Origin: an uncultured delta proteobacterium
GTDB taxonomy: Bacteria; Desulfobacterota; WTBG01
Assembly: GCA_963752035.1 (NCBI GenBank)
Contig: CAVVWZ010000098.1
Location: 8,461-72,460 of the forward strand
DNA length: 64,000 nucleotides
Reading direction: 5' to 3'
Part shown: positions 1 through 64,000 of the stretch, one piece after another
How the letters are laid out: every line of letters starts with the position of its first letter
Position numbering within the stretch: position 1 is the first letter of the stretch
Translations under genes and position numbers: made by a program
Notes under the pieces: model-generated
The model's input: the letters and a program-made list of their open reading frames with translations, nothing else
What the model was told of the DNA's origin: nothing
Databases searched by the model: none

Positions 1-387
1 AGCGAAAGAGGTAGCCTGAAAGCATAGCAAGAAAAAGAGTGAACAACCAATCAGACAAAAACTCGTTTTAAATGCGCGTATTACGTTCATTATCTCTCCT
101 TTATAGATTATAAAGATTGGCTGGGGACCATCTGCACACAACAGTTGAAAGATTAGAGTGAATACAGTACCCCTGGTGGTAAAGACTTTTTCGGTAGGAA
201 GAAATAAAACTTTAGAGCCAACTAACAAAGATTGTTCCCCTCTCCGTGGTGCCAGGGGGATAAGCATATCTACCTTCAAGCACAAAAAAATTACCAGCCT
301 GATCAAAAGGACTTTCCATAAGTTGTGAAATGTGCTAATTATTCATTAATTGATCAGGACTGATTACACATTTTCGAGGGGATATAG

Positions 388-1308
388 ATGCAGGTTCTCA
401 TAACAGGTGGTGCAGGTTTCATCGGTTCTCATGTGGCCGATCTTTTGATAGAGGAAGGTCATGCGGTTACTGTTGTTGACGATTTGTCAAGTGGAAAAGA
501 AGAGAACATACATCCTCAAGCAACCTTCTACCCTTTGAGTATTTTAGATACAAAGTTGTCTGACGTATTCAGCGGAAAGAGGATAGATGCGGTCATCCAC
601 CATGCTGCGCAGATTTCTGTAAGAGATTCCGTAAAAGACCCAATCAATGATATGGAAATAAATATCAAAGGGTCTCTTAACCTTTTAGAAAACTGTGTAA
701 AGAACAACATTAGTAAATTTATTTTTGCTTCGACTGGAGGAGCCCTCTATGGAGAACAGGACTATTTTCCTGCGGATGAGCAGCATCCCACCAGACCCCT
801 CAGCCCCTATGCCATTGCAAAATTGAGCACAGAAAAATACCTCTCCTTTTATCACAACACACACAAGCTTTCTTACATCTCTCTCAGATATTCTAATGTT
901 TACGGTCCTCGGCAGGACCCCCATGGTGAAGCCGGTGTAGTCGCTATCTTTGCAGAGAAAATGCTTCAGGGTAAACAGCCAATAATCAATGGTGACGGCA
1001 AGCAAACCAGGGATTTTGTCTATGTTCGGGATGTTGCGCGAGCCAATCTGCTCGCTTTGACCCACGATTTTATCGGTGAGATCAACATTGCCACCGGCAT
1101 CGAGACCTCGATCAACACCATTTTTCAAGAAATCAAAAACCTGTTATCATCAAATACCCCGGAAGTACACGGGCCACCTATGCCCGGTGAACAGTTAAGA
1201 AGTGTCCTCTCTTTCAACAATGCCAGAAGCATCTTAGGATGGGAACCAACCGTTCCCCTTACTGAAGGATTAAAGCCAACCGTCACCTTTTTCAAAAACA
1301 AAGCCTAA
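388..1308 (+). CDS. NAD-dependent epimerase/dehydratase, UDP-glucose 4-epimerase-like (extended SDR)
   Basis: 306-aa ORF. Rossmann motif ITGGAGFIGSH at the N-terminus, catalytic YxxxK (YAIAKLSTEKY), full-length extended-SDR layout. Confidence 0.8.
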   Translation: MQVLITGGAGFIGSHVADLLIEEGHAVTVVDDLSSGKEENIHPQATFYPLSILDTKLSDVFSGKRIDAVIHHAAQISVRDSVKDPINDMEINIKGSLNLLENCVKNNISKFIFASTGGALYGEQDYFPADEQHPTRPLSPYAIAKLSTEKYLSFYHNTHKLSYISLRYSNVYGPRQDPHGEAGVVAIFAEKMLQGKQPIINGDGKQTRDFVYVRDVARANLLALTHDFIGEINIATGIETSINTIFQEIKNLLSSNTPEVHGPPMPGEQLRSVLSFNNARSILGWEPTVPLTEGLKPTVTFFKNKA

Positions 1309-1789
1309 TGCTGCCCACCGTCTATCAATACCCCTTTACCATATGACCACCAGAGTAGTCTTATCCTTAATTTTCCGTTGGTAATCAACAAACCAACTCT
1401 TTTATCCAGTGCTTTTCTCTATAGTCACTTTGACTCAACATGTCTCCACAATGGTTTTCAACAAATAATCAATCGTTTTCTTTCACCCTGTATGCTAGTT
1501 CTAATCTGACTGCCGGATATATGTTCTAAGAATTCTCAGCAGAGTTTCTTATTCATTATCTCCTGGAATGACATTTCACATTTTATCCGAATAACTACAT
1601 TATTTTTCATAATCTTCACACCTGATGCAGCCTCCGGCCTGATATCCAGGGGTCATCTGAATATTCGCCACCTGCACTTTTCAGCCACCACCTTTGAGTT
1701 CAGTTAAATCTACACTACATTATACACACTGCAGGCTATGGTATCTTGTTTGCATAGTTACCTCTAAAAAGTACTCTTGGGGAGATTCT

Positions 1790-3580
1790 ATGCGCTTATT
1801 ACAATCGATAGTTATTTCACTGACATTCATTATTTACAATTATCCCTACCTGTCACGGGGATTCTTTAAACCTGGAATGGAATCCCAATGGTGAAGGGGA
1901 CCTTGACAGGATACTACGTGTACTACGGCACTTCCCCCGGTTCCTATGGCGATCCTATCGATGTGGAAAATGTGACAGAATACGAACTTACAGGCTTAGA
2001 TCAAGGGGTACGATATTACGTAGCTATTACAGCCTACGACACTTCTGATAATGAAAGTGAAAAATCCGATGAAGAAAGTGGAGTACCTCCTGACACCCAG
2101 AACCCTTCAGTCACTATCACCATTCCAACGGCATCATCAAACTATTCTACCTCTAACAGCACCATCACCCTGGGTGGTACAGCTTCAGACAACGTAGGAG
2201 TAACAGTGGTGAGCTGGGTTAATAATAGAGGGGGTTCAGGTTCCGCATCTGGAACCACCAATTGGTCCATCTCCGGCATCAATCTGCAGTCGGGTAATAA
2301 TACCATCACGGTTACCGGGCGTGATGCTGCTGACAACACTGGGACTGACAGCATAACAATTAATTATACTCCTCTTACAACAACTACTACTAGCGTACTT
2401 TCTACAACCACAACCTCCGTGGCATCAACAACCACTTCTGCACCCACAACCACGACTTCAGCGGTCTCTACAACTACAACTGTACCCACTACCACTACTT
2501 CCGTTGCCTCAACAACAACTACAGCAGCTGCTACTACTTCAACTTCCGCCCCTGCAACTACAACAACACCCGCTACCACTACCAGCATACCCGGAACTAC
2601 TACCATCCCCGTGGCAACAACCACCACGGTGCAACCGGGAGTCAACCCGGTGAGCGGTAACATTATTATAAATAACGGTGCCTCAGTGACCGATTCACCC
2701 GAGGTTACCTTAACCCTCTTCGCCACCGCCAATGATCCAGTGCCGGCAACTTCAAGCCCAATCCTCGCTGGAGAAGAACTTGGTTCAGACGCAGTAATGT
2801 CTATCAGCAACGACGGCACAACAATGGTCTCCCCTCGAACCATACAGGCAAACAAAACAGTGGACTCTGGAACCCGGGGACGGAACAAAAACGGTTTACG
2901 CCCAATTCAGCACAGGTGATGGCAGGTGGATGACCGAATCCGCACAAGCTCAAATAATCCTTGAAGGATCTCAAAGCACCTGTGCTGACCCGCAAAAGAT
3001 CCAGCCAGTTTCTGTAACAGCATCCAGTGCGTCGCCCCGTTACTCTGCGGATAACCTTATTGATGGTGACCCATCAACGGCATGGTCTTCCGTGATTTCA
3101 CTCTTCAAAAAAGATCAATACATCACTCTTGATTTTGGCACCACAAAGAAGATTAGCGGACTTACCATGTATGCCTCCCAGCTGTTTGGTGTAGACTTCT
3201 TTCCCACAAACTTTGCGATACAGGTAAGTCAGGATAACGCTACCTGGGTAGACATCAGCAGAGAGCAGGGTTATGTCTTTGGCCAATCCATCTCTTCCGG
3301 CAACTGGGAAACGAACGGTCTTGAGTCTCGATACATCAGAATCCATATTACCAAGTCAAAAACACTCTTTCTCTTATTCAAACTAGCCCAGATTGCCGAG
3401 ATAGAAGTGTACGGCTGCAATCCAACAGGAGAAATACCACTTCTTGCCGGGGAACAGTTATCTGGTGAAAGTAGTGAACAACACACAGTCAGCACTCAAA
3501 AGGTATCGAACAGGGAAACTGAAAACCGGAACATGGCTCTGAGCGCCCCTGGCAGGCCAGCAGTAACATTCTTAAAGTAA
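1790..3580 (+). pseudogene. Large secreted surface protein (FN3 domain, Thr-rich linker, F5/8 type C / discoidin-like C-terminus) interrupted by three +1 frame shifts
   Basis: ATG 1790 follows GGAG and opens a hydrophobic N-terminus (MRLLQSIVISLTFII). The FN3 sense runs across frames: ...SLNLEWNPNGEGDL | TGYYVYYGTSPGSY...YYVAITAYDTSDNES. ORF 1888..2919 joins ORF 2930..3580 through ...MSISNDGTT | WSPLEPYRQTKQWTLEPGDGTKTVYAQFSTGDGRWMTESAQ... Discoidin-like tail: DGDPSTAWSS...IAEIEVYG. One base must be skipped near 1847, 1905 and 2822. Confidence 0.6.
2376..2627 (+). repeat. Thr-rich low-complexity coding repeat (mucin-like linker) inside the surface-protein gene
   Basis: Translation is iterated TTTTS(V/A)xS units (TTTTSVLSTTTTSVASTTTSAPTTTTSAVSTTTTVPTTTTSVASTTTT...). 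The antisense poly-Val ORF 2364..2888 is a by-product. Confidence 0.8.
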
Positions 3581-3631
3581 TACACATCCGGAAATACTGA
3601 ACAATAACACTCTTTAGAGGATCACAAGAAC

Positions 3632-5080
3632 ATGAAAAACATAGTCAGACACCTATCACTCTGGAACAGTCTACGGGCCCTTGCATGTACTATCCTGCTT
3701 TATCTTGTTACGGTTCAGGTTAATGAGGCCTTATCATACTTTGATCAAGCAACTTACTTTAAGGAGCACAAGGCCCTTATATCGTGGGCACCCTCAAGGG
3801 GACCGGTAGACCACTACCTTATGGAAATTACCGACACACAGTTCTTCCCTAGTTCGGGACAGAAAAATGGCCTCACAAAGATATGCCAGAAAACCACACC
3901 ACTGCCGTTCTATCAACTCACCTGTGAACACAACCACTCCTATCAAGTACGGGTAAAAGCTGTTTCTCCTTCAGGAAACTCTTCACCTTATTCAGAAACA
4001 AGCATACTCTTTATGTGCGATCAGAAAAAACCGGAAATCCATCTTTCATCTCTTCCACTGTCACCAAATGTCCGATCTCCAATCTTTTCACTATCCGGGA
4101 GTTTCGATGAGTCCAATCTTGAAGCCATTACCATAAACGAGGTTGCGGCCACCATTAAGGCTGCTGAAAAACATTTTGAGTCCACTGTACAGCTTGCTCC
4201 GGGAGACAACCTGATAACTCTTAAGGCATGGGATCTGGCAGGCAACATCACTACAAGAAACCTGGCAATTGCCTATTCCCCTCTTTCCAGGAGTGACGAT
4301 AATCTGTCTCCTTTCGAAGTTGACTATAACAATGACGGTACAAAAGATCTATTGGTTGGCACAGAAGAAGGGCGGATTGCACTGTTCACCAACACAGGGA
4401 CAGATGCCGAACCGGTTTTTTCAGACTATGACTTCCTGACAGTTGATGGAAAAACAATTGATGTCGGCACCCATGCAGCACCCTTCATGGTTGATTATAA
4501 TAATGATGGCATACCTGATCTTTTGGCGGGTAACGGAGAGGGATCGCTTCTTTACTATGAAAACCGGGGAAGCACAACCCACTCTGCTTTTGAGCAACCC
4601 ACTGTCCTTAAGGATGCTCACGGTACTCGTCTTGCCGTAGACTCAAACTGCACACCCTGTATTGTCGATTGGGATGATGATAACAAGAAGGACATTCTTC
4701 TGGGCAGCGGCAATGGCGCGCTGGTGCTCTATCGCAACGAAGGAAGTGACAGTGAACCACTCTTTTCCCTACCCACTCAGATCGAGGTTGATGGTGCGGA
4801 AATCAAATTTACCAGCCAGGTCGTTCCCGTGGTTGGGGACTGGAATGATGACGGTGGAAAAGATCTGCTGGTGAGAAACCGGGAAGGACGGTGTTTTCTT
4901 TTCCTAAACGAAGTTGTACGTGGCGAACCCGATTTGTTCCGGGCTGAACAATTTCAGGTTGGGGATTCGAAGCCCACCTCATCCGGATTTCCTGTTCCCA
5001 TTCCCTTTTACTGGAACCAGTTTGGTGAAGAAAGCTACCTGGATGGATACAGCTACACTTCTCTGAATCATTCCCTCTAA
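3632..5080 (+). CDS. Exported FN3 plus FG-GAP/VCBS-repeat (beta-propeller type) surface protein
   Basis: N-terminal hydrophobic segment, an FN3-like region (YQVRVKAVSPSGNSSPYSE), then four or five FG-GAP-type repeats: DYNNDGTKDLLVGTEEGRIALFTN, DYNNDGIPDLLAGNGEGSLLYYEN, DWDDDNKKDILLGSGNGALVLYRN, DWNDDGGKDLLVRNREGRCFLFLN. Confidence 0.7.
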   Translation: MKNIVRHLSLWNSLRALACTILLYLVTVQVNEALSYFDQATYFKEHKALISWAPSRGPVDHYLMEITDTQFFPSSGQKNGLTKICQKTTPLPFYQLTCEHNHSYQVRVKAVSPSGNSSPYSETSILFMCDQKKPEIHLSSLPLSPNVRSPIFSLSGSFDESNLEAITINEVAATIKAAEKHFESTVQLAPGDNLITLKAWDLAGNITTRNLAIAYSPLSRSDDNLSPFEVDYNNDGTKDLLVGTEEGRIALFTNTGTDAEPVFSDYDFLTVDGKTIDVGTHAAPFMVDYNNDGIPDLLAGNGEGSLLYYENRGSTTHSAFEQPTVLKDAHGTRLAVDSNCTPCIVDWDDDNKKDILLGSGNGALVLYRNEGSDSEPLFSLPTQIEVDGAEIKFTSQVVPVVGDWNDDGGKDLLVRNREGRCFLFLNEVVRGEPDLFRAEQFQVGDSKPTSSGFPVPIPFYWNQFGEESYLDGYSYTSLNHSL

Positions 5081-5104
5081 CACAATGAAGGACAACCAAA
5101 GAAC

Positions 5105-5615
5105 ATGAGTCAAGGAGGTTTTAAAGTAATGAAAAAAGAGTTGGAGATTGCTGTACTAAACGGTAACAATTCCAGTCAGGCAAGCAAAAACCTTTACCAG
5201 CGGCACAACAGAGAAGGTATTCCTTACATTGAAGTACGTAAAGGGAAAAACCTACGGAGAGATATGGTTCGAAACCCCTCACAATATACCGTTTAATCCT
5301 AAACCGGTATTTCATCTAAAAGAATGGTATGAATCATACTGGTTGAAGAGAAGGGGATACAAGGGCCTTCACCCCTACAGATTAAGTATCGGGCCGACTG
5401 CCATATGGTTTAAATTTACCCTTAACGACTTTGATCTGATCAAAAAACAGTTAACCAAGCTGACATGGAAACAATCCGCCCAAAAGAGTAAAAAACGTCT
5501 TTCTCTCAAAGCAGCTTCTGACAAGCTCTTCTGGGAATATGCTGATCAATATTTCGAAAAAAGCAGAATGGCAAATCGTAAGATAGGGCAAAAGGTTAGG
5601 CTCGCAGGCTGGTAA
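5105..5615 (+). pseudogene. Hypothetical protein, apparently split by a +1 shift in an A5 run
   Basis: ORF 5105..5296 and ORF 5229..5615 (TTG start only, no SD) overlap. Skipping one A in the run 5246-5250 joins ...IEVRKGK | TYGEIWFETPHNIPF... No family recognised. Confidence 0.3.
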
Positions 5616-5672
5616 CGGCAGAAAGGTATTTTCCGGGAAATGGCACTATTTTATTGTTAAGGGAAAAAGGAA

Positions 5673-5951
5673 ATGGAATTTACACAGAGCACTCTACTTG
5701 AAATCCCTCTATGGCACATAGAGCTCATGATGGCGATGATGATCCTCTGCCTTGCACTGAGACGATACGTGCTGGGATTACTGGGAGCAATTCTATTCAT
5801 CATGTACTGGGGATATATTTGGAACCTGGATAAATTCATCAATCAGCCATTGGAATTCAATTACATGACCGTCTGCTTTATACTCACGGCCGGAATAACT
5901 GCCCTCCTGGTTGTGGTCTTAGCAGTGCATTCTTTTTCCCTAAAAGAATGA
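5673..5951 (+). CDS. Small integral membrane protein, hypothetical
   Basis: 92-aa ORF with hydrophobic helices (LMMAMMILCLAL, LLGAILFIMYWGYIW, FILTAGITALLVVVLAV). No family recognised. Confidence 0.4.
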   Translation: MEFTQSTLLEIPLWHIELMMAMMILCLALRRYVLGLLGAILFIMYWGYIWNLDKFINQPLEFNYMTVCFILTAGITALLVVVLAVHSFSLKE

Positions 5952-5978
5952 TTCCAAGCAGGCACTACCTGAGGATCA

Positions 5979-7449
5979 TTACAGTCGCAGATCATATTCA
6001 CTGATCAGCCGGGAAAGGTAGGTTCTCTGAATTCCCATAACTTCAGCAGCCTTTTTCCTGTTGCCGTGGGTATAGGCCAATGTCTTCTTCAAAAATTCCT
6101 TTTTGAATAAATCCTGAGCATCTTTTAAGGTCATTCCCACCTCAACACCTCCCTGGAAACCGGGATCGGATTTGCCAATAGGAAGATCACTCGTCATGAT
6201 TTTAATTCCATCTCCCATCACGACGGCTCGCTCAATTGCATTCTCCAGTTCACGCACATTCCCCGGCCAGTCATAACTGAGAATGGCCTTCATGGCTTCA
6301 GTGGAAAACTCTGTTTTCCGCATACCCCTTTCAGCGTTAAACTTGGTAAGAAAGTATTCTGCCAATACACGCATATCCTCCCGCCGTTCCCGGAGGGGCG
6401 GGACCTTTAATTGAATTACATTGAGCCTGTAGAAGAGATCTTCTCTAAAGTGGCCATCCTTTGTCATAGTCTTTAAATGTCTATTGGTAGCAGATATGAC
6501 CCTAACATCCACCGTTATGGGAACAGAACTGCCGATACGGTTAAAGGTGCCTTCCTGCAATACCCGTAACAGCTTTACCTGCATGCTTTGACTCATTTCA
6601 CCTATCTCATCAAGAAATATTGTACCGCCATCGGCTGTCTCAAATAAACCGATCTTTTTATACAGTGCCCCCGTAAATGATCCTTTCTCGTGCCCAAAAA
6701 GTTCTGCTTCCAAAAGTGTTTCAGGCAGGGCTCCGCAATTGACAATAACGAACGGTTTATCTCGTCGCAATCCGGACCGGTGAATGAGTCTGGCTAACAG
6801 CTCTTTTCCCGTACCGCTCTCGCCTTCAATCAATACAGTTGTTTTAGAATTAGCTACCTTAAGTGCATCAGCAATGACCTGTTTTATTGCCTTACTCTCT
6901 CCCACGATGTGATATCTCATCTCCAACTGATTTTTCAGATCTTCATTCTCTTCAAAAAGCTTTTTATATTCTTGAGCTTTAACAATGGCTGATGCAGCTA
7001 AGTTCGCGAAAGACAACGAGTATTTCCATGTCTTCATTTCTTATAGCCTTACCATCCTCCCGATCAATGATTTCAACCACTCCTATGACGTCCTCCCCTA
7101 TCTTCATTGGCACACATGCAATGGAGGTGGTATCAAAACCGATTGATTCACTAATTTTCTTGTCCCACAGAGGATCTTTGGTCACATCTTCCACCAGGAG
7201 GGGTTTTCCTGTTTTTGCCACATATCCAGCAATGCCTTCCCCGAGACCTACCTCAAATTTTTTAACATCATCTTTCTTGTCACCAGTAGCTACTTGAAAA
7301 TAAAGTTTTTTCGTCTTTTCATCCAGCAGCAGCAATGAACTTGCACGAGCCTTCATCACCTCAGTAATTGACTCTATAATTAATCCTAAAAGATGTTCGA
7401 GATCAAAAACCGAAGTTACCAGAGATGAGATGTTGGAAAAAAATTGCAA
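5979..7449 (-). pseudogene. Sigma-54-dependent transcriptional activator (GAF sensor, AAA+ domain, Fis-type HTH) with one +1 frame shift
   Basis: GAF ORF 6979..7449 overlaps AAA+/HTH ORF 5979..7037. The sense joins as ...NEDMEIL | SLSFANLAASAIVKAQEY when one base near 7017 is skipped. Walker A GESGTGKE, GAFTGA-type loop GSFTGA, Walker B FLDEIGE, C-terminal HTH AAEVMGIQRTYLSRLI. Confidence 0.8.
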
Positions 7450-7550
7450 TCTTGGATCCTGACACTTTATCTTGTTCTTTCATAGACAACCTCAATTGAG
7501 TGAAACAGACACACCCCCTGAAACAATATATGGACATATATCTGAAGCTA

Positions 7551-7635
7551 TGTGCTGCTCCCCGCGCACCCCAGTTACATGAGCTCTGCATTTAACCGGG
7601 CAGGCAGCGCGGGGTTTGCTCAGCACCTGCCGGCC
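7551..7635. repeat. Intergenic direct repeat, copy 1 (~85 nt)
   Basis: tgtgctgctccccgcgcaccccagttacatgagctctgcatttaaccgggcagg...tttgctcagcacctgccggcc aligns with 7761-7840. The first 50 nt align column by column with 8 mismatches, then a 5-nt indel, then an identical ttgctcagcacctgccgg. Confidence 0.8.
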
Positions 7636-7760
7636 AGCACTATGCTGCCGTACCGCTGTCAATGAGTTATTATATAGTGCACTTATTGTTATCGACATTC
7701 CTCGAGAAATTCTTTAATTATTTACAAAATGTGCACTTTATGTAACCCCTGTTCTGTATA

Positions 7761-7840
7761 AGTGATGCTACCCACGCACCCTAGTTACATAAGCTGTGCA
7801 TTTAACCGGCCAGGCGTGGCTTGCTCAGCACCTGCCGGTC
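7761..7840. repeat. Intergenic direct repeat, copy 2 (~80 nt)
   Basis: agtgatgctacccacgcaccctagttacataagctgtgcatttaaccggccaggcgtggcttgctcagcacctgccggtc, lying 210 nt downstream of copy 1. Confidence 0.8.
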
Positions 7841-8000
7841 GATTTCAGACTCTTTTCCACTAAAGTTGTAGAAAAAGGCACCGATACTAATAAATAGAGT
7901 TCAGTGGTTACAAATCACCAGAAATCAAACAGATTGTTTTAAGCAACTGACATCTCTGAACTCACACATAATGCCAACCATTTCTAACGACTAACTACCC

Positions 8001-9098
8001 ATGGAACTCTCTGAACTTCTAAAAAACATGACAGAAAAAGGTGCATCTGATTTGCATCTGCGCCCTATGACAAAACCAATTATACGGGTTGATGGTAACC
8101 TGGTCAGCACCGACTATGAGCCGGTCACCATAGAAGAAATTGAGGCTATGGCTGACAGTATCATGAACGAGTACTTAAAAAAGAAATTCCTGCTAAAACA
8201 TTCTGTTGACACATCTCACTCTGTTCCAGGAGTAGGCAGATTCAGGGTAAACATTTTTCAACAGAGAGGTACAACTTCCCTTGTTTTAAGGAATATTCCT
8301 TTCAAGGTGCCGACTACCGAATCACTCAATTTACCCCCGGTTGTTAAATCATTTTGTTCAAAGCCACAAGGGCTGTTAATCGTAACCGGGCCAACCGGCT
8401 CGGGTAAATCTTCAACGCTTGCTTCCATGGTTGAAGTTATTAACGAAAAAAGAAACCTGCACATCATCACTATAGAAGACCCCATTGAATATCTCTTTAA
8501 AAACAAAAACTGCATTATCACCCAACGGGAAATTGGTATCGACACCCCCAATTTTGCCCACGCACTCAAGGATGCCCTTCGGCAGGACCCTGATGTAATT
8601 CTCATCGGTGAAATGAGAGATATCGAAACGACGACCATTGCAATGAATGCCGCGGAAACCGGCCATCTTATATTGAGCACGATGCACGCAAACAACACGT
8701 ACGAAGCAGTCTCACGTATCATTGATATCTTTCCCAAAGACCAGCAAAATCAGATAAAAATCCAACTTTCTAATGTACTTCTGGGGGCAATCTCCCAGAG
8801 GCTTATAAACAGGGTGGACGGAGCCGGCAGAATTCCTGCAATAGAAATTCTCATCGGCACTCCAGCAGTCAGAAAAATGATCCTCCACAACCAGTACAAA
8901 GACATACTGGAACAGATCGAGAAATCTGTAGTGCACTATGGCATGCAATCCCTGGAACAATCACTGCTTGCTTTGCTGGCAAACAAAATGATTAACTTAG
9001 ACGAGGCAAGAAGTACTACATTACGCCAGGGAGAATTTGATCTGATGAGAGAACAACTCGGTATTGGTGAGTTGGGAGGGTTTAACTTTACAAACTAG
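8001..9098 (+). CDS. pilT: Type IV pilus retraction (twitching motility) ATPase PilT
   Basis: 365 aa. Walker A GPTGSGKSST, Asp/His-box region ILIGEMRD...STMHANN, full-length PilT-type secretion ATPase pattern. Confidence 0.9.
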   Translation: MELSELLKNMTEKGASDLHLRPMTKPIIRVDGNLVSTDYEPVTIEEIEAMADSIMNEYLKKKFLLKHSVDTSHSVPGVGRFRVNIFQQRGTTSLVLRNIPFKVPTTESLNLPPVVKSFCSKPQGLLIVTGPTGSGKSSTLASMVEVINEKRNLHIITIEDPIEYLFKNKNCIITQREIGIDTPNFAHALKDALRQDPDVILIGEMRDIETTTIAMNAAETGHLILSTMHANNTYEAVSRIIDIFPKDQQNQIKIQLSNVLLGAISQRLINRVDGAGRIPAIEILIGTPAVRKMILHNQYKDILEQIEKSVVHYGMQSLEQSLLALLANKMINLDEARSTTLRQGEFDLMREQLGIGELGGFNFTN

Positions 9099-9134
9099 GA
9101 ATAACAGGTAATCACTTTTCGCGGGAGCATCATT

Positions 9135-9482
9135 ATGACTCAAGAATCGTATGCTGATTTTTCAATCATTCAGAAGTATCTTGATCAAAAAAAATATCAC
9201 GATGAAGCATTAAAAAACTATGATGCTAAAATAGCAGAGCTGGAAAGTGCTCTTACTGTCCTGAAGGATGAGATGAGTGCAAAAGACGACGTAATTAGCC
9301 AGCTGCAGGGTCACGTGGAAGAAAAAGAGATGCTCATTAAGGAACGGGAAAAAAGCTTGCAGGAACTCAACATTCAACTTCACCGGATCAAGCAACAAAT
9401 GGATCCTGTGCAACAACAGCAGGGGTCACAGGTTTTTGAGGATGCTGGATCTAAAAAAGCAAAATTCGGTTTTTTAAAATAG
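9135..9482 (+). CDS. Coiled-coil protein, hypothetical
   Basis: 115 aa, starts 36 nt after pilT. Heptad-rich Glu/Lys/Leu sequence (AELESALTVLKDEMSAKDDVISQLQGHVEEKEMLIKEREKSLQELNIQLHRIKQQ). Confidence 0.5.
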   Translation: MTQESYADFSIIQKYLDQKKYHDEALKNYDAKIAELESALTVLKDEMSAKDDVISQLQGHVEEKEMLIKEREKSLQELNIQLHRIKQQMDPVQQQQGSQVFEDAGSKKAKFGFLK

Positions 9483-9485
9483 ACA

Positions 9486-9507
9486 GGGACATCACACAGT
9501 GATGCCC
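9486..9507. terminator. Hairpin between convergent genes, possible terminator
   Basis: ggg(a)catcac-aca-gtgatgccc: 9-bp stem with one bulge. On the minus strand it is followed by tctatttt. Confidence 0.35.
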
Positions 9508-9522
9508 GTCAAACCTTCAGGC

Positions 9523-10488
9523 CTACAAACCTTCTTTTACCAACTCTCCTAACAGTTCTCTTTGCTTTTTATCCAAGTGCGTAGGGACTGCAACAATTAT
9601 CCGCAAATATAAATTTCCCTTCCCTTTACCTTTGAAATGGGGGAGACCATAACCCTTCAATCTAATTTTGCTGTGGCTCTGGGTTCCAGCCGGAACACGG
9701 ACCTTTCGTATCCCGTCAAAGGTGGTCACCTCAACAGTTGAACCAAGAGCTGCCTGGGTAAAGGATAGTTCTTTATCCAGCAGGAGATCACTGCCCTCTC
9801 TGGTAAAAACAGGGTGCTTTGTTACGGCAATTCTAATATACAGATCGCCGGAAGGCCCTCCGGAGCCCCCCTGTTGTCCCCTGCCGGGAATTCTCAACTT
9901 TTTGCCAGCACTGATTCCCGGGGGTATTTTCACATTCACCTTAGAGAGGGTTCCATCTTCCTTGCGAAAGGCAACCTGCTTGGAAGTACCAGAAGCAACC
10001 TCCTCAAGAGTAATAGAAAGATCATATACTAAGTCAGCACCCTTCTGAGCAGTTGTGTGATGCCCACGGCCAGTTCTCTGGAAATCACCGGTGCCGGTCT
10101 GTGAGTAGGCATTGAAAAAATCCTTAAAGTTTACTCTATTGGAAGTTCGCCTGCCGCCACCGAAGAGCGTGCTGAAAACATCATCACTGCCAACGCCCGA
10201 ATCCTTGAATAAATCACCGATATCAAAACCCTTAAAAATATCCTCCTGGGAATACCTCCTGTGAAAACCGGAATATCCAACAGCATCATATTCCTGCCGC
10301 TTCTTCTTATCGCTTAACACCGCGTAAGCTTCACTAACTCCCTTGAATTTTTCCTCAGCCGATTTATTCCCCTGATTTCTGTCGGGGTGATATTCCATAG
10401 CAAGCTTCCGATATGCTTTTTTGATTTCTGCTTCCGAAGCCCCCTTTTTTAAACCTAACACAGCATAGTAATCTTTTTTAGTAGCCAT
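9523..10488 (-). CDS. J-domain co-chaperone, CbpA/DnaJ class II-like (no zinc-finger region)
   Basis: J domain [35 protein letters not shown]-like region, DnaJ C-terminal beta domains. No CxxCxGxG repeats. Confidence 0.85.
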
Positions 10489-10498
10489 ATCCCCTCAT

Positions 10499-12244
10499 TC
10501 AATTTCCGTATGATTCTCTGATAAGTTTTTCCAAATATCCCTCGGGGTCCTTTATCGACTCCCCAGACAGCACAAAATCATGATTACCATTTTTCTCCCT
10601 TATGAGATTAAGCCCATGATTATAGCTTTTAAACATGCTGCCACAGAGCACTTCTACCGGAGTTTCCTCTTGTAGAGCCTTCTCGAGGAGCTGCTTGACG
10701 GCGGATTCTTCAAAAGTGATAGTAATACCACTGTCCTCACAAAATGACTGCTCGTAGTACTCAATATCGGCAACCAGCGCACATAGCTCTTCCAGTACTA
10801 CTGTCAGTTCCATGCCCGCATCAACGGCTCTGTTTACCGCAAGATGGATACAGGACTCAGTCAGCAATGCCCGGGAGTGTGCAGGCAGGCTCAGTATGTT
10901 TTCTGCAATTGATGCCCTTAACTGCTCTTTCTCATGCTCAATTGCACTACGGTAACGCTCCCTTTGATCCCTTGTCTCACCGTTTTCCAACAGCAGGTTT
11001 AGCTCTCTTTCCGGGTAGTTAACAATGTCGCTTGTTACCACTAACCTTTTACAGGAGGTTGAGGGAAGTTTCTTTTCGAATTTCATTAACACCTTTTCAA
11101 CTTCGCTCACCAGTCCACGGGCCCCGGTATTATGTTTGTGTGCTTTCTCCGCAATATGATAGAGGGCATCATCCTCAAAGAGCAGATCTATCCCATAAGC
11201 CTTAAAATCCTGTTTTTTGCTATTGACAACAACACCATTAGGGTTCTTGAGTATCTGGTACAAATCATCGACTGTTAGTGAATCAAATACCGTCATAACA
11301 GGCAATCTTCCAATAAATTCTGACTCAAAACCATAATGAATTAAATCTTCAGCAGTTACTCTCTTCAAACAGTCGGTCTCATCATCTCCGGACCTCTCTT
11401 CTGTCTGAAAGCCAATGCCGTGATCGTTGATCCTTCTGTATATAATGTCGGCTAAACCATTAAAGGCACCACTGACAATAAATAATATATCCCCCGTATT
11501 GACTGTTCTCTTCTCTTTTTTCCCTGTTTTACGGAATTGTTCCATTGCTTCCATTTGTGAAACAATATCATGAGGCACTTTTAGATCAACCTCAGTCTCC
11601 TCCATTGGCTTAAGCAGTCCCCGTTGCACCCCGGTACGGGAAACATCGACCCCAACAATATTGTTGCCCGAGGCGATTTTATCTATTTCATCAATATAAA
11701 TAATGCCCTGCTGTGCACGCTCAATATCGCCATCCGCCTCTTGCACAAGGTCCCTTACCAGATCCTCTACATCTCCTCCCACATATCCGGTTTCACTAAA
11801 CTTTGTTGCATCACCTTTTACAAAGGGGACACCCAGCTTTTGAGCTATGAGTTTAATCAGATAGGTTTTCCCTACCCCGGTAGGGCCAATCATGATAATA
11901 TTGCTTTTAATCATCCCAACCCTATCTTTGCCTCCATGCTTCCGGCAGGATTCCCGATAGGCGATTCTCTTAAAATGAGTACAAACCTTGGTAGCAAGAA
12001 CCTCTTTGGCGTCCTCCTGTTTAATCACAAATTTATTCAGGTATGCCTCTAATTCCTCCGGTTTTAAATCGAATGACACCTTTTTTGACGTCTTATCTTC
12101 CCGTGATTCTTTATCTATGAGGCCTTCATCCTTTTGAGGAATGACCATCGGTGTGGCCAATCGAACACGATCACCATATTTTTTGGTGAGGTAGTCATTG
12201 AGTTCCTTCTCTAATTCCTTAGGATCAGGCAATTTCCCATCCAT
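10499..12244 (-). CDS. ClpX/HslU-family AAA+ ATPase lacking the N-terminal zinc finger, with a long C-terminal extension
   Basis: 581 aa. LNKFVIKQEDAKEVLA..., Walker A GPTGVGKTYL, GDATKFSETGYVGGDVE, Walker B IIYIDEIDKI, ClpX-like small domain (GARGLVSEVEKVL), then about 150 extra residues. Ends 10 nt before the J-protein gene. Confidence 0.75.
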   Translation of the reverse strand: MDGKLPDPKELEKELNDYLTKKYGDRVRLATPMVIPQKDEGLIDKESREDKTSKKVSFDLKPEELEAYLNKFVIKQEDAKEVLATKVCTHFKRIAYRESCRKHGGKDRVGMIKSNIIMIGPTGVGKTYLIKLIAQKLGVPFVKGDATKFSETGYVGGDVEDLVRDLVQEADGDIERAQQGIIYIDEIDKIASGNNIVGVDVSRTGVQRGLLKPMEETEVDLKVPHDIVSQMEAMEQFRKTGKKEKRTVNTGDILFIVSGAFNGLADIIYRRINDHGIGFQTEERSGDDETDCLKRVTAEDLIHYGFESEFIGRLPVMTVFDSLTVDDLYQILKNPNGVVVNSKKQDFKAYGIDLLFEDDALYHIAEKAHKHNTGARGLVSEVEKVLMKFEKKLPSTSCKRLVVTSDIVNYPERELNLLLENGETRDQRERYRSAIEHEKEQLRASIAENILSLPAHSRALLTESCIHLAVNRAVDAGMELTVVLEELCALVADIEYYEQSFCEDSGITITFEESAVKQLLEKALQEETPVEVLCGSMFKSYNHGLNLIREKNGNHDFVLSGESIKDPEGYLEKLIRESYGN

Positions 12245-12497
12245 AGTCGTCTTCTAGCACCTCTTTATAGTTTATTTATCTATATTTTATCACATTTTTA
12301 ATGCGCCTGCAAATCAATCCATCCATGTACTTCTCTGTTTTGTATTGACAAGACACCCCTGTTTATGCTTAAAATAGAAGGGTTTGTAGTTTTCGGCTCC
12401 TCATGTTGAGGATCACGCGACTTTTTGGTTTGCCTGTCAATAGGGCTCTGGTAGTCGCAGCACACTTATCACTGTTAATACAATAAAAGGAAGGTTA

Positions 12498-12617
12498 ATG
12501 GCGCGATCAAAGTTCAAGCATAAGAGGAAAAGACATAAGGCTAACTTACGACTCAAGAGAAGGCAAGAAAGGGAAAAGGAAGAAAAGAAAACAGGGGAAC
12601 AGGCAGAAGGCTCCTAG
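12498..12617 (+). CDS. Candidate 39-aa highly basic small protein
   Basis: Not in the ORF track (under 60 aa). ATG 12498 follows aaggaagg. Translation: MARSKFKHKRKRHKANLRLKRRQEREKEEKKTGEQAEGS. The stop abuts the convergent TPR gene stop. Confidence 0.25.
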   Translation: MARSKFKHKRKRHKANLRLKRRQEREKEEKKTGEQAEGS

Positions 12618-13337
12618 TCAGTTGTTAAGGGAGGCAGCCTTGTCCTCGGCCAAAGCAATGAAAGGTGAGTTATTTCCATCACCACCTGCTTTCTTATAAT
12701 ACTCGAGAGCAGAAGTACTGTCTTTCAGGGTCTCATAACATCGTGCTATATTAAGGTAAAGCAGGTTTTCAATGGCACAATTAGGTTGGTTCAGGGACTG
12801 CTTGAAATAGTCAAGTGCTTTTTCGTGGTCCCCTTTTTCTTCATAACAGTATCCCAGGCCCTCAAAAGCAAACTGCCTTAAGTAGTTATCCTTTTGCGAT
12901 GTATTTATAAAACTCATATAATTTTCGATTGCTTTATCATAGTCTTTCAAGTGGTAATAGCAGTCCCCTATGTACAGCAAAGACTTGGTAGCTGATGTAG
13001 CATTTGAGTAATTCGCTACAACTTCTTCGAACTTTTCTAATGCTGGACGGTAAAGAGGTGTTTGTGGCTGGTCATTAGTTTGAGCAGCTGTACTCTTTTG
13101 GTAGATCTGCTTGGCCTGAGTAAAGAGACCTAAAGCCTCCTGTTCCCGCTCCCTGCTGTAGTAGTAAAACCCAAATATAATGAAGGCAACAACCAGTACA
13201 ATGGCCGCTGCGCTGCCAATCATCACATAATTATTTTTAACATAATCCAGCACAACGCTTGATGTAGATATGAATTCATCAGGCTCTGTTGCCTTTTGTT
13301 TCACAACTTTTATCTTTCTCGGCATAGATTTCCTCAC
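12618..13337 (-). CDS. Membrane-anchored tetratricopeptide-repeat protein (YfgM-like layout)
   Basis: N-terminal TM helix (IGSAAAIVLVVAFIIFGFYYY) followed by TPR units (YIGDCYYHLKDYDKAIENY, GLGYCYEEKGDHEKALDYF, NIARCYETLKDSTSALEYY). Confidence 0.7.
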   Translation of the reverse strand: MRKSMPRKIKVVKQKATEPDEFISTSSVVLDYVKNNYVMIGSAAAIVLVVAFIIFGFYYYSREREQEALGLFTQAKQIYQKSTAAQTNDQPQTPLYRPALEKFEEVVANYSNATSATKSLLYIGDCYYHLKDYDKAIENYMSFINTSQKDNYLRQFAFEGLGYCYEEKGDHEKALDYFKQSLNQPNCAIENLLYLNIARCYETLKDSTSALEYYKKAGGDGNNSPFIALAEDKAASLNN

Positions 13338-13477
13338 AGTATAGCTTTAATATGTACTTGGTGAATAAAACTGCTCCTGTTTGATGATCTTCTCGCAAGT
13401 CTACACAGTGACCTCTCTTTTGTCAACCATTTGTTGCGAAAGACCTTTTAGAATAACCCAAGCTCAATTACCCTATA

Positions 13478-14353
13478 ATGGAAACAAGAAAGTTCATTGA
13501 CGCCCATGTTCATGGTTTCATTAAGCCAGCCGATAAAAACCATTTCAAAAAAAACATACACGCACTTTTAGGCCACGGACTTGAAAAAATCATAATTGCA
13601 GCACTTCCCTATCATGATTTTGACTATCAGCTAAAATTAAGTTTAGCGCCCCCCCACATCCAGCCTTTTATCAGTAAAGACAATTTTGATGAAACACGTC
13701 TGCTGGCTGACTGGACCGAGGAGTACAGGTTACAAAAAATTGTGGTCCCTTTTATTGACGTCCGGTTCGTGACGGACAATATCCGGGGGACAATACTGAA
13801 TGCTATACAATCAGGTTGCAGGGGTATTAAAGGCGCTTTCATCCCTGAATCTGACCGCATACTCACTATCCAGGGAATTCCACAAGCATTAGGCCTTTCT
13901 GCCGAACGTTACTGCTCGATTCAGGAGGAGATTTTCACCGTTGCCCATGACCTCAACCTTCCTCTTCTCTACCATATTAATCTCTCCCAGCATTTTGACT
14001 GGATAGGTGTTCTCCTTAAAAAATTTCCTCTCTTAAGGATTAGCATTCCCCATCTGGGCTACAGCCTAAGGAGGATTTCGGATATGCTGGATCGTTTTGA
14101 AAACACCTACACTGATCCTTCCTACCTCATTGACATCCTTAATAAGAACAATAAGCGTTATCTTGCCTTTATTGACAGGTACCATACAAAAATACTGTCG
14201 GGTTCTGATGCCATTATTGCTAATGGAATTGATGCTATTCTTCCCTATCCACGCTATTTCTCCCATCTCTCAGTGCCGGACACTGTAAAAGAAAGGATTC
14301 TGAGAAAGAATGCCTGCACCTTCCTCGCTCTTCCAGAGGGGGAAATCGAGTAA
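13478..14353 (+). CDS. Amidohydrolase-family metal-dependent hydrolase (TIM barrel)
   Basis: N-terminal IDAHVHGF metal-ligand motif, late GSDA motif, about 290 aa. Consistent with the amidohydrolase-2 family. Confidence 0.6.
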   Translation: METRKFIDAHVHGFIKPADKNHFKKNIHALLGHGLEKIIIAALPYHDFDYQLKLSLAPPHIQPFISKDNFDETRLLADWTEEYRLQKIVVPFIDVRFVTDNIRGTILNAIQSGCRGIKGAFIPESDRILTIQGIPQALGLSAERYCSIQEEIFTVAHDLNLPLLYHINLSQHFDWIGVLLKKFPLLRISIPHLGYSLRRISDMLDRFENTYTDPSYLIDILNKNNKRYLAFIDRYHTKILSGSDAIIANGIDAILPYPRYFSHLSVPDTVKERILRKNACTFLALPEGEIE

Positions 14354-14524
14354 TTTCTATTCACCAGGGTAGTAGGATCACCATCAGGCATCTTGCGTGG
14401 TTCAAAAACAGGGGGAGTGATATGCGAGGTCATTTCTCTGGACAAAAACGATACGCACACGGTCTGCACTAACAAGGAGAACAGAGTAACATTGTACTCT
14501 TGAGGGCTTCGTTTGAGGGAGGTT

Positions 14525-16123
14525 TTAGCGACCTTTGTCTCGAGAGAGCTTATAATTGATACTGTCTACCAGGGCCTGCCAGCTTGCTTCGATGATGTTT
14601 TCAGATACACCTACAGTTCCCCACTTATTTATTTTGTCACCGGTTTCCACCAGCACCCGTACCTTTGACCCTGTTCCTTCCCCTGAAGAAAGAACCCGAA
14701 CTTTATAGTCAATGAGCGTAGTTTCTTTGAGCCGGGGATAAAATTTTTCCAGGGATTTTCGCAGGGCATTATCAAGGGCATTAACCGGTCCATTGCCCAA
14801 AGCAGCGGTATGTTCCGTCTTACCCTCAACAGTGACCATAATTGTTGCTTCACAAATAGGGGATTCCCCTTCCCTTCTCTCATTGATAACTCTGAAGCCA
14901 ACCAGCTCAAAGTATGTTTGCTTAGTCCCCAGTGCTTCCATCATCATGAGTTCAAAAGAAGCTTCGGCTCCTTCGAATTGAAATCCTTCACTCTCCAGGT
15001 GCTTTAAGCGCTCAACAATCTCATGGACTGCTGGATCATCACTCGAAAGATTGATTTTAAACTCCTGTGCCTTCTGCAATATATTACTTCTGCCTGCCAG
15101 TTCAGAAATTAAAACCCTCTGGACATTGCCCACCAGACCAGGGGCAATATGTTCGTAGGTTTCAGGCTTTTTACGAATGGCACTAACGTGCACCCCCCCC
15201 TTGTGTGCAAAGGCACTGCTACCAACGTAGGGCTGATGCTTGCGTGGCTGCAAATTAGCAAGTTCATAAACAAACCGGGAAACTTCCTGCAGCTTAGCCA
15301 GCTGGAGATTGGTAACACAGTTGTAGTTGAGCTTCAGGGTGAGATTGGGAATAATCGAACAGAGGTTGGCATTCCCGCACCGCTCACCAATCCCATTAAT
15401 AGTGCCCTGAACCTGACTCATTCCAAGCTGGACTGCTATGAGACTATTGGCAACAGCCACCTCAGAATCATTGTGGGTATGAATACCCAAAGAGGTTCCG
15501 GGCACCTGTTTTTTCACCTCCTCAATAATCTCGCGCAATTGATGAGGGAGGGTTCCTCCGTTGGTGTCACATAAGATAATACAGTCTGCACCTGACTCTG
15601 CTGCAGCTTTAACCGTCTGGATTGCGTAGCGGGGATTAGCTCTAAACCCATCGAAAAAGTGCTCTGCATCATAAAAAATTTCGGCAAACTTAGGTTTGAG
15701 AAACTTGATGGTATCAGCAATAAGCTTTACATTCTCAGAAAGCTTGATACGGAGGGCTGCTCTCACATGCACGTCCCAGCTTTTGCCAAAGATGGTTACC
15801 ACTCCGGTTTTGGCTTCGATGAGGGATTTCAGGTTACTGTCCTTTTCAGGAGCAGAACCAGCTTTTGCGGTACTTCCAAAAGCCACGATCTGAGCGTGTT
15901 TCAGTGGAACGCTCTTTATTTCACTGAAGAAGCGTATATCTTTAGGATTCGACCCTGGCCATCCCCCTTCAATATAATCAATACCAAGCTCATCAATCTT
16001 CTGTGCTATCCTCAATTTATCTTCTACGGAGAAAGAAATATCCTCTGCCTGGGAACCATCCCGCAAAGTTGTGTCGTAGAGCGTTACTGTGGGGGTAAGC
16101 TGATTCTGTTTTTTTTCCACCAT
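14525..16123 (-). CDS. cimA: Citramalate synthase-type member of the 2-isopropylmalate synthase (LeuA) family
   Basis: [34 protein letters not shown]-terminal LeuA allosteric/dimerisation domain. I place the start at ATG 16123 (MVEKKQ...), 4 nt after the lysC stop. The track ORF start at 16204 would overlap lysC. Confidence 0.75.
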
Positions 16124-16127
16124 ATCC

Positions 16128-17357
16128 CTATTCCTTAGCCTGATCTTCTCCCAGTTCAAAAGCATCATGAAGAACCCGCACAGCAAGCTCTTGATACTTT
16201 GCACTCACCACACATGAAATTTTAATTTCTGATGTGCTGATCATCAAAATATTGATGCCTTCACTTGCCAGCACGCTGAACATTTTAGCAGCCACGCCTG
16301 CATGGCTCCTCATACCGACACCCACGATTGAGACTTTCACAATGTCCTTATCATATTGAAAATCCTCAGCCCCTATCCGGCTAACAACTTCCTTAACAAC
16401 TTCCAGGGCCCTCTTGAGATCAGTCTCAGGAACGGTAAAGGTAAGGTCTGTACAGCCATCCTCACTCACATTCTGGATTATCATATCAACATTAATGTTA
16501 GCATTGGAAATGGGGGTAAATATTTTCGATGCTACCCCCGGAGTGTCGGGCACTTTTATGATGGTGATTTTTGCTTCATTTTTATCATAGGTAACTCCTG
16601 CAACAGCCACTTTTTCCATAGTTACATCCTCCTTGCTTACAACGGTTCCAGGATTGTCAGAAAATGTTGATCTGACATGAATGGACACATCATATTTTTT
16701 TGCAAACTCTACAGAGCGGGTATGAAGAACCTTCGCACCCAGGCTGGCCATCTCCAGCATTTCATCATAGGATATTGTCTTTAATTTCCTGGCATTGGGA
16801 CAAATAGTAGGGTCTGTTGTGTAAACTCCTTCAACATCAGTATAGATCTCACACATATCAGCTTTAAGAGCACCGGCTATTGCAACTGCGGTTGTATCAG
16901 ATCCTCCCCTGCCCAGGGTGGTAATATTCTCCTGGTCGTCAATGCCTTGAAAACCTGCTACCACAACTATAGTTCCCTGCTTAAACGCCTCGGAAATCTT
17001 GTCAGCCTTAATGCTCTCAATGCGGGCTTTGGTAAAATCACTGTTGGTACAAATTTTGATCTGGAATCCCAACAGGGGAACCGCTTTATGGCCAAGGTCC
17101 TGAATTGCCATGGAAAGAAGTGCAATAGAAACCTGTTCCCCCGTTGAAACCATCATGTCATATTCACGCCCATGAGGTTTTTCAACCATCTCATGAGCTA
17201 AATTGATTAAACGGTCTGTCTCACCTGCCATAGCAGACACAACCACTACGACGTCATTTCCCGCCATTTTAGTTGCAACCACCCTTCGGGCAACATGCTG
17301 TATCTTCTCTACTGTACCTACCGAAGTTCCTCCATACTTCTGAACAATTACTGCCAC
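16128..17357 (-). CDS. lysC: Aspartate kinase
   Basis: [10 protein letters not shown] start, GRGGSDTTA motif, two C-terminal ACT domains. Confidence 0.9.
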
Positions 17358-17443
17358 GTGTCAAACCTCCTTTCGTGCTGGTGGTGCACACCAGGGAAAC
17401 ACCACTTTTATAAGGGCGGGTAATCACCCCCGACACGGAAATG

Positions 17444-17974
17444 TTACCCCTGTGTTTCAAGGATGATGGGTTCCCGCACTACTGTTTCTATAAGTGCAGC
17501 GTAACGTTTACCAGTTCCTGCAATTTCCAATGTCCTCACCGTACGATCAATATACTGCAGGGTAATCTTCACGTGATCTTCTGGCAGCAGGGCTTCTATC
17601 TTATCGGCCCACTCAATAACAGCAACCCCTTCACCATGAAGGTACTCCTCCAAACCAAGATTCACAATCTCTGAAGGTGTTTCTATCCGATAAAAGTCCA
17701 GATGATAAACGGGCATTCTTCCCGCATATTCATTTATCAGGGTAAAGGTGGGACTCCCAATATAATGTTCCTCACCGACTCCGAGACCCCGAACAATACC
17801 TTGGGTCAGTGTTGTTTTGCCGGCACCCAGTTCACCAACCAGGGCAACCACGTCCCCCGGCACCAGATGCATGCCAAGGTTTTTTCCAAACTGAAATGTG
17901 TACGCAGGATTTTCCGATGATAAAAGCACACTAGGGGGCATTGACTCGCCTGCAGTTAAACTTAAAGGATCCAC
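17444..17974 (-). CDS. tsaE: tRNA threonylcarbamoyladenosine biosynthesis ATPase TsaE (YjeE)
   Basis: Walker A GELGAGKTTLTQG and HLDFYR motif. Overlaps the nnr stop by 13 nt. Confidence 0.85.
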   Translation of the reverse strand: MDPLSLTAGESMPPSVLLSSENPAYTFQFGKNLGMHLVPGDVVALVGELGAGKTTLTQGIVRGLGVGEEHYIGSPTFTLINEYAGRMPVYHLDFYRIETPSEIVNLGLEEYLHGEGVAVIEWADKIEALLPEDHVKITLQYIDRTVRTLEIAGTGKRYAALIETVVREPIILETQG

Positions 17975-19569
17975 TCCATATGATAACGATAGTCTGAACG
18001 GAGGGAATGCGGCAGTTGTCCTGTGAGGAGTGCTTTTAACAAACGAGGCATTTCGCTGATCAGGTCCTCAGCAATAAACCCTACAGGTCCTCGTTCGGCA
18101 GCAAGCACATCTCCTGCCAAACCGTGGAGAAATACCGCACGTTTGGTGGCCAGGACAGTATCATAGCCCTGAGCGATAAACCCTGCAATCATACCGGTCA
18201 ATACATCTCCCATACCGCCTGAAGCCATTCCCGCATTGCCACTAAGATTTATACAGGCACCGCCATCCGGACCGGCAATCAGTGAGCGCGCACCTTTCAA
18301 AACAAGGTAACAACCATACTGTTGAGCAAATTTTTTTGCGATGGAAATTCTATCTTTCTGAATTTCTTTGGAAGTCACACCCACCAGGCGTGCCATTTCA
18401 CCAGGATGAGGGGTGAGAACAAGGGGAACGGTCACCCCTTTCAGCAGATCCGGATCAAAACTCAAGGCATTGATAGCATCGGCATCGATCACCATAGGGA
18501 GAGAACTCTCTTTAAGAATGCTATGTACCAGTTTAACGGTATCTTCATGTGTAGCAATGCCAGGACCCAGAGCTACTACGGATTTGCCTTTCATCAATGC
18601 TTTAATTTTCTTAAAGCTGCTCCTTCCCAAAAATCCGGGTTCTTCTTCATCAAGAGGCTCAGTCATCACCTCAGTAAGCTTTTCTTCCATCACACCATGC
18701 AGACTTGCAGGAACAGCTAAGGTAACCAGGCCCGCGCCTGTCCGCGCCGCAGCCTGACAGGTGAGGGCCGCAGCTCCCGTCTTGCCACTCGACCCTCCAA
18801 TGACGAGGACATGACCGTAATCACCTTTATGAGAATTAGGATCGCGCACCCTGAAAGACCTGCTTAAACCATCAAAGGTTACTACATGGTCTGTAATGGC
18901 CTCTTCTTCCAGAAAGGAGGAAGGAATACCAATATCCACAATCTGCAATCTCCCTGCATAGCTGGCACCGGGATAGGTGAGCAAACCCCATTTGGGAAGC
19001 CCACAGGTAACCGTCAGGTCGGCCTTAACGCACACTCCCAGTACTTCCCCGGTATTAGCCTGCAACCCCGAGGGGAGATCAACAGCTACCCTGGGAACAC
19101 TCAAACAGTTGAGATCGGAGATAAGCTCTCTGAGCAATCCGGTAACCTCCGAGTTGAGGCCCGTACCAAATAGAGCATCTACAATCAAGCGGCACTCTTC
19201 CAGTTCTCTGCGGTGTTCCTTCCATGCATCAGGAGTTGAAATCTCAGTGAGCGGTACATGCATCTCCGACAGGATGTCAAGATTTACTTTAGCGTCCCCC
19301 TTGACCTGTTCTCGTGCAGCAAGCAGAAAAAGCTTAACGGCAACTCCCCGGTTGATCAGATAGCGTGCGATTACAAAACCATCTCCACCATTGTTGCCTC
19401 TGCCGGCAATAATAGCCACCTTCCCTGCAAGGATTGCGGGATAACTCCTCAGTATCTCACCAGCAATACCTCTCCCGGCATTCTCCATCAAAACAATGCC
19501 CGGAATTCCGGTCTCTTCGATGGCCCTTCGATCCAGTTGCTGCATGAGCTCAGCAGTCACTACTTTCAT
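17962..19569 (-). CDS. nnr: Bifunctional NAD(P)H-hydrate repair enzyme Nnr (epimerase / ADP-dependent dehydratase)
   Basis: YjeF N-terminal domain GRGNNGGDGFV plus a C-terminal carbohydrate-kinase-type domain (GGSSGKTGAAAL..., GMASGGMGDVLTG). Confidence 0.85.
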   Translation of the reverse strand: MKVVTAELMQQLDRRAIEETGIPGIVLMENAGRGIAGEILRSYPAILAGKVAIIAGRGNNGGDGFVIARYLINRGVAVKLFLLAAREQVKGDAKVNLDILSEMHVPLTEISTPDAWKEHRRELEECRLIVDALFGTGLNSEVTGLLRELISDLNCLSVPRVAVDLPSGLQANTGEVLGVCVKADLTVTCGLPKWGLLTYPGASYAGRLQIVDIGIPSSFLEEEAITDHVVTFDGLSRSFRVRDPNSHKGDYGHVLVIGGSSGKTGAAALTCQAAARTGAGLVTLAVPASLHGVMEEKLTEVMTEPLDEEEPGFLGRSSFKKIKALMKGKSVVALGPGIATHEDTVKLVHSILKESSLPMVIDADAINALSFDPDLLKGVTVPLVLTPHPGEMARLVGVTSKEIQKDRISIAKKFAQQYGCYLVLKGARSLIAGPDGGACINLSGNAGMASGGMGDVLTGMIAGFIAQGYDTVLATKRAVFLHGLAGDVLAAERGPVGFIAEDLISEMPRLLKALLTGQLPHSLRSDYRYHMEWIL

Positions 19570-19628
19570 CAGTTTTCTGAATGTTCCCCCTTGTTACTAT
19601 ACCAAAGCACTCCGGTCCTGGTGATACC

Positions 19629-20351
19629 TCACCCTTTCACCAGTGCTATCATTTCCCGCACTGCCTGTTCCATACCCACCATAATGGCCCGGGCAATAAT
19701 ACTATGCCCTATACTATATTCTGCAATTTGTTCAAAAGAAAGGAGTTGTTTGATATTGTAATAATTGAGTCCGTGCCCGGCATTGATACCCATTCCCAGG
19801 CGGGAAGCGACAGAAACGGCTTCACCTATCTTCTCTAACTCACGTTTTGCATGGTCAGAGTCCTTTGCGTCCGCAAAAGCACCCGTGTGTATTTCGATAC
19901 AGTCTGCCCCGATTTCTTCCCGTGATACCTCAATCTGTTTGGGGTTGGGATCAACAAACAGACTTACCACAATCCCTGCACGGTGCAACTCATCAACTGT
20001 CTTCTTTACCGAACTCTTGTGGGAGATAACATCCAGGCCCCCTTCAGTCGTTAACTCCTGCCGTTTCTCAGGTACCAGGGTAGCCATCTCTGGCTTAATC
20101 TCTTGAGCAATACGTACCATTTCAGGAACAGAAGCCATCTCTAAATTGAGCCTGGTTTTAACAGTTCTGCGTAATATCTCAAGATCCCGATCCTGAATGT
20201 GTCTCCTGTCCTCACGCAGATGCACAATAATTCCATCACATCCTGCCAGTTCTGCCAGTGATGCAGCTAAAACCGGGTCAGGCTCATCAATCCCCCGTGC
20301 CTGCCTTACCGTTGCAACATGGTCAACGTTAACCATCAAGCCTGCCATCAA
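19629..20351 (-). CDS. pdxJ: Pyridoxine 5'-phosphate synthase
   Basis: VNVDHVATVRQARG, HLREDRRHI, EIHTG motifs; 240 aa. Confidence 0.9.
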   Translation of the reverse strand: MMAGLMVNVDHVATVRQARGIDEPDPVLAASLAELAGCDGIIVHLREDRRHIQDRDLEILRRTVKTRLNLEMASVPEMVRIAQEIKPEMATLVPEKRQELTTEGGLDVISHKSSVKKTVDELHRAGIVVSLFVDPNPKQIEVSREEIGADCIEIHTGAFADAKDSDHAKRELEKIGEAVSVASRLGMGINAGHGLNYYNIKQLLSFEQIAEYSIGHSIIARAIMVGMEQAVREMIALVKG

Positions 20352-20380
20352 CTACTCCTTCATTCACGCACAATATGGGT

Positions 20381-21328
20381 TTACCGAGGAATTCTGTCCT
20401 TACTCACAACAACTTCAAATCGCAGGGGGACAGTTTCAATCAGGGAAACAGTTCCGGGAAGTTTAATGTCCGCTTTTTTCAAATATTTGCCTGGTTTTAT
20501 CCCATCCAAGTCGATAAAGGCATTTAAAGTTTCCTGGAGCAATGTATCTACAAGGTGGTACGGACACTTAACTTTCACGTCAAGGACCGAGGGAGTAATG
20601 GTTGTCTCATAGAGGGCATTGACAACTCCCACCGGAATATCTGATATGGTTTTCTCAATAATCTTCTCGCTAATTGAAAGAGAAACTTTTACCTTTTTTG
20701 TGCTGAGAGAGCGTGGAAGATCCAGTCCGGTTAAAATGAGGGGAAGCTCAGTCGCAATATCTTCCTTCACTCCGGAAAGATAGAGAGATTCGGTCATCAC
20801 TTTTTCCACCTTTTCCGCTTCACTCTGGGCTACACGCACTTCCACAAATTCAGGGTCGATTGCAATGTTGGTAACCTCATATCCCTCTTCAGGCCCATCC
20901 TCCAGATTAAGGTGTACGGGCACTTTTTTGCGTATGGCCGATTCAAGGAACACTGAAAGTTCAGCAGGACTTATACTGGTAATGGTTGTCCCGTTAGGAA
21001 GCTTAACGCTGTCAATCAGATCCTTGTAGACCGTTTTGCCCGGTTTAACATCGTCAAGATCAATAACCGCCCTGATAGTATTGGAAGACAGGGTTGCCAG
21101 TACGCTTCTTGAACCGCTGACCCGCAAGTTAACACTCTCTGCAGTCTGTCGAGTGACTAACAAACTATCAGGTTTGTTGACCAGAACCACCGGCACGTTA
21201 GAAAAAGAAAACTCTGCCTTTTTTTCTCCCATAACAAAAAACCAGAGGGTAATAGCCAGTAGGAGAGAAAAAAATTTTAAAGCACTATTTTTTGCGACGG
21301 CGTTTTTTAAGAGAGCTTTAAGATCCAT
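20381..21328 (-). CDS. cdaR: YbbR-domain protein, CdaA regulator type
   Basis: N-terminal TM helix, repeated YbbR-like beta modules, immediately downstream of cdaA. Confidence 0.65.
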   Translation of the reverse strand: MDLKALLKNAVAKNSALKFFSLLLAITLWFFVMGEKKAEFSFSNVPVVLVNKPDSLLVTRQTAESVNLRVSGSRSVLATLSSNTIRAVIDLDDVKPGKTVYKDLIDSVKLPNGTTITSISPAELSVFLESAIRKKVPVHLNLEDGPEEGYEVTNIAIDPEFVEVRVAQSEAEKVEKVMTESLYLSGVKEDIATELPLILTGLDLPRSLSTKKVKVSLSISEKIIEKTISDIPVGVVNALYETTITPSVLDVKVKCPYHLVDTLLQETLNAFIDLDGIKPGKYLKKADIKLPGTVSLIETVPLRFEVVVSKDRIPR

Positions 21329-21337
21329 TGGTTTCCT

Positions 21338-22123
21338 TTAGCTCTTATTCAAAAGTGTATTTCCAGGAGAAAGCAGTTTTAAGAGGGTGTCTCGTAATGC
21401 TTGTTCGGTCAGGTTTAATCGCATAGTACCTTCACCGGCAAGTGAAATAACCCCCCGTTCCTCTGAAACAATAACAACAACAGCATCAGTTTCTTTACCA
21501 AGGCTCAAGGCACAACGGTGCCTCGTACCAAATGTGCTGCTGATCTCAATATTGGTGTCTAAGGGAAGCAGACATCCTGCAGCAGCAATCCTCCCTTCTT
21601 GAATAATAATAGCACCGTCATGAAGGGGAGAAGTCGGTAAAAAGATACTGACGATCATCTCTTTTTGAACATTGGCATCAAGCAAAACACCTTTCTCAAT
21701 GTAGTTGCTTAAACCCGTTTTCCGCTCAAACACAATAAGTGCACCTATCTTTTTTTCTACCAGTGTCATAGACGCCCTTACCACTTCTTCTATCATCTTC
21801 ACCTGTTCTAATTTATCACCACTGCTGGTCATAAAAGGATTCCTACCCACACGCATAAGTGCCCTTCTTATGTCATCCTGAAAGATCACTATGATAACCA
21901 GAATCATGGAAGCAATAAAATTATTTAAGATCCAGTGAAGAGTAAAAAACCCAATCCGGAAGGATACAATGTACAAACCCAGTACCACAACCAGGCCAAT
22001 CAACATCTGAACCGCACGGGTACCTTTAATCAAAAGAATAATGCGGTAAATGATAAACGCAACAAAAAGGATATCTAGAATATCCCACAACCGAAGGTTA
22101 TTTACTATTTCCTGCACAGACAA
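21338..22123 (-). CDS. cdaA: Diadenylate cyclase CdaA (c-di-AMP synthase)
   Basis: Three N-terminal TM helices plus a DAC domain with GALIVFE, PLHDGAIII and GTRHRCAL motifs. Confidence 0.85.
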   Translation of the reverse strand: MSVQEIVNNLRLWDILDILFVAFIIYRIILLIKGTRAVQMLIGLVVVLGLYIVSFRIGFFTLHWILNNFIASMILVIIVIFQDDIRRALMRVGRNPFMTSSGDKLEQVKMIEEVVRASMTLVEKKIGALIVFERKTGLSNYIEKGVLLDANVQKEMIVSIFLPTSPLHDGAIIIQEGRIAAAGCLLPLDTNIEISSTFGTRHRCALSLGKETDAVVVIVSEERGVISLAGEGTMRLNLTEQALRDTLLKLLSPGNTLLNKS

Positions 22124-22167
22124 TCTCCTTGTCTATAACATCAACCCGGTCAGAAGGAAGCGAAGCA

Positions 22168-23118
22168 TTAATTGACGGCTACAATAGCATCCACCATAGC
22201 AACCACCCGCTTCATTTTCTTTACATCGTGGACTCGAACCATACGGGCTCCATTGTTAACAGCCACCGCAAGAGCCGCTGCAGTGCCCTCTTCCCGCTCA
22301 TCTACCCCGAGGTTAAGGACATGCCCAATAAAGGCCTTCCGCGAGAGACCAACTAAAATTGGTTTTCCTAAGGGCTTTAAAGCAGCCAGATTTTTAATAA
22401 TCGTGAGATTTCCATCAGGAAGGGATTTACCAAAACCAATGCCGGGATCAATAATGATCTGGTGGGGATTAATCCCCGCTGACTCAGCAAACGCTATCCT
22501 TTCCTTAAGAAAATCAAAGATTTCAGAAATGAGAGTATCATATACCACCTGATCTTGCATAGTTTGAGGGGTCCCTCGCATATGCATCAAAATCACCGGC
22601 ACCTTGTGTTCAGCGGCAAGATGCGCCATCCCGGGTTCAAACCGGAAGCTGCTAATATCATTAATCATTACAGCACCTGCCTCAAGTGCTCCCTGAGCAA
22701 GGGCCACCTTTGTGGTATCAACAGAAACAGGCACATCAAGCTGCTGAGAAAGTTTTTCTACAAGTGGCAGCACCCGCCTGCGTTCTTCCTCTAATGAAAC
22801 GGGTTCCGCTCCCGGACGGGTAGACTCTCCACCTACATCAATGATATCGGCTCCTTCATCCACCATCCGCTTAGCATGATCGAGGGCAGAATGAAGGTTC
22901 ATGAACTTACCCCCATCAGAAAAAGAATCAGGAGTTACATTCACAATACCCATAATATAGGTTCGTTTATTAAAGTCAAATCTATATTTTCCACACCCAA
23001 AGAGTGGTCTGTTTTTTTGGTGAGGGGAGCTACCCGGGGCAACCCCTGACGTACTCATCACATCCTTCCTATTCGCAGGGGCATTGATCACAAGGACTTT
23101 AATCATCATGCCCTGCAC
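22168..23118 (-). CDS. folP: Dihydropteroate synthase
   Basis: IMGIVNVTPDSFSDGG, IIDVGGESTRPG, pterin-binding barrel motifs. The true start is probably downstream of 23118. Confidence 0.85.
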   Translation of the reverse strand: MQGMMIKVLVINAPANRKDVMSTSGVAPGSSPHQKNRPLFGCGKYRFDFNKRTYIMGIVNVTPDSFSDGGKFMNLHSALDHAKRMVDEGADIIDVGGESTRPGAEPVSLEEERRRVLPLVEKLSQQLDVPVSVDTTKVALAQGALEAGAVMINDISSFRFEPGMAHLAAEHKVPVILMHMRGTPQTMQDQVVYDTLISEIFDFLKERIAFAESAGINPHQIIIDPGIGFGKSLPDGNLTIIKNLAALKPLGKPILVGLSRKAFIGHVLNLGVDEREEGTAAALAVAVNNGARMVRVHDVKKMKRVVAMVDAIVAVN

Positions 23119-23225
23119 AGAGACGTTGTGACTCTTGTCTAAAAAAGTATTACTAGCAGGGAAAGGGATATGGACAGGGAAAAGCGAAGTTTTATTAACG
23201 AGTGTAAGCCTTGAAGAAAATAACT

Positions 23226-25055
23226 CTATGTGTTTATTTCACTTACTTTTTCATCAGATCCATTATTAAGGGGGCTAACTTCGTTTATAATCTTTTCTAT
23301 TTCATTGTTATCTAACACTTCCCTATCCAGAAGCTCTTTGGCAAGTCGATGCAATAAGTCCATATTCGCTTTGAGGAGATTTATCGCGCGCTCATAGTTT
23401 TCCATGATGATTCTTCTCACTTCTTCATCAATGCGTTCTGCAGTGTCTTCACTATAATCACGGTGCTGTGCAATCTCACGGCCCAAAAATATCTGCTCTT
23501 CCTTTTTCCCAAAGGTAAGGGGACCCAACTTCTCACTCATACCCCAGGCACAAACCATTTTTCGGGCTAAATCCGTTGCCCGCTCTAAATCATTACCCGC
23601 ACCGGTGCTCACATCTTCATTAATAATCTCTTCTGCTGCCCTCCCCCCTAAGAGAACTGAGATTTCAGCCAAAAGGAATTTCCTGGGCTGGGTATATTTC
23701 TCATCCGGCAAATAGTGGGTCTGGCCGAGTGACCACCCCCGAGGAACGATGGTTACCTTATGAATAGGGTCCGTTCCGGGTATCAACTTGGCAACCAGGA
23801 CATGTCCGATCTCATGGTAAGCCGTATTTTCTTTGTCCTCCGGGCTTATGATCATACTTTTCCGCTCCACCCCCATTAACACCTTATCCTTGGCAACTTC
23901 AAAGTCTGTCTTGTCAATCTTCTTCTTTTCCTTGCGGGCTGCCATGAGAGCGGCTTCATTTACCAGGTTAGACAAATCGGCTCCGCAAAAACCCGGTGTC
24001 CCCTTTGCAACCGTTTCTAAATTAACATCATCGGAAAGGGGTTTATTTTTGGTGTGTACTGTCAAAATACCCATCCGCCCCTTTATGTCAGGAAGGGGAA
24101 CCACAACCCGGCGATCAAAGCGTCCGGGGCGGAGCAGTGCCGGATCCAGCACATCAGGCCGGTTGGTAGCAGCTATTAAGATAACCCCTTCGTTAGATTC
24201 GAAGCCGTCCATTTCAACCAGCAGCTGATTTAAGGTCTGTTCCCTCTCATCATGGCCCCCACCGAGTCCTGCACCACGATGCCGACCTACTGCGTCGATT
24301 TCATCAATAAAGATAATACAGGGGGCATTCTTTTTACCCTGCAGGAAAAGATCTCTAACCCTTGAGGCACCTACTCCGACAAACATCTCTACAAAGTCCG
24401 ATCCACTGATGCTGAAAAAGGGTACTCCAGCCTCACCGGCAATGGCACGTGCAAGCAGGGTTTTTCCCGTTCCCGGAGCCCCCATCAGAATAACACCTTT
24501 GGGAATCCTTCCTCCAAGCACAGTGAATTTCTTCGGATCTTTGAGAAATTCAATAATCTCCTCAAGTTCCTCCTTTGCCTCGTCAATGCCTGCAACGTCT
24601 TCGAAGGTAACTTTCTGTTGCTGCTCGGTTAAAAGCTTTGCCCGGCTCTTTCCAAAAGACATTGCCTTGCCGCCGCCTGATTGCATCTGTCTCATCAGGA
24701 AGATCCAAATCGCAATGATAATTATCATGGGGAACCAACTGATCAGGATGGTGGTCCAGGGAGATTGCCTTTCCTCTTCTCCGATGATCATCACCTCTTT
24801 TGCTCTCAAATCCTCAATCAGCTTAGCGTAACCGGGATTGTAAGTTTTAAACTCCTTCCCGCTCAGCAAAGTACCCTGCACATTGTCTCCCTGGATGACT
24901 ACTTCACTTACTTCACCCTTTTCAATCAGGTCCAGGAATTCTGAAAAATTGAGTTCGTCCCGTTTGACCCTCGGTTGACTGAACAAATTAATCAGGAGGA
25001 CAAACACAAGCACTACACCCAACCATAAAGCAATATTCTTGTTCAAACGGTTCAA
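23226..25055 (-). CDS. ftsH: ATP-dependent zinc metalloprotease FtsH
   Basis: Two TM segments, Walker [12 protein letters not shown], second region of homology, zinc site HEIGHVL. Confidence 0.95.
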
Positions 25056-25288
25056 TGGTCACCCCTTTTCCGATAAAAATCTAAATTTTTCAATAATTTT
25101 AACACAAAGATCCTTTATCGGCAAATGAATTATCTGTTTCTATGCAAAAAAAAGGTCCGGATTCTTGCAGGGAGAAATGTAAGGTATTTTTAAGTACATA
25201 ACCATTCAGCACCAGTAAGAATCACACCGCAGTTTTTTGAATAGTGCACTTGAATCTTTATCTCTCAACACTCTTATATCTTTACCTT

Positions 25289-26674
25289 TTAAAGCAGTTC
25301 TATTTTGAGCACTCTTTTTGTACCCTCAGTAACCCGCAGACAGTGATTGATTCTCATCCCCCCTACCCAACCGAGCAGATCACCACAAAAAACCAGGGGG
25401 ACACGCTTTCTTTCGTTCAGTTCCACTTTTTCGTCACTAAAAAAATTCTTTATCTTTTTCTCACCATCCATACCAAATGGCTGAAATGTATCTCCCGGTT
25501 GAGCATTGCGTATGACAAGTGGCATTACAACCTTTTCTGCGTCAAGGTAGGCGACAGAGGGATTTGTGTTCTTCTTGATAACATCAACCGTTCCATCCAT
25601 AAGCTTAAAAACCATCTCCTTTCCTATCTCTTTAAGGCTAACCCTGCCTGGAATGGAACTGTACTGATAGATAAAGGGTAGGACGGTAGGCTGAATGGTG
25701 CTTAGCCTCAAACGGAGATATGATTTCTCCACCCTGATCCCGTCTGGAAGCTTCAGGAGCTTATGTGGTGCCCCACTGGCAGCAATTCCTAAAATATCAT
25801 ACAGATGGATTGAGCTTATCCTTTTTAAATCTCCTTTCACCTTCTGAAGCACCGCCCTCAAACATCTCAACTGCATGACCAGTGGTAATGCTAAAAGCTC
25901 TTTTGTGCCTATCACCACTGACGGGCTCTTCTCGGCAACGATTATTTCATCAAGTGCTTTTGTAGCTTTACTTTCTAAGTATTCGTTTTCTAGACTTAAA
26001 ATCTCTGCTGTATTGACAAGCCTTTTGACAATTTGGGGATTGTAGTGTTCTTCAAGGAGAGGGAAAATTTCCTGGCGAATTCTATTTCTCAGATAATCAT
26101 TTTTTTGATTGGAACTATCGAACACAATGGGAATATTTTTTTTGCTGAGAAACGCCTCAATCTCCATTCTGGTGGTTTCAATCAGAGGTCTTATGATTAC
26201 ACCCCGTACCGGAGGCATGCCTCCCAACCCTTTAAGTCCTGCACCTCTTAAGAGCCACATCATAAGTGTTTCAGCCTGATCATTGGCGTTATGTCCCAGG
26301 GCAATTTTAGTAGCGTTCTTTTTCTTCCTCACCTCTTCTAAAAACTGGTATCGGACTATCCTTGCGGCCTCTTGAGAAGAAAGTGAACACCTCTTTTTGT
26401 ATGCTGGAACATCATAGGTTTCCACTACACAAGACAACCCCATCTCAAGTGCAAGACGTTCAACAAAACCGGCATCCCTTAAAGCCTCTTTTCCTCTAAA
26501 TCCATGGTTGAGATGAGCAACATGTAAGGTAAGATCATAGCTTTTGCTCAGATGCTTCAACACGTAGAGTAATGCCACCGAATCCGGACCACCGGAGACC
26601 CCGACAACAACCCTGTCTCCCGACTCCAACATAGTATGCTTTTGTAGGGTCTTTTTAACCTGTGCTATAAACAT
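25289..26674 (-). CDS. tilS: tRNA(Ile)-lysidine synthetase
   Basis: PP-loop VGVSGGPDSVAL plus the TilS substrate-binding C-terminal domains. Confidence 0.9.
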   Translation of the reverse strand: MFIAQVKKTLQKHTMLESGDRVVVGVSGGPDSVALLYVLKHLSKSYDLTLHVAHLNHGFRGKEALRDAGFVERLALEMGLSCVVETYDVPAYKKRCSLSSQEAARIVRYQFLEEVRKKKNATKIALGHNANDQAETLMMWLLRGAGLKGLGGMPPVRGVIIRPLIETTRMEIEAFLSKKNIPIVFDSSNQKNDYLRNRIRQEIFPLLEEHYNPQIVKRLVNTAEILSLENEYLESKATKALDEIIVAEKSPSVVIGTKELLALPLVMQLRCLRAVLQKVKGDLKRISSIHLYDILGIAASGAPHKLLKLPDGIRVEKSYLRLRLSTIQPTVLPFIYQYSSIPGRVSLKEIGKEMVFKLMDGTVDVIKKNTNPSVAYLDAEKVVMPLVIRNAQPGDTFQPFGMDGEKKIKNFFSDEKVELNERKRVPLVFCGDLLGWVGGMRINHCLRVTEGTKRVLKIELL

Positions 26675-26710
26675 TATTACCGTATTTACTAGGTGAAGAA
26701 TTTTACTGGC

Positions 26711-26925
26711 ACATGATGTGTGATGTGAGATCTGACTTTCAGTAAGATCCTGGTTACTAGTTGCTGGATACTGGGGGTTAGTCAGTCAGCCAACAAAGTA
26801 TTTAAAAGTATCCAGTATCAAGAATCCAGTATCTCTTTTTTGCAATCCCATATCGTTTAATTCTAGCTTCTTGTCTCTGCATCGTGCATCATGTACCCTG
26901 CATCATATATCCTGCATCGTGTCAC
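26711..26925. repeat. Cluster of four different heptanucleotide tandem arrays in the tilS / HAD divergent intergenic region
   Basis: 26711-26738 acatgat/gtgtgat/gtgagat/ctgactt; 26750-26791 ctggtta/ctagttg/ctggata/ctggggg/ttagtca/gtcagcc; 26807-26834 agtatcc/agtatca/agaatcc/agtatct; 26877-26925 ctgcatc/gtgcatc/atgtacc/ctgcatc/atatatc/ctgcatc/gtgtcac. Confidence 0.8.
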
Positions 26926-27120
26926 ATTCTATCACAAACAGAAAATTTTACAACTTAAAAACCTCATAGTTACTGAATAGTTAGCGAGACACAAAGAGTG
27001 CTCACCCCTTTTTTAGCTGCCTGGAACAGAGGATCATGATACTATATTCTTATCAGTAAAGAAAATAGATACCTTATTTTTAGGATGTTAGGAACCTCCA
27101 CCTGCTCCAATGGATACTCA

Positions 27121-27774
27121 ATGCCTATTCAAGCTGTGATCTTTGACCTTGACGGAACCCTCCTTGACACACTGGAGGATATTGCTGACTCTGCAAACAG
27201 CATTCTTGCAAAACGTAATTTCCCCCTGCACGACCTTGATGCTTACCGCCAGTTTGTAGGCAATGGAGTCGGCATGCTCATTGAGCGTGCCCTGCCTCAA
27301 GAGAAGAGAACTACCGCTACCATCAATGAATGTGTACAGGCATTTCGAGATGAGTACGCAGTCAACTGGAACAACAAGACAAAACCATACAGCGGCGTAT
27401 TTGAACTGCTGGATGCACTAACGTCCCGCCACCTCAAGCTAGCGGTACTTTCCAACAAGCCGGACGACTTCACAAAAAGGTGTGTGAGTGAATACCTGTC
27501 ACAATGGCCGTTCGAAATAGTCAAAGGTTTAAACAGCAGCACTCCGCCAAAACCGGACCCTACAGGTGCACAGCAGATAGCCGACCATCTTAAAATCCAA
27601 CCTTCAGACATCCTTTTCCTCGGTGACAGTGGAGTAGATATGAAAACGGCTATCGCTGCGGGGATGTTTCCGGTAGGTGCACTCTGGGGTTTCAAGCCAC
27701 GAGCGGAACTGGAGCATAATGGAGTACAGGCACTTATTGAACACCCTCAAGAACTGCTGACCTTACTCACCTAA
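27121..27774 (+). CDS. HAD-superfamily hydrolase, phosphoglycolate phosphatase-like
   Basis: Motif I VIFDLDGTLLDT, motif II LSNK, motif III GDSGVDM. I take the start at ATG 27121 (MPIQAV...). Confidence 0.75.
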   Translation: MPIQAVIFDLDGTLLDTLEDIADSANSILAKRNFPLHDLDAYRQFVGNGVGMLIERALPQEKRTTATINECVQAFRDEYAVNWNNKTKPYSGVFELLDALTSRHLKLAVLSNKPDDFTKRCVSEYLSQWPFEIVKGLNSSTPPKPDPTGAQQIADHLKIQPSDILFLGDSGVDMKTAIAAGMFPVGALWGFKPRAELEHNGVQALIEHPQELLTLLT

Positions 27775-27790
27775 AACGGAACAGGCACAC

Positions 27791-30143
27791 ATGAAAAAAC
27801 CAAAAAAGGTTGCTATTCTCACCAGCGGAGGAGACGCTCCAGGCATGAATGCAGCCGTCAGGGGGGCAGTAAGGGCCGCACTCAATAAGGGATGGGAAGT
27901 GTACGCTATAAAAGACGGTTACCGCGGCCTCTTAACAGGTGGCGACAGTATCTTTCCCCTGGACTGGGTTGATGTAAGCTGGAATTTTCGGGAGGGTGGC
28001 ACATTTCTTGGTTCAGCACGCTGTCCCGAACTAAAAGGAGAAGGCAGCCAGGCACGGGAGCTGAAAGAACAGGCCTTACTCAACTTACGGAGGCTCAACA
28101 TCTCCTCCCTGGTAATCGTAGGTGGCGATGGCTCATTAACCGGAGGGTATTCACTCTTCAGGATGTTACAAAATAAAGAATACACAAATCCCGAACTGAG
28201 AAACATGCACCTTTCAATAGTGGGCATACCCGGAAGCATTGACAATGATATCGCTTATACTGACATGTCCGTAGGGGTGGATACCACGCTCAATACCATT
28301 GTTGAATGTATTGACAAACTCAGGGACACAGCCACCTCCCACAGGCGTGTCATCATTGTAGAAGTCATGGGTCGACTCCGAGGCTATCTGGCCGTCATGA
28401 GCGGGCTGGCAACCGGTGCAGATCGTGTGTTTGTCCGCGAGGAAAAAATTAACCAGAACGAACTAACCAAACTGCTCCTCGTACTGCGGAAAAGCTTTGA
28501 TTGCGGGCAAAAGGCAGGCATTATAATCCGGTCGGAAGGTGCCAGGTTTTCCACCAGCTTTTTAAAAGAGACAATCGATGTGCTCCTCAAACCGGAAAGG
28601 GAGGTAAGGGAAACTGTCTTAGGCCACCTGCAGAGGGGTGGTAATCCTACGGTTTTTGAGAGAACCCTGGCAACCAGAATGGGGGTAAAGGCAATTGAGC
28701 TGCTGGAAGAAACCCACTGCAGAACCTCAACTGGTGGGCTTGCACGCAAAGACCCTCAAACCGGTCTCTCTGTCCAGATCTCTCACTAAGATTAAGACTC
28801 CCTCCTTCCAGGAGGATTTGAGTCCTAACACCAAAAGTGCCTTTCATCTGAGCAGAATGCTGGAAAACCCTCCCGAGGAAAAATACCGGGGAACTACTAT
28901 TGCCCTGCTCACCGATGGCAATAATGTTTCCGGGATGAACATGGCAATCCGTGCCGTAGCCCGGTTGGCTCTCAATCGGGGGATTGCTGTCAAAGGCATC
29001 AAAGGGGGCTTTCAGGGGTTTACCAGAGGCCTTGGAAGCACCCTGAACCTGGAATGGAGCATGCTTGAAATGAAGAGCATTCTGCGCAGGGCAGGCACAC
29101 TGCTCGGCGTCTCCAGCAGTGGATTCACCATGAACACAAACGGCTATGAGACCATTGCTCAACAGGTAAAACAGCTACGCATTGATGGACTTATCGTCAT
29201 TGGAAATAAGGCGGCCTACCATAACTCACACAAATTAGCGTCCCTGATTAACCTGCCGGTTGTGGGTATTCCTGCGGATTTAAGCTGTAATCTGCCAGGC
29301 ACAGACTGGGTAATTGGCATGGATTCCACCTTAAATGATCTTTTACAGGGTATTGACAGGGCAGCTGATGCTGCACATGTAAAGAGAAAAATCTTCATCA
29401 TCACCTTAAATGGAGACTACTGCAGTTGTTTAGTTAGGCTTGCAGCACTGGCAGGAGGAGCAGAGCAGTTACTTATTGAAGAGGACCTTTCGGGAACCAG
29501 AGGGCAAAATTCCTTCCGGAAGAAGGTCCGGCAGAGTGTTAGGGAATTGAAAAGGATGTTTGAAATGGGGAAAACATTTGGCACCATAGTCTTTGCCCCA
29601 AACCATCCCGAAGCAACAGAAAGCTCTATTCAGTATATCAAACAGGCTGTTGACAAGGCCGGTATTGCCCTTGATGTGACAGTCATCCCTCTGGAAACCT
29701 CATTAGGGGGAATCATCCCCACTGCCTTTGATCGCATCCTGGCCAAGCGGTTGGGAGAAAAGGCAATAGACACGGTACAGAAGAAAATCGATACTCGAGA
29801 CTATGCTTTTCAAACGGTAGGAATCAAGGGAAAAAGAATTGTTTCTCCCTATTATGAGGACAGTGAAGGCAAACACAGCCGCAGCTGTTCTAAAGTCCTT
29901 GAAAAGGATCTCCAGCGCTGTTTCAACCTTATGGCCCAGCAGCAAGAAGCCTGCATTGGCGTCGGGGGCACCGTACAGTGGGACGAAACAAGCAATGAGG
30001 ACAGTTGGCTTGGGAAATGGACCTGTCACAAGTGTGGACATACACAAAAGTTCCTCTTCAACCCAAAGAGAATGCACTGTGTCTATTGTGAAAAACCAAA
30101 CTGTCACAACTATGGGTACGTAAGAATCTCTCGTCGCCTGTAG
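27791..30143 (+). pseudogene. pfkA: ATP-dependent 6-phosphofructokinase fused (after one +1 correction) to a degenerate second PFK-like half and a C-terminal zinc ribbon
   Basis: First half has LTSGGDAPGMNAAVRG, VGGDGSLTG, PGSIDND and VEVMGR. Its homologous C-terminus (...PQLVGLHAKTLKPVSLSRSL...) lies in the frame of ORF 28695..30143, reached by skipping one base near 28712. That frame stays open into a second half with LTDGNNVSGMNMAIRAV, VIGNKAAY and GIPADLSCNLPGTD. It ends in CHKC-x14-CVYC. Confidence 0.7.
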
Positions 30144-30234
30144 ACCGGTTATGAATACATTTCCCTTCTTCCCCCTCTCCCCATGGGGCTTGCCCCTGGC
30201 CGAAACAGGGGTCAGCTAGGGAAGGAAAGGCTGA

Positions 30235-30447
30235 ATGATGAAACCGAAAATCATTTTAGCGGCAGTTGTTATCACCGCCATTGTAATCATCCTCATTCAA
30301 AACACACAGGTAGTCACCGTGAGGTTGTTTTTCTGGAAGGTGAGCATGTCGCAAATCATCCTGATTTCCCTGACACTGCTTATCGGCCTTGTCATCGGGT
30401 TCATTGCCGCCACCTTTTTTAACAAGCGCCATAAAAAGGTACCCTAA
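30235..30447 (+). CDS. LapA-domain (DUF1049-like) small inner-membrane protein
   Basis: 70 aa, two TM helices flanking ...NTQVVTVRLFFWKVSMSQ..., basic C-terminal tail. Confidence 0.5.
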   Translation: MMKPKIILAAVVITAIVIILIQNTQVVTVRLFFWKVSMSQIILISLTLLIGLVIGFIAATFFNKRHKKVP

Positions 30448-30468
30448 ACCTCAGATGGAGAAAATCGC

Positions 30469-30996
30469 GTGGTATGCATGGGAAGAATAATGCTTTGTAT
30501 CACAGTATGTGTTCATTTATTGTTATTGGGGTGCACCGGCAAGAAAAACGATATTGTTCAGCTAGCACATTATCCTCTTGACAGTATTGATGGTATACTT
30601 ACCCGTTCGGACACTATCCTTGACCAAAACATCTCAAGTGATCAGAAGGGTTCACTGCGGATTAGCACCGAAAAACCTGCTACCGTGAGGTTGTATGAGC
30701 TCGGTGATATAGATGTTGAAAATGCTCGTCTGATTTACCAGGCACACCTTCGCACTGAAGAGGTTACCGGACAGGTGTATCTGGAGATGTGGTGTCACTT
30801 TCCCGGCAAAGGTCAGTTTTTCTCCCGGGGGCTGGATTCCCCCCTGTCGGGGAGCACTGAATGGACAACACAGGAAACACCTTTTTTCCTCAAGAAAGGC
30901 GAAAATCCTGACGATATTAAACTCAATCTGGTTATTAATGGAGCAGGCACTGTCTGGATCGATGACATACGTTTGCTTAAGGGACCACTCTTGTAG
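30469..30996 (+). CDS. Putative lipoprotein, hypothetical
   Basis: Signal peptide with lipobox LLLLGC. GTG start 8 nt after GGAG. No family recognised. Confidence 0.5.
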   Translation: MVCMGRIMLCITVCVHLLLLGCTGKKNDIVQLAHYPLDSIDGILTRSDTILDQNISSDQKGSLRISTEKPATVRLYELGDIDVENARLIYQAHLRTEEVTGQVYLEMWCHFPGKGQFFSRGLDSPLSGSTEWTTQETPFFLKKGENPDDIKLNLVINGAGTVWIDDIRLLKGPLL

Positions 30997-31081
30997 GAGT
31001 ATTGTAGACCACACTACCTCATGTTTGTATACTATTTTACTGCTAAACGATCTAAATACTAATGAATTAGGAGATTTTTTT

Positions 31082-32763
31082 ATGGCACAAGACAAACAGA
31101 AAACCAATTCTCAGACCATCACTTCAGAATACTCACCAAGTCCATCAGGAGAGATGTTCAACCTACCAACAACAGATGACTACACAGCAGAATTCGAGCG
31201 GGTAGAAAAGCTGGTTCAACAGGCCCGCAGTGAGGGCAAGGAGATCGTCGTGGTGATGGGCGTCGGATTCGTCGGCGCGGTGATGGCCGCGATCGTCGCC
31301 GACACGCAAGACGAAACGGGAAGCAGCACCAAGTTCGTCATCGGCTGCCAGCGGCCCAGTACGCGCAGCTACTGGAAGATCCCGCTGCTCAACCGCGGCG
31401 AGTCCCCGGTCAAGGCCGAGGACCCTGAGGTCGATCCGATGATCGCCCGCTGCGTCTAGAGAAGAAGACCCTGACCGCGACCTTACAACAGCGACTGCCT
31501 CAAGCTGGCCGACTGCGTGGTGTCGACGTGCAGTGCGACTACACCAAGCACGACCTCGGCAACATGCGCACAGGCGAGACCGAGATGGCCGCCCTCGAGG
31601 CGACCATGCGCACCATCGGCGAGAAGATCCACCCCGACTGCCTAGTGCTGATCGAGACCACCGTCGCACCGGGCACGACCGAGTTCGTCGCCTGGCCGAT
31701 CCTGAAGAAGGCCTTCGCCAACGCGGCATCGACGCCGAGCCGCTGCTCGCCCACAGCTTCGAGCGGGTGATGCCGGGCAGGGAGTACGTCTCCAGCATCC
31801 GCGACTTCTGGCGTGTCTGTGCAGCGGCTGCGACGACGAGGCCCGCGAGCGGGTCGAGACAGTTCCTGCGCGAGGTGCTCAACACCAAGGACTATCCCGC
31901 TGACGGTGATGGATCGGCCGATCGAGTCGGAGACCACCAAGATCGTCGAGAACTCCTACCGCGCGACGATCCTGGCCTTCCTCAACGAGTGGAGCCTGTT
32001 TGCCGAACGCAACGGCGTGGACCTGATCAAGGTCATCGACGCGATCAAGATGCGGCCGACGCACAGCAACATGATCTTCCCCGGCCCCGGCATCGGCGGC
32101 TACTGCCTGCCCAAGGACGGCGGGCTGGGCTACTGGGCCTACAGGCACATCCTGGGCTTCGAGGACGGCGACAGCGTCTTCAAGATCACGCCGACGGCCA
32201 TCGACATCAACGACACCCGGGCATTACACGTCGCCGAGCTCACCCGCGACGCCCTGCGCAACATGGACCGCTACATCGCCGGGGCCGATGTACTGATTTG
32301 CGGCGCAAGCTACCGCCAGGACGTGGGCGACACACGTTACAGCGGCACTGAGATGGTCGTACGCAAACTGACCGAGATGGGCGCCGAGATGCGCGTGCAC
32401 GATCCCTACGTCGATCACTGGTACGAACTGGAGAACCAGGATGTCTATCCGTCACCGGAGCTTTCCTGGAAACGGTTTTTTAGAAATCAGGAGGAATTAG
32501 GAAATATACGCATTCAAAAAGATCTGCCTTCAGCACTCAAGGACGTGGAAGCAGTCATTTTTGCTGTTCCCCACAAATCCTACCTCGATCTCAATCCGGA
32601 CGATGTGGTCTCATGGGCAGGGAATCCTCTCGCAGTAATAGACTGTTTCGGCATTCTGCCTGATGATACGATACGCAGGTACTTCGAGCTTGGTTGCGAA
32701 GTTAAGGCCCTCGGCCGGGGACATGTGCAGCGCATTAAAAAGGAGGTGCAAAAGCAGCGGTAA
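31082..32763 (+). pseudogene. Nucleotide-sugar dehydrogenase (UDP-glucose/GDP-mannose dehydrogenase family), fragmented, with a compositionally foreign core
   Basis: Rossmann motif VVVMGVGFVGAVMA, central ESETTKIVENSYRATILAFLNEW, catalytic GPGIGGYCLPKDG, C-terminal UDP-binding domain (ICGASYRQDVGDTRYS). The sense is spread over ORFs 30938..31459, 31528..31770, 31533..32351 (part) and 31813..32763. Confidence 0.75.
31200..32460 (+). other. High-GC segment embedded in-frame in a low-GC gene
   Basis: Hand counts of G+C per 60 nt: 24 (31081-31140), 28 (31141-31200), 35 (31201-31260), 41 (31261-31320), 41 (32101-32160), 38 (32341-32400), 33 (32401-32460), 20 (32461-32520). Codon third positions switch from mostly A/T to almost all G/C. 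Confidence 0.85.
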
Positions 32764-32826
32764 TACCGACACTTTTAGTTCGTCTACCCTTTAAGTGAAA
32801 AACTGTCCTGTGCGAGGAAAACTATC

Positions 32827-33030
32827 ATGAGCACCGAAACACATATCCCACAAACCCCACTTGAGATCCTGCAGGCTGCCCTTGAAAAAGAGAAAGACGC
32901 ATACCATTTCTACAACAACCTTCTTAACACTACTACAGTATTGTTTCTGCAGGAACTGCTTGAGCAGCTGCGGGATGAAGAGCACAAACACATTCTCATG
33001 ATAGAAAAGAAAATTGCCAAGATGAAGTAA
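32827..33030 (+). CDS. Small ferritin-like / rubrerythrin-family helical protein
   Basis: 67 aa. ...LEKEKDAYHFYNNL...LLEQLRDEEHKHILMIEKKI resembles a single ferritin-like helix pair with an ExxH motif. Confidence 0.4.
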   Translation: MSTETHIPQTPLEILQAALEKEKDAYHFYNNLLNTTTVLFLQELLEQLRDEEHKHILMIEKKIAKMK

Positions 33031-33035
33031 ACTAC

Positions 33036-33054
33036 CACCCGTGATACACGGGTG
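33036..33054 (+). terminator. GC-rich hairpin after the ferritin-like ORF
   Basis: cacccgtg-ata-cacgggtg: 8-bp stem, no T tract. Confidence 0.25.
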
Positions 33055-33133
33055 AAACAAAGGAAAGCAAGCAGGCAGGTAAAGATCTCTGTTTAGAACT
33101 AATTGGCCAGAATGGGCTGAGGGAGCACTCCTG

Positions 33134-33592
33134 TTGATTGATGCAGTGGATCACATAAATCTGGTTGTTTCCGATTTGGAGCGTTCTGTTCGCTTTTACA
33201 CAGAACTGCTGGGGTTTAAGGAAGTCCGAAGGGCACATCTTGAAGGGCAGTGGATTGAATCCATCATAGGCCTCAAGGATGTCCGTGCCAATGTGGCCTA
33301 CATTGTAGCACCTGAAGGTGAACCCCGCCTGGAACTGCTGTGCTATGAATCACCCTGTGGTGAAACAGTTCCGGCACATTCCCGGGCAAACACAACCGGA
33401 TTACGTCACATTGCCTTCAGAGTCAAAAACATTGAGGACGCTGTCAAACGTCTGAAACTGGCACAGGTACAGATTGTCGGTGATACGGTTGCGGTACCGG
33501 CCACTGCCATAACACACGAGGCGGGACAGAAAGTATTGTGTTATTTTCTCGATCCTGATGGTATACTGTTAGAACTGGCTGAATATCGTTAA
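33134..33592 (+). CDS. VOC-family protein (glyoxalase I / dioxygenase fold)
   Basis: IDHINLVVSDLERSVRFYTELLGF...GLRHIAFRV...YFLDPDGILLEL. TTG or GTG start. Confidence 0.75.
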   Translation: MIDAVDHINLVVSDLERSVRFYTELLGFKEVRRAHLEGQWIESIIGLKDVRANVAYIVAPEGEPRLELLCYESPCGETVPAHSRANTTGLRHIAFRVKNIEDAVKRLKLAQVQIVGDTVAVPATAITHEAGQKVLCYFLDPDGILLELAEYR

Positions 33593-33653
33593 CAAAGTTT
33601 TGATTGCATAATCTTTCTGCGACACAAAGAAAAACCCACTGAGGAGCAAGAAG

Positions 33654-33992
33654 ATGATTGATGACACAATTTCAAAAATCGAAGGCAAACTAAAACAGAT
33701 CAAACCGAAAAAAGAAGAAAATAAAACCCAGTTGCTCAAGCTCCTTTCAACATTAAAATCAGAAGTTGAAGATCTTTCAAAAACCAAGGGTGAGCAGGCT
33801 GAAAGCATACTCAATTTTGCCGCACTTTCAACCCACGAAGCAACACGTCAGGATAAGGATAAGAACCCTCAGCAGTTACAGCTTTCCATAGATGGTTTGT
33901 CCTCATCAGTTGATGGTTTTGAGGCTTCACATCCAACCCTTGTGGGAACGGTTAACAGGATATGCGTCATGCTTTCCAATCTGGGCATCTAA
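33654..33992 (+). CDS. DUF4404-like protein
   Basis: 112 aa with the C-terminal pattern ...DGFEASHPTLVGTVNRICVMLSNLGI. The stop overlaps the next start (TAATG). Confidence 0.45.
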   Translation: MIDDTISKIEGKLKQIKPKKEENKTQLLKLLSTLKSEVEDLSKTKGEQAESILNFAALSTHEATRQDKDKNPQQLQLSIDGLSSSVDGFEASHPTLVGTVNRICVMLSNLGI

Positions 33993-34920
33993 TGAAATAC
34001 TTTTTCCTGTTCGCTGTTTTTGTCTTTATCATCACAACCCCCTGTTTCGGCCAGACCAGACCAGACCAATCTTCTGTTCTCTACGCAATTGCCGAGCTGC
34101 CTACCCCCGTATTAAATACCGCCGATTTCACGTTTGTCTTTGGCAGCTACCGATGGAAAAACCCTTCACCGTGATGACTCCGGTTTGATCCGGGAAGTGG
34201 AGTTTATTGCCCTGCCCGAAACAGTGTTTAAGATTGAAGAGGTTATCCCCGGCACTGCCCCTACCATATACCGGGTAACCACGGAAGACTACCCCTACCC
34301 TACCCGGAAAGGATACTTTATCGACAGCAGATTCGTAACCACACTCAATTATAAACCGCCCCGTCGATTACGAAAATTGCCACCACAAAGTGTTATCATC
34401 AACAATCTGCTTTCAGCCGAAAAACAAAGCTACCTGTGGGGAGGAAACTATAGGCAAGGCATACCACAGATGCTCACCTTTTATCCTCCACCCATTCCTC
34501 TCAGCCAGGACATCAAAGATCAGTGGACACTGAAAGGACTTGACTGTTCTGGCCTGCTCTATGAAGCAACCAATGGCTGCACCCCCAGAAATACAAGCTC
34601 CCTCATATCCTTCGGTGAACCGGTAAATAATAGCCACCTTAGATTCAGATCAGATCATACAGACACTTCAAACGTTAGACATACTAGTATGGAAAGGTCA
34701 TGTCATTATCGTTATTGACAAGGACCGGGCCATCGAAAGCCGGCTTGACTATGACACCAAACGGGCAGGGAACCAGGGTGGTGTCAGAATCCGTTCACTC
34801 AAAGAAGTACTTGATGAAACACTTGAGGAGCGGGTACCGGTCAATGAGTATACGGATGTAGTTGAAGGTGTGAAAAAGAAGTTTGTCGTACGCAGGTGGT
34901 ATAAACAGCCGAAAAGATGA
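33992..34920 (+). pseudogene. NlpC/P60-family (C40 peptidase-like) exported protein with two +1 frame shifts
   Basis: Signal peptide MKYFFLFAVFVFIITTPCFG. Catalytic-Cys context GLDCSGLLYEA and His context LDILVWKGHVIIVIDKD lie in different frames. Shifts sit at the A5 run 34157-34161 and near 34626. Confidence 0.5.
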
Positions 34921-34960
34921 ACGTCGAACATCGAACGTCCAACATCGAATGTTGAATGAT
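34919..34960. repeat. Heptanucleotide tandem array, module A
   Basis: gaacgtc/gaacatc/gaacgtc/caacatc/gaatgtt/gaatgat, starting at the NlpC/P60-like stop codon. A near-identical array lies at 47574-47608. Confidence 0.85.
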
Positions 34961-35066
34961 AAAAATGAGACCCAGGGGACGTTCCTGAAATATTTCCTTA
35001 TGTAAACCAGTTATCACGTTTTCAGCTGTACTCCGTAAGCCGGTTAAGTTTTATGTTTTGGGTATT

Positions 35067-35101
35067 TGAATTCTGACTTCTGACTCCTGAATTCTGACTT
35101 C
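35067..35101. repeat. Heptanucleotide tandem array, module B
   Basis: tgaattc/tgacttc/tgactcc/tgaattc/tgacttc. A related array (tctgact/cccgtct/tctgact...) lies at 47883-47931. Confidence 0.85.
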
Positions 35102-35133
35102 TTTTTTATGTACCCCTACTAAGGAGACCCGTC

Positions 35134-36358
35134 ATGAAAACACTACCAATTATTCACACTTTGTGTATTGACCATTTTGGCAGTAACTGTCTGCACCTCC
35201 AGCATTTCTCTTGGAACACCTGACAAGGTAGACACCCAAAACCTTGTGGATGGGAAACACCACATTTGCCCTTGATCTTTACAACAAACTTCGTGAACAA
35301 GAGGGAAACCTGTTTTTCTCGCCCTACAGTATTTCAACTGCCCTTGCGCTGACCTATGCAGGAGCCCGTGGAAGCACTGCGCAGCAAATGGCCGAGGTGC
35401 TCAATTTCACCGGAGATCAGGATCAACTCCATTCCTCATTTGCCCATCTCCAGACACAGCTGAATGCCGAACAGGAAAAGGGGGATGTTCAACTCAACAT
35501 AGCTAATGCCCTGTGGGCAGAAAATGATTACTCTTTTCTGAAAGATTTTCTTGATTTGACCAATAAGCATTATAAAGCTTCTCTCATCCGCGTGGACTTT
35601 AAAAACAATTCAGAACAGGCACGCATACAGATCAACGAGTGGGTAGAACAGAAGACAAATAATAAAATCAAGGATTTAATTCAACCGGGCATCCTCAACG
35701 CCACTAACCCGCCTGGTTCTTACTAATGCCATATATTTTAAGGGTGACTGGGCAATCCCGTTTCGGGAGAGGTCTACACAAGACGCTCCGTTTTGGCTTA
35801 CGAGCGACAAATCGGTCACGGTGCCGCTGATGAGTCAGCAAGGAGGATTTTAGGTATGGAAAAAATGAAGCCATGCAGCTGCTTGAATTACCTTACACGG
35901 GGAACAACCTTTCAATGATCGTCCTCTTACCCAATGAGGTGGACGGGCTGTCAACGATTGAAAACACCTTAACGCAAGACAATTTAGCTTCCTGGCTAAA
36001 GCTTCTCAGAAAGCGCGAAGTGAGAGTATTCCTGCCGAAATTCAAGATGACTTCTGAGTTTAATCTGTCACGCATGCTTGGTGCCATGGGGATGCCCGAT
36101 GCCTTTACCCCACAGGCTGATTTTTCCGGTATGACAGGAAACAAAGACCTGTTTATCAATGCAGTAATTCACAAGGCATTCGTGGATGTCAATGAAGAGG
36201 GGACCGAGGCAGCTGCAGCAACCGCAGTAACTATGAGAATGACAGCAGTGGCCACCCCTCCGCCAGAGTTTCGTGCAGATCACCCCTTTCTCTTTCTGAT
36301 CCGTCACAATCCTTCGGGCAGCATCCTGTTTTTTGGAAGGGTTATCAATCCCATTTAG
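35134..36358 (+). pseudogene. Serpin (serine protease inhibitor) with a lipoprotein-type signal, interrupted by four +1 frame shifts
   Basis: AAGGAG then 7 nt then ATG 35134. Signal ...LAVTVC lies in the +1 frame. Serpin body: NTTFALDLYNKL...FFSPYSISTALALTYAGARGSTA, | TRLVLTNAIYFKGDWAIPF |, MQLLELPY...LSMIVLLP. Hinge EEGTEAAAATAV, C-terminal FRADHPFLFLIRH. Shifts near 35149, 35255-35257, 35706 and 35848-35851. Confidence 0.8.
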
Positions 36359-38052
36359 AGTTCCAGGCTGGCAAGTTTCTTTATGCCCAGTCTCATGGGC
36401 ATGATGAAGGTGAGAACCAGCAGGAGAAAAGCCACGGTAAAAAGACCGATTACTTCTGTGAGTTCTCCACTGGTAAGCGGTACTCCACGCATCCTTGAGA
36501 TAAAAAAGAGGTAAACCGGGCGAGCCTCCAGGATGACCACCAGCCCAACAAAGCATACTGCTACGATCATATAGAGCATACCGCCGAAGCCGGTTGGAAT
36601 CTGGGAAACGTTTTCGACTTTAAACCGGGGGAACCAGGCTCCAAACCCGATACCCAGGCTGGTAATACCAAAGGTCATCCCTGCAATAGTAATGACTGAA
36701 AGTCCCAGCATAAAAGGAGTTGCGTTCATTAAAATATCAGTGGTGATAATCAACAGTTCTGCAGGAATCAGCAGAAAGAAGAAGTTCATCCAGAACTTGC
36801 TCCACACCAGTGTGCGCAACTCTAAAGGTGACGTCTTGAGAATCCAAAAGGATTTTCCCTCCAGACTGATGCTTGGGAAGGTGAATCGAACCGCTACTGC
36901 TGAAATAACAAAGGCTGCCAAACCAAGATTAATAAATGAAATCAAGTTCTGAAGGTAAAAAGTAGGCATTGGTGATTTATCGAGGGGAAGCACACTGAAG
37001 TTATATATATAAATGACAACCAGTGCACAAATGAGAAACAGCTGAGGCCACTGGTTGGTATCCCTTAAAAAAACCTTCAAATCTTTGAGTACAATGACCC
37101 GGGTCTGCGGGGGGAAGGGCTTAAGCAACAGTTCCATTAATCGATTAGCGAATTTAGACCGGGTAATACGGGCTGCTTTAGCCTCCTGGGCCTTCGACCA
37201 GGCATCATAGTAAATCTTCTCAAAGATCCACTCCCCTATCACAACAAAAGCCAAGCCCGTACTCCACAGCACAAGTAAAAAGAACCACCAGTCCCCCAGA
37301 TCATCAAAGAGAAAGGGGGTGATGGCATTGGCTGCCCACTGGCTGGGTATAAGGGGCGATGTGGGCACTTGCAGATTACTGATATAGTCCATCACCAGGT
37401 AGAAACTCTCAGGATCTACAAGTCGTTCCGGCTGGAGAAAGCGAATAAATATAAATACCCCCACTACTAAAAAAATGGAGGCAACCAGTATGATATCTTT
37501 CAATCGACGCGCCGGGAATATATAGACCAAAAGGAGTATCAGAACAATACCCACGGCAGCAGATATGAGAAGAAAGGGAACAAGTACCCCTGCCAGGGTA
37601 AAATAATACAAGGGAGAGGCACTATAGACCATTCCGTAAGCCAGAAAAACCGGAAAGCTGAAGAAGAGAACTGTCCAGGAACTATTGACAATATTTTCAA
37701 TGAACCTGCTGACATAGAGGTGTAGACCTGATATGGGCAGGGCATTTAACAGCTGCAAATCATCCGATAAAAAGTAAGTAGAGAGCGCCGTAATGACGTT
37801 ACTGAATATTAACAGAGAAAAAAAGGCAAGGAAGACCATGGAAAGCAGCTTTGAGGCAAGCAGTGTCCCGATCACCTCGATACTCGAAAAATAGCTGAGC
37901 ACCTTAAAAAAGATGAAAAACGTTCCCAGCCAGAAGAGCAAACCCATAGTAAAAAAAATACCATAACGCAGGAGCTTTCTCTTGCTTCCCCTGCTTGAAG
38001 CATTTTTATAGGAAAGTACTTTTGGTTTGAGGAGTGAAATAATCTCGTGCAT
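36355..38052 (-). CDS. Polytopic ABC-2-type exporter permease (putative)
   Basis: 565 aa, 12 or more predicted TM helices, 12 nt downstream of the ABC ATPase gene. Confidence 0.6.
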   Translation of the reverse strand: MHEIISLLKPKVLSYKNASSRGSKRKLLRYGIFFTMGLLFWLGTFFIFFKVLSYFSSIEVIGTLLASKLLSMVFLAFFSLLIFSNVITALSTYFLSDDLQLLNALPISGLHLYVSRFIENIVNSSWTVLFFSFPVFLAYGMVYSASPLYYFTLAGVLVPFLLISAAVGIVLILLLVYIFPARRLKDIILVASIFLVVGVFIFIRFLQPERLVDPESFYLVMDYISNLQVPTSPLIPSQWAANAITPFLFDDLGDWWFFLLVLWSTGLAFVVIGEWIFEKIYYDAWSKAQEAKAARITRSKFANRLMELLLKPFPPQTRVIVLKDLKVFLRDTNQWPQLFLICALVVIYIYNFSVLPLDKSPMPTFYLQNLISFINLGLAAFVISAVAVRFTFPSISLEGKSFWILKTSPLELRTLVWSKFWMNFFFLLIPAELLIITTDILMNATPFMLGLSVITIAGMTFGITSLGIGFGAWFPRFKVENVSQIPTGFGGMLYMIVAVCFVGLVVILEARPVYLFFISRMRGVPLTSGELTEVIGLFTVAFLLLVLTFIMPMRLGIKKLASLEL

Positions 38053-38064
38053 TACTGTCCCTGA

Positions 38065-38823
38065 CTAAAACTTTAAAGCTTCAACCACCTTCTGAACCTC
38101 ATCCCCACCAATGAGTTTAAAGAAAATGGCATCCAGTGTATTTCCCTGACTTCCCGATTGTTCTCTTAAGTCTTGGATAGTCCCTACTGCAACAATTTTG
38201 CCTTTCTGAATTATTGCAATACGGTCACATACTTCTTCGGCAATTTCTAGGGTGTGGGTAGACATGAACACGGTTCCCCCCTGCTCACAAAAACCTCTTA
38301 ACACTTCCTTTACCAGCCTGGCACCACGGGGGTCAAGGCCGACCATGGGTTCATCTACAATAATCAATTTCGGTTGGTGAATGAATGCAGCCGCCATTAC
38401 CAGACGCTGTTTCATTCCATGGGAAAAACTCTCAATCAGCTCATTGTGCCACTCAGTAAGTCCAAAGAGCCTTAAGAGATAGTCTATCCGTTCTTCAACA
38501 CCATTGGAAGCACAGTTGTAGAGACCTGCAATAAACCTTAAAAATTCCAGTGCGGTCAGCTTCTCATAGAGGAACGGACGATCCGGAATAAAACCTACTA
38601 CGCCCTTAGCACGATTGGGGTACAGCGCTAAATCCCACCCATCGATGGTTACCGTTCCACTGCTGGGCTTTAGCAAGCCGGCTAACATCTTAATGGTAGT
38701 GGTTTTACCTGCCCCGTTAGGCCCCAGGAAGCCAAAGATTTCTCCGGGCTTCACCTCAAGGTCAATGGTATCCACCGCAGTAAAATTGCCAAATTGTTTG
38801 CTCAGGCCTTGTAACATGATCAT
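38065..38823 (-). CDS. ABC transporter ATP-binding protein
   Basis: Walker A GPNGAGKTT, signature SHGMKQRL, Walker B LIIVDEP, H-loop STH. Confidence 0.9.
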   Translation of the reverse strand: MIMLQGLSKQFGNFTAVDTIDLEVKPGEIFGFLGPNGAGKTTTIKMLAGLLKPSSGTVTIDGWDLALYPNRAKGVVGFIPDRPFLYEKLTALEFLRFIAGLYNCASNGVEERIDYLLRLFGLTEWHNELIESFSHGMKQRLVMAAAFIHQPKLIIVDEPMVGLDPRGARLVKEVLRGFCEQGGTVFMSTHTLEIAEEVCDRIAIIQKGKIVAVGTIQDLREQSGSQGNTLDAIFFKLIGGDEVQKVVEALKF

Positions 38824-40322
38824 TTGTATTCCATGACCTCCAATTTCAGGACTCCTATCAATTTAATAATCTCAAGCTGCTTTTCCAAGTCGCCCTCAAT
38901 AAAACAAATGTGTGTTGCGTCAACGGGAAGCTGGTCGAATGTGGGGTCCACACTGATCCACCGTCCCACAAACACCTCTGACCAGGCATGGTAATAAAAA
39001 CTCCCCTGCATATAAACTATCCCGGCGCAGAGTTTGCTCGGTATCCCTACCGCTCGGCAGAGGGCAACAAAGAGTGTAGAGTGCTCATTACAGTCCCCTA
39101 CTTTGACCTTTAGAATATCAAGTGCACTTGGAATGCTCAGGGTTGGTTTTTTCTCAATAGTACGAAAAACCCAATCCATAATGAGCTTAACCGCTTTGAG
39201 TGAATTCACTTCATCACCAACAATTTCCTGTGCCTTTGCTACAAGAGCCTTATCGGTACTTTGGATAAAAACAGTTGGCTGGAGAAATGCCTTCTTGTCT
39301 TCCCGTGTATAGGGAATTGTGTAAGCACGCAGATCAGACATATCCTCTTTCCTGATTTCCAGCACATCGCCATGACGTTTTTGCCTGTCAGAAGAAAGTG
39401 CAAACTCTTCAAGATTAATATTCCCGAGCCGTACTTTAAGGTATGAAGGATCCGCAATGGCAATTGGTCTGTTGACAGAAATGGTACTTGCTGAAATCAG
39501 GTCCTTTGTGGTTTCACCCCAATTTTCCGTAAGCGCATCAGCTTTACTCTCTTTTATCAACATTAAACCAAGGGGACTTTCCTCTTTGATGGTGCTACCG
39601 TCCTCATCAATCCATGATCTGATGGTAATCCCCTTAAAAGTACTTTTTATACGATAGCATTCAATGCTCTTATCCCGTAAAGCAATCTCTTCTATCCCCT
39701 CAACCAGGACATCCACTGGAGTGGTACTCATAGTAGAGGGATCAAAGACACTGTATCTGAACTGTTTTCCCACTATCAGGCCATCAGCAAGCATCAAGGA
39801 TTTGAGCGAACTTGCAAGACAGGGTATATCTTTTAAAGGAATGATGCTCTGTTTTGTACTCCCTCCGGATAAGATATCCATGTGCAATCTATTTTCTTTT
39901 ATCCTGCCCTTTGCCTGAAATGTAAAAAGGTTTGAAAACATTCTAAACTCGAATGAATTGAGTATAAATGCATTATCTACCTTAGAAGTAATCTGCGTAT
40001 CTATTCTCTGAGGGGTCCCCATCACGGTCAGATCCATGATGCCCTGTTCATGAATCACATAACCGTTAAAGGCCTTTTTAATCTTCGAAACGGTGTATCC
40101 AACCTTGTCCTCTCCCCAGTATATACCCATCCACTCCTCCCGGGGACGGAGTTGATGTTCTGAACGGTGGGTGTTGACGTAGCTCTCAGAGGCGTTAAAA
40201 TAGGTTCTTTGAACAAGTATGCCCATCACCAGGATCCACACGATCACGATAGATAGTCTGACAACTCTGTATGCGCTCATCCCTTTAGGTTTCATAAAAA
40301 TGTAAATCCTCCCCTCTCGCAC
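38820..40322 (-). CDS. Membrane-anchored transglutaminase-like (Cys-His-Asp) domain protein
   Basis: N-terminal TM helix. C-terminal core GDCNEHSTLFVALCRAVGIPSKL...YYHAWSEVF...WISVDP. Its stop overlaps the ABC ATPase start by 4 nt. Confidence 0.75.
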   Translation of the reverse strand: MREGRIYIFMKPKGMSAYRVVRLSIVIVWILVMGILVQRTYFNASESYVNTHRSEHQLRPREEWMGIYWGEDKVGYTVSKIKKAFNGYVIHEQGIMDLTVMGTPQRIDTQITSKVDNAFILNSFEFRMFSNLFTFQAKGRIKENRLHMDILSGGSTKQSIIPLKDIPCLASSLKSLMLADGLIVGKQFRYSVFDPSTMSTTPVDVLVEGIEEIALRDKSIECYRIKSTFKGITIRSWIDEDGSTIKEESPLGLMLIKESKADALTENWGETTKDLISASTISVNRPIAIADPSYLKVRLGNINLEEFALSSDRQKRHGDVLEIRKEDMSDLRAYTIPYTREDKKAFLQPTVFIQSTDKALVAKAQEIVGDEVNSLKAVKLIMDWVFRTIEKKPTLSIPSALDILKVKVGDCNEHSTLFVALCRAVGIPSKLCAGIVYMQGSFYYHAWSEVFVGRWISVDPTFDQLPVDATHICFIEGDLEKQLEIIKLIGVLKLEVMEYK

Positions 40323-41283
40323 TCAATCCATTACTGTATCCGTTATTACAAACCACCAAAGGGAACGGGAATAAAGGTTACGATAAATATAAAAAGCATT
40401 ATACCACCTATCACCTTTCTCTTCACTATCGAGGGGACTATCAAAGTCCACAGGTGGGGGATGCTTTGTCCCTAAAAAAACCAGAAGGATCAGTGCCCAA
40501 AATAACCAGATGCGATGAACCCCAGACACCTAAGCCCAGCATGGCAATCAAAACAGCACTGGAAATAATTTTTGTTTTTCTGCCAAACACTGCATAGGCA
40601 ATGTGCCCTCCATCCAACTGCCCAACAGGAATAAGATTCAAAGATGTTACCAGCAGTCCAATCCAACCAGCAAAACCGAGAGGATGGACAATAACCTGGT
40701 AATTTTCGGGAAGATTACCAAAAATCATCCAGGTCAAAAATTCCAGCAAAAGAGAGGTTCCCAGGGTAAATCCTTCTTCGAGAGAGGCTTCAACCACGTG
40801 CACCTCAGAAAGTTTTAGACCTATAATTAAAATAGGGATTGTAACAATCAATCCTGCCAGTGGTCCGGCAGCACCGACATCAAACAGCGCCTTTTTATTT
40901 GTCACCGGTGTACGCATCTTAATAATTGCACCAAAAGTGCCTATGAATGTTGGCGCAGGAATGAAATAGGGCAAGGTTGCCTCGATATGGTACCGTTTAG
41001 ATACGAAGTAGTGACCCATCTCATGGGACAAGAGGATAAAGATAAGGGCAAAAGAAAAAGGAACACCTGTTACTATCTGTTCAGGGTGTTCCAGGGGATT
41101 AACCCCCAGTTGCAGTGCACCTGCTAGAATTGTTGTCCCGATGGTCAGGATGAAAAGAACTATGTTCACCGCGATTGAAGGCTTTTTACGGGAGGATATG
41201 GCACACCTGTCATGTTCACTGCAAGGGGATAGTTCAGAAGAACAGGGAACAGCCACCTTCTCGCAGAAATTGTCTCTATCCAT
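40323..41283 (-). pseudogene. M50-family (site-2 protease type) membrane metalloprotease with one +1 frame shift
   Basis: HEMGHYFVSK zinc motif and multiple TM helices. The family-typical C-terminus (IWLFWALILLVFLGTKHPPPVDFDSPLD...) lies in ORF 40323..40529, reached by skipping one base near 40512. Confidence 0.7.
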
Positions 41284-41617
41284 CAGATTTATAAATCGTA
41301 TGCTTTCGAGAGAGTACCCAGATGTATTCTATACTGAATAGAAAAGGCATGTTATACTTTCAATAAAAAGAAAAATACATCGGGGAAGTGTTCCGGGCAA
41401 CATTTTCCATAACGATAGCATAGAAAGCTTATCGGCCACGAGTTGCAAAGAATTACCCCTATTTTATCTTTATACCTAAACAATCATTAAAAAAACTCAA
41501 ATAAACCTAAATGTACCATTAGTGCTTCTACGGGTTTTCACTCAAAGGACACAGGCATACATAGCAAAAATGCGATGCATAAGCAACTCTTCCTTCTGTC
41601 TTAAACAAACCAGCCAC

Positions 41618-41647
41618 AAAAAAGGGAATGATCGCTCAACCATTCCC
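41618..41647 (-). terminator. Rho-independent terminator
   Basis: Minus strand reads gggaatg-gttgagcgat-cattccc followed by tttttt, 38 nt downstream of the small ORF stop. Confidence 0.6.
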
Positions 41648-41684
41648 CAATTATTATTTTAGTTAAGAAAAAACAGACGTTTAG

Positions 41685-41876
41685 TTACCATGAAACATAT
41701 AAAGATAAAAAAAGAAATCCTACTGGTACGCCACAACCAATTATAGAAAAAATGAAAGCACCACATAAAAAAGATGGTAAATCTGTCCGTAGGAGAAGTG
41801 GATAGGTAAGATTGTTAGCAAAGCAGATGGAAAGAGGTGCGGCTATAAAACCCAATACTACACATAGTGCTACCAT
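41685..41876 (-). CDS. Small two-TM membrane protein, hypothetical
   Basis: 63 aa from ATG 41876, preceded by gaggtg and 6 nt: MVALCVVLGFIAAPLSICF...FIFSIIGCGVPVGFLFLSLYVSW. Followed by the terminator above. Confidence 0.45.
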   Translation of the reverse strand: MVALCVVLGFIAAPLSICFANNLTYPLLLRTDLPSFLCGAFIFSIIGCGVPVGFLFLSLYVSW

Positions 41877-42089
41877 TTTGAACACCTCACACAACCAAAC
41901 AATAATCAATCAACACAAGTAATTTGCCAGGTAAATAGTAACGTATGACAGTTAGTGATGGTTTAAAAAGGAGGATCAGCCTGAAGAGTTAAAAAGAAAT
42001 GCCTCTGGAAAAAAGAGGAGACTAAAACATGAGGAAGCTCTTTATGAAGACTACTATAAAAGATAGGGGAATAGAAAAATTGTGAAGCT

Positions 42090-42108
42090 CCCCGCCCACA
42101 GGGCGGGG
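42090..42108 (-). terminator. GC-rich hairpin downstream of the IHF/HU-family gene
   Basis: ccccgccc-aca-gggcgggg: 8-bp stem. The T tract begins only about 10 nt later on the minus strand. Confidence 0.35.
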
Positions 42109-42178
42109 CTTGGGAGGCATAACCTGGTCAAAACGATAGAGGCAGGAACATTTTTGTCAAATGTGTAGGCCTGACCTC

Positions 42179-42460
42179 CTATTCAACATTTACCCTGTTT
42201 TTTAATTCTTTTCCCACTTTAAAGAAAGGTTTTTTGCGGGGTGGAACCGTCACTCGTTCACCGGTTTTGGGGTTTCTCCCCTCACGGGCTTCGTAGTGAC
42301 GAACACTAAAACTGCCAAATCCTCTAATTTCTATACTCTCCCCTTTACCTAATGCCTCAGTCATGGAATCAAAAATATTATTGACCACTAACTGAGCTAT
42401 ATCATGATTCATCTTGAGGTCTTTGGCAATCTTTTCTACGAGGTCAGACTTTAACATCAC
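42179..42460 (-). CDS. IHF/HU-family DNA-binding protein, IHF beta-like
   Basis: IEIRGFGSFSVRHYEAREGRNPKTGERVTVPPRKKPFFKVGKELKNRVN closely follows the IHF-beta arm pattern. Confidence 0.85.
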   Translation of the reverse strand: MMLKSDLVEKIAKDLKMNHDIAQLVVNNIFDSMTEALGKGESIEIRGFGSFSVRHYEAREGRNPKTGERVTVPPRKKPFFKVGKELKNRVNVE

Positions 42461-42508
42461 TATCTCCTTTCACTGGGTTAGAATGCAGAAATGTCAGAAT
42501 AAACACTT

Positions 42509-43168
42509 CTAATCAAAACCTATCCACCGTGTCATTGCGGTTAACGCTTCTTTTGGCGCTCTCAAGTTATTAACCGGCAAAGTACTGTCAGGATACCCGA
42601 GGGCAATACCAACCACTAGATGCACATTATCATCAATTTCAAGGCGCTCTCTGATGAGCTGCTCAAACATTAGAATCAACGCAATGATGCAGGTTCCCAA
42701 TCCTTTTTGCTGTGCAGCAAGCACAAGATTCTCAACGGCACAGCCTATGTCCACCAACTTTGATTTAGGATGTGCCCTATCCATAGTCACCAGTATGAGC
42801 ACCGGTGCTCCATAAAACAGGCAACTCCCCTCCTCTAAAAAAGGAACCGCCTGTTTGTCCATCTCATTGAGATGGAGGCGAATAGCTTTCAAAAGTTTTT
42901 TTGTCCTCTCCAAATAGATGGAAGGAATGGTTTTCCCCCGGGAAGGATCATAATGTTTATCCCGTTTCTTGCAGGCTTCAAGTAAATCATTACATAACCG
43001 TTCCCTGGTTTCTCCCGCTACAACAATAAAATTCCAGGGTTGCTGATTGGAGGCAGAAGGAGCTTTCCGTGCCGCATCCAGGAGATCTTCGATCATCTCC
43101 CGGGAAATTGGTTTCTCCGTAAATCCTCGTACACTTATTCGTTCATCTATAGCCGTTATCACATCCAT
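42509..43168 (-). CDS. Nitroreductase-family oxidoreductase
   Basis: RISVRGFTEKPISREMIEDLLDAARKAPSASNQQPWNFIVV and overall length. Confidence 0.8.
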   Translation of the reverse strand: MDVITAIDERISVRGFTEKPISREMIEDLLDAARKAPSASNQQPWNFIVVAGETRERLCNDLLEACKKRDKHYDPSRGKTIPSIYLERTKKLLKAIRLHLNEMDKQAVPFLEEGSCLFYGAPVLILVTMDRAHPKSKLVDIGCAVENLVLAAQQKGLGTCIIALILMFEQLIRERLEIDDNVHLVVGIALGYPDSTLPVNNLRAPKEALTAMTRWIGFD

Positions 43169-43320
43169 AGGTTACTCTCTCAGAAATAAATTTCATTTGC
43201 CCGGCTTTTCATCAGTGCCATGCAAAAATGTATCATGAACTCAATGAGTTATACTAGATACCCTACTGTAGTGCAAACAGTTATTTTGTCAACAAAAATT
43301 TTATACAAATTTTATCAGCA

Positions 43321-44643
43321 CTAATCAATATAACCGAGGGCTCGCAGTCGTTCCTTGATTTCCTCATCACCATCCGGTAAGCTCGGCTCCCTCTGCCTGA
43401 CAGGAACACCATAACCCGGGATAGTGCGTATCTGATGGGTGCTCAAAAACGGTTCCTCTATACACTCTTTGAGCAGGGTTCCATCCATCTCTGTTGACAG
43501 AGGCATACCTGCCAGATAGAGAAGAGTCGGTGCAATATCATAGAGTGTTGCATCAGCAACAGTTAAACCTTTCTTTATCTGTGGACCTGAGAGCATAAAC
43601 AGCCCGGGGGGCCTGGTTTTTCTATGACCGAACCGTCCGTCGGGTTCTTTCTCGAACCCGTGGTCTGAAACAAGCATAATCGTACTATCAGGTGATACGG
43701 TTTCAATCAATTCCCCGAGGACCGAATCAACGTAACCATAGTATTCATGAACCGTCCCGCCATAACGCTTAACCTCTTCCTCCGTTATAGAGGAATCTCT
43801 CTTCCAGTCAGCATACTGTAAGGCACAGTGGGAAATAATGTCAATTCCCCGGAAATAGAGGGCTAAAAAATCAGGCTGTGCAAATCTGGTAAGACAAAAA
43901 AGTGCCAGTTGCCTCACCGATTCATCCTGAGAGTAGAGATATTTGAACTCACTCATGAGCTGGTGACGTCTGTAATGATAGTTTTTCATCTGATTGATGT
44001 CTTCTCTACTCAGTTTCATAAACCGTTCATAGACATGGTCAGGCAAATCAAAGGGGTTCACAACTCTGTCTCTAAGCTCATCTAACAGGTGGTGCGGATA
44101 GACAAGATGTGTTTCAGGCAGGGAAGTACTGCTGCTCCGTTCGTGCAGGCGCCAATTGTGTATCCTGTCTGAAACAATATACCCGGGAACTTGAGAGGCA
44201 GGCCAGCTAAACCACCAATTTATAACACCTACGTTTCGATTCTCCTGGGAAAACAGTTCCCAGAGCATCTTCTGTTTAACCATCCCCAGGGAAAAAGGAA
44301 CATCCTGAATATACCCCTTCTTTTTTAGCCAGCGGAAAAATGGCCGGACGCCATAGTTACACATCCGCTTAACTGCAGTCTTGGTAATAACCCGTTTACC
44401 CAGAGTATAATATATGAAACTGTCTATGCCATGTTTCTGAGGATTCATTCCAGTCATGACACTCGTCCAGATAACCCCGGAGTTAGATGGGTTGAACGGT
44501 TTTAGCAGACCCGAGCAACCACCTTCCATCAATCTCTTCATAGTGGGAAGATGGCCCGATGCAACCCACTTCTGAAGGAGCGGAAACGAGAGCCCATCTA
44601 TGGCAAGCAAAACTAGTTTTGAGGTGTTATTAACCCTGTTCAT
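43321..44643 (-). CDS. Alkaline-phosphatase-superfamily type I phosphodiesterase / nucleotide pyrophosphatase
   Basis: LVLLAIDGLSFPLL metal-site start and VSDHGF motif. I place the start at ATG 44643 (MNRVNN...). The 59 upstream codons of the track ORF are translated repeat DNA. Confidence 0.7.
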   Translation of the reverse strand: MNRVNNTSKLVLLAIDGLSFPLLQKWVASGHLPTMKRLMEGGCSGLLKPFNPSNSGVIWTSVMTGMNPQKHGIDSFIYYTLGKRVITKTAVKRMCNYGVRPFFRWLKKKGYIQDVPFSLGMVKQKMLWELFSQENRNVGVINWWFSWPASQVPGYIVSDRIHNWRLHERSSSTSLPETHLVYPHHLLDELRDRVVNPFDLPDHVYERFMKLSREDINQMKNYHYRRHQLMSEFKYLYSQDESVRQLALFCLTRFAQPDFLALYFRGIDIISHCALQYADWKRDSSITEEEVKRYGGTVHEYYGYVDSVLGELIETVSPDSTIMLVSDHGFEKEPDGRFGHRKTRPPGLFMLSGPQIKKGLTVADATLYDIAPTLLYLAGMPLSTEMDGTLLKECIEEPFLSTHQIRTIPGYGVPVRQREPSLPDGDEEIKERLRALGYID

Positions 44644-44688
44644 TGAACCGTTCAGGTTACCTTTTAGGATTTCGGGTTTCGAAATTTT

Positions 44689-44791
44689 GACGGGATTAAC
44701 AGGATCAACAGGATAACTAAAAACAATAATTTGACAGGGTATGAGGATTTCCGGATATTTTTTCCATCCTGTTGATCCTGTTAATCCCGTC
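44689..44791. repeat. Perfect 26-bp inverted repeat with a 51-nt spacer
   Basis: gacgggattaacaggatcaacaggat (44689-44714) is the exact reverse complement of atcctgttgatcctgttaatcccgtc (44766-44791). Confidence 0.9.
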
Positions 44792-44931
44792 TGCTGTTTT
44801 AGGTTTTCAGTTTTTACCATTACCTGTCCTGCATAGTGTTTTTACTATTGAATGTTTTCTGGCAGATCAAAAAAAATAAAGCACTTTATAAAACGTAAGG
44901 ATACCTATACAAGATTACCGGATAATTAGGA

Positions 44932-44961
44932 AGAAAAAAAGACCGGTATCTGACCGGTCTT
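44932..44961 (-). terminator. Rho-independent terminator of the HD-GYP operon
   Basis: Minus strand reads aagaccggt-cagat-accggtctt followed by a T run of at least 7, about 70 nt downstream of the stop at 45034. Confidence 0.8.
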
Positions 44962-45033
44962 TCCTAAAACATGTAATAGCTATTCAACGGGTATGGAGAC
45001 CCTGTATGCAAAAAATGGATTATCTACATCTCT

Positions 45034-46236
45034 TTATGGATTCTCTGGCGGAGGGATTATCTCCTGCAGCCTGCCTGTTGACCAGGTTTTCTTAAAGGCA
45101 TCAATTATGTACGGATCATAGAGTACGTTTACCTTCTCAATTATATTTTGAACTGCAGATTCCGGTTCCCATGCCTTCTGATAGGGTCTGTCGGTAGTCA
45201 TCGCATCAAAAACATCCGCAACTGCTAACAGTCTCCCCTCAAGGGAAATATCCTCACCAACCAGCCCCTGTGGATACCCCTGTCCGTTAAAGCGCTCGTG
45301 ATGCTCGAGGATATAGGGAACTACCGGTGCTAAAAAAGAAATGCCTTCTACTATCTGAGCACCAATCGAGGGGTGCAGTTTCATCTTTTCATACTCATCA
45401 GTCTCAAGTTTTCCTTTCTTATTGAGAATACCATCGTGAATCCCTATCTTCCCGACATCGTGCAACATACCACCCCAGTCAATGAATTCCAGTTTTTCAC
45501 TTTCCCAGTTGAGCTCTTCAGCTATTGATCGGGCAATCTGTCCCACCCGGCGTGAATGACCCTTGGTATAGGGATCACGTGCTTCTATGGAATTTGCTAC
45601 TCCACGAATAGTGTCAAAATAACTGTTCTTGAGATCATTGAAGAGCGATGCATTCTGCAGGGCAAGTGAGAAATAGCCGGCAAGAATATAGAGGAGTTGC
45701 AGGGTTTGCTGCCTGATAAAATCATGGTCTTCCTCAAAGACTGTGACAACCACACCTATAGTTCTCTCTTTGTGAGAAAGGGGTGCCATCAAGATACTGA
45801 GCGACTGATTGCGTGCCCCTCTGAAGACTTCGGTTGGCACACATGCGGGCATACCACCGTTGATGACCCACCCAAAGGTGCCTGTTTGTATCTGTGCATC
45901 AACTTCTTTTTGGACGATGGATGAGAGGTCTTTGGGTATCGATGCTTTATGGACAAATTCGAACTGTTGTTCGTTAACCAGGAAGACAGAACAAACCTTC
46001 GTTGCAACCAATTCCTGAAACTTGGCAAGTCCTTTTTCCAGTATATAGTGAACATCATAGGATAGGACCATTTCAGAATGGAAGTGGCTTAACCGCTCGA
46101 GCTTATTCTGAATGCTCACAAGGGCACTATTTGATTCTTCCAAAAACCGGAGTTTTTCCACCGGGGATCCGAAGTCATCCGTTGATAGCTTCTTCTGCTT
46201 CTCGTTTTGAAAGTTGATCAAATCTGTCATACCCAC
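45034..46236 (-). CDS. GAF-domain HD-GYP phosphodiesterase (c-di-GMP hydrolase type)
   Basis: HSRRVGQIA, GMLHDVGKIGI, HHERFNGQGYPQG. Confidence 0.85.
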   Translation of the reverse strand: MGMTDLINFQNEKQKKLSTDDFGSPVEKLRFLEESNSALVSIQNKLERLSHFHSEMVLSYDVHYILEKGLAKFQELVATKVCSVFLVNEQQFEFVHKASIPKDLSSIVQKEVDAQIQTGTFGWVINGGMPACVPTEVFRGARNQSLSILMAPLSHKERTIGVVVTVFEEDHDFIRQQTLQLLYILAGYFSLALQNASLFNDLKNSYFDTIRGVANSIEARDPYTKGHSRRVGQIARSIAEELNWESEKLEFIDWGGMLHDVGKIGIHDGILNKKGKLETDEYEKMKLHPSIGAQIVEGISFLAPVVPYILEHHERFNGQGYPQGLVGEDISLEGRLLAVADVFDAMTTDRPYQKAWEPESAVQNIIEKVNVLYDPYIIDAFKKTWSTGRLQEIIPPPENP

Positions 46237-46237
46237 C

Positions 46238-47113
46238 TCATGATTCTAAAATGGAAGTGCTCTCTTTGAAGAGCTTTTCTATTTTTGCTATAATATAGTC
46301 AAGGTTACCAACATCGATACCTAGCATTTCCCAGGCCTTCGTACTGGCAAGGGGAACTTTCATCTCTCCCCCGAATCCCAGGCCGAGTGCAACGCAGATA
46401 GTATTTGCAACATGAACTGCAGCAACCTCTTTGGTCAACCTTACAGAAGTATCGGTCAAGTGATGATGGGCTATCATTTCAATGGTCCCCTGTGATAAGC
46501 TCCAGCGGGCAGCTAATTCCTTTCCGGTGTAGGTGTGGTCATAGCCAAAAATCTTCTTCTCTGATTCAAACATCGGCACTTCCCTTTCCTGCACATCAGA
46601 AATCACTGCGTTGAATGCCTCGTCTAAATAAATGGCATGAATTAATTTCCCGATATCATGAAGCAATCCTCCCGAGAAAATGTCGTCAGGGCTGGGCAAG
46701 TGAGCAGCCTCAGCCAGTACTTTCGCGGCCACTGCGCACCCTACGGAGTGTTCCCAAAACTTTTGCATATCAAATGATTGGGCCGATTTATACTCCTTAA
46801 ACATCTGCAGTGTCGAGGTGGCAAGCACTAAATTCCTCACCTGACTCATACCTAAAAGAACAATGGCGTGTTTTAAGCTCCCAATCTTATGGGGCAGGGC
46901 ATAAAATGCAGAATTGACAAGCCTTAAAACCTTAACCGCGATGGCCTGGTCTTCGGCTATAATATTGCCAATCGTTTGAACAGTTGTATTCGGTGCCTGC
47001 AGGAGACGGGTAAGCTTGGTGTAAATAATCGGCAAGGTCGGTAACTTGTCAACCCTGCGAATTATTCTGTCAATTTGATCCGGTTTCATCATTCGACCCA
47101 GGGTTGTGTTCAA
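46238..47113 (-). CDS. HDOD-domain signalling protein
   Basis: LPTLPIIYTKLTRLLQAPNTTVQTIGNIIAEDQAIAVKVLRLVNSAFY...GGLLHDIGKL. Start possibly at the MMKPDQ... methionines. Confidence 0.85.
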   Translation of the reverse strand: MNTTLGRMMKPDQIDRIIRRVDKLPTLPIIYTKLTRLLQAPNTTVQTIGNIIAEDQAIAVKVLRLVNSAFYALPHKIGSLKHAIVLLGMSQVRNLVLATSTLQMFKEYKSAQSFDMQKFWEHSVGCAVAAKVLAEAAHLPSPDDIFSGGLLHDIGKLIHAIYLDEAFNAVISDVQEREVPMFESEKKIFGYDHTYTGKELAARWSLSQGTIEMIAHHHLTDTSVRLTKEVAAVHVANTICVALGLGFGGEMKVPLASTKAWEMLGIDVGNLDYIIAKIEKLFKESTSILES

Positions 47114-47438
47114 CTGCAGATTTCATTTTAGCTTTTTTGATGATTACGAAAAGTTTTTCCATTAAAGGATTATCGTCAAATTCAGGAAACATCCCTTCAA
47201 CCTCTTTATCAATTGACTCTATGATCTCCGGGGAAAGAGCATCATTTGCTATCCCTTCTGCCTGATGTCTATCAGAACTTTCGATATCCACTTCGGTTAT
47301 CCCCCAGGATTTTAGCAACACCATATTCTTTTCTGTCAGTGTATCCCCTTTTTTCAAGAGAACATTTCCATGTTTGTTACTGACCGGGTTTAGTACTACC
47401 ATCCCCTCTTTAAGGTCACTTACATTAACTAGGCCCAT
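47070..47438 (-). CDS. Small signalling-associated protein (DUF3391-like N-terminal domain)
   Basis: MGLVNVSDLKEGMVVLNPVSNKHGNVLLKKGDTLTEKNMVLLKSWGITEVDIE resembles the N-terminal module often fused to HD-GYP proteins. Overlaps the HDOD ORF start. Confidence 0.4.
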   Translation of the reverse strand: MGLVNVSDLKEGMVVLNPVSNKHGNVLLKKGDTLTEKNMVLLKSWGITEVDIESSDRHQAEGIANDALSPEIIESIDKEVEGMFPEFDDNPLMEKLFVIIKKAKMKSAVEHNPGSNDETGSN

Positions 47439-47573
47439 CTGTATACCCCAACTCAATTCCAGTTACATCCAGTGTATAGTTCCCATCGGCATTTTCCTGC
47501 AAATAATTAATTAAAAATAGTTTTTTCTGCTAATTTGTAGTAGTTTTAACCACTGAAAGCGTAGAGAACAGAT

Positions 47574-47608
47574 GAACATCGAACGTCTAACATCGAATTT
47601 TGAATGAA
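47574..47608. repeat. Heptanucleotide tandem array, module A, second locus
   Basis: gaacatc/gaacgtc/taacatc/gaatttt/gaatgaa. Confidence 0.85.
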
Positions 47609-47660
47609 AAACAAAGCAGGTATTTAATTGAGAGTTCTACGTTGGAGAAGATTTAAAACA

Positions 47661-47797
47661 CCGCAGAGACGCAAAGAGCGCAAAGAAAACCTAATGAAGA
47701 TAAATTAACCAGCAAAAAATACAGGAATAAGTTTGATGCAAGTATAAAGAATGAGTTTTTTCTATTTTAATTCTCTGCGTACTTTGCGTCTTTGCGG
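47661..47797. repeat. Imperfect 25-nt inverted repeat pair
   Basis: ccgcagagacgcaaagagcgcaaag (47661-47685) versus the reverse complement of ctctgcgtactttgcgtctttgcgg (47773-47797): 21 of 25 positions match. Confidence 0.7.
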
Positions 47798-47882
47798 TTA
47801 GAAATAAGTTTGGATTTGTTGCGGATTGATCCCTGCGGGAAGCTCCTCAGCTGCTTAGTGCTTCGGAGTTGTATTTGATGAT

Positions 47883-47931
47883 TCTGACTCCCGTCTTCTG
47901 ACTTCTTTACTCCCTCGTTTTCTGTTGTTCC
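47883..47931. repeat. Heptanucleotide tandem array, module B, second locus
   Basis: tctgact/cccgtct/tctgact/tctttac/tccctcg/ttttctg/ttgttcc, ending just before the RBS of the IMPase-family gene. Confidence 0.75.
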
Positions 47932-47941
47932 AGGAGGATAA

Positions 47942-48718
47942 ATGACGGCTGAAATCAAAACATTTATGGTCAGTCTCACCCAAAAAGCGGGCAAGATTTT
48001 GCTGGATTCATTTCAGCGTGACCAGGAACTTGTTGCGGCAAGGAGCTCCGCAAAAGAGGCGGCCACCACCTATGATAAAATTGTCGATCAATTTATAACA
48101 GAGCACATTAGGAAAGCTTACCCCACCCACAGCCTTCTAACAGAAGAAAGTGGATATCACGCGGGGGATTCCGATTGCCGTTGGATCATAGATTCCCTGG
48201 ATGGGACGGGGAACTTTGCTAATAGTAACCCACTGTTTGCAGTCTGTCTTGCTTTCATCCATCAGGGCACTTTATCCCTCGGGACAATTTATGCTCCAGC
48301 CATCAATGAATTCTATCTCGCAGAAAAGGGGGCAGGAGCCTACTTAAATCAAACCAGGATCTCTGTTTCAACCATACACATACTTCAGAAAAGCTATCTC
48401 TATTATTGCGAAGGAGGAGATACTGATCGGACAAGAACAGGTGCTCTCCTAAGCTCACTCTACCCTGCGGTAACAGACATTCGCAAACTCGGTTCAGCAG
48501 GTTTAGAAACGGCATGGGTGGCAGCAGGTCGGGGAGAGGCCTACTGCACCACAGGAATTGAACCCTGGGATGTCGCTCCCGGAGCACTGCTTGTTGCAGA
48601 AGCCGGTGGCCAGGTAACAGACTTTACAGGCAAGGGCTGGAAGCCGGAACGGGGAGATTATGTTTTTTCGAATGGAAAAGTCCACTCTGACATTCTAAAG
48701 CTGATCCACGACAGATAA
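47942..48718 (+). CDS. Inositol monophosphatase-family phosphatase
   Basis: LTEESG, WIIDSLDGTGNF, WDVAPGALLVAEAGG motifs. Confidence 0.85.
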   Translation: MTAEIKTFMVSLTQKAGKILLDSFQRDQELVAARSSAKEAATTYDKIVDQFITEHIRKAYPTHSLLTEESGYHAGDSDCRWIIDSLDGTGNFANSNPLFAVCLAFIHQGTLSLGTIYAPAINEFYLAEKGAGAYLNQTRISVSTIHILQKSYLYYCEGGDTDRTRTGALLSSLYPAVTDIRKLGSAGLETAWVAAGRGEAYCTTGIEPWDVAPGALLVAEAGGQVTDFTGKGWKPERGDYVFSNGKVHSDILKLIHDR

Positions 48719-48797
48719 ATTACCCCCCGAGCAACAACTTCTTTTGTTTTACCCGGAAGGGGATAAAAAGGAAGCACCAAAGTGGAGGGGAAGCAGG

Positions 48798-50182
48798 TTA
48801 CTCTGGTTTTTGAAAGAGGGCACCTACATTATGAGCCCAAAAGAGGCCCAGAGGAGTAAGGGTAAAAGCATCCTGGTTGTCTTCAATAAGACCGTTCTGA
48901 ATTAAAAATGTCAGAACAGACTTGAATGTTTCGTTGATATCAATATTGTAGTGTTCGCTCAATCTCTTTGTATCCACCTTTTTACCAAACAGGATCTCTT
49001 CCGAAATACCCCAGGCAACACTAAAAGATCTGCTAAATAATCCTGCTGCAATTGCAGGAAACTCGTCTGCTTCAACGATCTGATTGTAATACTCCACGTG
49101 GGGCATGTTAAAATAGATTAAGGAACCTAAATTACCAACCGCTCCCGGTCCCAACGGAGATACAGTCCCCCTCCTGAAACCGGTGTCTGAAGTAACGGAT
49201 ACGCTCCCTGTCTGACCGGGTAAAGAAACAAAAATTCATTTGGTGAAATCCGTTTTTGGGGAGTATATCAAGAACCGCACTGTAAAACTCATACTGCTTT
49301 TTCTCATCTCCCATCTCCTGGAATTTCACCCTGCTCAATCATCTTTGACAACAAAGAATCCTTTAACGGGAACCAGATGGATGTATGCTGACCGTTTGAA
49401 CCCCGGACGTTACAGCAGTTTGCAGGTCATCTTCCCATTCCTGAAGAGTCTGGGTTGGGATATTATAAACCAGGTCAATGTTGACAAGCCCGATACTTTT
49501 CTCATGCCAGTTCAATCTTCTGAAGCACATCATCCGGATGACACTCTCTGCCAATCAGTTTTCGCAACCGGGGAGAAAAAGTTTGGACACCAAGGCTCAT
49601 TCTGTTCACCCCGCCGCACTTCAGGGCTGCCAGCATATCTTCGGTGATGTTGGCAAAGCTGGATTCGCTGGTGAATTCCACATCATCGGCAAAACGGAGG
49701 TTTTCCCGGATGGTGTTCATGAGACTCTGCATCTGACCAGGTGTCATGGTGGTGGGAGTTCCCCCTCCGAAATAAAAGGCATCAAAAGGAACTGAGTGGA
49801 GATAGGGGTAGTCACCAAACCGCCGAATGGTCTCACAGAGCACCTCAAGATAGCGGTCAAGGGCATCCTCATCCTTGAGCACTCTGAAAAATGAACAAAA
49901 CTTACAGAGCTTTTCACAAAAGGGGTGATGGATATAACCCACCCGATCACCCGGGATTGTTCTTTCATGGGTAAGTACTTCGTGTGCCTTGCTTTGAATA
50001 TCGGGGTAAGATAGGGTGGATGCAGCAAGTTGTTCAGCTACTGCATGATGGCTTATCCGCTGGGGAAATATCTCGTAGGGCTTCACCATTTCTTTGTTAT
50101 CATCTCTGAATGGCTTGCCCATCAGTTCTGATACTCTCCCCTCAGGAAAGAGAAGTATGATGCGAGGAACATTGTCGGACAT
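48798..50182 (-). pseudogene. HemN/HemW-like radical SAM enzyme broken into four ORF fragments
   Basis: Radical SAM cluster motif HPFCEKLCKFCSFF, GGGTPT, RMSLGVQTF. The sense continues KIEL | HEKSIGLVNIDLVYNIP...VSIH | PLKDSLLSKMIEQGEIPGDG | DEKKQYEFYSAVLDILPKNGFHQMNF...CISVG | PGAVGNLGS... Shifts near 49507 (+1), 49365-49385 (-1), 49309 (+1) and 49149 (+1). Confidence 0.7.
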
Positions 50183-50236
50183 TGCGTATTTGAATTTTGA
50201 GTTTATTGGGAATTTGTGCTTAGGATTTCTGATTCT

Positions 50237-50271
50237 TCATGAATCATGTATCATGCATCATGTATCATTCC
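50237..50271. repeat. Heptanucleotide tandem array
   Basis: tcatgaa/tcatgta/tcatgca/tcatgta/tcattcc, between the radical SAM start and the fabF-like stop, overlapping the stop by a few nt. Confidence 0.8.
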
Positions 50272-51551
50272 TTAAATCTGGCAACAACAAGGCTTGCGTT
50301 TTGTCCTCCAAATGCAAAGGAATTTGAGAGGACTCTTTCCACTGCACATTCTCTTGCTTGGTTGGGAACATAATCAAGATCACAGTCAGGGTCAGGAACC
50401 TCGTAATTGATGGTAGGTGGAATAATACCATTCGTAATGGTCAAAACACTTATGATGAGCTCAATCGCCCCTGCACCGGCAATGGGATGACCAATCATTG
50501 ATTTGTTGGCACAGATGGGTATTTGATAAGCAGTGTTTCCAAAAACTTTCTTTATGGAAACGGTTTCACTGCGATCATTAATCATGGTTGACGTGCCATG
50601 GGCATTAATGTGACTGATCTGCTCCGGTAAAATGCCGGCATCATCCAACGCCGATTGCATGGCTTGATCGGGCCCCCTTCCATCAGGGGGCGAATCAGTA
50701 ATCCTGTAGGCATTTGATGATGTGCCGTAACCTTTCAATTCTGCGATAATAGGGGCTCCCCGCTTTTGGGCATGGTGAAGCTCCTCCAGAATAAGGATCC
50801 CTGCCCCTTCAGCAAGAACAAACCCATTTCTCTTGAGATCGAAGGGCCTGCTGGCCTTTTTAGGCTGATCATTATTCTCAGAGAGGGCACCCAGGAGATA
50901 AAAACCGGCAACAGAGAATTCACTTAAGCAGGAATCCGTACCACCCGCAATCATAAGATCTGCATCCCCGTGTTCAATAATTCTCATGGCCTTACCTATG
51001 GCATGTGTACCGGATGCACAGGCGGTAGAAGAAGAGCTTAAAGGGCCTTGTAGATTATGCAGGATAGAAACAATGTGCGACGTCATATGGGCACATTTCC
51101 GCAAGGGCCAGATCTGCCCGAAAGATTTCGGCCGCCACAATCCCGCCACGTCTTCGGTCTCCAGAAAATGGTAAATGTCTTCCTCAACAAAGGATTCATT
51201 GAAGTTCTGAAGTGAGTTTGTTTCTTCACTTGCCCCCAGGGAAACACCAATTTTTGTTGGGTCATCTTCCTCGATCTTAAGATCTGCATTTTGTATGGCC
51301 TGCGCTGTAGCCGCGAGGCAGAATGAAGTTGCCCTTCCGGTAAATTGCTTGAGTTCTTCGGGAACAGGTATAGAAGAAAAATCAAAGTCCTTTATCTCAC
51401 CGGCTATCTGCACCGGAAAGGTTGAGGCATCAAAAAGAGTGATGTGATCAATGCCCGATTGAGCTTTTATGAGATTATCCCAGGTTGTTTCGACAGTTAT
51501 CCCCAGTGGGGTGACCATACCCATGCCGGTTACGACAACTCTTCTTGTCAT
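50265..51551 (-). CDS. fabF: Beta-ketoacyl-ACP synthase II (KAS II)
   Basis: RRVVVTGMGMVTPLG, active-site Cys in STACASGTHAIG, His motifs HGTSTMIND and GHPIAGAGAIE. 428 aa, with an insertion before the active-site Cys relative to typical FabF. Confidence 0.8.
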   Translation of the reverse strand: MTRRVVVTGMGMVTPLGITVETTWDNLIKAQSGIDHITLFDASTFPVQIAGEIKDFDFSSIPVPEELKQFTGRATSFCLAATAQAIQNADLKIEEDDPTKIGVSLGASEETNSLQNFNESFVEEDIYHFLETEDVAGLWRPKSFGQIWPLRKCAHMTSHIVSILHNLQGPLSSSSTACASGTHAIGKAMRIIEHGDADLMIAGGTDSCLSEFSVAGFYLLGALSENNDQPKKASRPFDLKRNGFVLAEGAGILILEELHHAQKRGAPIIAELKGYGTSSNAYRITDSPPDGRGPDQAMQSALDDAGILPEQISHINAHGTSTMINDRSETVSIKKVFGNTAYQIPICANKSMIGHPIAGAGAIELIISVLTITNGIIPPTINYEVPDPDCDLDYVPNQARECAVERVLSNSFAFGGQNASLVVARFKE

Positions 51552-51916
51552 AATTTAAATCCTCAGAAAATACAGAAAACTGGAAAGGTGATGCTGGATA
51601 ACAGGTAGGTGACACTGGTCACCGGCAACCACAGATATAAAGGTATCCTGTTAGAAAAAAAAGAGCATTATCATACAGGTGCAAACTCTGTATTTTTAGC
51701 TTTTTTTTGTTTTTTTTTCAACAAAATTATGTATACTAGTTTAAGTTGTACGATAGATCATTTGCAACGAGGATTACTTGCAAAAGAGTCATAAGATCAC
51801 TACGGGAGGGGGTGAAAAAAGTATTTCAGTTAAAACATGCTTGTTAGTAACCAAAGATTGAGTGGTACCTTTTCACCGCACACTACAAACCTTGAATACC
51901 AATAAGGAGGGATACC

Positions 51917-53380
51917 ATGCGGAACATATTAACCCAGATTTTTGAAGAAGTTGGCTCGTACATTCCTGAACTCCTGGGCGCCCTGGTCATTTTGATTGTC
52001 GGCTGGCTGATTGCCTTGGTACTTTCCAACATCGTCCGCAGCCTGCTTAAACGCACAGAGCTTGACAATAAGATGGTGGGTTGGGTTACCGGAGAAAAAG
52101 CACCTAATGTTGAAGAAGGAGCTGGAAGGATAGTCTTTTGGCTGATCATGATTTTTGTGCTTATTGGCTTTTTCCAGGCCTTGGGGCTTACCCTTGTTAC
52201 GGATCCTCTCAACCAGCTCATGAACCAGATTCTCAAGTACGTTCCCCAACTCTTTGGCGCAGGCATTCTACTTTTGATTGCCTGGATAGTTGCAACCGTT
52301 TTGCGTATAATTATCACAAAGGTTATGGGAGCCGCAAAGCTGGATGAGCGGGTGGGTGGTCAGATTAAAGATCAGCAGACCGTACCCCTGACCAAAACAA
52401 TCGGTGATGTGGTCTATTGGTTAATCTTTCTTCTATTTCTACCGGCGGTACTCGGCGCATTAAAGCTTCAGGGCTTGCTCGATCCGGTACAGGGTATGCT
52501 TGATAAATTTCTGGGATTCATGCCAAACCTCTTAGCTGCAGCCCTCATCGGAGTTATTGGCTGGTTTGTAGCACGCATTGTTCGACAGATAGTCACCAGT
52601 CTCCTGGCCGCCGCTGGTGGAGACCGGCTCAGTGACCGTGTTGGAATTGCTCCTCTCTCCAGAATTGTTGGCCTCACCGTTTACATACTGATCATTATTC
52701 CCGTAATTGTTGCTGCACTGAATGCACTGGCATTAGATGCCATTACCAAACCGGCCAGCAATATGCTCAACCTGATCCTGGGGGCAATCCCGGCAATTTT
52801 TGCTGCTGCAGTGGTTTTGGGTATCGCCTACATGATCGGAAAAGTCCTTACCGGATTAATTACCGACCTCTTAACGGGCATGGGGTTCAATACTATTTTA
52901 AAACGTCTCGGCATCGGTGGTGAACCCAAAGAAGGGGAACGCACTCCTTCTGAGCTGGTGGGTTATCTGGTACTGGTTACGATCATGCTGTTTGCTATTT
53001 TCGAGGCATCAAGTTTGTTGGGATTTGAATCCCTTGCCGACGTGATGAAGGAACTCACCGTCCTGGGCGGACATATTATTCTGGGATTGATAATTTTCGC
53101 CCTCGGCCTGTACCTGGCAAACCTTGCGTCTAAAACAATTCAATCAAGCAAGTCAGACCAGGCAGACCTCTTATCAACAGTTGCTCGAGTTGCGATTATT
53201 CTTTTGGCCGGTTCCATTGCACTCCGCTATACGGGCCTGGCAAATGAGATAATCAACCTTGCATTTGGACTTGTTCTGGGAGCGCTTGCCCTGGCCCTTG
53301 CCATTGCATTTGGTGTAGGGGGACGTGATATTGCAGCCAGGAAACTGGAAGAGTGGGTCAAAACAAAAGAGTCGGAATAA
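51917..53380 (+). CDS. Polytopic membrane protein built from repeated 'conserved TM helix' units (MscS-associated type)
   Basis: At least four related units: IPELLGALVILIVGWLIALVLSNIVRSLLKRTELDNKM, VPQLFGAGILLLIAWIVATVLRIIITKVMGAAKLDERV, MPNLLAAALIGVIGWFVARIVRQIVTSLLAAAGGDRLSDRV, IPAIFAAAVVLGIAYMIGKVLTGLITDLLTGMGFNTILKRL. Strong SD aaggaggg. Confidence 0.6.
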   Translation: MRNILTQIFEEVGSYIPELLGALVILIVGWLIALVLSNIVRSLLKRTELDNKMVGWVTGEKAPNVEEGAGRIVFWLIMIFVLIGFFQALGLTLVTDPLNQLMNQILKYVPQLFGAGILLLIAWIVATVLRIIITKVMGAAKLDERVGGQIKDQQTVPLTKTIGDVVYWLIFLLFLPAVLGALKLQGLLDPVQGMLDKFLGFMPNLLAAALIGVIGWFVARIVRQIVTSLLAAAGGDRLSDRVGIAPLSRIVGLTVYILIIIPVIVAALNALALDAITKPASNMLNLILGAIPAIFAAAVVLGIAYMIGKVLTGLITDLLTGMGFNTILKRLGIGGEPKEGERTPSELVGYLVLVTIMLFAIFEASSLLGFESLADVMKELTVLGGHIILGLIIFALGLYLANLASKTIQSSKSDQADLLSTVARVAIILLAGSIALRYTGLANEIINLAFGLVLGALALALAIAFGVGGRDIAARKLEEWVKTKESE

Positions 53381-53487
53381 GTGCCGGGGAACTAGACTCA
53401 TATCACTGGCATGTGAACACACATAAGAGTCATAGCTAAGATTATATATATAGCTATACAAAAAAAATCATTTTATGATAAAAAATA

Positions 53488-53516
53488 TTGACATATAAAA
53501 TTTTTATCTATACAAT
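53488..53516 (+). promoter_or_regulatory. Candidate sigma-70 promoter
   Basis: TTGACA, 17 nt, TACAAT, in the AT-rich region about 190 nt upstream of ATG 53705. Confidence 0.4.
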
Positions 53517-53704
53517 TTCTATTCAATATAGTTTTAATTGACTTACAACAGTATTTGTTGAAGGTAGAAAAAGATTATTACATCTTTTTAGGAAAAAGTA
53601 ATACATTAAGTGAGAGGGGGTGATTACTTTAACAGAAGTTTGATAAATAATTGAGAGTTATATTTAAGCTAAAGTAAATGTTCTAAAAGGAAGGAGAGGA
53701 AAAA

Positions 53705-54616
53705 ATGAAAATTCGCTTAACAGTTATGTTAACAATACTTATGCTTGTCTGCTCACTGGGTTCATTAAGCCATGCGGCAGACTGCGATGCTGGCCCCTTT
53801 GACCGTTTCATCAAACCCATATCTAATCCTGTCTATTTTGATGAAGCCCACAACCGTACCTATGTTAATATTGTTCAAATACTGCAACAACTTCCCAATA
53901 ACATCAATACCAACCTCGGTCGTTTACCCCTGGATGGAAACCTCAATGTGACTGCAACCCGTATTAACTTTGCACTTAATGACCGTTTCTCTCTGATAGC
54001 AGCCAAAGCTGGATACGTTGATTTCGACCCTGACAAGACATTAAACGGTGGCAATGGCTGGCTTGATGTAGCTGCCGGTGCTAAGTATGCATTCATTTTG
54101 GATCCGGATGATGAATTCGTCCTTTCCGGAAAAGTGCTCTTTGAATTTTCCAATGGAAGCAGGGATGTATATCAGGGTAATGGAGATGGCAACGCAGCCC
54201 CGTCGTTAACATTTCTCAAAGGTTTTGACGATTTTCAGCTTATGGGGACAGTTGGCGGCATTATACCATTTAACCACAATAAAGAAAGCACCATGTTGTT
54301 TACCAGCTGGCACATGAGTTATGCCATTGCAGAGCAGTTTTTCCCACTAGTCGAAGTAAACTATTTTCGAGTAATCAGAAATGCCAATCGCAAAGAACTC
54401 GCCGCCTCTGTTGCCCGATGGGAAGGTGGAGATGCCATCAACCTGGGATCAAACAGCGGAACTTCCCACAGAAATTTTGTTACCCTTGCACTGGGAGCCC
54501 GCTGGCGGGTATTTAAGAAGCTTGATTTTGGATTCGCCTGGGAAACCCCACTTACCTCAGCGCAGAATGGTCTCATGCTGAACCGGTACACTGTTGACTT
54601 TGTCTTCTATTTCTAA
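53705..54616 (+). CDS. Putative outer-membrane beta-barrel protein
   Basis: Signal peptide (LMLVCSLGSLSHA), alternating amphipathic strands, C-terminal ...YTVDFVFYF ending in Phe. Confidence 0.55.
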   Translation: MKIRLTVMLTILMLVCSLGSLSHAADCDAGPFDRFIKPISNPVYFDEAHNRTYVNIVQILQQLPNNINTNLGRLPLDGNLNVTATRINFALNDRFSLIAAKAGYVDFDPDKTLNGGNGWLDVAAGAKYAFILDPDDEFVLSGKVLFEFSNGSRDVYQGNGDGNAAPSLTFLKGFDDFQLMGTVGGIIPFNHNKESTMLFTSWHMSYAIAEQFFPLVEVNYFRVIRNANRKELAASVARWEGGDAINLGSNSGTSHRNFVTLALGARWRVFKKLDFGFAWETPLTSAQNGLMLNRYTVDFVFYF

Positions 54617-54666
54617 CTGTAACTGTCCTCAATGATTTAAGGGCAATAGTATAGTCCAGAGTAGCA

Positions 54667-54700
54667 AAAGGACAGGGATTTTTTTAAATCCCTGTCCTTT
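54667..54700. terminator. Bidirectional rho-independent terminator between convergent genes
   Basis: aaaggacagggattt-tttt-aaatccctgtccttt, flanked by A and T tracts on both sides. Confidence 0.7.
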
Positions 54701-54725
54701 ATTATTGCGCAAGTGGAATAAGAGA

Positions 54726-56027
54726 TTAACCGTTTTTTACCTCACCAACGATGTTTTGCTCTATACTAAAGTGTTCAAACTGCTTTATCTTTTCTGCCAA
54801 ATCAGGGCGCTCCCGTTCAATTCTTGGAAGCTGTGACTTAACAAAGCCAAAGATTACATCCGCACAGGTAAAGTGGTTTACATAACCATCCAGCATCTTC
54901 CCTTCTGTGAGGCTTAATATATAATCGAGATCACTGCCCAGGTAGCCGAAAATAAATGCCTTCCAGGTGTTTTTTAGAATTTCCGGGTTATTAAACTCAA
55001 ATGACTTCTGCCAAAAACTATTGTACCGGCCGAAGCCATCCCCATCCTTTTCAGACTCCACCACGGCCTGGACTGCCTTAAAACCGCACATGATAGCCCC
55101 CTGGTTTTCCACCTCCTGAAAAGAGGCAGCATCACTGAGAATAATTACCCTCCCCCGAGCCGGTTCCGGAATGGGGTCCCACAGGGTCCACCGGCAACCC
55201 ATTCTTTTTATCAAACGGGATCCTGAAAGCATCTCCTTAACCACGGGGTGGGAGATGAGTCGTGTTATAGCCTCTTTTACCCCCATACCACTCTTGGGTG
55301 GAGGAACTGCACCTATTTCATACACATTGCTGTACCCCTGCGTGTCCGGCTTGTGCAAGAGTGTTCCCGACACACCGTTAAAGCCGTCACCGATGAACTG
55401 TACCCAGGCATCTTCGTAGGGTATACGAACATCTGCATAGTAGTAGTGTAAAATTGGCGTCCGGATAATTATTTTCCTGTTGGTATTAAGCCCCAAAGAC
55501 TCCACTACTCTTGAATCAACACCATCAGCGGCAAGTAGGTACTTCCCCTTCACCCACTCTTGCGTGCCATCATGACGCAATAAAACTTTTACCCCGTTTT
55601 TTTGTTCCTCAACTCCAAGGCAGGTAGTTTTTCGTCGTATTTCGGCCTTGTTACGTTCAACGCTCCCGAGCAGACCTTCCAGAAGTTTTTCTTTATCTAA
55701 GACTTTACCGATAGGAGTTAGTTTCTTTCCCATAAGCAGGGAATGCCCTTGAGCAGACATCCTCACGCTCCTGTACAAATCAACAATATCTCCTGCATAA
55801 GGAATGGCAAAGTCATTACGGTGAAAAAATATAGTGTTATCCTTAAAGGTCCATCCCTCATCGTGAAAGCCCGGTTCAAGCAGCCACATTGAGCAGCATG
55901 GCCTCGTCTTTCGGGTAATGTTTTCTTTGGTTTCAACCAGCAGGACTGAAAACCCTTCACGGGTTGCATACATGGCAGCAGTGAGTCCGGCAGGTCCTGC
56001 CCCGGCAATGATCACATCGTAGGTCAC
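54726..56027 (-). CDS. FAD-dependent oxidoreductase, geranylgeranyl-reductase-like
   Basis: Dinucleotide fold YDVIIAGAGPAGLTAAMYATREGFSVLLVE and an LLAADG motif. Confidence 0.7.
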   Translation of the reverse strand: MTYDVIIAGAGPAGLTAAMYATREGFSVLLVETKENITRKTRPCCSMWLLEPGFHDEGWTFKDNTIFFHRNDFAIPYAGDIVDLYRSVRMSAQGHSLLMGKKLTPIGKVLDKEKLLEGLLGSVERNKAEIRRKTTCLGVEEQKNGVKVLLRHDGTQEWVKGKYLLAADGVDSRVVESLGLNTNRKIIIRTPILHYYYADVRIPYEDAWVQFIGDGFNGVSGTLLHKPDTQGYSNVYEIGAVPPPKSGMGVKEAITRLISHPVVKEMLSGSRLIKRMGCRWTLWDPIPEPARGRVIILSDAASFQEVENQGAIMCGFKAVQAVVESEKDGDGFGRYNSFWQKSFEFNNPEILKNTWKAFIFGYLGSDLDYILSLTEGKMLDGYVNHFTCADVIFGFVKSQLPRIERERPDLAEKIKQFEHFSIEQNIVGEVKNG

Positions 56028-56050
56028 TGATAGCTCCTCTCAGATAATTT

Positions 56051-56506
56051 TCACTCTATTACAATAGTGCCCTTGCTTATCTTTCTTTCCCGTTTTCCTG
56101 TTGCTGAATATTCCATAAATAATGTTCCGGAAGATTCAACTTTGTAGGTGAATTCCCCTTTTTCAATAAAACAGAGACTGGCTGTAGCACCCCGGGGAAT
56201 TATTGCAGAATGAAAAGCCCCATCTTTATCTATGGAAAAATTCATTGGGGAACCGCAGGCAAGAGCAACCTTCTTACCAATAAAGATTATTTCAACAGGG
56301 AACGCAGATGTGTTAACCCACACAACCGTAGTTCCAAGATTTGAAGTAAGGGAAGCGGGCTCTAATACTCTATTATTTTTTATAAAAATATTTGTTGTTG
56401 TCAGCTGCATTTCCTGCGGGACTTCTTCAGCAGCACAGGCCAAACCGGCACAACACAGGACAGTCGCTACCATGGCCAGCAAAATAATTATGCAGTTTCT
56501 TCTCAT
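56051..56506 (-). CDS. Exported small beta-rich protein, hypothetical
   Basis: Signal peptide IILLAMVATVLCCAGLACA. No family recognised. Confidence 0.45.
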   Translation of the reverse strand: MRRNCIIILLAMVATVLCCAGLACAAEEVPQEMQLTTTNIFIKNNRVLEPASLTSNLGTTVVWVNTSAFPVEIIFIGKKVALACGSPMNFSIDKDGAFHSAIIPRGATASLCFIEKGEFTYKVESSGTLFMEYSATGKRERKISKGTIVIE

Positions 56507-56531
56507 CCTACACCTCCTTATTGGTTATGTG

Positions 56532-57419
56532 CTACTGTCTAAAGTAGTCTTCCAGATACTTGGCAAAACTGCCCTGTTGGACAGAAAAAATCTCCTTCAT
56601 CTGGCTGATGTCACAGGTGCTTCCTCCGGTAAAGGCAGAAACCAATCCTCGGGCATTGTATGCCCTCCCGGTAAAGCTGTCAACCAGGCCGGCAATAATA
56701 TAAGCTACCTGTGAGGGAATAAAGAGAAAGCGCACTTTTTTACCCAGGACCTGAGAAAACAGGTCACGTAATTCCACAAAGGTGTATTCCTCTTCTCCTG
56801 CTACTTCAACTATCGCATTGGAAGCCTTTTTATTATCTATAGCATCAACCATACACCGGGCAAGGTCATCAGGAAGAATAGGTCGAACCTTTTCTTCTCT
56901 CTTCATAAACATGGGAGACCACCCACGCCTTTTGAGGCTATTTCCCAGTAAAGCAGACATATCTGTTGCCAGGGTCGTTACCCTGAAGATTGTATAATCC
57001 AAGCCGCTGATCTGCAAGAGATCTTCAACTGTTTTTTTGATCTTGCCATGCTCAAAGTCTCCAAATTTTGCAAGCCCCCAATAGCTCACAAAAATAAACT
57101 TCTTAACTTTATGCTCTTTTGCCAGCTGGATTAGATTGAGATTACCCTGGTAATCATTCTGCCAGAAATCAACGGCCTTCGGCCTCTTAAAAATTCTGGT
57201 AGTAAAACTGCTGATGACCGTCTCTGCTCCCTCCATAACTTTTGCAACAGAATCAAGATCCCGTGCATCCCCCTCATGGAGTTCAATTCCCAAATTATCT
57301 AATCCGGAGGTATCGGCATCTTTTCGAATCAAACATCTCAGGGGAAGACCCCTTTTTGCCATTTCCTCGGCAACTGCATTACCTAAAAAGCCTGTAGCTC
57401 CAATTAGTACATTCATCAT
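56532..57419 (-). CDS. NmrA-like / atypical SDR NAD(P)-binding protein
   Basis: VLIGATGFLGNAV Rossmann start; 295 aa. Confidence 0.7.
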   Translation of the reverse strand: MMNVLIGATGFLGNAVAEEMAKRGLPLRCLIRKDADTSGLDNLGIELHEGDARDLDSVAKVMEGAETVISSFTTRIFKRPKAVDFWQNDYQGNLNLIQLAKEHKVKKFIFVSYWGLAKFGDFEHGKIKKTVEDLLQISGLDYTIFRVTTLATDMSALLGNSLKRRGWSPMFMKREEKVRPILPDDLARCMVDAIDNKKASNAIVEVAGEEEYTFVELRDLFSQVLGKKVRFLFIPSQVAYIIAGLVDSFTGRAYNARGLVSAFTGGSTCDISQMKEIFSVQQGSFAKYLEDYFRQ

Positions 57420-57509
57420 CTACTCCGAAAACGCCAGTCCAATGCAATACATACGGTAATTGTATATAAAGGGTATAAGTCCTGCCTCATAAAAAATCAA
57501 GACATTTAT

Positions 57510-57568
57510 AAAAAAACAACCCGGAGTGACACTGGTCGACATTTTGCGACCATATGATCAGCCGGGTT
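57510..57568 (-). terminator. Branched hairpin plus T run, candidate terminator of the clp / DUF1844 unit
   Basis: Minus strand: aacccgg ... (inner ggtcg/cgacc stem) ... ccgggtt, then g and seven T. Confidence 0.4.
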
Positions 57569-57685
57569 AACAATGCTTCCGGACTTCGTTATGCAGAAAA
57601 ATATTAAAACGTTCCGGGCAGTTTGAAAAGTACCAATACGCTAATTCATATAAAGGAAGATGGCAGATAGGATAGGCAACAAAGA

Positions 57686-58108
57686 TCAGCTCTTTTTACA
57701 TTCCTGAACATATTTCAATCGCAGGTCATGCAAGAGGTGATCAAGCAGTTGCTCTTCATCTTTGGTAAGATTACCGTTTGTCTTCTCTTTTAGGATAGCG
57801 AGAATATCGATAGTCTGTTTGGCCATGGGCAAATTGCGTTCTTTCTTACCACTGACAGGGTCGGCAATATCCCCAAAGTGGAGCAGTACTGAACTGCTGA
57901 TAGATAATACAAATGAGGCAAAATTTATCTCAGGCAGGGGCATAGATTCACCCTGTGCGGATTGGTCAGTAGCAGTTTCGGTTTTATCATCAGCCTTTGT
58001 GTCCTCCAGGGGAGTATCCGTTTCCGGTTTAGACTCACCTTCAGTATTAAACTGTCTCTTATCCCTGATAACAAAACCCTTCCCTTCTACGTTTTTTTCC
58101 TCACTCAT
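57686..58108 (-). CDS. DUF1844-domain protein
   Basis: ATG 58108 follows gaaggagagatt. Core LPEINFASFVLSISSSVLLHFGDIADPVSGKKERNLPMAKQTIDILAILKEKTNGNL. Confidence 0.65.
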   Translation of the reverse strand: MSEEKNVEGKGFVIRDKRQFNTEGESKPETDTPLEDTKADDKTETATDQSAQGESMPLPEINFASFVLSISSSVLLHFGDIADPVSGKKERNLPMAKQTIDILAILKEKTNGNLTKDEEQLLDHLLHDLRLKYVQECKKS

Positions 58109-58192
58109 AATCTCTCCTTCAAAAAGAAAGGATAGTGACATTCCTCCTCACCTTATTCTCACACCACAAAGGTTGAGTAAGGAAGCATGTCA

Positions 58193-60466
58193 TTACACAA
58201 GTGCTAAGCCTTCAGCACTTTCCACCCAGAGGGTATCATCCCTCAAGTCCACAATAAACTCATTACCCTCTTTCCACTTGAGGGTCAACGGAATTTTAAC
58301 CTTTTCATCTATTGTCCTTTTAAGGAGCCGGGCTCCGTACTTGGAACTATAGCCGCACTCAACCAGATAGTCAAGGGCTTCTTCTGTAACATGCATCGTC
58401 TTGGCTTTTGGTTTCATCTGCTGATTAATGCCTTCAAGGTACATCTTTGCAATGGCTTTCACTTCCTCTTTTGTTAAGGGTGAAAATACAATTATATCGT
58501 CAATGCGATTTAAGAATTCAGGAGAGAAGGTATTTTCCACCTCTTTCATTACACCGCGTTTAACCGAGGTGAGAGCCTGGGTGTCGGCAAGAAAGCCCAT
58601 GGATTTGGTTAAATTTTTAAACTCCCTCGATCCTAAATTGGAGGTCATAATGATCACAGCATCACTGAAATATACCCTCTTGCCCCGTCCGTCCGTCAAC
58701 CATCCTTCATCAAAAACCTGCAGAAAGAGATTCAAGACATAGGGGTTGGCTTTCTCTACCTCATCCAGGAGCAACACCGTATAGGGGTTATCTCGCATCT
58801 GGTTAGTTAAAACCCCTCCCCGCTCCGATCCCACAATACCACGTGGCATACCGATCAGCTTATCCACAGAGACAGTAGAATCTTTATACTCTGACATGTC
58901 CAGGCGGATCATTTTCTTCTCATCTCCGAACAAAAATTCTGCCATGGCCTTTGCCAATTCGGTTTTACCCACACCGGTAGGTCCCAGAAAGAGGAGGACC
59001 CCATCAGGTCTCTCATATTTTTCTTTCAGCGGCCCCTTGTTCAAACGGAGATGTTTTGCCAGAGAATTAATAGCCTCCTTCTGCCCCACCACACGTTTGG
59101 CCAGTGATTCCTCCATAGAGCTGAACCGGTCCGTGGTGTCCCGGTAGACCATGTCCAAAGGAACTCTGGCCGTTTGCGAAACCACCTGAATAACATCCTC
59201 TGAGCGAACGAAGTCCTCGGGACGATTAATTTCTACTTTCACACAGGATGTATCAAGCCATCCGATAGGCTTGTCAGGCAGTCTCAGGCCATGCATATAA
59301 CGGGGAGATAGTTCAAGAGCTGTTTCCAGGGCCTCCTCCGAGATTCTCACATTGTAGTTGTTTTCCAACCTTGGACGTACCCCAAAAAGAATTTCTTTGG
59401 TATCCTCAAGTGATGATTCCTTAAGATCAATCACCCTGAAGCGGCGGGCTAAGGCCTCGTCCTCCTGAATATACATCTTAAACTCAGCTGCAGTAGTTGC
59501 ACCGATAATCTGGACTTCCCCGCGGGCAAGGGTTGATTTAAAAATGTTTGCAGCATCAGCATTAACACCGAGAGCTGAACCAGCGCCGATAATGGTATGT
59601 GCTTCATCTACAAAAAGAATGAGGTTCTTCGCCTCTTTGAGCTCGTTGATAATTTTCTCAATTCGGTCCTCAAACATACCCCTAAACATGGTGCCAGCTA
59701 CGATCGTATTCATCTGCAAATTTACAATTTGATAGTCCCGTAACCGTTCAGGAAGGATCTGTGGCTCAAGTTCAAATTTTCTCGCTAATCCCTCAACTAA
59801 AGCTGTCTTACCGACACCGGGTTCACCGATTATCATTACTGAATTAGATGTTTGCCGGTGGCAGAGAATTTCAATCATCTGGTTAATTTCCTCATCTCTG
59901 CCAATAATAGGGGGAATTTTATTCCACCGGGCCAGTTTGTTTAAATTAACACCGAAATATTTGAGATGGGTAGGCAGTTCAAATTTTTTCTTATACTTCT
60001 CCTTCTCTTCCTCTAACACTCTTGCCTTCACAGAAACTGTCTGCAATACCCTGTTACTATCGACCCCCAAGTCACTAAAAATCTGTGCGGGGATACTTCC
60101 TTCTTCCTGGAAAAAGGCTATGAAAAGATCGCTCGCCTCGATGAGTTTCCTCCCAACCTGTTGAGCCTCTTTCCAAGCCAGACGCAGAATATTTTTTGTG
60201 GCTGCAGTAACATGCATTCCCACTCCCAAATATTCAACCGAAGAAGACAGGTAACGATCAATCTGTCTAATTACTACCTGTGGATCAAGCCCCAGGTCAA
60301 AAAGCACATCCCGAAAGAAGGTTTCTTCCACCCGGGAGAAAGCAAGAAAGAGGTGCTCTACACCTAAATGGCCATGCTGCCTCTTTTTTGACTCTTCCAA
60401 GGCAGCAGTTAATATTTCACCTACCCTGTCAGAAAAATAGTCCTTATAGTTGCCTAAATCGATCAC
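58193..60466 (-). CDS. Clp/Hsp100 double-AAA+ ATPase of ClpA/ClpC type (no ClpB-length middle domain)
   Basis: Clp N-domain repeats, AAA-1 GEPGVGKTA / LFVDEAH, AAA-2 GPTGVGKTE / LLLDEVEKA, 757 aa. GTG start after aaaggtg. Confidence 0.85.
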   Translation of the reverse strand: MIDLGNYKDYFSDRVGEILTAALEESKKRQHGHLGVEHLFLAFSRVEETFFRDVLFDLGLDPQVVIRQIDRYLSSSVEYLGVGMHVTAATKNILRLAWKEAQQVGRKLIEASDLFIAFFQEEGSIPAQIFSDLGVDSNRVLQTVSVKARVLEEEKEKYKKKFELPTHLKYFGVNLNKLARWNKIPPIIGRDEEINQMIEILCHRQTSNSVMIIGEPGVGKTALVEGLARKFELEPQILPERLRDYQIVNLQMNTIVAGTMFRGMFEDRIEKIINELKEAKNLILFVDEAHTIIGAGSALGVNADAANIFKSTLARGEVQIIGATTAAEFKMYIQEDEALARRFRVIDLKESSLEDTKEILFGVRPRLENNYNVRISEEALETALELSPRYMHGLRLPDKPIGWLDTSCVKVEINRPEDFVRSEDVIQVVSQTARVPLDMVYRDTTDRFSSMEESLAKRVVGQKEAINSLAKHLRLNKGPLKEKYERPDGVLLFLGPTGVGKTELAKAMAEFLFGDEKKMIRLDMSEYKDSTVSVDKLIGMPRGIVGSERGGVLTNQMRDNPYTVLLLDEVEKANPYVLNLFLQVFDEGWLTDGRGKRVYFSDAVIIMTSNLGSREFKNLTKSMGFLADTQALTSVKRGVMKEVENTFSPEFLNRIDDIIVFSPLTKEEVKAIAKMYLEGINQQMKPKAKTMHVTEEALDYLVECGYSSKYGARLLKRTIDEKVKIPLTLKWKEGNEFIVDLRDDTLWVESAEGLALV

Positions 60467-60526
60467 GAAAACACCTTTCTCACATTGTGATTAACGTCAA
60501 ATTTAAAGGATCACTTTTATATAGTA

Positions 60527-60555
60527 ACTATAACAAATCTGCAGTAATTTTTCAA
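60527..60555 (-). promoter_or_regulatory. Candidate sigma-70 promoter for the clp gene
   Basis: Minus strand: TTGAAA, 17 nt, TATAGT, about 60 nt upstream of the start at 60466. Confidence 0.4.
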
Positions 60556-60682
60556 TGAGTTCCAAGGGGGCTTCTATCTTATTCCTAAGCCAGCAGTCAT
60601 CTTTTTAATCGAGCAAAAAGTCATAAAACTTGAGGTGCTTTTCAATCTAGGAGGATTCCTGGAAAGCGGAAGTGCAGAAACA

Positions 60683-61336
60683 CTACAATTTTTGTGCTTC
60701 CTTCCAGGTATAGTAGATACGATGAAAAACCGTGAGGTGGGTGAAAATGGCTAAAACCCATAACACTACGGGCATCAGGTTGAAAACATCCTGTAAGAGA
60801 CCTCCGAGGGCTAATAAAATAATTCGCTCCGCCCGTTCCATTACCCCAACATCGCAATGAGGAATAAAAACTTCTGCACGCGCCCTGGTGTAAGGTACCA
60901 GAATAGTCCCGATGGAGACAACTGCTGTCAGGATAAGCAGCTGCATATTATCATTATTGGCATAGTAGATAATCAGTCCAATCAAAAGCACCAGATCCGA
61001 ATAACGATCAATAACCGAATCCAGGAATCCACCAAAACGGGTCACCCTGCCAAACGCACGTGCTACAGCACCATCCAGCATGTCGAAGAGACCAGCTGAG
61101 AGAACCAGAAATCCAGCCAACAGCCAATTACCATACACAAATGCAGCCGCTGCTAAAATATTAACAAGTAATCCCAGCAAGGTAAAATAGGTTGGATTAA
61201 GGTTGTTAGACCGAAACACCACCTTAATTAGTGTTGCGAGGGTAGAATCCAAGCGGTGTCCCAGTTTAGAACTAATCATCGCACTCCTCATCTTGGCGAG
61301 TCGCAAAGATCCCCTCGCTCCAAGACCAAAAACCAC
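60683..61336 (-). CDS. CDP-alcohol phosphatidyltransferase
   Basis: Exact family motif D-x2-DG-x2-AR-x8-G-x3-D-x3-D in DMLDGAVARAFGRVTRFGGFLDSVID. Start uncertain. Confidence 0.8.
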   Translation of the reverse strand: MVFGLGARGSLRLAKMRSAMISSKLGHRLDSTLATLIKVVFRSNNLNPTYFTLLGLLVNILAAAAFVYGNWLLAGFLVLSAGLFDMLDGAVARAFGRVTRFGGFLDSVIDRYSDLVLLIGLIIYYANNDNMQLLILTAVVSIGTILVPYTRARAEVFIPHCDVGVMERAERIILLALGGLLQDVFNLMPVVLWVLAIFTHLTVFHRIYYTWKEAQKL

Positions 61337-61369
61337 TCTATTCCATCAATGTTTCCAAATAAAATTATA

Positions 61370-61412
61370 CCCCTCACCCTATCCCTGTAGGGATAACAAT
61401 TGAGGTGAGGGG
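61370..61412 (-). terminator. Compound hairpin downstream of dnaK
   Basis: cccctcacc / ggtgagggg (9 bp) enclosing tatccct / agggata. On the minus strand it is followed by T-rich tataattttattt. Confidence 0.5.
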
Positions 61413-61445
61413 ATTAATCATTTGCTTCTTATCGTGCTACATGTC

Positions 61446-63353
61446 TTATTTTCCAGCATCCTCAAATTCTGCATCAACAACATCTTCATCACTGCTGCTT
61501 TGAGGGCCATCAGCAGTATCCTCGGGAGGAGGTTGATCTCCGGGCTGTTGTTCCTGGGTCTGCTTATACATCACCTCGGCAAGCTGGTGGGATGCCTTGG
61601 TTAAGATCTCCATTTTTTCCTTAATCTGACCCACATCACCACTTTCCACTGCTGCCTTTGTATCCTTAAGGGCATCTTCTACAGCCTTACAATCAGCTTC
61701 CGAAAGTTTTTCCTTGTTTTCGTTTAAAACCTTCTCGGTTTGGTAAATCAAACTGTCAGCCTGATTTTTGACATCTATCTCTTCTTTTTTCTTTGTGTCT
61801 TCCTCAGCATGGAGTTCGGCATCCTTTACCATCTGGTCAATCTCTTCCTGGCTGAGCCCACTTGAGGCGGTTATGGTAATTTTTTGTTCCTTACCGGTTC
61901 CCAGATCCTTGGCAGAAACATTAACGATGCCATTAGCATCAATGTCAAAGGTTACTTCTACCTGGGGAACTCCCCGGGGTGCTGAAGGAATACCGACTAA
62001 ATTGAACCTGCCCAGTGTCCTGTTGTACTGGGCCATTTCCCGTTCACCCTGCAGAACGTGAATCTCAACGCTGGTTTGTCCATCTGCAGCAGTCGTAAAG
62101 ATCTCACTTTTTCGGGTAGGAATGGTTGTGTTTTTCTCAATCAATTTAGTGCGGACACCACCCAGAGTTTCAATCCCCAGGGTCAGAGGTGTTACATCCA
62201 GCAGCAAAACATCTTTCACCTCTCCTGCCAGAACACCTGCCTGAACAGCTGCTCCAAGTGCCACTACCTCATCAGGATTTACACCCTTATGGGGGTCTTT
62301 GCCAAACAGGCTCTTAGTTAATTCCTGTACCTTGGGTACCCGTGTTGATCCCCCAACCAGGACAACTTCATTTATATCAGACTTTTGCAGTTTGGAATCC
62401 TTCAGGGCGACTTCACAGGGCTTATGAGATTTTTCTATAATATCTTCTACCATTTGCTCAAATTTCGCCCGGGTCAGTTTGACATTGAGGTGTTTTGGCC
62501 CTGAGGCATCTGCCGTTACAAAAGGCAGGTTGATGTCTGTTTCTACCGTACTGGACAATTCAATCTTGGCCTTCTCAGCGGCTTCTTTCAATCTCTGTAG
62601 AGCCATCTTGTCCTGGCTGAGATCGATACCCTGATCTTTCTTGAACTCTGCCACCAGCCAGTCAATTATCCTCTGGTCCATATTATCGCCGCCCAAATGG
62701 GTATCCCCATTGGTTGCCTTGACCTCAACCACATTATCACCGACCTCCAGGATGGAGATATCGAAGGTTCCGCCACCGAAATCGTAAACAGCAATCCGCT
62801 CATCCTTCTTCTTGTCCAGCCCGTAAGCAAGGGCAGATGCAGTGGGCTCATTGATGATCCGCAAAACATTTAAGCCTGCAATTTTCCCGGCATCTTTAGT
62901 TGCCTGTCGCTGACTGTCATTAAAATAAGCAGGTACCGTTATAACCGCATCAGTTACCTCCGTTCCTAAATAGGCCTCTGCAGATTTTTTCAATTTTTGA
63001 AGTATTTTCGCAGAGATCTCCGGGGGTGAGTACTCTTTGCCCATAATCTCCACACGGACTTCTCCGTTTGAGGCCTTTTTTACTTTGTAAGGTACCATTT
63101 TCATCTCTTCATTCACTTCATCATATTTCCTGCCCAAAAATCTCTTTATTGAGAAAATGGTATTTTCCGGATTGGTAACTGCCTGCCTTTTGGCAACCTG
63201 ACCAACCAGAGTATCCCCATCTTTGGTAAAGGCAACCACCGAAGGGGTTAAACGGCTTCCTTCCTCATTTATTATTACCTTCGGTTCTCCGCCATCCATT
63301 ACGGCCACAACCGAATTTGTCGTACCTAGGTCTATACCTATTGCTTTAGCCAT
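61446..63353 (-). CDS. dnaK: Molecular chaperone DnaK (Hsp70)
   Basis: [28 protein letters not shown]; full-length, 635 aa. Confidence 0.95.
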
Positions 63354-63448
63354 GCTACTGTTACCTCCTTAGTTACTTTTCAATACAATTTAACTGTTTA
63401 TCTGCTTTCAGTGGTATCTAGCTAAGTTATATATATATTTGAAAAATA

Positions 63449-63477
63449 AATATAATCACTAAAGGTGGATATGTCAA
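63449..63477 (-). promoter_or_regulatory. Candidate sigma-70-type promoter for dnaK
   Basis: Minus strand: TTGACA, 17 nt (tatccacctttagtgat), TATATT, about 95 nt upstream of the ATG. Confidence 0.45.
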
Positions 63478-63569
63478 TATGAGTTGTCAATTATTTTGCA
63501 AAAAACTGTGTTACAAGGTTTTACCGGGACCTCTTATCTAATTATCTAAACGACTATGGCCAATCAATT

Positions 63570-63674
63570 GTCATTGCGAGGAACGTAGTGACGAAGCAAT
63601 CTCATAAGAAATGTCTCGGAATACAATTAGATATCTTAAAAACGAGATTGCCGCCCCTTCGGGCTCGCAATGAC
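63570..63674. repeat. 105-bp nested palindromic element
   Basis: Outer arms gtcattgcgag (63570-63580) / ctcgcaatgac (63664-63674). Inner arms gcaatctc (63596-63603) / gagattgc (63644-63651). An internal gccc-cttc-gggc mini-hairpin. Confidence 0.8.
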
Positions 63675-63759
63675 CGTTATTGTAGGTAGGCTACTATATG
63701 ATACGAGAAACTAGCACAGCCATTTGTCTTGGGAGCGAATGTTAGGACTGGCAAACCCC

Positions 63760-63999
63760 TTAGGTTTTGGTCTCTTCTTGCGTCTCTTCTAATAAACCAA
63801 CTATTTCCTTTAAAAAGGGGGCCTTCTCCTTATGGCAAATTAACAGCTTTCCTTCCGCTTGAACAACGATAAGATCCTTGACACCAAAGGTGGCAATCAA
63901 TTGATTCTGACTAAAAACAGTACAGTTCGAGGTATCTTTCCCCACATGCCGGCCAATATAAATATTATTATCCTCATCAGGAGTTAAGACTCTTCTCAA
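63760..63999 (-). CDS. C-terminal part of a mannose-1-phosphate guanylyltransferase-like nucleotidyltransferase (gene continues beyond the window)
   Basis: ...LIATFGVKDLIVVQAEGKLLICHKEKAPFLKEIV matches the end of the ManC/CpsB nucleotidyltransferase domain. The ORF is open at the window edge. Confidence 0.5.
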   Translation of the reverse strand: MRRVLTPDEDNNIYIGRHVGKDTSNCTVFSQNQLIATFGVKDLIVVQAEGKLLICHKEKAPFLKEIVGLLEETQEETKT

Positions 64000-64000
64000 A

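Follow-up and report, generated by a model that had tools for sequence, protein, structure and literature searches.

Several genes in the window (the whole 64-kb stretch of DNA analysed here) are interrupted by single-base frame shifts beside long genes that are open throughout, which raises the question of whether they are broken in the organism, are decoded in an unusual way, or are intact and wrongly assembled. Breaks were called by six-frame tracing, which delimited stop-bounded shift zones, and then by nucleotide alignment to relatives. Outside a high-GC patch, 20 frame breaks were found in eight genes, and all 20 were +1, each being mended by taking out one base (two-sided binomial P = 2e-6). 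With a UDP-glucose dehydrogenase-family gene inside the patch, the affected genes numbered nine (Table 1), not the ten or more of the original prediction. Every break listed there was recovered by the tracing and the shift zones. Its +1 bias was also borne out, but not its count of 16 in 17: the bias was absolute outside the patch, whereas the patch held three –1 events and one +2 event. The –1 event proposed near 49375 in the HemN-like gene was in fact two +1 events, at 49365 and 49378, as judged from the gapless ortholog alignment after five removals. Three breaks were real but lay elsewhere than first placed: the phosphofructokinase (PFK) break moved from about 28712 to 28713–28717, that of the hypothetical gene from the A5 run at 5246–5250 to the G run at 5243–5245, and the first NlpC-like break, by alignment to the relatives L001 and L002, from 34157–34161 to 34144. 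Two breaks were new, at 40425 in the M50 protease gene and at 7469–7473, close to where the sigma-54 activator gene begins. For the latter gene, an extra base in the T7 run at 7443 was ruled out by alignment to relatives. The genes that had been called intact were intact, and were of the same length as those of relatives where relatives were fetched (pilT, 365 aa; ClpX-like, 581 aa; lysC, 409 aa; clp, 757 aa; one ABC gene, 565 aa). Exact-sequence look-ups with two intact proteins of the window, DnaK and a 482-aa FG-GAP protein, gave no match in public collections.

Table 1. Genes and intergenic sites with extra or missing bases in the window, with codon pairs readable at the sites in brackets
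Feature	Position	Strand	Length once repaired (aa)	Events and sites	Assemblies lacking the extra bases	dN/dS, repaired
Surface protein (FN3-like N-terminus, Thr-rich linker, F5/8 type C domain)	1790–3580	+	595	three extra bases: near 1855–1858, 1896–1899, 2822–2823		
Hypothetical gene	5105–5615	+	169	one extra G: run 5243–5245 (GGG/GGA)	L004, L005, L006	0.21
Intergenic extra G	5661–5663	.		one extra G	L004, L005, L006	
GAF / sigma-54 activator	5979–7483	–	500	two extra bases: 7015–7016 (GTT/GTG), 7469–7473 (CAA/CAG)	L004, L005, L006	0.066
Intergenic extra C, 6 nt upstream of pilT start codon	7995	.		one extra C	L004, L005, L006	
Fused tandem PFK, Cys-rich C-terminus	27791–30143	+	783	one extra base: 28713–28717 (CAC/CAT)	L011, L002	0.05–0.17
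UDP-glucose/GDP-mannose dehydrogenase-family gene, in high-GC patch	31082–32763	+		seven frame-changing indels: –1 at 31455, 31517, 31718; +1 at 31481, 31859, 31899; +2 at 31823		
NlpC/P60-like secreted protein	33992–34920	+	308	two extra bases: 34144 (GGC/GGA), 34628 (AAT/AAA)	L001, L002	0.40
Serpin	35134–36358	+	406	four extra bases: 35146 (CTA/CTC), 35255 (GGG/GGA), 35700–35702 (GCC/GCA), 35839–35841	L001, L002	0.22
M50 (site-2) metalloprotease	40344–41283	–	311	two extra bases: 40513 (TCG/TCC), 40425	L001, L003	0.125
HemN-like radical SAM enzyme	48796–50089	–	428	five extra bases: 49504 region, 49378 (CCA/CCT), 49365 (AAA/AAG), 49319 (CCA/CCG), 49155–49159 (TCC/TCG)	L003	0.092

Deletion of one base at each of the 20 sites gave proteins of ortholog length, with no gaps at the mended junctions against orthologs or solved structures. 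The repaired serpin gave one Pfam Serpin match over profile positions 2–370 of 370, aligned over its full length with intact proteins of 406–408 aa (84% identity), and matched PDB 8gxv continuously, gapless at the three junctions covered. Among species-representative genomes it had only distant relatives (≤63% identity), which carry the labels uncultured delta proteobacterium or Desulfobacteraceae. Repaired PFK was matched twice by Pfam PFK, and the gene is a single ORF of 790–793 aa in L008, L009 and L010. The sigma-54 activator showed Pfam matches to GAF, Sigma54_activat and HTH_8, and its ortholog P0203 is an intact 500-aa protein at 97% identity. The HemN-like protein was gapless against the intact 428-aa orthologs P0121–P0126, with SIHPLVPVKDSLLSKM invariant. 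Intact genes were also found for the hypothetical protein in L004 (169 aa), for the NlpC-like protein, which had no Pfam match, in L001 and L002 (309 and 312 aa), and for the M50 protease in L001 (300 aa). The M50 gene of L003 has a single-base deletion of its own elsewhere, at about window position 40736. The surface protein, with a Pfam F5_F8_type_C match, was matched in a single frame by tblastn to the JGI relatives L019–L023; its residues 1–98 were gapless over the first two junctions, and residues 286–595 spanned the third with no gap there. No close relative was found for this gene, and its three sites were placed by frame tracing, as ranges; as placed, they lengthen short runs of an identical base.

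Comparison with independent assemblies or a close strain, the check named with the original prediction, found the extra bases missing in every assembly fetched: five sites were covered by L004–L006 and 14 further sites by L001, L002, L003 or L011, and at the three surface-protein sites the protein matches to relatives stayed in one frame throughout. L004, L005 and L006 represent one strain at 97% identity, recovered identically in JGI 3300037489, SRR12660003 and SRR14998420. It lacked the extra base at 5243, 5661, 7015, 7469 and 7995; it is another strain than that of the window, and strain-specific mutations remain compatible with this lack. Two intergenic single-base deletions relative to this strain were also seen, at 7519 and 12484, and the extra G at 5661 shares the local motif AAGG[G]AAAAA with the 5243 site, where the window has G3 and relatives have G2.

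Related species at 80–92% identity lacked the extra bases in the PFK, NlpC-like, serpin, M50 and HemN-like genes. The alignment of the HemN-like gene with L003 contained exactly five window-specific single-base gaps, and over the 14 kb aligned with L003 there was no coding single-base indel besides these five. At the PFK site, L011 (JGI, 90.7% identity) showed a single gap and one ORF through the site. An extra base was also present in L001 within 4 nt of this site, but a real feature common to both was rejected: the two extra bases differ and lie 4 nt from each other, and a single ORF of 783–793 aa spans the site in L011, L002 and more distant relatives. The extra bases of the window and of L001 are here tentatively attributed to two independent errors. 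L001–L003 belong to one ENA assembly and carry private single-base indels of their own in other genes; false frameshifts are therefore common in assemblies of this lineage.

For the gene in the high-GC patch, a three-way alignment of the window with L001 and L002 placed all seven indels, three +1, one +2 and three –1, within 450 bp (31455–31899). With the intact 559-aa protein of L001 as tblastn query, frame switches were observed in the window. The GC content of the patch was 0.65, compared with 0.49–0.54 in L001.

The sites were not evenly spread. Eleven of the 19 gaps between neighbouring sites were shorter than 500 bp against 2.8 expected, a number reached in none of 200,000 simulations (P < 5e-6), and up to five breaks fell inside 350 bp of one gene. 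A raised mismatch density in the clusters, looked for as a sign of low-quality stretches, was not found. About 12 of 19 extra bases had no identical adjoining base, and no run of identical bases at a resolved site exceeded three (range 1–3 nt).

Purifying selection on the repaired frames is strong and undiminished (dN/dS 0.05–0.40, Table 1). Values for intact neighbours were 0.02–0.30, a range that held all repaired genes except the NlpC-like one. The picture was unchanged when only the part of each gene beyond its first extra base was considered, and the repaired frames contained no in-frame stops.

At 17 of the 20 resolved +1 sites, the sequence could be read as a pair of adjacent codons, different but synonymous, with the extra base at the wobble position. 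The chance rate of such a reading was 45%, as obtained from 25,352 simulated random insertions put through the same procedure (P = 3e-4, or P = 2e-3 with the patch left out). Three sites did not fit this reading: 34628, the 49504 region and 40425. For several sites, each of the two alleles is found among relatives; at 35255, GGG is found in L001 and GGA in L002, and at 34144, GGA in L001 and GGC in L002. In the patch, the three +1 sites were each readable as a synonymous pair, and each of the three –1 sites was compatible with a missing wobble base. These pairs point to a mixture of strains whose consensus retained the two alleles of a SNP.

The extra bases are almost certainly assembly-consensus errors, not gene decay or unusual decoding, and they probably arose from the collapse of closely related strains. 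The contig would have been assembled from reads of at least two such strains, and at some strain SNPs the consensus would have written both alleles in succession, for a net gain of one base; sometimes, in the divergent high-GC patch, neither allele would have been written, leaving a –1. The strains were presumably collapsed into one sequence over stretches of about 0.1–3 kb, with the errors confined there. Collapse limited to such short stretches would explain multi-hit genes beside unhit long neighbours, and the false insertions would fall at wobble positions because natural genic SNPs concentrate at synonymous third codon positions. Against this, the substitution density in the clusters was not raised, as might be expected of a two-strain mosaic. 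Consensus error had been one of the two explanations in the original prediction, and it is favoured by the absence of the extra bases from other assemblies, by purifying selection and by the wobble pairs; the description of the affected loci as specifically accessory was wrong, since they include PFK, the sigma-54 activator, the M50 protease and the HemN-like radical SAM enzyme. A comparable case is the mosaic assembly of Trypanosoma brucei, in which collapsed haplotypes led to consensus artefacts (PMC8445201). There, too, apparent frameshifts appear where alleles merge and are uneven along the sequence, which fits the side-by-side synonymous alleles seen here. Unlike in that diploid eukaryote, for which phasing and read-level proof exist, the mixture of strains in the reads is here suggested by the sequence pattern; the assembler or sequencing platform behind the errors is likewise an inference.

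A less likely possibility, still to be taken seriously, is that the artefact came from plain sequencing noise, with strain polymorphism playing no part. The clusters would then be stretches with thin coverage or without polishing, made of error-prone single-molecule reads or of read ends of low quality, whose random single-base insertions outlasted the consensus step. The patchy, insertion-only events without added substitutions agree with such noise, as do the many extra bases without an identical neighbour, unlike homopolymer-length miscalls; absence from independent assemblies and selection on the repaired frames fit it equally well. Whether errors in PacBio assemblies are insertions or deletions is reported to depend on GC content (PMC8574707), and here, among genic events, deletions occurred only in the 65% GC patch. 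However, random insertions predict about 45% synonymous pairs, far from what was seen, and the residual errors reported for long-read assemblies, mostly homopolymer-associated and in nanopore mostly deletions (PMC12007338, PMC8574707), do not match the window. More generally, long-read and collapsed-haplotype assemblies yield apparent frameshifts and false pseudogenes (PMC12007338, PMC8445201, PMC8574707), and the false frameshifts that indel errors create in long-read or hybrid assemblies are handled by Kastor, proovframe and IDEEL-type checks (PMC12007338, PMC9262707). The window resembles such assemblies in that single-base indels, several per gene, fragment genes with intact orthologs, that fixing them restores ortholog length, and that L001–L003 show the same damage at other places. 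It differs from them in that its events outside the patch are all insertions, mostly without an identical neighbour, and are wobble-enriched.

It is improbable that genuine, very recent insertions inactivated nine genes in this strain. The extra bases do stand in the sequence as given, and the sole same-species comparator is another strain, 3% divergent. But bacterial indel spectra are deletion-biased, whereas 20 of 20 events outside the patch were single-base insertions, and most inserted bases were not slippage-type duplications; to our knowledge, the observed indel spectrum is unlike any known mutational spectrum. Up to five events occurred in 350 bp, yet dN/dS was 0.07–0.4 with no stop in the repaired frame. 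The synonymous-pair pattern at wobble positions has no mutational explanation, and central genes, including PFK and the sigma-54 activator, are affected. Genuine pseudogene build-up is known from Mycobacterium leprae and Sodalis during genome reduction, and real bacterial pseudogenes are deletion-biased, evolve under relaxed selection, contain in-frame stops and are shared by related strains. The window is similar in having many frameshifted genes beside intact neighbours but has none of these traits, and the insertion-biased pseudogenisation offered in the original prediction finds no support, the last three of them being absent.

Recoding, whether by +1 shifting of the ribosome, by quadruplet decoding or by removal of the extra base from the transcript, is scarcely credible: the uniform +1 direction and the purifying selection on repaired frames, as expressed recoded genes would show, agree with it, but no site was conserved in any relative examined, no common motif or codon was visible in the ±12-nt contexts of all 20 sites, the old-frame stop lay 17–176 nt downstream of the last new-frame stop (the shift zone) and generally not at the shift site, the runs of at most three bases at resolved sites are too short for transcriptional slippage (rescue by which needs a long A or T run of about 9 nt or more), no tRNA genes were found in the 64-kb window, where nothing thus bears on quadruplet decoding, and extra bases also occurred in intergenic DNA (5661, 7995). 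Programmed +1 frameshifting of the prfB/RF2 type and the genome-wide +1 shifts of Euplotes likewise require one base to be skipped for the gene to be read. Such sites are conserved in orthologs and marked by a defined motif, the shift taking place at a stop or hungry codon, unlike the sites of the window, which are private to one assembly, motif-less and partly outside genes. It is very improbable that the extra bases are real in any form, which would call either for a mutational burst without precedent, made up of insertions only and falling at wobble positions, or for a free-living bacterium in which +1 recoding is widespread.

In the organism itself, the affected genes are almost certainly intact. 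As assembled, the window would have about one in six of its genes miscalled as pseudogenes or broken into fragments, among them those for PFK, the sigma-54 regulator, the serpin, the M50 protease and the HemN-like enzyme. Any metabolic reconstruction, count of pseudogenes or estimate of completeness drawn from this genome would be distorted. Synonymous alleles standing side by side at wobble positions offer a simple diagnostic that needs only the sequence, by which consensus errors from mixed strains could be picked out in other assemblies for which no reads are to hand.

The reading frames were traced over each region named in the original prediction, and each shift was bounded by the closest stop codons of the old and new frames. 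All of the listed breaks were found in the window, and deletion of one base per junction restored uninterrupted frames. Outside the high-GC patch, a stretch of frame-changing indels in a UDP-glucose/GDP-mannose dehydrogenase-family gene, there were 20 events in eight genes, all of them +1 (two-sided binomial P = 2e-6), which upheld the claimed +1 bias (16 of 17 breaks) and revised the count. The sequence SIHPLVPVKDSLLSKM in the HemN-like protein, unchanged in 6/6 homologs, required two separate +1 corrections, so the single −1 event claimed for this gene was really two +1 events. With five bases deleted, and only then, this protein gave a gapless alignment to intact orthologs of 428 aa (76–91% identity). 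The repaired sigma-54 activator was exactly 500 aa, as were its intact ortholog P0203 (97% identity) and dozens more; this length required a further correction close to the start codon, which was missing from the original list. A second correction was also required in the M50 protease. Pfam supported the repairs wherever a domain spanned a junction: the repaired serpin gave a single Serpin match (profile positions 2–370 of 370), and the repaired regulator gave, in order, GAF, Sigma54_activat, AAA lid and HTH_8. At 406 aa, the repaired serpin also matched intact metagenome serpins (406–408 aa) over the full length at up to 84% identity, and the solved serpin 8gxv in one unbroken match, gapless at the three covered junctions.

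Related species were represented by L001, L002 and L003, three contigs of ENA ERZ25039514 with 80–92% identity, colinear with the window from 25 to 60 kb. Both NlpC-like and all four serpin extra bases had no counterpart in L001 and L002, nor had both M50 extra bases in L001 and L003, or all five HemN-like extra bases in L003. Over the 14 kb aligned with L003, the only coding single-base indels were these five. For PFK, the sole gap between the window and L011 (JGI, 90.7% identity) lay at the predicted junction, and L011 read through. No close relative of the surface protein was found when one was sought; the JGI relatives L019–L023 gave a single-frame match to the repaired protein over all three junctions. 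The other genes of L001, L002 and L003 carried private single-base indels: 16 insertions and 16 deletions were counted within 11 kb of L002, the ABC-transporter genes of L001 were fragmented and the M50 gene of L003 was split. False frameshifts are thus frequent in this lineage's assemblies, and each assembly has them at different places. Across the three contigs (contig_40578, contig_18511 and contig_204), private indels split tilS, PFK, ABC-transporter, UDP-glucose dehydrogenase and M50 genes.

The homolog-bearing contigs compared here were fetched and then aligned to the window at the nucleotide level. For the same species, L004 (JGI 3300037489) showed 97.3% identity to positions 4619–17216; L005 and L006, Logan assemblies of SRR12660003 and SRR14998420, were identical to L004 across the overlaps. 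The three contigs represent one strain from three datasets. It differs from the window by 3%, and its sequence was 100% identical over 2.7–2.9 kb in the three sources. All three had exactly one base fewer at each of 5243, 5661, 7015, 7469 and 7995. Their sigma-54 activator was intact, as was the hypothetical gene, at 169 aa in L004 and with a call of 161 aa in L005 and L006. Comparison with an independent assembly, suggested in the original prediction, therefore left the extra bases without counterpart, in L004–L006 and in the related-species contigs, at the compared sites.

Each extra base was placed by the deletion that minimised mismatches to the closest relative. Seven of the 19 placed bases added to one or two identical bases already there, about 12 had no identical neighbour, and none lay inside a run of more than three, a pattern that differs from the usual homopolymer-length error. 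No common motif was found in the ±12-nt contexts of the sites. The extra bases at 5243 (genic) and 5661 (intergenic) share the local motif AAGG[G]AAAAA. The sites were strongly clustered, with 11 of 19 inter-site gaps below 500 bp against 2.8 expected (0/200,000 simulations reached 11). The clusters, at 1.8–2.9, 5.2–8.0, 31.4–31.9, 34.1–35.9, 40.4–40.5 and 49.1–49.5 kb and about 6 kb in total, contained essentially every event that changes the frame, those in the high-GC patch included, and raised substitution density was not found in them.

At most sites the extra base lay at or beside the third codon position. The window showed the pattern NN[X][Y], in which NNX and NNY are two distinct codons of one amino acid, for example GGG/GGA, GTT/GTG, CAA/CAG, CAC/CAT, GGC/GGA, CTA/CTC, GCC/GCA, TCG/TCC, CCA/CCT, AAA/AAG, CCA/CCG and TCC/TCG. 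When 25,352 random insertions were simulated in the same genes, with the same relatives and the same minimum-mismatch procedure, two different synonymous codons were obtained in 45%. The observed sites gave 14/17 outside the patch (P = 2e-3) and 17/20 with the three patch insertions added (P = 3e-4), and each of the patch's three single-base deletions fitted the loss of a wobble base. Both alleles were present among relatives at several sites, such as 35255 (GGG in L001, GGA in L002). Natural SNPs are concentrated at synonymous third codon positions, so this signature would be explained most simply if, where co-assembled strains differ by a SNP, the consensus step had entered both alleles, giving +1, or occasionally neither. 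Such a consensus would also explain why the events are +1-biased, patchy, independent of homopolymers and free of extra substitutions. The main rival, likewise an artefact, is ordinary sequencing noise where coverage is thin or the sequence unpolished; it fits the patchy distribution and the excess of insertions but leaves the wobble enrichment unexplained. Gene-fragmenting indels are documented in long-read assemblies (PMC12007338, PMC9262707), PacBio indel type is reported to depend on GC content (PMC8574707), and collapsed alleles can give apparent frameshifts (PMC8445201).

The repaired frames were projected onto the nucleotide alignments and dN/dS was calculated by the Nei-Gojobori method (see table).

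Positions in the window and dN/dS values of the features discussed
Feature	Position	dN/dS
Surface protein, Thr-rich linker	2400–2700	
Hypothetical gene, repaired		0.21
Sigma-54 activator, repaired		0.066
57-nt direct repeat, two copies	7549–7605, 7759–7815	
PFK, repaired halves	27791–30143	0.05 and 0.17
Dehydrogenase-family gene	31082–32763	
Dehydrogenase-family gene, 5′ two-thirds	31250–32400	
Dehydrogenase-family gene, part overlapping the patch end	32000–32760	0.02
NlpC-like, repaired		0.40
Serpin, repaired		0.22
M50, repaired		0.125
Short intergenic stretches	42092–42182, 47574–47798	
HemN-like, repaired		0.092
Intact neighbours		0.02–0.30

Segments 3′ of the first extra base, which would be out of frame if that base were real, had equally low dN/dS, and no stops were found in their repaired frame. 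Neutral drift, as expected of genes with two to five genuine frameshifts, was seen in none. Genuine pseudogenisation, the second suggestion of the original prediction, was not supported: it is at odds with these selection data and with the insertion-only spectrum, the genes took several hits yet had no stops, and the extra bases were missing from all relatives. Recoding of the genes conflicts with the evidence, since the sites are not conserved, the runs are short, the shift sites have no shared motif and, in general, no stop, and intergenic DNA also has extra bases (5661, 7995). Taken with the relatives and the wobble signature, the selection data favour the first suggestion, consensus error tied to strain heterogeneity, in the sharper form of a probable both-allele consensus.

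Several loci were noted alongside. The 5′ two-thirds of the dehydrogenase-family gene had a GC content of 0.65 versus 0.49–0.54 in the orthologous L001 stretch, to which its identity fell to ~81%, and was the only place with single-base deletions; it resembles an allele acquired by recombination from a relative of higher GC, or a second haplotype. In the part overlapping the patch end, dS was ~0.88 versus ~0.3 in neighbouring genes. The PFK gene encodes 783 aa in which two PFK domains are fused in tandem and followed by a Cys-rich C-terminal tail (CHKCGH...CVYCEKPNC), a reading supported by more distant relatives in JGI metagenomes that have it as one ORF of 790–793 aa. This architecture is unusual among bacterial PFK. 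Between the sigma-54 activator and pilT, the intergenic DNA holds a 57-nt direct repeat whose copies are 86% identical. Other short intergenic stretches, one containing the palindrome CCCCGCCCACAGGGCGGGG, match non-orthologous intergenic places in L001, L002 and L003 and may be small dispersed repeat elements. In the related species (L019–L023), the surface protein's Thr-rich linker and middle domains were missing or differed strongly, and the called gene was only 287 aa; the locus is structurally variable.

The frame breaks are almost certainly an assembly artefact, of little biological interest, and serve as a practical caution for annotators of this genome.

Follow-up and report, generated by a model that had tools for sequence, protein, structure and literature searches.

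A predicted bacterial tandem phosphofructokinase with a degenerate second half and a cysteine-rich tail, encoded by one gene that is probably split by a sequence error

Two long open reading frames on the plus strand of the window, by which we mean the whole stretch of 64,000 nucleotides that was analyzed, resemble 6-phosphofructokinase (PFK). The first, ORF 27791..28789, encodes 332 amino acids, contains the motifs GGDAPGMNA, GGDGS, PGSIDND and MGR, and matches the Pfam family PF00365 with an E value of 2.1e-93 (313 bits) over all 277 model positions. The second lies in a frame without stops from 28686 to 30143, which includes ORF 28695..30143 and encodes the rest of the first PFK domain, a second PFK domain and a Cys-rich tail. 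This frame reads, in order, ...KKPTAEPQLVGLHAKTLKPVSLSRSL..., LTDGNNVSGMN, VIGNKAAY, GIPADLSCNLPGTD and ITLNGDY, terminates in CHKC-x14-CVYC, and matches PF00365 with an E value of 1.8e-51 (176 bits) over model positions 2-276 of 277. Membership of PF00365 requires a gathering score of 30.9 bits, which both halves pass, and by this profile the second half is related to PFK far above chance. An earlier note, made from the letters of the sequence, had quoted these motifs and coordinates, all of which were found in place, and had proposed a profile search of each half, in which both proved to be PFK-related. The features of the locus are as follows.

27791..28718, plus strand: coding sequence of the catalytic N-half, codons 1-309 and position 1 of codon 310, in frame with ORF 27791..28789 (PF00365), with motifs GGDAPGMN, GGDGS, PGSIDND, MGR and HLQRGG
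28719, plus strand: a G that is extra in DNA alignments with both close relatives (L001 and L084), giving a +1 shift that leads to an apparently false stop at 28787-28789
28720..30143, plus strand: what remains of codon 310, then codons 311-783 with the stop, in frame with ORF 28695..30143, with synonymous and nonsynonymous changes in the pattern seen between the intact relatives
28752..28886, plus strand: linker, aa 321-365, from AlphaFold secondary structure
28887..29861, plus strand: C-half pseudo-PFK domain, aa 366-690, from PF00365, the motif table and the residue census
29886..29957, plus strand: bridge, aa 699-722, with the invariant C699 and, after it, a helix joining the C-half to the tail, from alignments and AlphaFold
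29958..30140, plus strand: Cys-rich beta tail, aa 723-783, from family alignments and AlphaFold

The linker consists of the strands and helices with which the C-terminus of the ancestral PfkA ended, after which ...LENPPEE leads into the second domain; its mean pairwise identity (41%) is the lowest among segments of comparable length. ORFs that overlap the PFK gene (four on the minus strand, and 29839..30123 in another plus-strand frame) had no Pfam matches, and an Rfam search of the whole window found no RNA element.

The two frames are joined in the closest relatives. L001 and L084 are syntenic with the window at 97% DNA identity, and each carries one unbroken gene of 2352 nt without the G at 28719; the window reads CAC TGC AGA where both relatives read CAT T-CA GAA. 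Deletion of this G yields an ORF of 2352 nt and 783 amino acids, equal in length to the gene in L001 and L084 and within one residue of the product of approximately 784 amino acids that the earlier note had proposed. Its central claim, that both PFK-like frames are one tandem gene, is borne out by dozens of intact homologues of 778-792 amino acids, the two syntenic relatives included. A homopolymer slip at GAAGAAACCC (28707-28715, with AAA and CCC runs at 28710-28715) was rejected as the site of the break since the DNA alignment puts the shift at 28719. We therefore favor, with a probability of roughly 0.8, a single 783-residue gene of a distinct bacterial tandem-PFK family, split by the extra G at 28719, which most likely arose as an error in the consensus or the assembly. 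Four nearby genes of the window (PFK, UGDH, a 309-aa gene and a serpin) are frame-broken relative to L001, and other assemblies split this PFK gene elsewhere, at approximately aa 350, 406, 624 and 730, with three pieces in L085; because the neighbors are broken and the positions differ between assemblies, assembly is the probable source of the frameshift.

The alternative that survives best, which we nevertheless consider unlikely, is a real and recent frameshift that inactivated the gene or reduced it to a damaged 332-aa PfkA on the way to becoming a pseudogene. The shift is present in the deposited sequence, for which a 332-aa product is recorded (P0130), and several disrupted neighbors could mean a decaying region, but the differing break positions in further long-contig assemblies point to technical indel noise, and local mis-assembly is suggested by a patch of high GC in UGDH, the gene next to it. 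The insertion site lies outside a homopolymer and adjoins a substitution (CAT T-CA to CAC TGCA), which is atypical for homopolymer error. The G is, however, the sole coding indel relative to L084 across 13 kb, and the 1.4 kb downstream of it holds no further stop or indel. Synonymous and nonsynonymous differences downstream of the shift number 23 and 9 between the window and L084, a ratio close to the one for the intact pair (27 and 13), so that nonsynonymous change is not in excess after the shift.

It is very improbable that the locus holds two functional genes, PfkA (27791..28789) and a separate pseudo-PFK/zinc-tail subunit starting at TTG 28695 or ATG 28857, which would assemble non-covalently, much as plant PPi-PFK combines catalytic and regulatory subunits. 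The earlier note had offered two genes, the second starting at ATG 28857, as its alternative, and this agrees with the deposited 332-aa call; both ORFs are long and intact and the split falls near a domain boundary. Comparison with the relatives lends it no support: ORF1 would finish in approximately 23 out-of-frame residues in place of the conserved ...SEPQLVGL... strands, none of the relatives carries two genes with proper ends, and splits elsewhere fall at unrelated positions. A scan for promoters and terminators in the region between the ORFs gave nothing above shuffled expectation, and no clear ribosome-binding site was seen by inspection before ATG 28857. A programmed +1 ribosomal frameshift at 28715-28723, through which the uncorrected sequence would still yield full-length enzyme, is the least probable of all. 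The required direction is +1, and the site is followed by AGA, which like AGG can, where rare, favor +1 slippage in certain bacteria; but the gene is in frame at this point in both close relatives and in every other member, so that the site is unconserved, CAC and UGC are unable to re-pair in the +1 frame, and there is no known shifty motif. On the single-gene reading, the deposited 332-aa 'PfkA' is a truncated call that should be read within the 783-aa protein.

Approximately 60 homologue clusters, 50-97% identical to the protein, have the tandem layout of approximately 780 amino acids, and more than 45 full-length homologues (50-97% identity) are 778-792 amino acids long; the earlier note had suggested a search for orthologues with this fusion and tail. 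A subclade of members of approximately 721 amino acids is without the Cys-rich tail, and the tail is thus dispensable for the enzyme. The gene order HAD-PFK-LapA is found in close relatives only, and a conserved neighborhood for the family was rejected because distant members stand in unrelated contexts. A scan of genome contigs with the family alignment, based on generic PFK motifs, returned ordinary PfkA and eukaryotic-type tandem loci and no family member. Host taxonomy is based on the names of FtsH and PFK homologues ('Deltaproteobacteria bacterium DG_8', FtsH 88% identity; MBN2108993.1). The gene is an undescribed tandem-PFK variant from a small bacterial family in "Deltaproteobacteria"-labelled MAGs, and a literature search yielded no work on tandem PFKs of bacteria or on PFKs that bind zinc, and no characterized member of the family.

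The two halves differ sharply in a residue census of 46 family members, which covered the PfkA residues D127 (the base), D103 and D129 (Mg2+), R72, R171, T125, R162', R243', H249, R252 and E222. By sequence comparison the N-half (aa 1-320) holds all of the ATP-, Mg2+- and fructose-6-phosphate-binding residues of PfkA: D151, D113, D153, R77, R195, S149, R186, R273, R282, E249 and G114 are present in 46/46 members and H279 in 45/46. ATP-type enzymes have G104/G124 (E. coli numbering) where PPi-PFKs have D104/K124, and the N-half carries the ATP-type signature as G114 and G148, the latter within GIPGS. We predict from these residues that the gene encodes an ATP-dependent 6-phosphofructokinase. 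The C-half (aa 366-690), in contrast, has lost all catalytic and substrate residues; its motifs are degenerate (DGNNVSGMN, GNKAAY, PADLSCN, LNGD and PLETSLGG), and the equivalents of R243, H249 and R252 are T/S630, T636 and G639 in 45-46 of the 46 members. It retains the effector-site residues R387, R391, E558 and K594 and carries a family-specific motif, W.MLEMKSILRRAGTLLGVS. The earlier description of a catalytic half joined to a degenerate PFK-like half is thus confirmed residue by residue.

The tail (aa 723-783) is predicted as a confident beta module (AlphaFold pLDDT 84-94) and, among 1.84 billion cluster representatives searched, was seen in this PFK family only. Family alignments identify G725, G726, W730, G741, W743, C745, C748, C766 and C771 as invariant, and the terminus NYGY(I/V)RISRRL (NYGYIRISRRL in the window protein) as near-invariant. 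The four invariant cysteines form the pattern CxxC-x17-C-x4-C on predicted beta hairpins and are encoded at 30024-30026 (C745), 30033-30035 (C748), 30087-30089 (C766) and 30102-30104 (C771). The zinc-ribbon-like tail CHKC-x14-CVYC of the earlier note proved to be real and conserved, and it is absent from characterized PFKs, but the candidate ligands are C745, C748, C766 and C771, since C763, the first Cys of 'CVYC', varies across the family. From its sequence pattern, the tail probably binds zinc at a putative Cys4 site. A search of the PDB with the structure of the tail alone gave no significant match (best E 0.3).

AlphaFold without templates gave a model of the protein with pLDDT 87 and pTM 0.90, for which the best Foldseek match is human PFKL (8w2g_A; TMq 0.80, TMt 0.85, 773 columns, 29% identity). 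In this model the tandem domains appear to pack like a eukaryotic PFK-1 protomer. The earlier suggestion that the layout mirrors that of eukaryotic PFK therefore holds for the census and for the model, with its TM of 0.80 to the human enzyme, but not for the curated eukaryotic profile discussed below, and 'regulatory' is a predicted attribute of the second half.

The two halves would form a pseudo-dimer, and two chains would recreate the bacterial tetramer. Two active sites may then lie at the N:N' interface; R186 and R273, whose counterparts in PfkA extend across this interface, are invariant. One or two effector sites could lie at the N-C interface, where R387, R391 and K594 would be the arginines and lysine of the bacterial allosteric site; we take the subunit origin of each effector-site residue to be that of the PfkA literature. 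From this placement we infer that the dead half may serve as a built-in regulatory subunit. The Cys tail ending in NYGYIRISRRL would most likely be a regulatory or oligomerization element, and a Cys4 site could let it respond to redox state or metal. A bolder proposal, which we hold to be doubtful, is that the dead half and the Cys4 tail are a new sensory module in which zinc occupancy or thiol oxidation toggles the enzyme between active and inactive forms, the tandem design being an independent bacterial re-invention or a deep sister of eukaryotic PFK. If the former part were true, glycolysis in anaerobic, multihaem-cytochrome-rich 'Deltaproteobacteria' would come under redox or metal gating, and a deep-sister relationship would bear on the origin of the eukaryotic enzyme. 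PFK is a textbook allosteric enzyme, and the family gives tractable bacterial material for studying how it comes to be regulated by a pseudoenzyme half and a tail at the end of the chain.

Of the known systems, zinc ribbons and treble clefs (PF23477 zf_Tbcl_2, PF02318 FYVE_2 and PF00641) share with the tail its CxxC ... C-x4-C arrangement and short beta hairpins, but their Pfam matches to it are weak (E 6e-4 to 1e-2), and all of the Pfam zinc-finger hits fall below their gathering cut-offs, the best being PF23477 at 19.9 bits versus 27. The C-terminal tail of human PFKL, which spans the catalytic and regulatory domains when bound and stabilizes the T state (PMC12203962), is likewise an extension past the second PFK domain, and we take it as the model for the role proposed for the window tail. 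The two tails have no kinship in sequence or fold, the window tail being folded with four invariant Cys, and the proposed analogy is a loose one.

Single-domain bacterial PfkA (E. coli, Geobacillus) is 44-49% identical to the N-half, and the PfkA model TIGR02482 scores the intact orthologue P0001 (97% identical to the window protein and used for NCBIfam scoring) at 457.7 bits and other members at 421-452, above a cut-off of 371.35. PfkA, however, is a chain of approximately 320 amino acids whose homotetramer has four active sites, whereas in the window protein half of the domains are dead and covalently joined, with a tail added. The next-best full-length matches to the window protein, at 33-36% identity, are bacterial 'eukaryotic-type' tandems of approximately 745 amino acids (Anaerolineae, Chloroflexota and others; P0086, P0077 and P0119), which are also two-domain and similar in length. 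Their C-halves keep MGR/MGG, GHLQ(R/Q)GG and GG..GY, they have no Cys-rich tail, and they pass the eukaryotic model TIGR02478 ('6PF1K_euk') with 849-1005 bits. The window family fails it: P0001 scores 446.6 bits, and P0056, P0059 and P0025 score 401-450, below the cut-off of 708.4, even though the protein aligns end to end (residues 5-682 to model positions 1-704 of 744).

Eukaryotes are usually credited with the invention of the tandem 'catalytic plus regulatory' chain. A 2025 review of the superfamily gives duplication for eukaryotic PFKs only and does not contain the word 'zinc' (PMC12203962). Eukaryotic PFK-1 (PFKM/L/P, yeast Pfk1/2) resembles the window protein in its tandem PFK domains, its chain of approximately 780 amino acids and its catalytic N-half and non-catalytic C-half, and the C-halves of both share PG -> PA and D127/D129 -> N/S,N at the catalytic loop. 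Eukaryotic C-halves keep R162, R243, H249 and R252 for fructose-2,6-bisphosphate, whereas the window-family C-half has lost all four, and it is without the R...GH.Q.GG that human PFKM and the bacterial eukaryotic-type C-halves retain. All of these C-halves (window family, eukaryotic and bacterial eukaryotic-type) grouped together in 199/200 neighbor-joining (NJ) bootstraps, possibly through long-branch attraction; the window-family N-half joined the N-halves of the ~745-aa tandems in 6/200, and cross-HMM scores on the question of a shared duplication gave a slight preference (166 versus 155 bits). The family also bears on the question whether the duplication in eukaryotic PFK is older than the eukaryotes themselves. 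Where eukaryotic PFK-1 has an unstructured regulatory tail and a eukaryotic host, this family has a Cys4 beta tail and a bacterial one; its overall design is that of the eukaryotic enzyme, with a second half degenerated further, to the point that no sugar-phosphate site is left, and with a folded, putative Cys4 module added.

The PFK gene occupies window positions 27791-30143 on the plus strand, where two reading frames overlap. The features of this region are:

27085-27774, HAD-family phosphatase, ending 16 nt upstream of the PFK gene, also in close relatives
27791-28789, plus strand, ORF of 332 aa encoding the first PFK domain
28686-30143, plus strand, second frame, open to a stop at 30141-30143
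30235-30447, small membrane protein of 70 aa with a LapA domain (PF06305, E 2e-12), just downstream of the PFK gene

ORF 27791..28789 contains a whole PFK domain, matching PF00365 at E 2.1e-93 over model positions 1-277, with the motifs GGDAPGMNA, GGDGS, PGSIDND and MGR, as expected of the catalytic half described in the earlier note. The second frame first runs through PQLVGLHAKTLKPVSLSRSL, the usual continuation of the PfkA C-terminus, which had also been placed there, and goes on to another PFK domain with degenerate motifs and then a cysteine-rich tail; searched separately, this second half matched PF00365 at E 1.8e-51 (positions 2-276), in agreement with its proposed PFK origin. No family matches were found in the five ORFs overlapping the PFK gene, of which four lie on the minus strand and the fifth in the remaining plus frame, no RNA families were found in the window, and promoter- or terminator-like sites between both ORFs showed no excess over shuffled expectation.

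We give a probability of about 0.8 to one gene that was split by an assembly artefact. The conceptual fusion retrieved many homologues that run without interruption for 778-792 aa at 50-97% identity, and two independent, syntenic metagenome loci, L001 (ENA ERZ25039514; gene order cdaA-folP-ftsH-tilS-HAD-PFK-...) and L084 (JGI 3300037489), which share ~97% DNA identity with the window, each carry a PFK ORF of 2352 nt. The length of the window gene differs from both by one position (CAC TGC AGA in the window, CAT T-CA GAA in L001 and L084). Without the extra base, G28719, the window reads ELLEETHSEPQLVGL and has an ORF of 783 codons, equal in length to its relatives; the single fused gene of the earlier note therefore stands, with its estimate of about 784 aa corrected to 783 codons. 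The deposited record was evidently called as a truncated 332-aa product, since the protein P0130 is identical to the first ORF.

The main alternative, a real and very recent frameshift in this strain, we regard as unlikely. The inserted base lies outside any homopolymer and adjoins a substitution, as a true mutation might, but it is the only coding indel between the window and L084 over 13 kb, and genes just downstream that are intact ORFs in L001 are also broken in the window. The UDP-glucose dehydrogenase gene (31082-32760; 557 aa and intact in L001) changes frame near 31456-31522, contains in-frame stops, is only ~84% identical to L001, and has in its middle a patch (31200-32400) of 64-67% GC against a background of ~45%; the appearance is that of a chimera made in assembly, or of a segment that is recombined or foreign. 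Compared with L001, a 309-aa gene of unknown function (33992-34908) is spread over three frames, and a serpin gene (35150-36352) is in at least three pieces or frames, being also in two pieces in L001. Upstream of PFK, at 17.7-26.7 kb, every gene is intact, and the frame breaks cluster in 27.8-36.4 kb. A recent mutation is further opposed by other assemblies, in which the same PFK gene is broken elsewhere, near aa 350, 406, 624 and 730. Because long-contig metagenome assemblies fragment this gene at differing positions (L085, P0064, P0009, P0013 and P0133), and L085 (ENA ERZ25039461), with PFK in three pieces at 4001-6079, also has its neighbouring NrfD gene split, frequent indel errors are indicated in these data sets. 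Codon differences 3' of the shift between the window and L084 (23 synonymous, 9 nonsynonymous) compare with those between two intact copies (27 and 13), which gives no sign of relaxed constraint and again speaks against a real frameshift. A functional arrangement of two genes is very improbable, as is programmed +1 frameshifting, whose site occurs in no relative and offers no scope for re-pairing. The split in the window is most probably an artefact, and the family behind it, bacterial tandem PFKs of ~780 aa with a Cys4 tail (here the ZR family), is of moderate interest.

Residues of the two halves were compared in an alignment of 46 full-length members with the E. coli PfkA sequence, which was checked against the PfkA locus of a Vibrio (71% match, no gaps); literature numbering is the sequence index minus 1. 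In the N-half (aa 1-320), G11, D12, R72, D103, G104, S105, G108, D127, D129, R162, M169, R171, E222, R243 and R252 are kept in 46/46 members and H249 in 45/46, the T125 position is conservatively Ser, and the ATP-type G104/G124 signature is present. The C-half (aa 366-690) retains none of the N-half functional residues in this alignment: D12, D127 and D129 are replaced by N, R72 by S/G, R171 by D/E, E222 by R/K, R243 by T/S, H249 by T and R252 by G, and D103 is variable. Three effector-site positions are retained in all 46 C-halves, R21 (family residue R387), R25 (R391) and K213 (K594), while E187 is E or D at residue 558; a family-specific motif, W.MLEMKSILRRAGTLLGVS, is strongly conserved. 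Mean pairwise identity within the family is 69% in the N-half, 54% in the C-half, 48% in the tail and 41% in the linker, and the dead half and the tail are therefore judged to be under constraint.

The tail (residues 699-783) is modelled as an invariant Cys that leads through a helix into a beta module of five strands. C699, G725, G726, W730, G741, W743, C745, C748, C766 and C771 are invariant, N773, Y774 and R782 nearly so, and NYGY(I/V)RISRRL forms the C-terminus of most members. The likely metal ligands are C745, C748, C766 and C771; of the zinc-ribbon-like CHKC-x14-CVYC noted earlier, the cysteine-rich tail holds, but C763 varies in the family and is dropped as a ligand. Pfam zinc-finger models matched the tail below threshold only (best 19.9 vs 27 bits), and the tail-only model (pLDDT 85) had no significant PDB neighbours (best E 0.3). 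A tail profile run against 1.84 billion cluster representatives found 14 proteins at the cut-off of E <= 1e-3. Identity was checked for 11 of the 14 by retrieval and for P0007 (full-length) and P0065 (a 483-aa fragment) from the family listing; all those checked are ZR PFKs or fragments, except P0267, an Ig-like repeat protein, and on this basis the Cys4 module is specific to the family. P0268 (2925 aa, 13 weak stretches) looks like unrelated repeats. In a ~721-aa subclade (P0050, P0052, P0055, P0059) the chain stops directly after ...CF.LMSQ..., without the Cys4 tail, and in a neighbouring ~785-aa subclade (P0053, P0056-P0058, P0060) the four cysteines are kept and ...CTNYACIAAPG... replaces NYGYIRISRRL; such natural variants offer a way to probe what the tail does.

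An AlphaFold2 model of the full protein (30-sequence family alignment, templates off) had a mean pLDDT of 87 and pTM of 0.90. Foldseek ranked protomers of yeast PFK and of human PFKL, PFKP and PFKM as its best matches in the PDB; 8w2g_A, a human PFKL chain, gave E 1e-52 and, over 773 columns, a TMq of 0.80 at 29% identity, and single-domain bacterial PFKs covered only half of it, so both halves are predicted to pack like a eukaryotic protomer. Alignment and model together show a catalytic N-half, a dead C-half with effector-site residues kept, a predicted protomer like that of eukaryotes and a conserved Cys4 tail. Two such chains would form a pseudo-tetramer whose two active sites, at the N:N' interface, would draw on R186 and R273, invariant residues that reach across subunits, and the N-C interface would host one or two effector sites. 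The tail may shift the R/T equilibrium or influence assembly, perhaps under the control of zinc or redox state; conceptually this resembles the human PFKL tail and its stabilising effect on the T state (PMC12203962).

Among relatives with a name, those closest to the window FtsH and to the family PFKs are 'Deltaproteobacteria bacterium' MAGs (DG_8, 88% FtsH identity; MBN2108993.1). ZR loci often adjoin multihaem cytochromes, NrfD and Fe-S proteins, and no conserved operon was found across them. The HAD phosphatase is phosphoglycolate-phosphatase-like, scoring under all equivalog cut-offs; L001 and L084 also have it next to PFK, distant family members do not, and co-transcription of PFK with a sugar-phosphate phosphatase would be an odd combination. 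The LapA-domain protein is conserved in L084. The window also differs in length from L001 by 5 bp at 23084, close to the start of folP and near the 5' end of the folP-like ORF 22168..23118 (minus strand); this probably affects start-codon choice only, since the L001 FolP protein aligns in full.

A 2025 review of the PFK superfamily gives tandem duplication for eukaryotic PFKs only and does not use the word 'zinc' (PMC12203962), and full-text literature searches for such bacterial enzymes found nothing. Databases label ZR members simply '6-phosphofructokinase 1'. The family passes the PfkA equivalog TIGR02482 (458 bits, cut-off 371) but fails the eukaryotic-type tandem model TIGR02478 (401-450 vs 708), which nonetheless aligns end to end. 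A distinct set of ~745-aa bacterial tandems (Anaerolineae and others) passes TIGR02478 with 849-1005 bits and flanks human PFKM when the separated halves are placed in a tree; the TIGR02478 description already mentions a bacterial member. Bacterial tandems of yet another, third type are represented by P0066, a 681-aa protein from outside the window, which scores 533 bits and so fails TIGR02478; its N-half falls with single-domain PfkA and its C-half is partly degenerate (GDRDS, PAAIDNN, VAGE), which suggests that several tandem PFK lineages exist in bacteria. When the halves of ZR, eukaryotic-type and P0066 proteins were bootstrapped by NJ, all C-halves grouped together in 199/200 replicates, for which long-branch attraction is a live alternative cause; ZR N- and C-halves grouped in 0/200, and the ZR N-half joined eukaryotic-type N-halves in only 6/200. 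Cross-HMM scores had almost no discrimination, and the ZR N-half, sharing 41-46% identity with eukaryotic-type N-halves and 44-49% with single-domain PfkA, is about equidistant from the two. We lean, tentatively, towards an ancestral duplication shared with eukaryotic-type PFK. The C-halves of both have the catalytic-loop changes PG to PA and D to N. Between GGDGS and the PGSIDND loop the ZR N-half carries extra residues, at the site of a longer insertion in eukaryotic-type N-halves.

Follow-up and report, generated by a model that had tools for sequence, protein, structure and literature searches.

The question raised by this locus is whether a gene of an uncultured bacterium had its middle replaced by foreign DNA inside a cell, or whether that middle was composed during the assembly of a metagenome. 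The gene, a nucleotide-sugar dehydrogenase at 31082-32763, lies in a 64-kb stretch of DNA that was analysed as a whole and is called the window here. A sequence-only reading had pointed out a GC-rich core between about 31200 and 32460 and had offered two origins for it, gene conversion from a GC-rich donor, or an assembly that is chimeric or was patched across a gap. The mosaic stood up to comparison with related sequences, and of the two origins the evidence favours an assembly artefact. We believe with good confidence that the patch is a consensus or polishing chimera from metagenome assembly, a sequence that exists in no cell. We favour the artefact because the core is a blend of host and foreign bases, a donor is absent, seven indels and two hybrid codons lie within the patch, and its extent is that of the stretch alignable across phyla.

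A GC-rich patch within a host-type gene

The patch, from 31236 to 32430, had a G+C content of 64.6% (772/1195), compared to 44.6% in the remainder of the 64-kb window. Every 300-bp window inside the patch had a G+C fraction of at least 0.63, about five standard deviations (z about 5) from the 300-bp windows outside (mean 0.447, sd 0.041), whose maximum was 0.543. The earlier statement that nothing else in the 64 kb has this composition was thus borne out. When the intact native allele was used to set the codon positions, GC3 was 0.92 in the patch, 0.45 in the N-terminal flank and 0.51 in the C-terminal flank, and the native allele gave 0.56 over the same codons; third codon positions in the patch are indeed almost all G/C, as had been claimed. 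Hand counts of G+C that had been given for single 60-nt segments (24/60, 20/60 and 41/60) were reproduced on recounting, except that the second segment reported as 41/60, 32101-32160, contains 40/60.

The native allele was taken from L083, a JGI contig from a different sample than the window. Outside the patch, each 50 nt contained 0-4 differences from L083; from 31236 to about 32430 the count rose to 7-20. The high-GC stretch as such was confirmed, and its ends had to be moved, since foreign-type bases run from 31236 to about 32430. Substitutions relative to L083 in the patch (n = 216) were strongly directional, with 167 from A/T to G/C and 14-15 in the opposite direction. Across the rest of the window, comparison with a near-identical strain gave 54 AT-to-GC and 56 GC-to-AT substitutions, unbiased and evenly spread. 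Both divergence and composition therefore change abruptly inside the gene, as they do in a mosaic. Rfam and tRNA scans of the window gave no matches. The parts of the gene, all on the plus strand, are the following.

31082..31235, plus strand: host-type 5' part with the start codon and a lineage-specific N-terminal extension, in frame 2
31236..31295, plus strand: first converted tract, spanning the Rossmann GxGxxG motif
31296..31330, plus strand: host-type island within the patch, encoding a variable TQDETGSST segment
31331..32430 (end approximate), plus strand: GC-rich core, 64.5% G+C, GC3 0.92, a blend of foreign-type and host-type bases
31455..31899, plus strand: indel cluster, seven events with a net of +2, plus a premature TAG at 31457-31459
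31630..31632, plus strand: hybrid codon CAC (His), a column-wise mix
32347..32349, plus strand: hybrid codon ACT (Thr), a column-wise mix
32431..32763, plus strand: host-type 3' part, the C-terminal ~110 codons with the stop TAA at 32761-32763, in frame 1
31082-31459, plus strand: public-record fragment P0286, 125 aa, annotated in NCBI and ENA
31906..32763, plus strand: public-record fragment P0280, 285 aa, annotated in NCBI and ENA

The 5' part was 97-99% identical to the native allele of L083, with a G+C fraction of about 0.42-0.46. The 3' part matched L083 at 92-100% in 40-nt windows and any other lineage at no more than 78% in 90-nt windows; in blastn, this C-terminal flank found the related contigs L001 and L002 at 91.6-91.7%, and the next lineage followed at 72%. 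Outside the patch, the host base was present at all of the host-exclusive sites (58/58). The first converted tract differed from L083 by eleven substitutions, nearly all of them toward G/C and toward the state of the GC-rich homologues, and in 40-nt windows it was nearer to the GC-rich consensus than to L083. The island that follows returned to the host type, with one difference from L083 in 34 nt and eight host-exclusive bases at 31307-31329. At the same place the GC-rich homologues carry a 3-nt insertion and divergent sequence, and the identity of the host allele to the GC-rich consensus was 0.55.

Relatives carry an intact native allele

L083, which was 97-99% identical to the window in both flanks, contains an intact gene with host-clade residues throughout. 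Two further contigs, L001 and L002, are syntenic with the window and share with it the order FtsH, TilS, HAD, PFK, 175-aa protein, dehydrogenase, glyoxalase, DUF4404, 309-aa protein, serpin and ABC. Both carry intact dehydrogenase genes of uniform ~50% G+C (557 and 555 aa), and the native genes of L083 and these two relatives together span 555-559 aa. The orthologous locus, whose comparison had been put forward with the sequence-only reading, lacks the high-GC core in all three. We conclude that the mosaic is real as a feature of the contig, because a close relative and two syntenic relatives keep an intact gene of uniform ~50% G+C. Every one of the closest relatives is a metagenome contig, and the sister assemblies in ENA bear Flye-style 'contig_N' names.

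The dehydrogenase and its conservation

The encoded protein carries the Rossmann (GxGxxG) sequence VVVMGVGFVGAV at about 31244-31279 and the catalytic-Cys motif GIGGYCLPKDG (GGxCxxKD) at about 32087-32119; translation placed both within the patch, where the Rossmann motif and GGYCLPKDG had been said to lie. The conceptual translation covers all three domains of the family (PF03721, PF00984 and PF03720), and the homologues carry PF03721. Against TIGR03026, which has a cut-off of 189.8 bits, the frameshift-corrected translation scored 187.8 bits and the native orthologue P0003 scored 192.3 bits. Among solved structures, 3g79 is the nearest. As a nucleotide-sugar dehydrogenase the protein is an ordinary one, and it shares the Rossmann motif, GGYCLPKD and the three domains with the UDP-glucose/GDP-mannose dehydrogenases; it differs from them in that the window copy is broken.

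The 559-aa subfamily is far more conserved across phyla than the characterised members of the family. Amino-acid identity of the dehydrogenase across many phyla was 77-84%, and among the genes checked in the window it was the only one so conserved. For DnaK, the only other gene compared and by far the less conserved of the two, identity went down to about 80% among the best 120 matches, and the nearest named DnaK relatives were Thermodesulfobacteriota MAGs. The relatives hold the dehydrogenase gene under strong constraint.

Foreign affinity of the core and the search for a donor

Matching the flanks and the core separately gave different answers. For the flanks, identity to the host lineage was 92-99%, and no more than 78% was reached by the next best match. 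The best DNA matches of the core, at 85-87%, were GC-rich Planctomycetota MAGs (L058, L053, L009, L021 and L036), and its identity to the host alleles was 80-81% (81% to L083). The gene thus begins and ends host-like around a foreign-like middle, as the earlier reading held, and the shared best matches that would have spoken against a mosaic were not what we found. About 15 host-clade-diagnostic positions showed a non-host residue when they lay in the patch and the host residue when they lay beyond it. Over the core, the native allele and the GC-rich homologues were 73-78% identical.

Among 79 genome loci searched by blastn, the best candidate for donor DNA reached 87%. A search of 5.8 billion proteins, with the full protein and with the core alone, returned no donor protein above 93% identity to the core, and the best protein matches to the core were the host clade itself. 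The best-matching genome also shifted along the core between successive 90-nt windows. A 29-mer from the core and a flank pattern for further copies of the host allele each gave 0 matches in JGI metagenome contigs; both scans are weak evidence because the collection did not contain L083, which bears the flank pattern. Exact look-up in NCBI and ENA found the chimeric fragments on one contig only, a result of limited power for recurrence. This contig is 77,122 bp long and also encodes a DnaK identical to that of the window.

Host and foreign bases are interspersed in the core

We scored as diagnostic those sites at which the three host alleles agree on a base that is absent from seven GC-rich homologues. 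In the patch, the host base was present at 28 of 113 such sites (25%; binomial p = 8e-13), compared to a leave-one-out host-base rate of 4.9% (range 1-9.5%) for real GC-rich homologues. Third positions of the core that are A/T carried the host base in 27 of 29 cases, compared to 24-48% in real homologues, and at 20 of the 27 retained sites at least 80% of the GC-rich homologues show G/C. Allowing either the GC-rich consensus or the host base at each site accounted for 96.9% of core positions and left 34 unexplained; real sequences left at least 80 (mean 117). On a 10-sequence panel, the window had about 5 private substitutions, four of which equal host alleles, compared to 23-45 for sequences without a close relative on that panel.

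Host-type and foreign-type sites did not form tracts, as 65 runs were observed and 66.5 expected (runs test, z = -0.3). Host bases were retained preferentially where the foreign sequences disagree with one another (Mann-Whitney p = 5e-7). Judged by the pattern of bases, this interspersion looks more like voting than like recombination. The view that foreign DNA cleanly replaces the middle of the gene had to be given up, as host and foreign bases are mixed site by site in the core and the patch contains a host-type island at 31296-31330.

Two codons of the core are absent from all 82 homologues, and both are column-wise hybrids. The window reads CAC at 31630, against CCC in the host and CCG, CAG or CAA in other homologues; His occurs at this position in 0.6% of 159 homologues. 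At 32347 it reads ACT, where the host has AGT and the others AGC, TCG or TCC, and the Thr replaces a Ser that is invariant in 159/159 homologues.

The start of the patch, its end and the interruption at 31296-31330 coincided with places where the identity of host and GC-rich sequences falls below about 0.6-0.7; by this measure the end lies at about 32425. In conserved islands, the host allele and the GC-rich consensus were 0.85-0.93 identical (40-nt windows). L083-private alleles were shared by the window at 4 of 43 sites on the 10-sequence panel, which is only suggestive, and on the 82-sequence alignment the same test had no power because third positions are saturated. A plurality vote of the host and 35 GC-rich homologues took identity to the core from 90.9% to 92.3%. 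With the plurality model at 92.3%, the real foreign component is not captured by the panel, and we therefore do not claim a many-species consensus for it; a single very GC-rich donor population and a foreign component from many species are equally possible.

The reading frame is broken by clustered indels

The GC-rich core had been described as lying in frame within one gene from 31082 to 32763. That gene is not a single intact ORF in the window, where seven indels and a premature TAG break it. The ORF that opens with the ATG at 31082 runs in frame 2 and ends at the TAG at 31457-31459, whereas the stop at 32761-32763 belongs to frame 1. Each junction of the patch is in register locally, as had been noted, and this does not extend to the gene as a whole, since the N- and C-terminal flanks are in different frames (net +2).

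We placed the indels by three-frame translation and by alignment to L083, L001, L002 and the seven GC-rich homologues. In order, they are a deletion after 31455 (-1), an insertion at 31483 (+1), a deletion after 31521 (-1), a deletion near 31718 (-1), a 2-nt insertion at 31823-31825 (+2), an insertion near 31859 (+1) and an insertion near 31894-31899 (+1). All seven lie inside the patch, in the sub-stretches with the greatest local divergence between host and foreign sequences. Once the frameshifts were corrected, the product was 559 aa, matching the length of the homologues, with no internal stops and with only two unusual residues.

The seven indels fall within 445 bp, compared to up to about 1.4 per kb for the window against related assemblies elsewhere (8 gaps in 5.76 kb, blastn against L082). 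The density in the patch is roughly 4 to 10 times the level elsewhere. Other frame-breaking single-base insertions in the window, at 28719, 34147, 34628, 35252 and 35701, hit the PFK gene, the 309-aa gene and the serpin. We take the assembly to be probably error-prone because of the level of up to ~1.4 indels per kb and these other frame-breaking insertions.

A consensus chimera as the probable origin

In the reading that we prefer, the host would be an uncultured Thermodesulfobacteriota-like bacterium with an ordinary ~50% G+C allele of the conserved 559-aa dehydrogenase. Reads of one or more GC-rich members of the community would have been recruited to the conserved core. A base-by-base consensus would then have adopted foreign bases at the majority of sites and retained the host base at the rest, and indels would arise where host and foreign reads align badly. 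We infer that the causal step was the assembler's consensus or a polisher, and we infer the sequencing platform likewise. At an overall identity of 73-78%, foreign reads would map to the host gene only if seeded in the more conserved islands. Only the dehydrogenase would be affected because its exceptional conservation across phyla would attract foreign reads. The indel density and the Flye-style names of the sister ENA assemblies are indirect indications that the assembly was made from error-prone long reads. By the same indications, a Nanopore/Flye/Medaka-type pipeline, of the kind described in PMC12313526, is a candidate for the origin of the contig.

Compared at the level of sequence, the patch fits the cross-recruitment consensus errors known from metagenome assemblies, in which reads from other taxa are drawn to conserved genes at the consensus or polishing step. 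The likeness appears in an anomaly restricted to one exceptionally conserved gene and in an extent equal to the stretch alignable across taxa. It appears also in the per-site mix of resident and foreign bases, the excess of indels, the hybrid codons and the occurrence in a single assembly.

The allele in the cell is almost certainly the ordinary low-GC one, and for this reason the patch is most likely unimportant as biology. If the artefact reading is true, a public MAG contig in NCBI and ENA contains a 1.2-kb stretch that belongs to no organism and that splits a strongly conserved gene into two pseudo-fragments in the public record. Screens by composition or phylogeny would take the patch for horizontal transfer or gene conversion. 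Such an error can be recognised by a signature, in which resident and foreign bases are mixed site by site, codons are hybrid, indels cluster, and the limits equal those of the cross-taxon alignable stretch. Other highly conserved genes in metagenome assemblies could be screened with it for patches of this kind.

Alternative origins of the patch

A real homeologous gene conversion from a GC-rich homologue, with the indels as ordinary sequencing errors, is unlikely, even though several observations are in its favour. The patch has sharp boundaries that fall in conserved sequence, the coding register is kept locally at each junction, and the frame-breaking insertions elsewhere in the window mean that indel errors do occur. 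Donors would also be plentiful for a family found in very many phyla at 77-84% identity. What weighs against conversion is, first, the density of indels, about 4 to 10 times that elsewhere, and the scattering of host bases by site and not in tracts, together with the two hybrid codons. Second, no donor lineage exceeded 87% nucleotide or 93% amino-acid identity, the core has almost no lineage-specific substitutions, and the near-identical contig L083 keeps the native allele. The parents would moreover be 25% divergent, and such divergence far exceeds what homologous recombination normally tolerates. Were the patch real, it would be a rare case of recombination across ~25% divergence between alleles, and as a homeologous conversion in an environmental genome it would be unusually divergent.

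Natural mosaic genes are known from the penicillin-binding-protein genes of Streptococcus and Neisseria, which arose by interspecies homologous recombination. Such mosaics have an unbroken reading frame, are built of contiguous parental tracts and recur in independent isolates, and their donors are usually 5-20% divergent and identifiable. The patch resembles them as a divergent block in a host-like gene with junctions in conserved sequence. It differs from them in seven breaks of the frame, a random mixture of parental bases, the absence of a donor from the databases searched and a near-identical relative that is native. Of the features expected of a natural mosaic, the patch therefore lacks the donor, the contiguous tracts, the preserved frame and the recurrence, the last of these judged with limited power.

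A chimera at the level of the layout, or a gap patch, in which a foreign read or contig piece from one GC-rich organism was spliced in, has a low probability in our view. It would account for a core that is foreign-like overall and nearest to GC-rich Planctomycetota MAGs, and for chimeric fragments that are known from one contig. A spliced piece would be purely foreign, however, and the core has 25% host-exclusive bases. The host-type island at 31296-31330, the host A/T bases at third positions and the hybrid codons likewise speak against it, and a switch from host to foreign and back to host within 1.2 kb would be unlikely if the reads were long.

We give a similarly low probability to a real import of the ~1.2-kb core from one or more GC-rich members ~25% divergent from the host, followed by patchy heteroduplex repair, with the gene now inactive or the indels due to sequencing errors. 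If an import were real, its patchy mismatch repair could in principle likewise leave host bases interspersed. GC-biased gene conversion or mismatch repair shares with the patch a strong AT-to-GC excess (167 vs 14-15). Under GC-biased repair, A/T would be expected to survive only at sites that are A/T in both parents. This kind of repair was rejected as an explanation on the 20 of 27 sites at which host A/T was kept although at least 80% of the GC-rich homologues have G/C, and it leaves the indels and the hybrid codons unaccounted for.

It is very improbable that the patch is a real recombinant since decayed, that is, a gene that was converted, lost its function and has been gathering mutations as a pseudogene, although the broken frame, the premature stop and the two fragments in public annotation would suit such a history. 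Natural decay yields many more substitutions than indels, and here seven indels stand against about five private substitutions, four of which equal host alleles. Correcting the indels restores a 559-aa protein without internal stops and with two unusual residues only, and the gene is under strong constraint in the relatives. A codon-recoded or synthetic origin was rejected, as ~15 host-clade-diagnostic amino acids switch to the state of other lineages.

Frameshifts and local consensus quality

Several frameshifts are clustered in the window at 28.7–36 kb. This clustering points to a consensus sequence of poor quality locally. Three broken genes were examined by comparison with L001 and L002, the syntenic metagenome contigs of relatives.

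27791–30143, PPi-phosphofructokinase-like gene, present as two ORFs (332 aa and 482 aa)
34134–34718, 309-aa gene downstream of DUF4404, broken by single-base insertions at 34147 and 34628
35244–36358, serpin gene, broken by single-base insertions at 35252 and 35701

With L001 as the reference, in which the PPi-phosphofructokinase-like gene is a single gene of 783 aa, its split in the window is caused by a single-base insertion at 28719. In L002, the same gene was called in two pieces (627 aa and 155 aa). For the 309-aa and serpin genes, the insertions were placed against the intact copies in L001 and L002.

Split genes are also present in the sister ENA assemblies (L082 and L001).

Split genes in sister ENA assemblies
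ClpA-like, two pieces, 638 aa and 118 aa
RNase E/G, two pieces, 82 aa and 288 aa
Serpin, two pieces, 243 aa and 162 aa
Split-gene regions, L082 12887–15159 and 3834–4917; L001 9855–11079

The positions of these splits differ from those in the window. The differing splits are consistent with a common error-prone assembly method.

Relatedness along the locus

Compared over window positions 25000–39000, the relatedness of the window to L001 shifts along the stretch. Recombination between strains may be the cause, or one of the assemblies may be chimeric at the strain level. Identity was 97–99% at 25.0–30.2 kb and only 88–91% at 33.1–39.0 kb.

The dehydrogenase subfamily and the adjacent spacer

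The 559-aa nucleotide-sugar dehydrogenase subfamily (window 31082–32763; loci L003–L081) shows 77–84% amino-acid identity between phyla, in a comparison of MAGs from Bacteroidota, Planctomycetota, Verrucomicrobiota, Acidobacteriota, Acidimicrobiia, Thermodesulfobacteriota and Thermoplasmatota. No gene neighbours of the dehydrogenase are conserved across phyla among these loci. The cross-phylum identity may reflect either extreme constraint or wide recent transfer. The nearest solved structure, 3g79, is distant.

The spacer following the dehydrogenase (window 32764–33133; L002 7669–7992) was also found in the JGI metagenome contig L083 and is mostly missing from L001. This spacer contains a small ORF resembling rubrerythrin, as called in L002.
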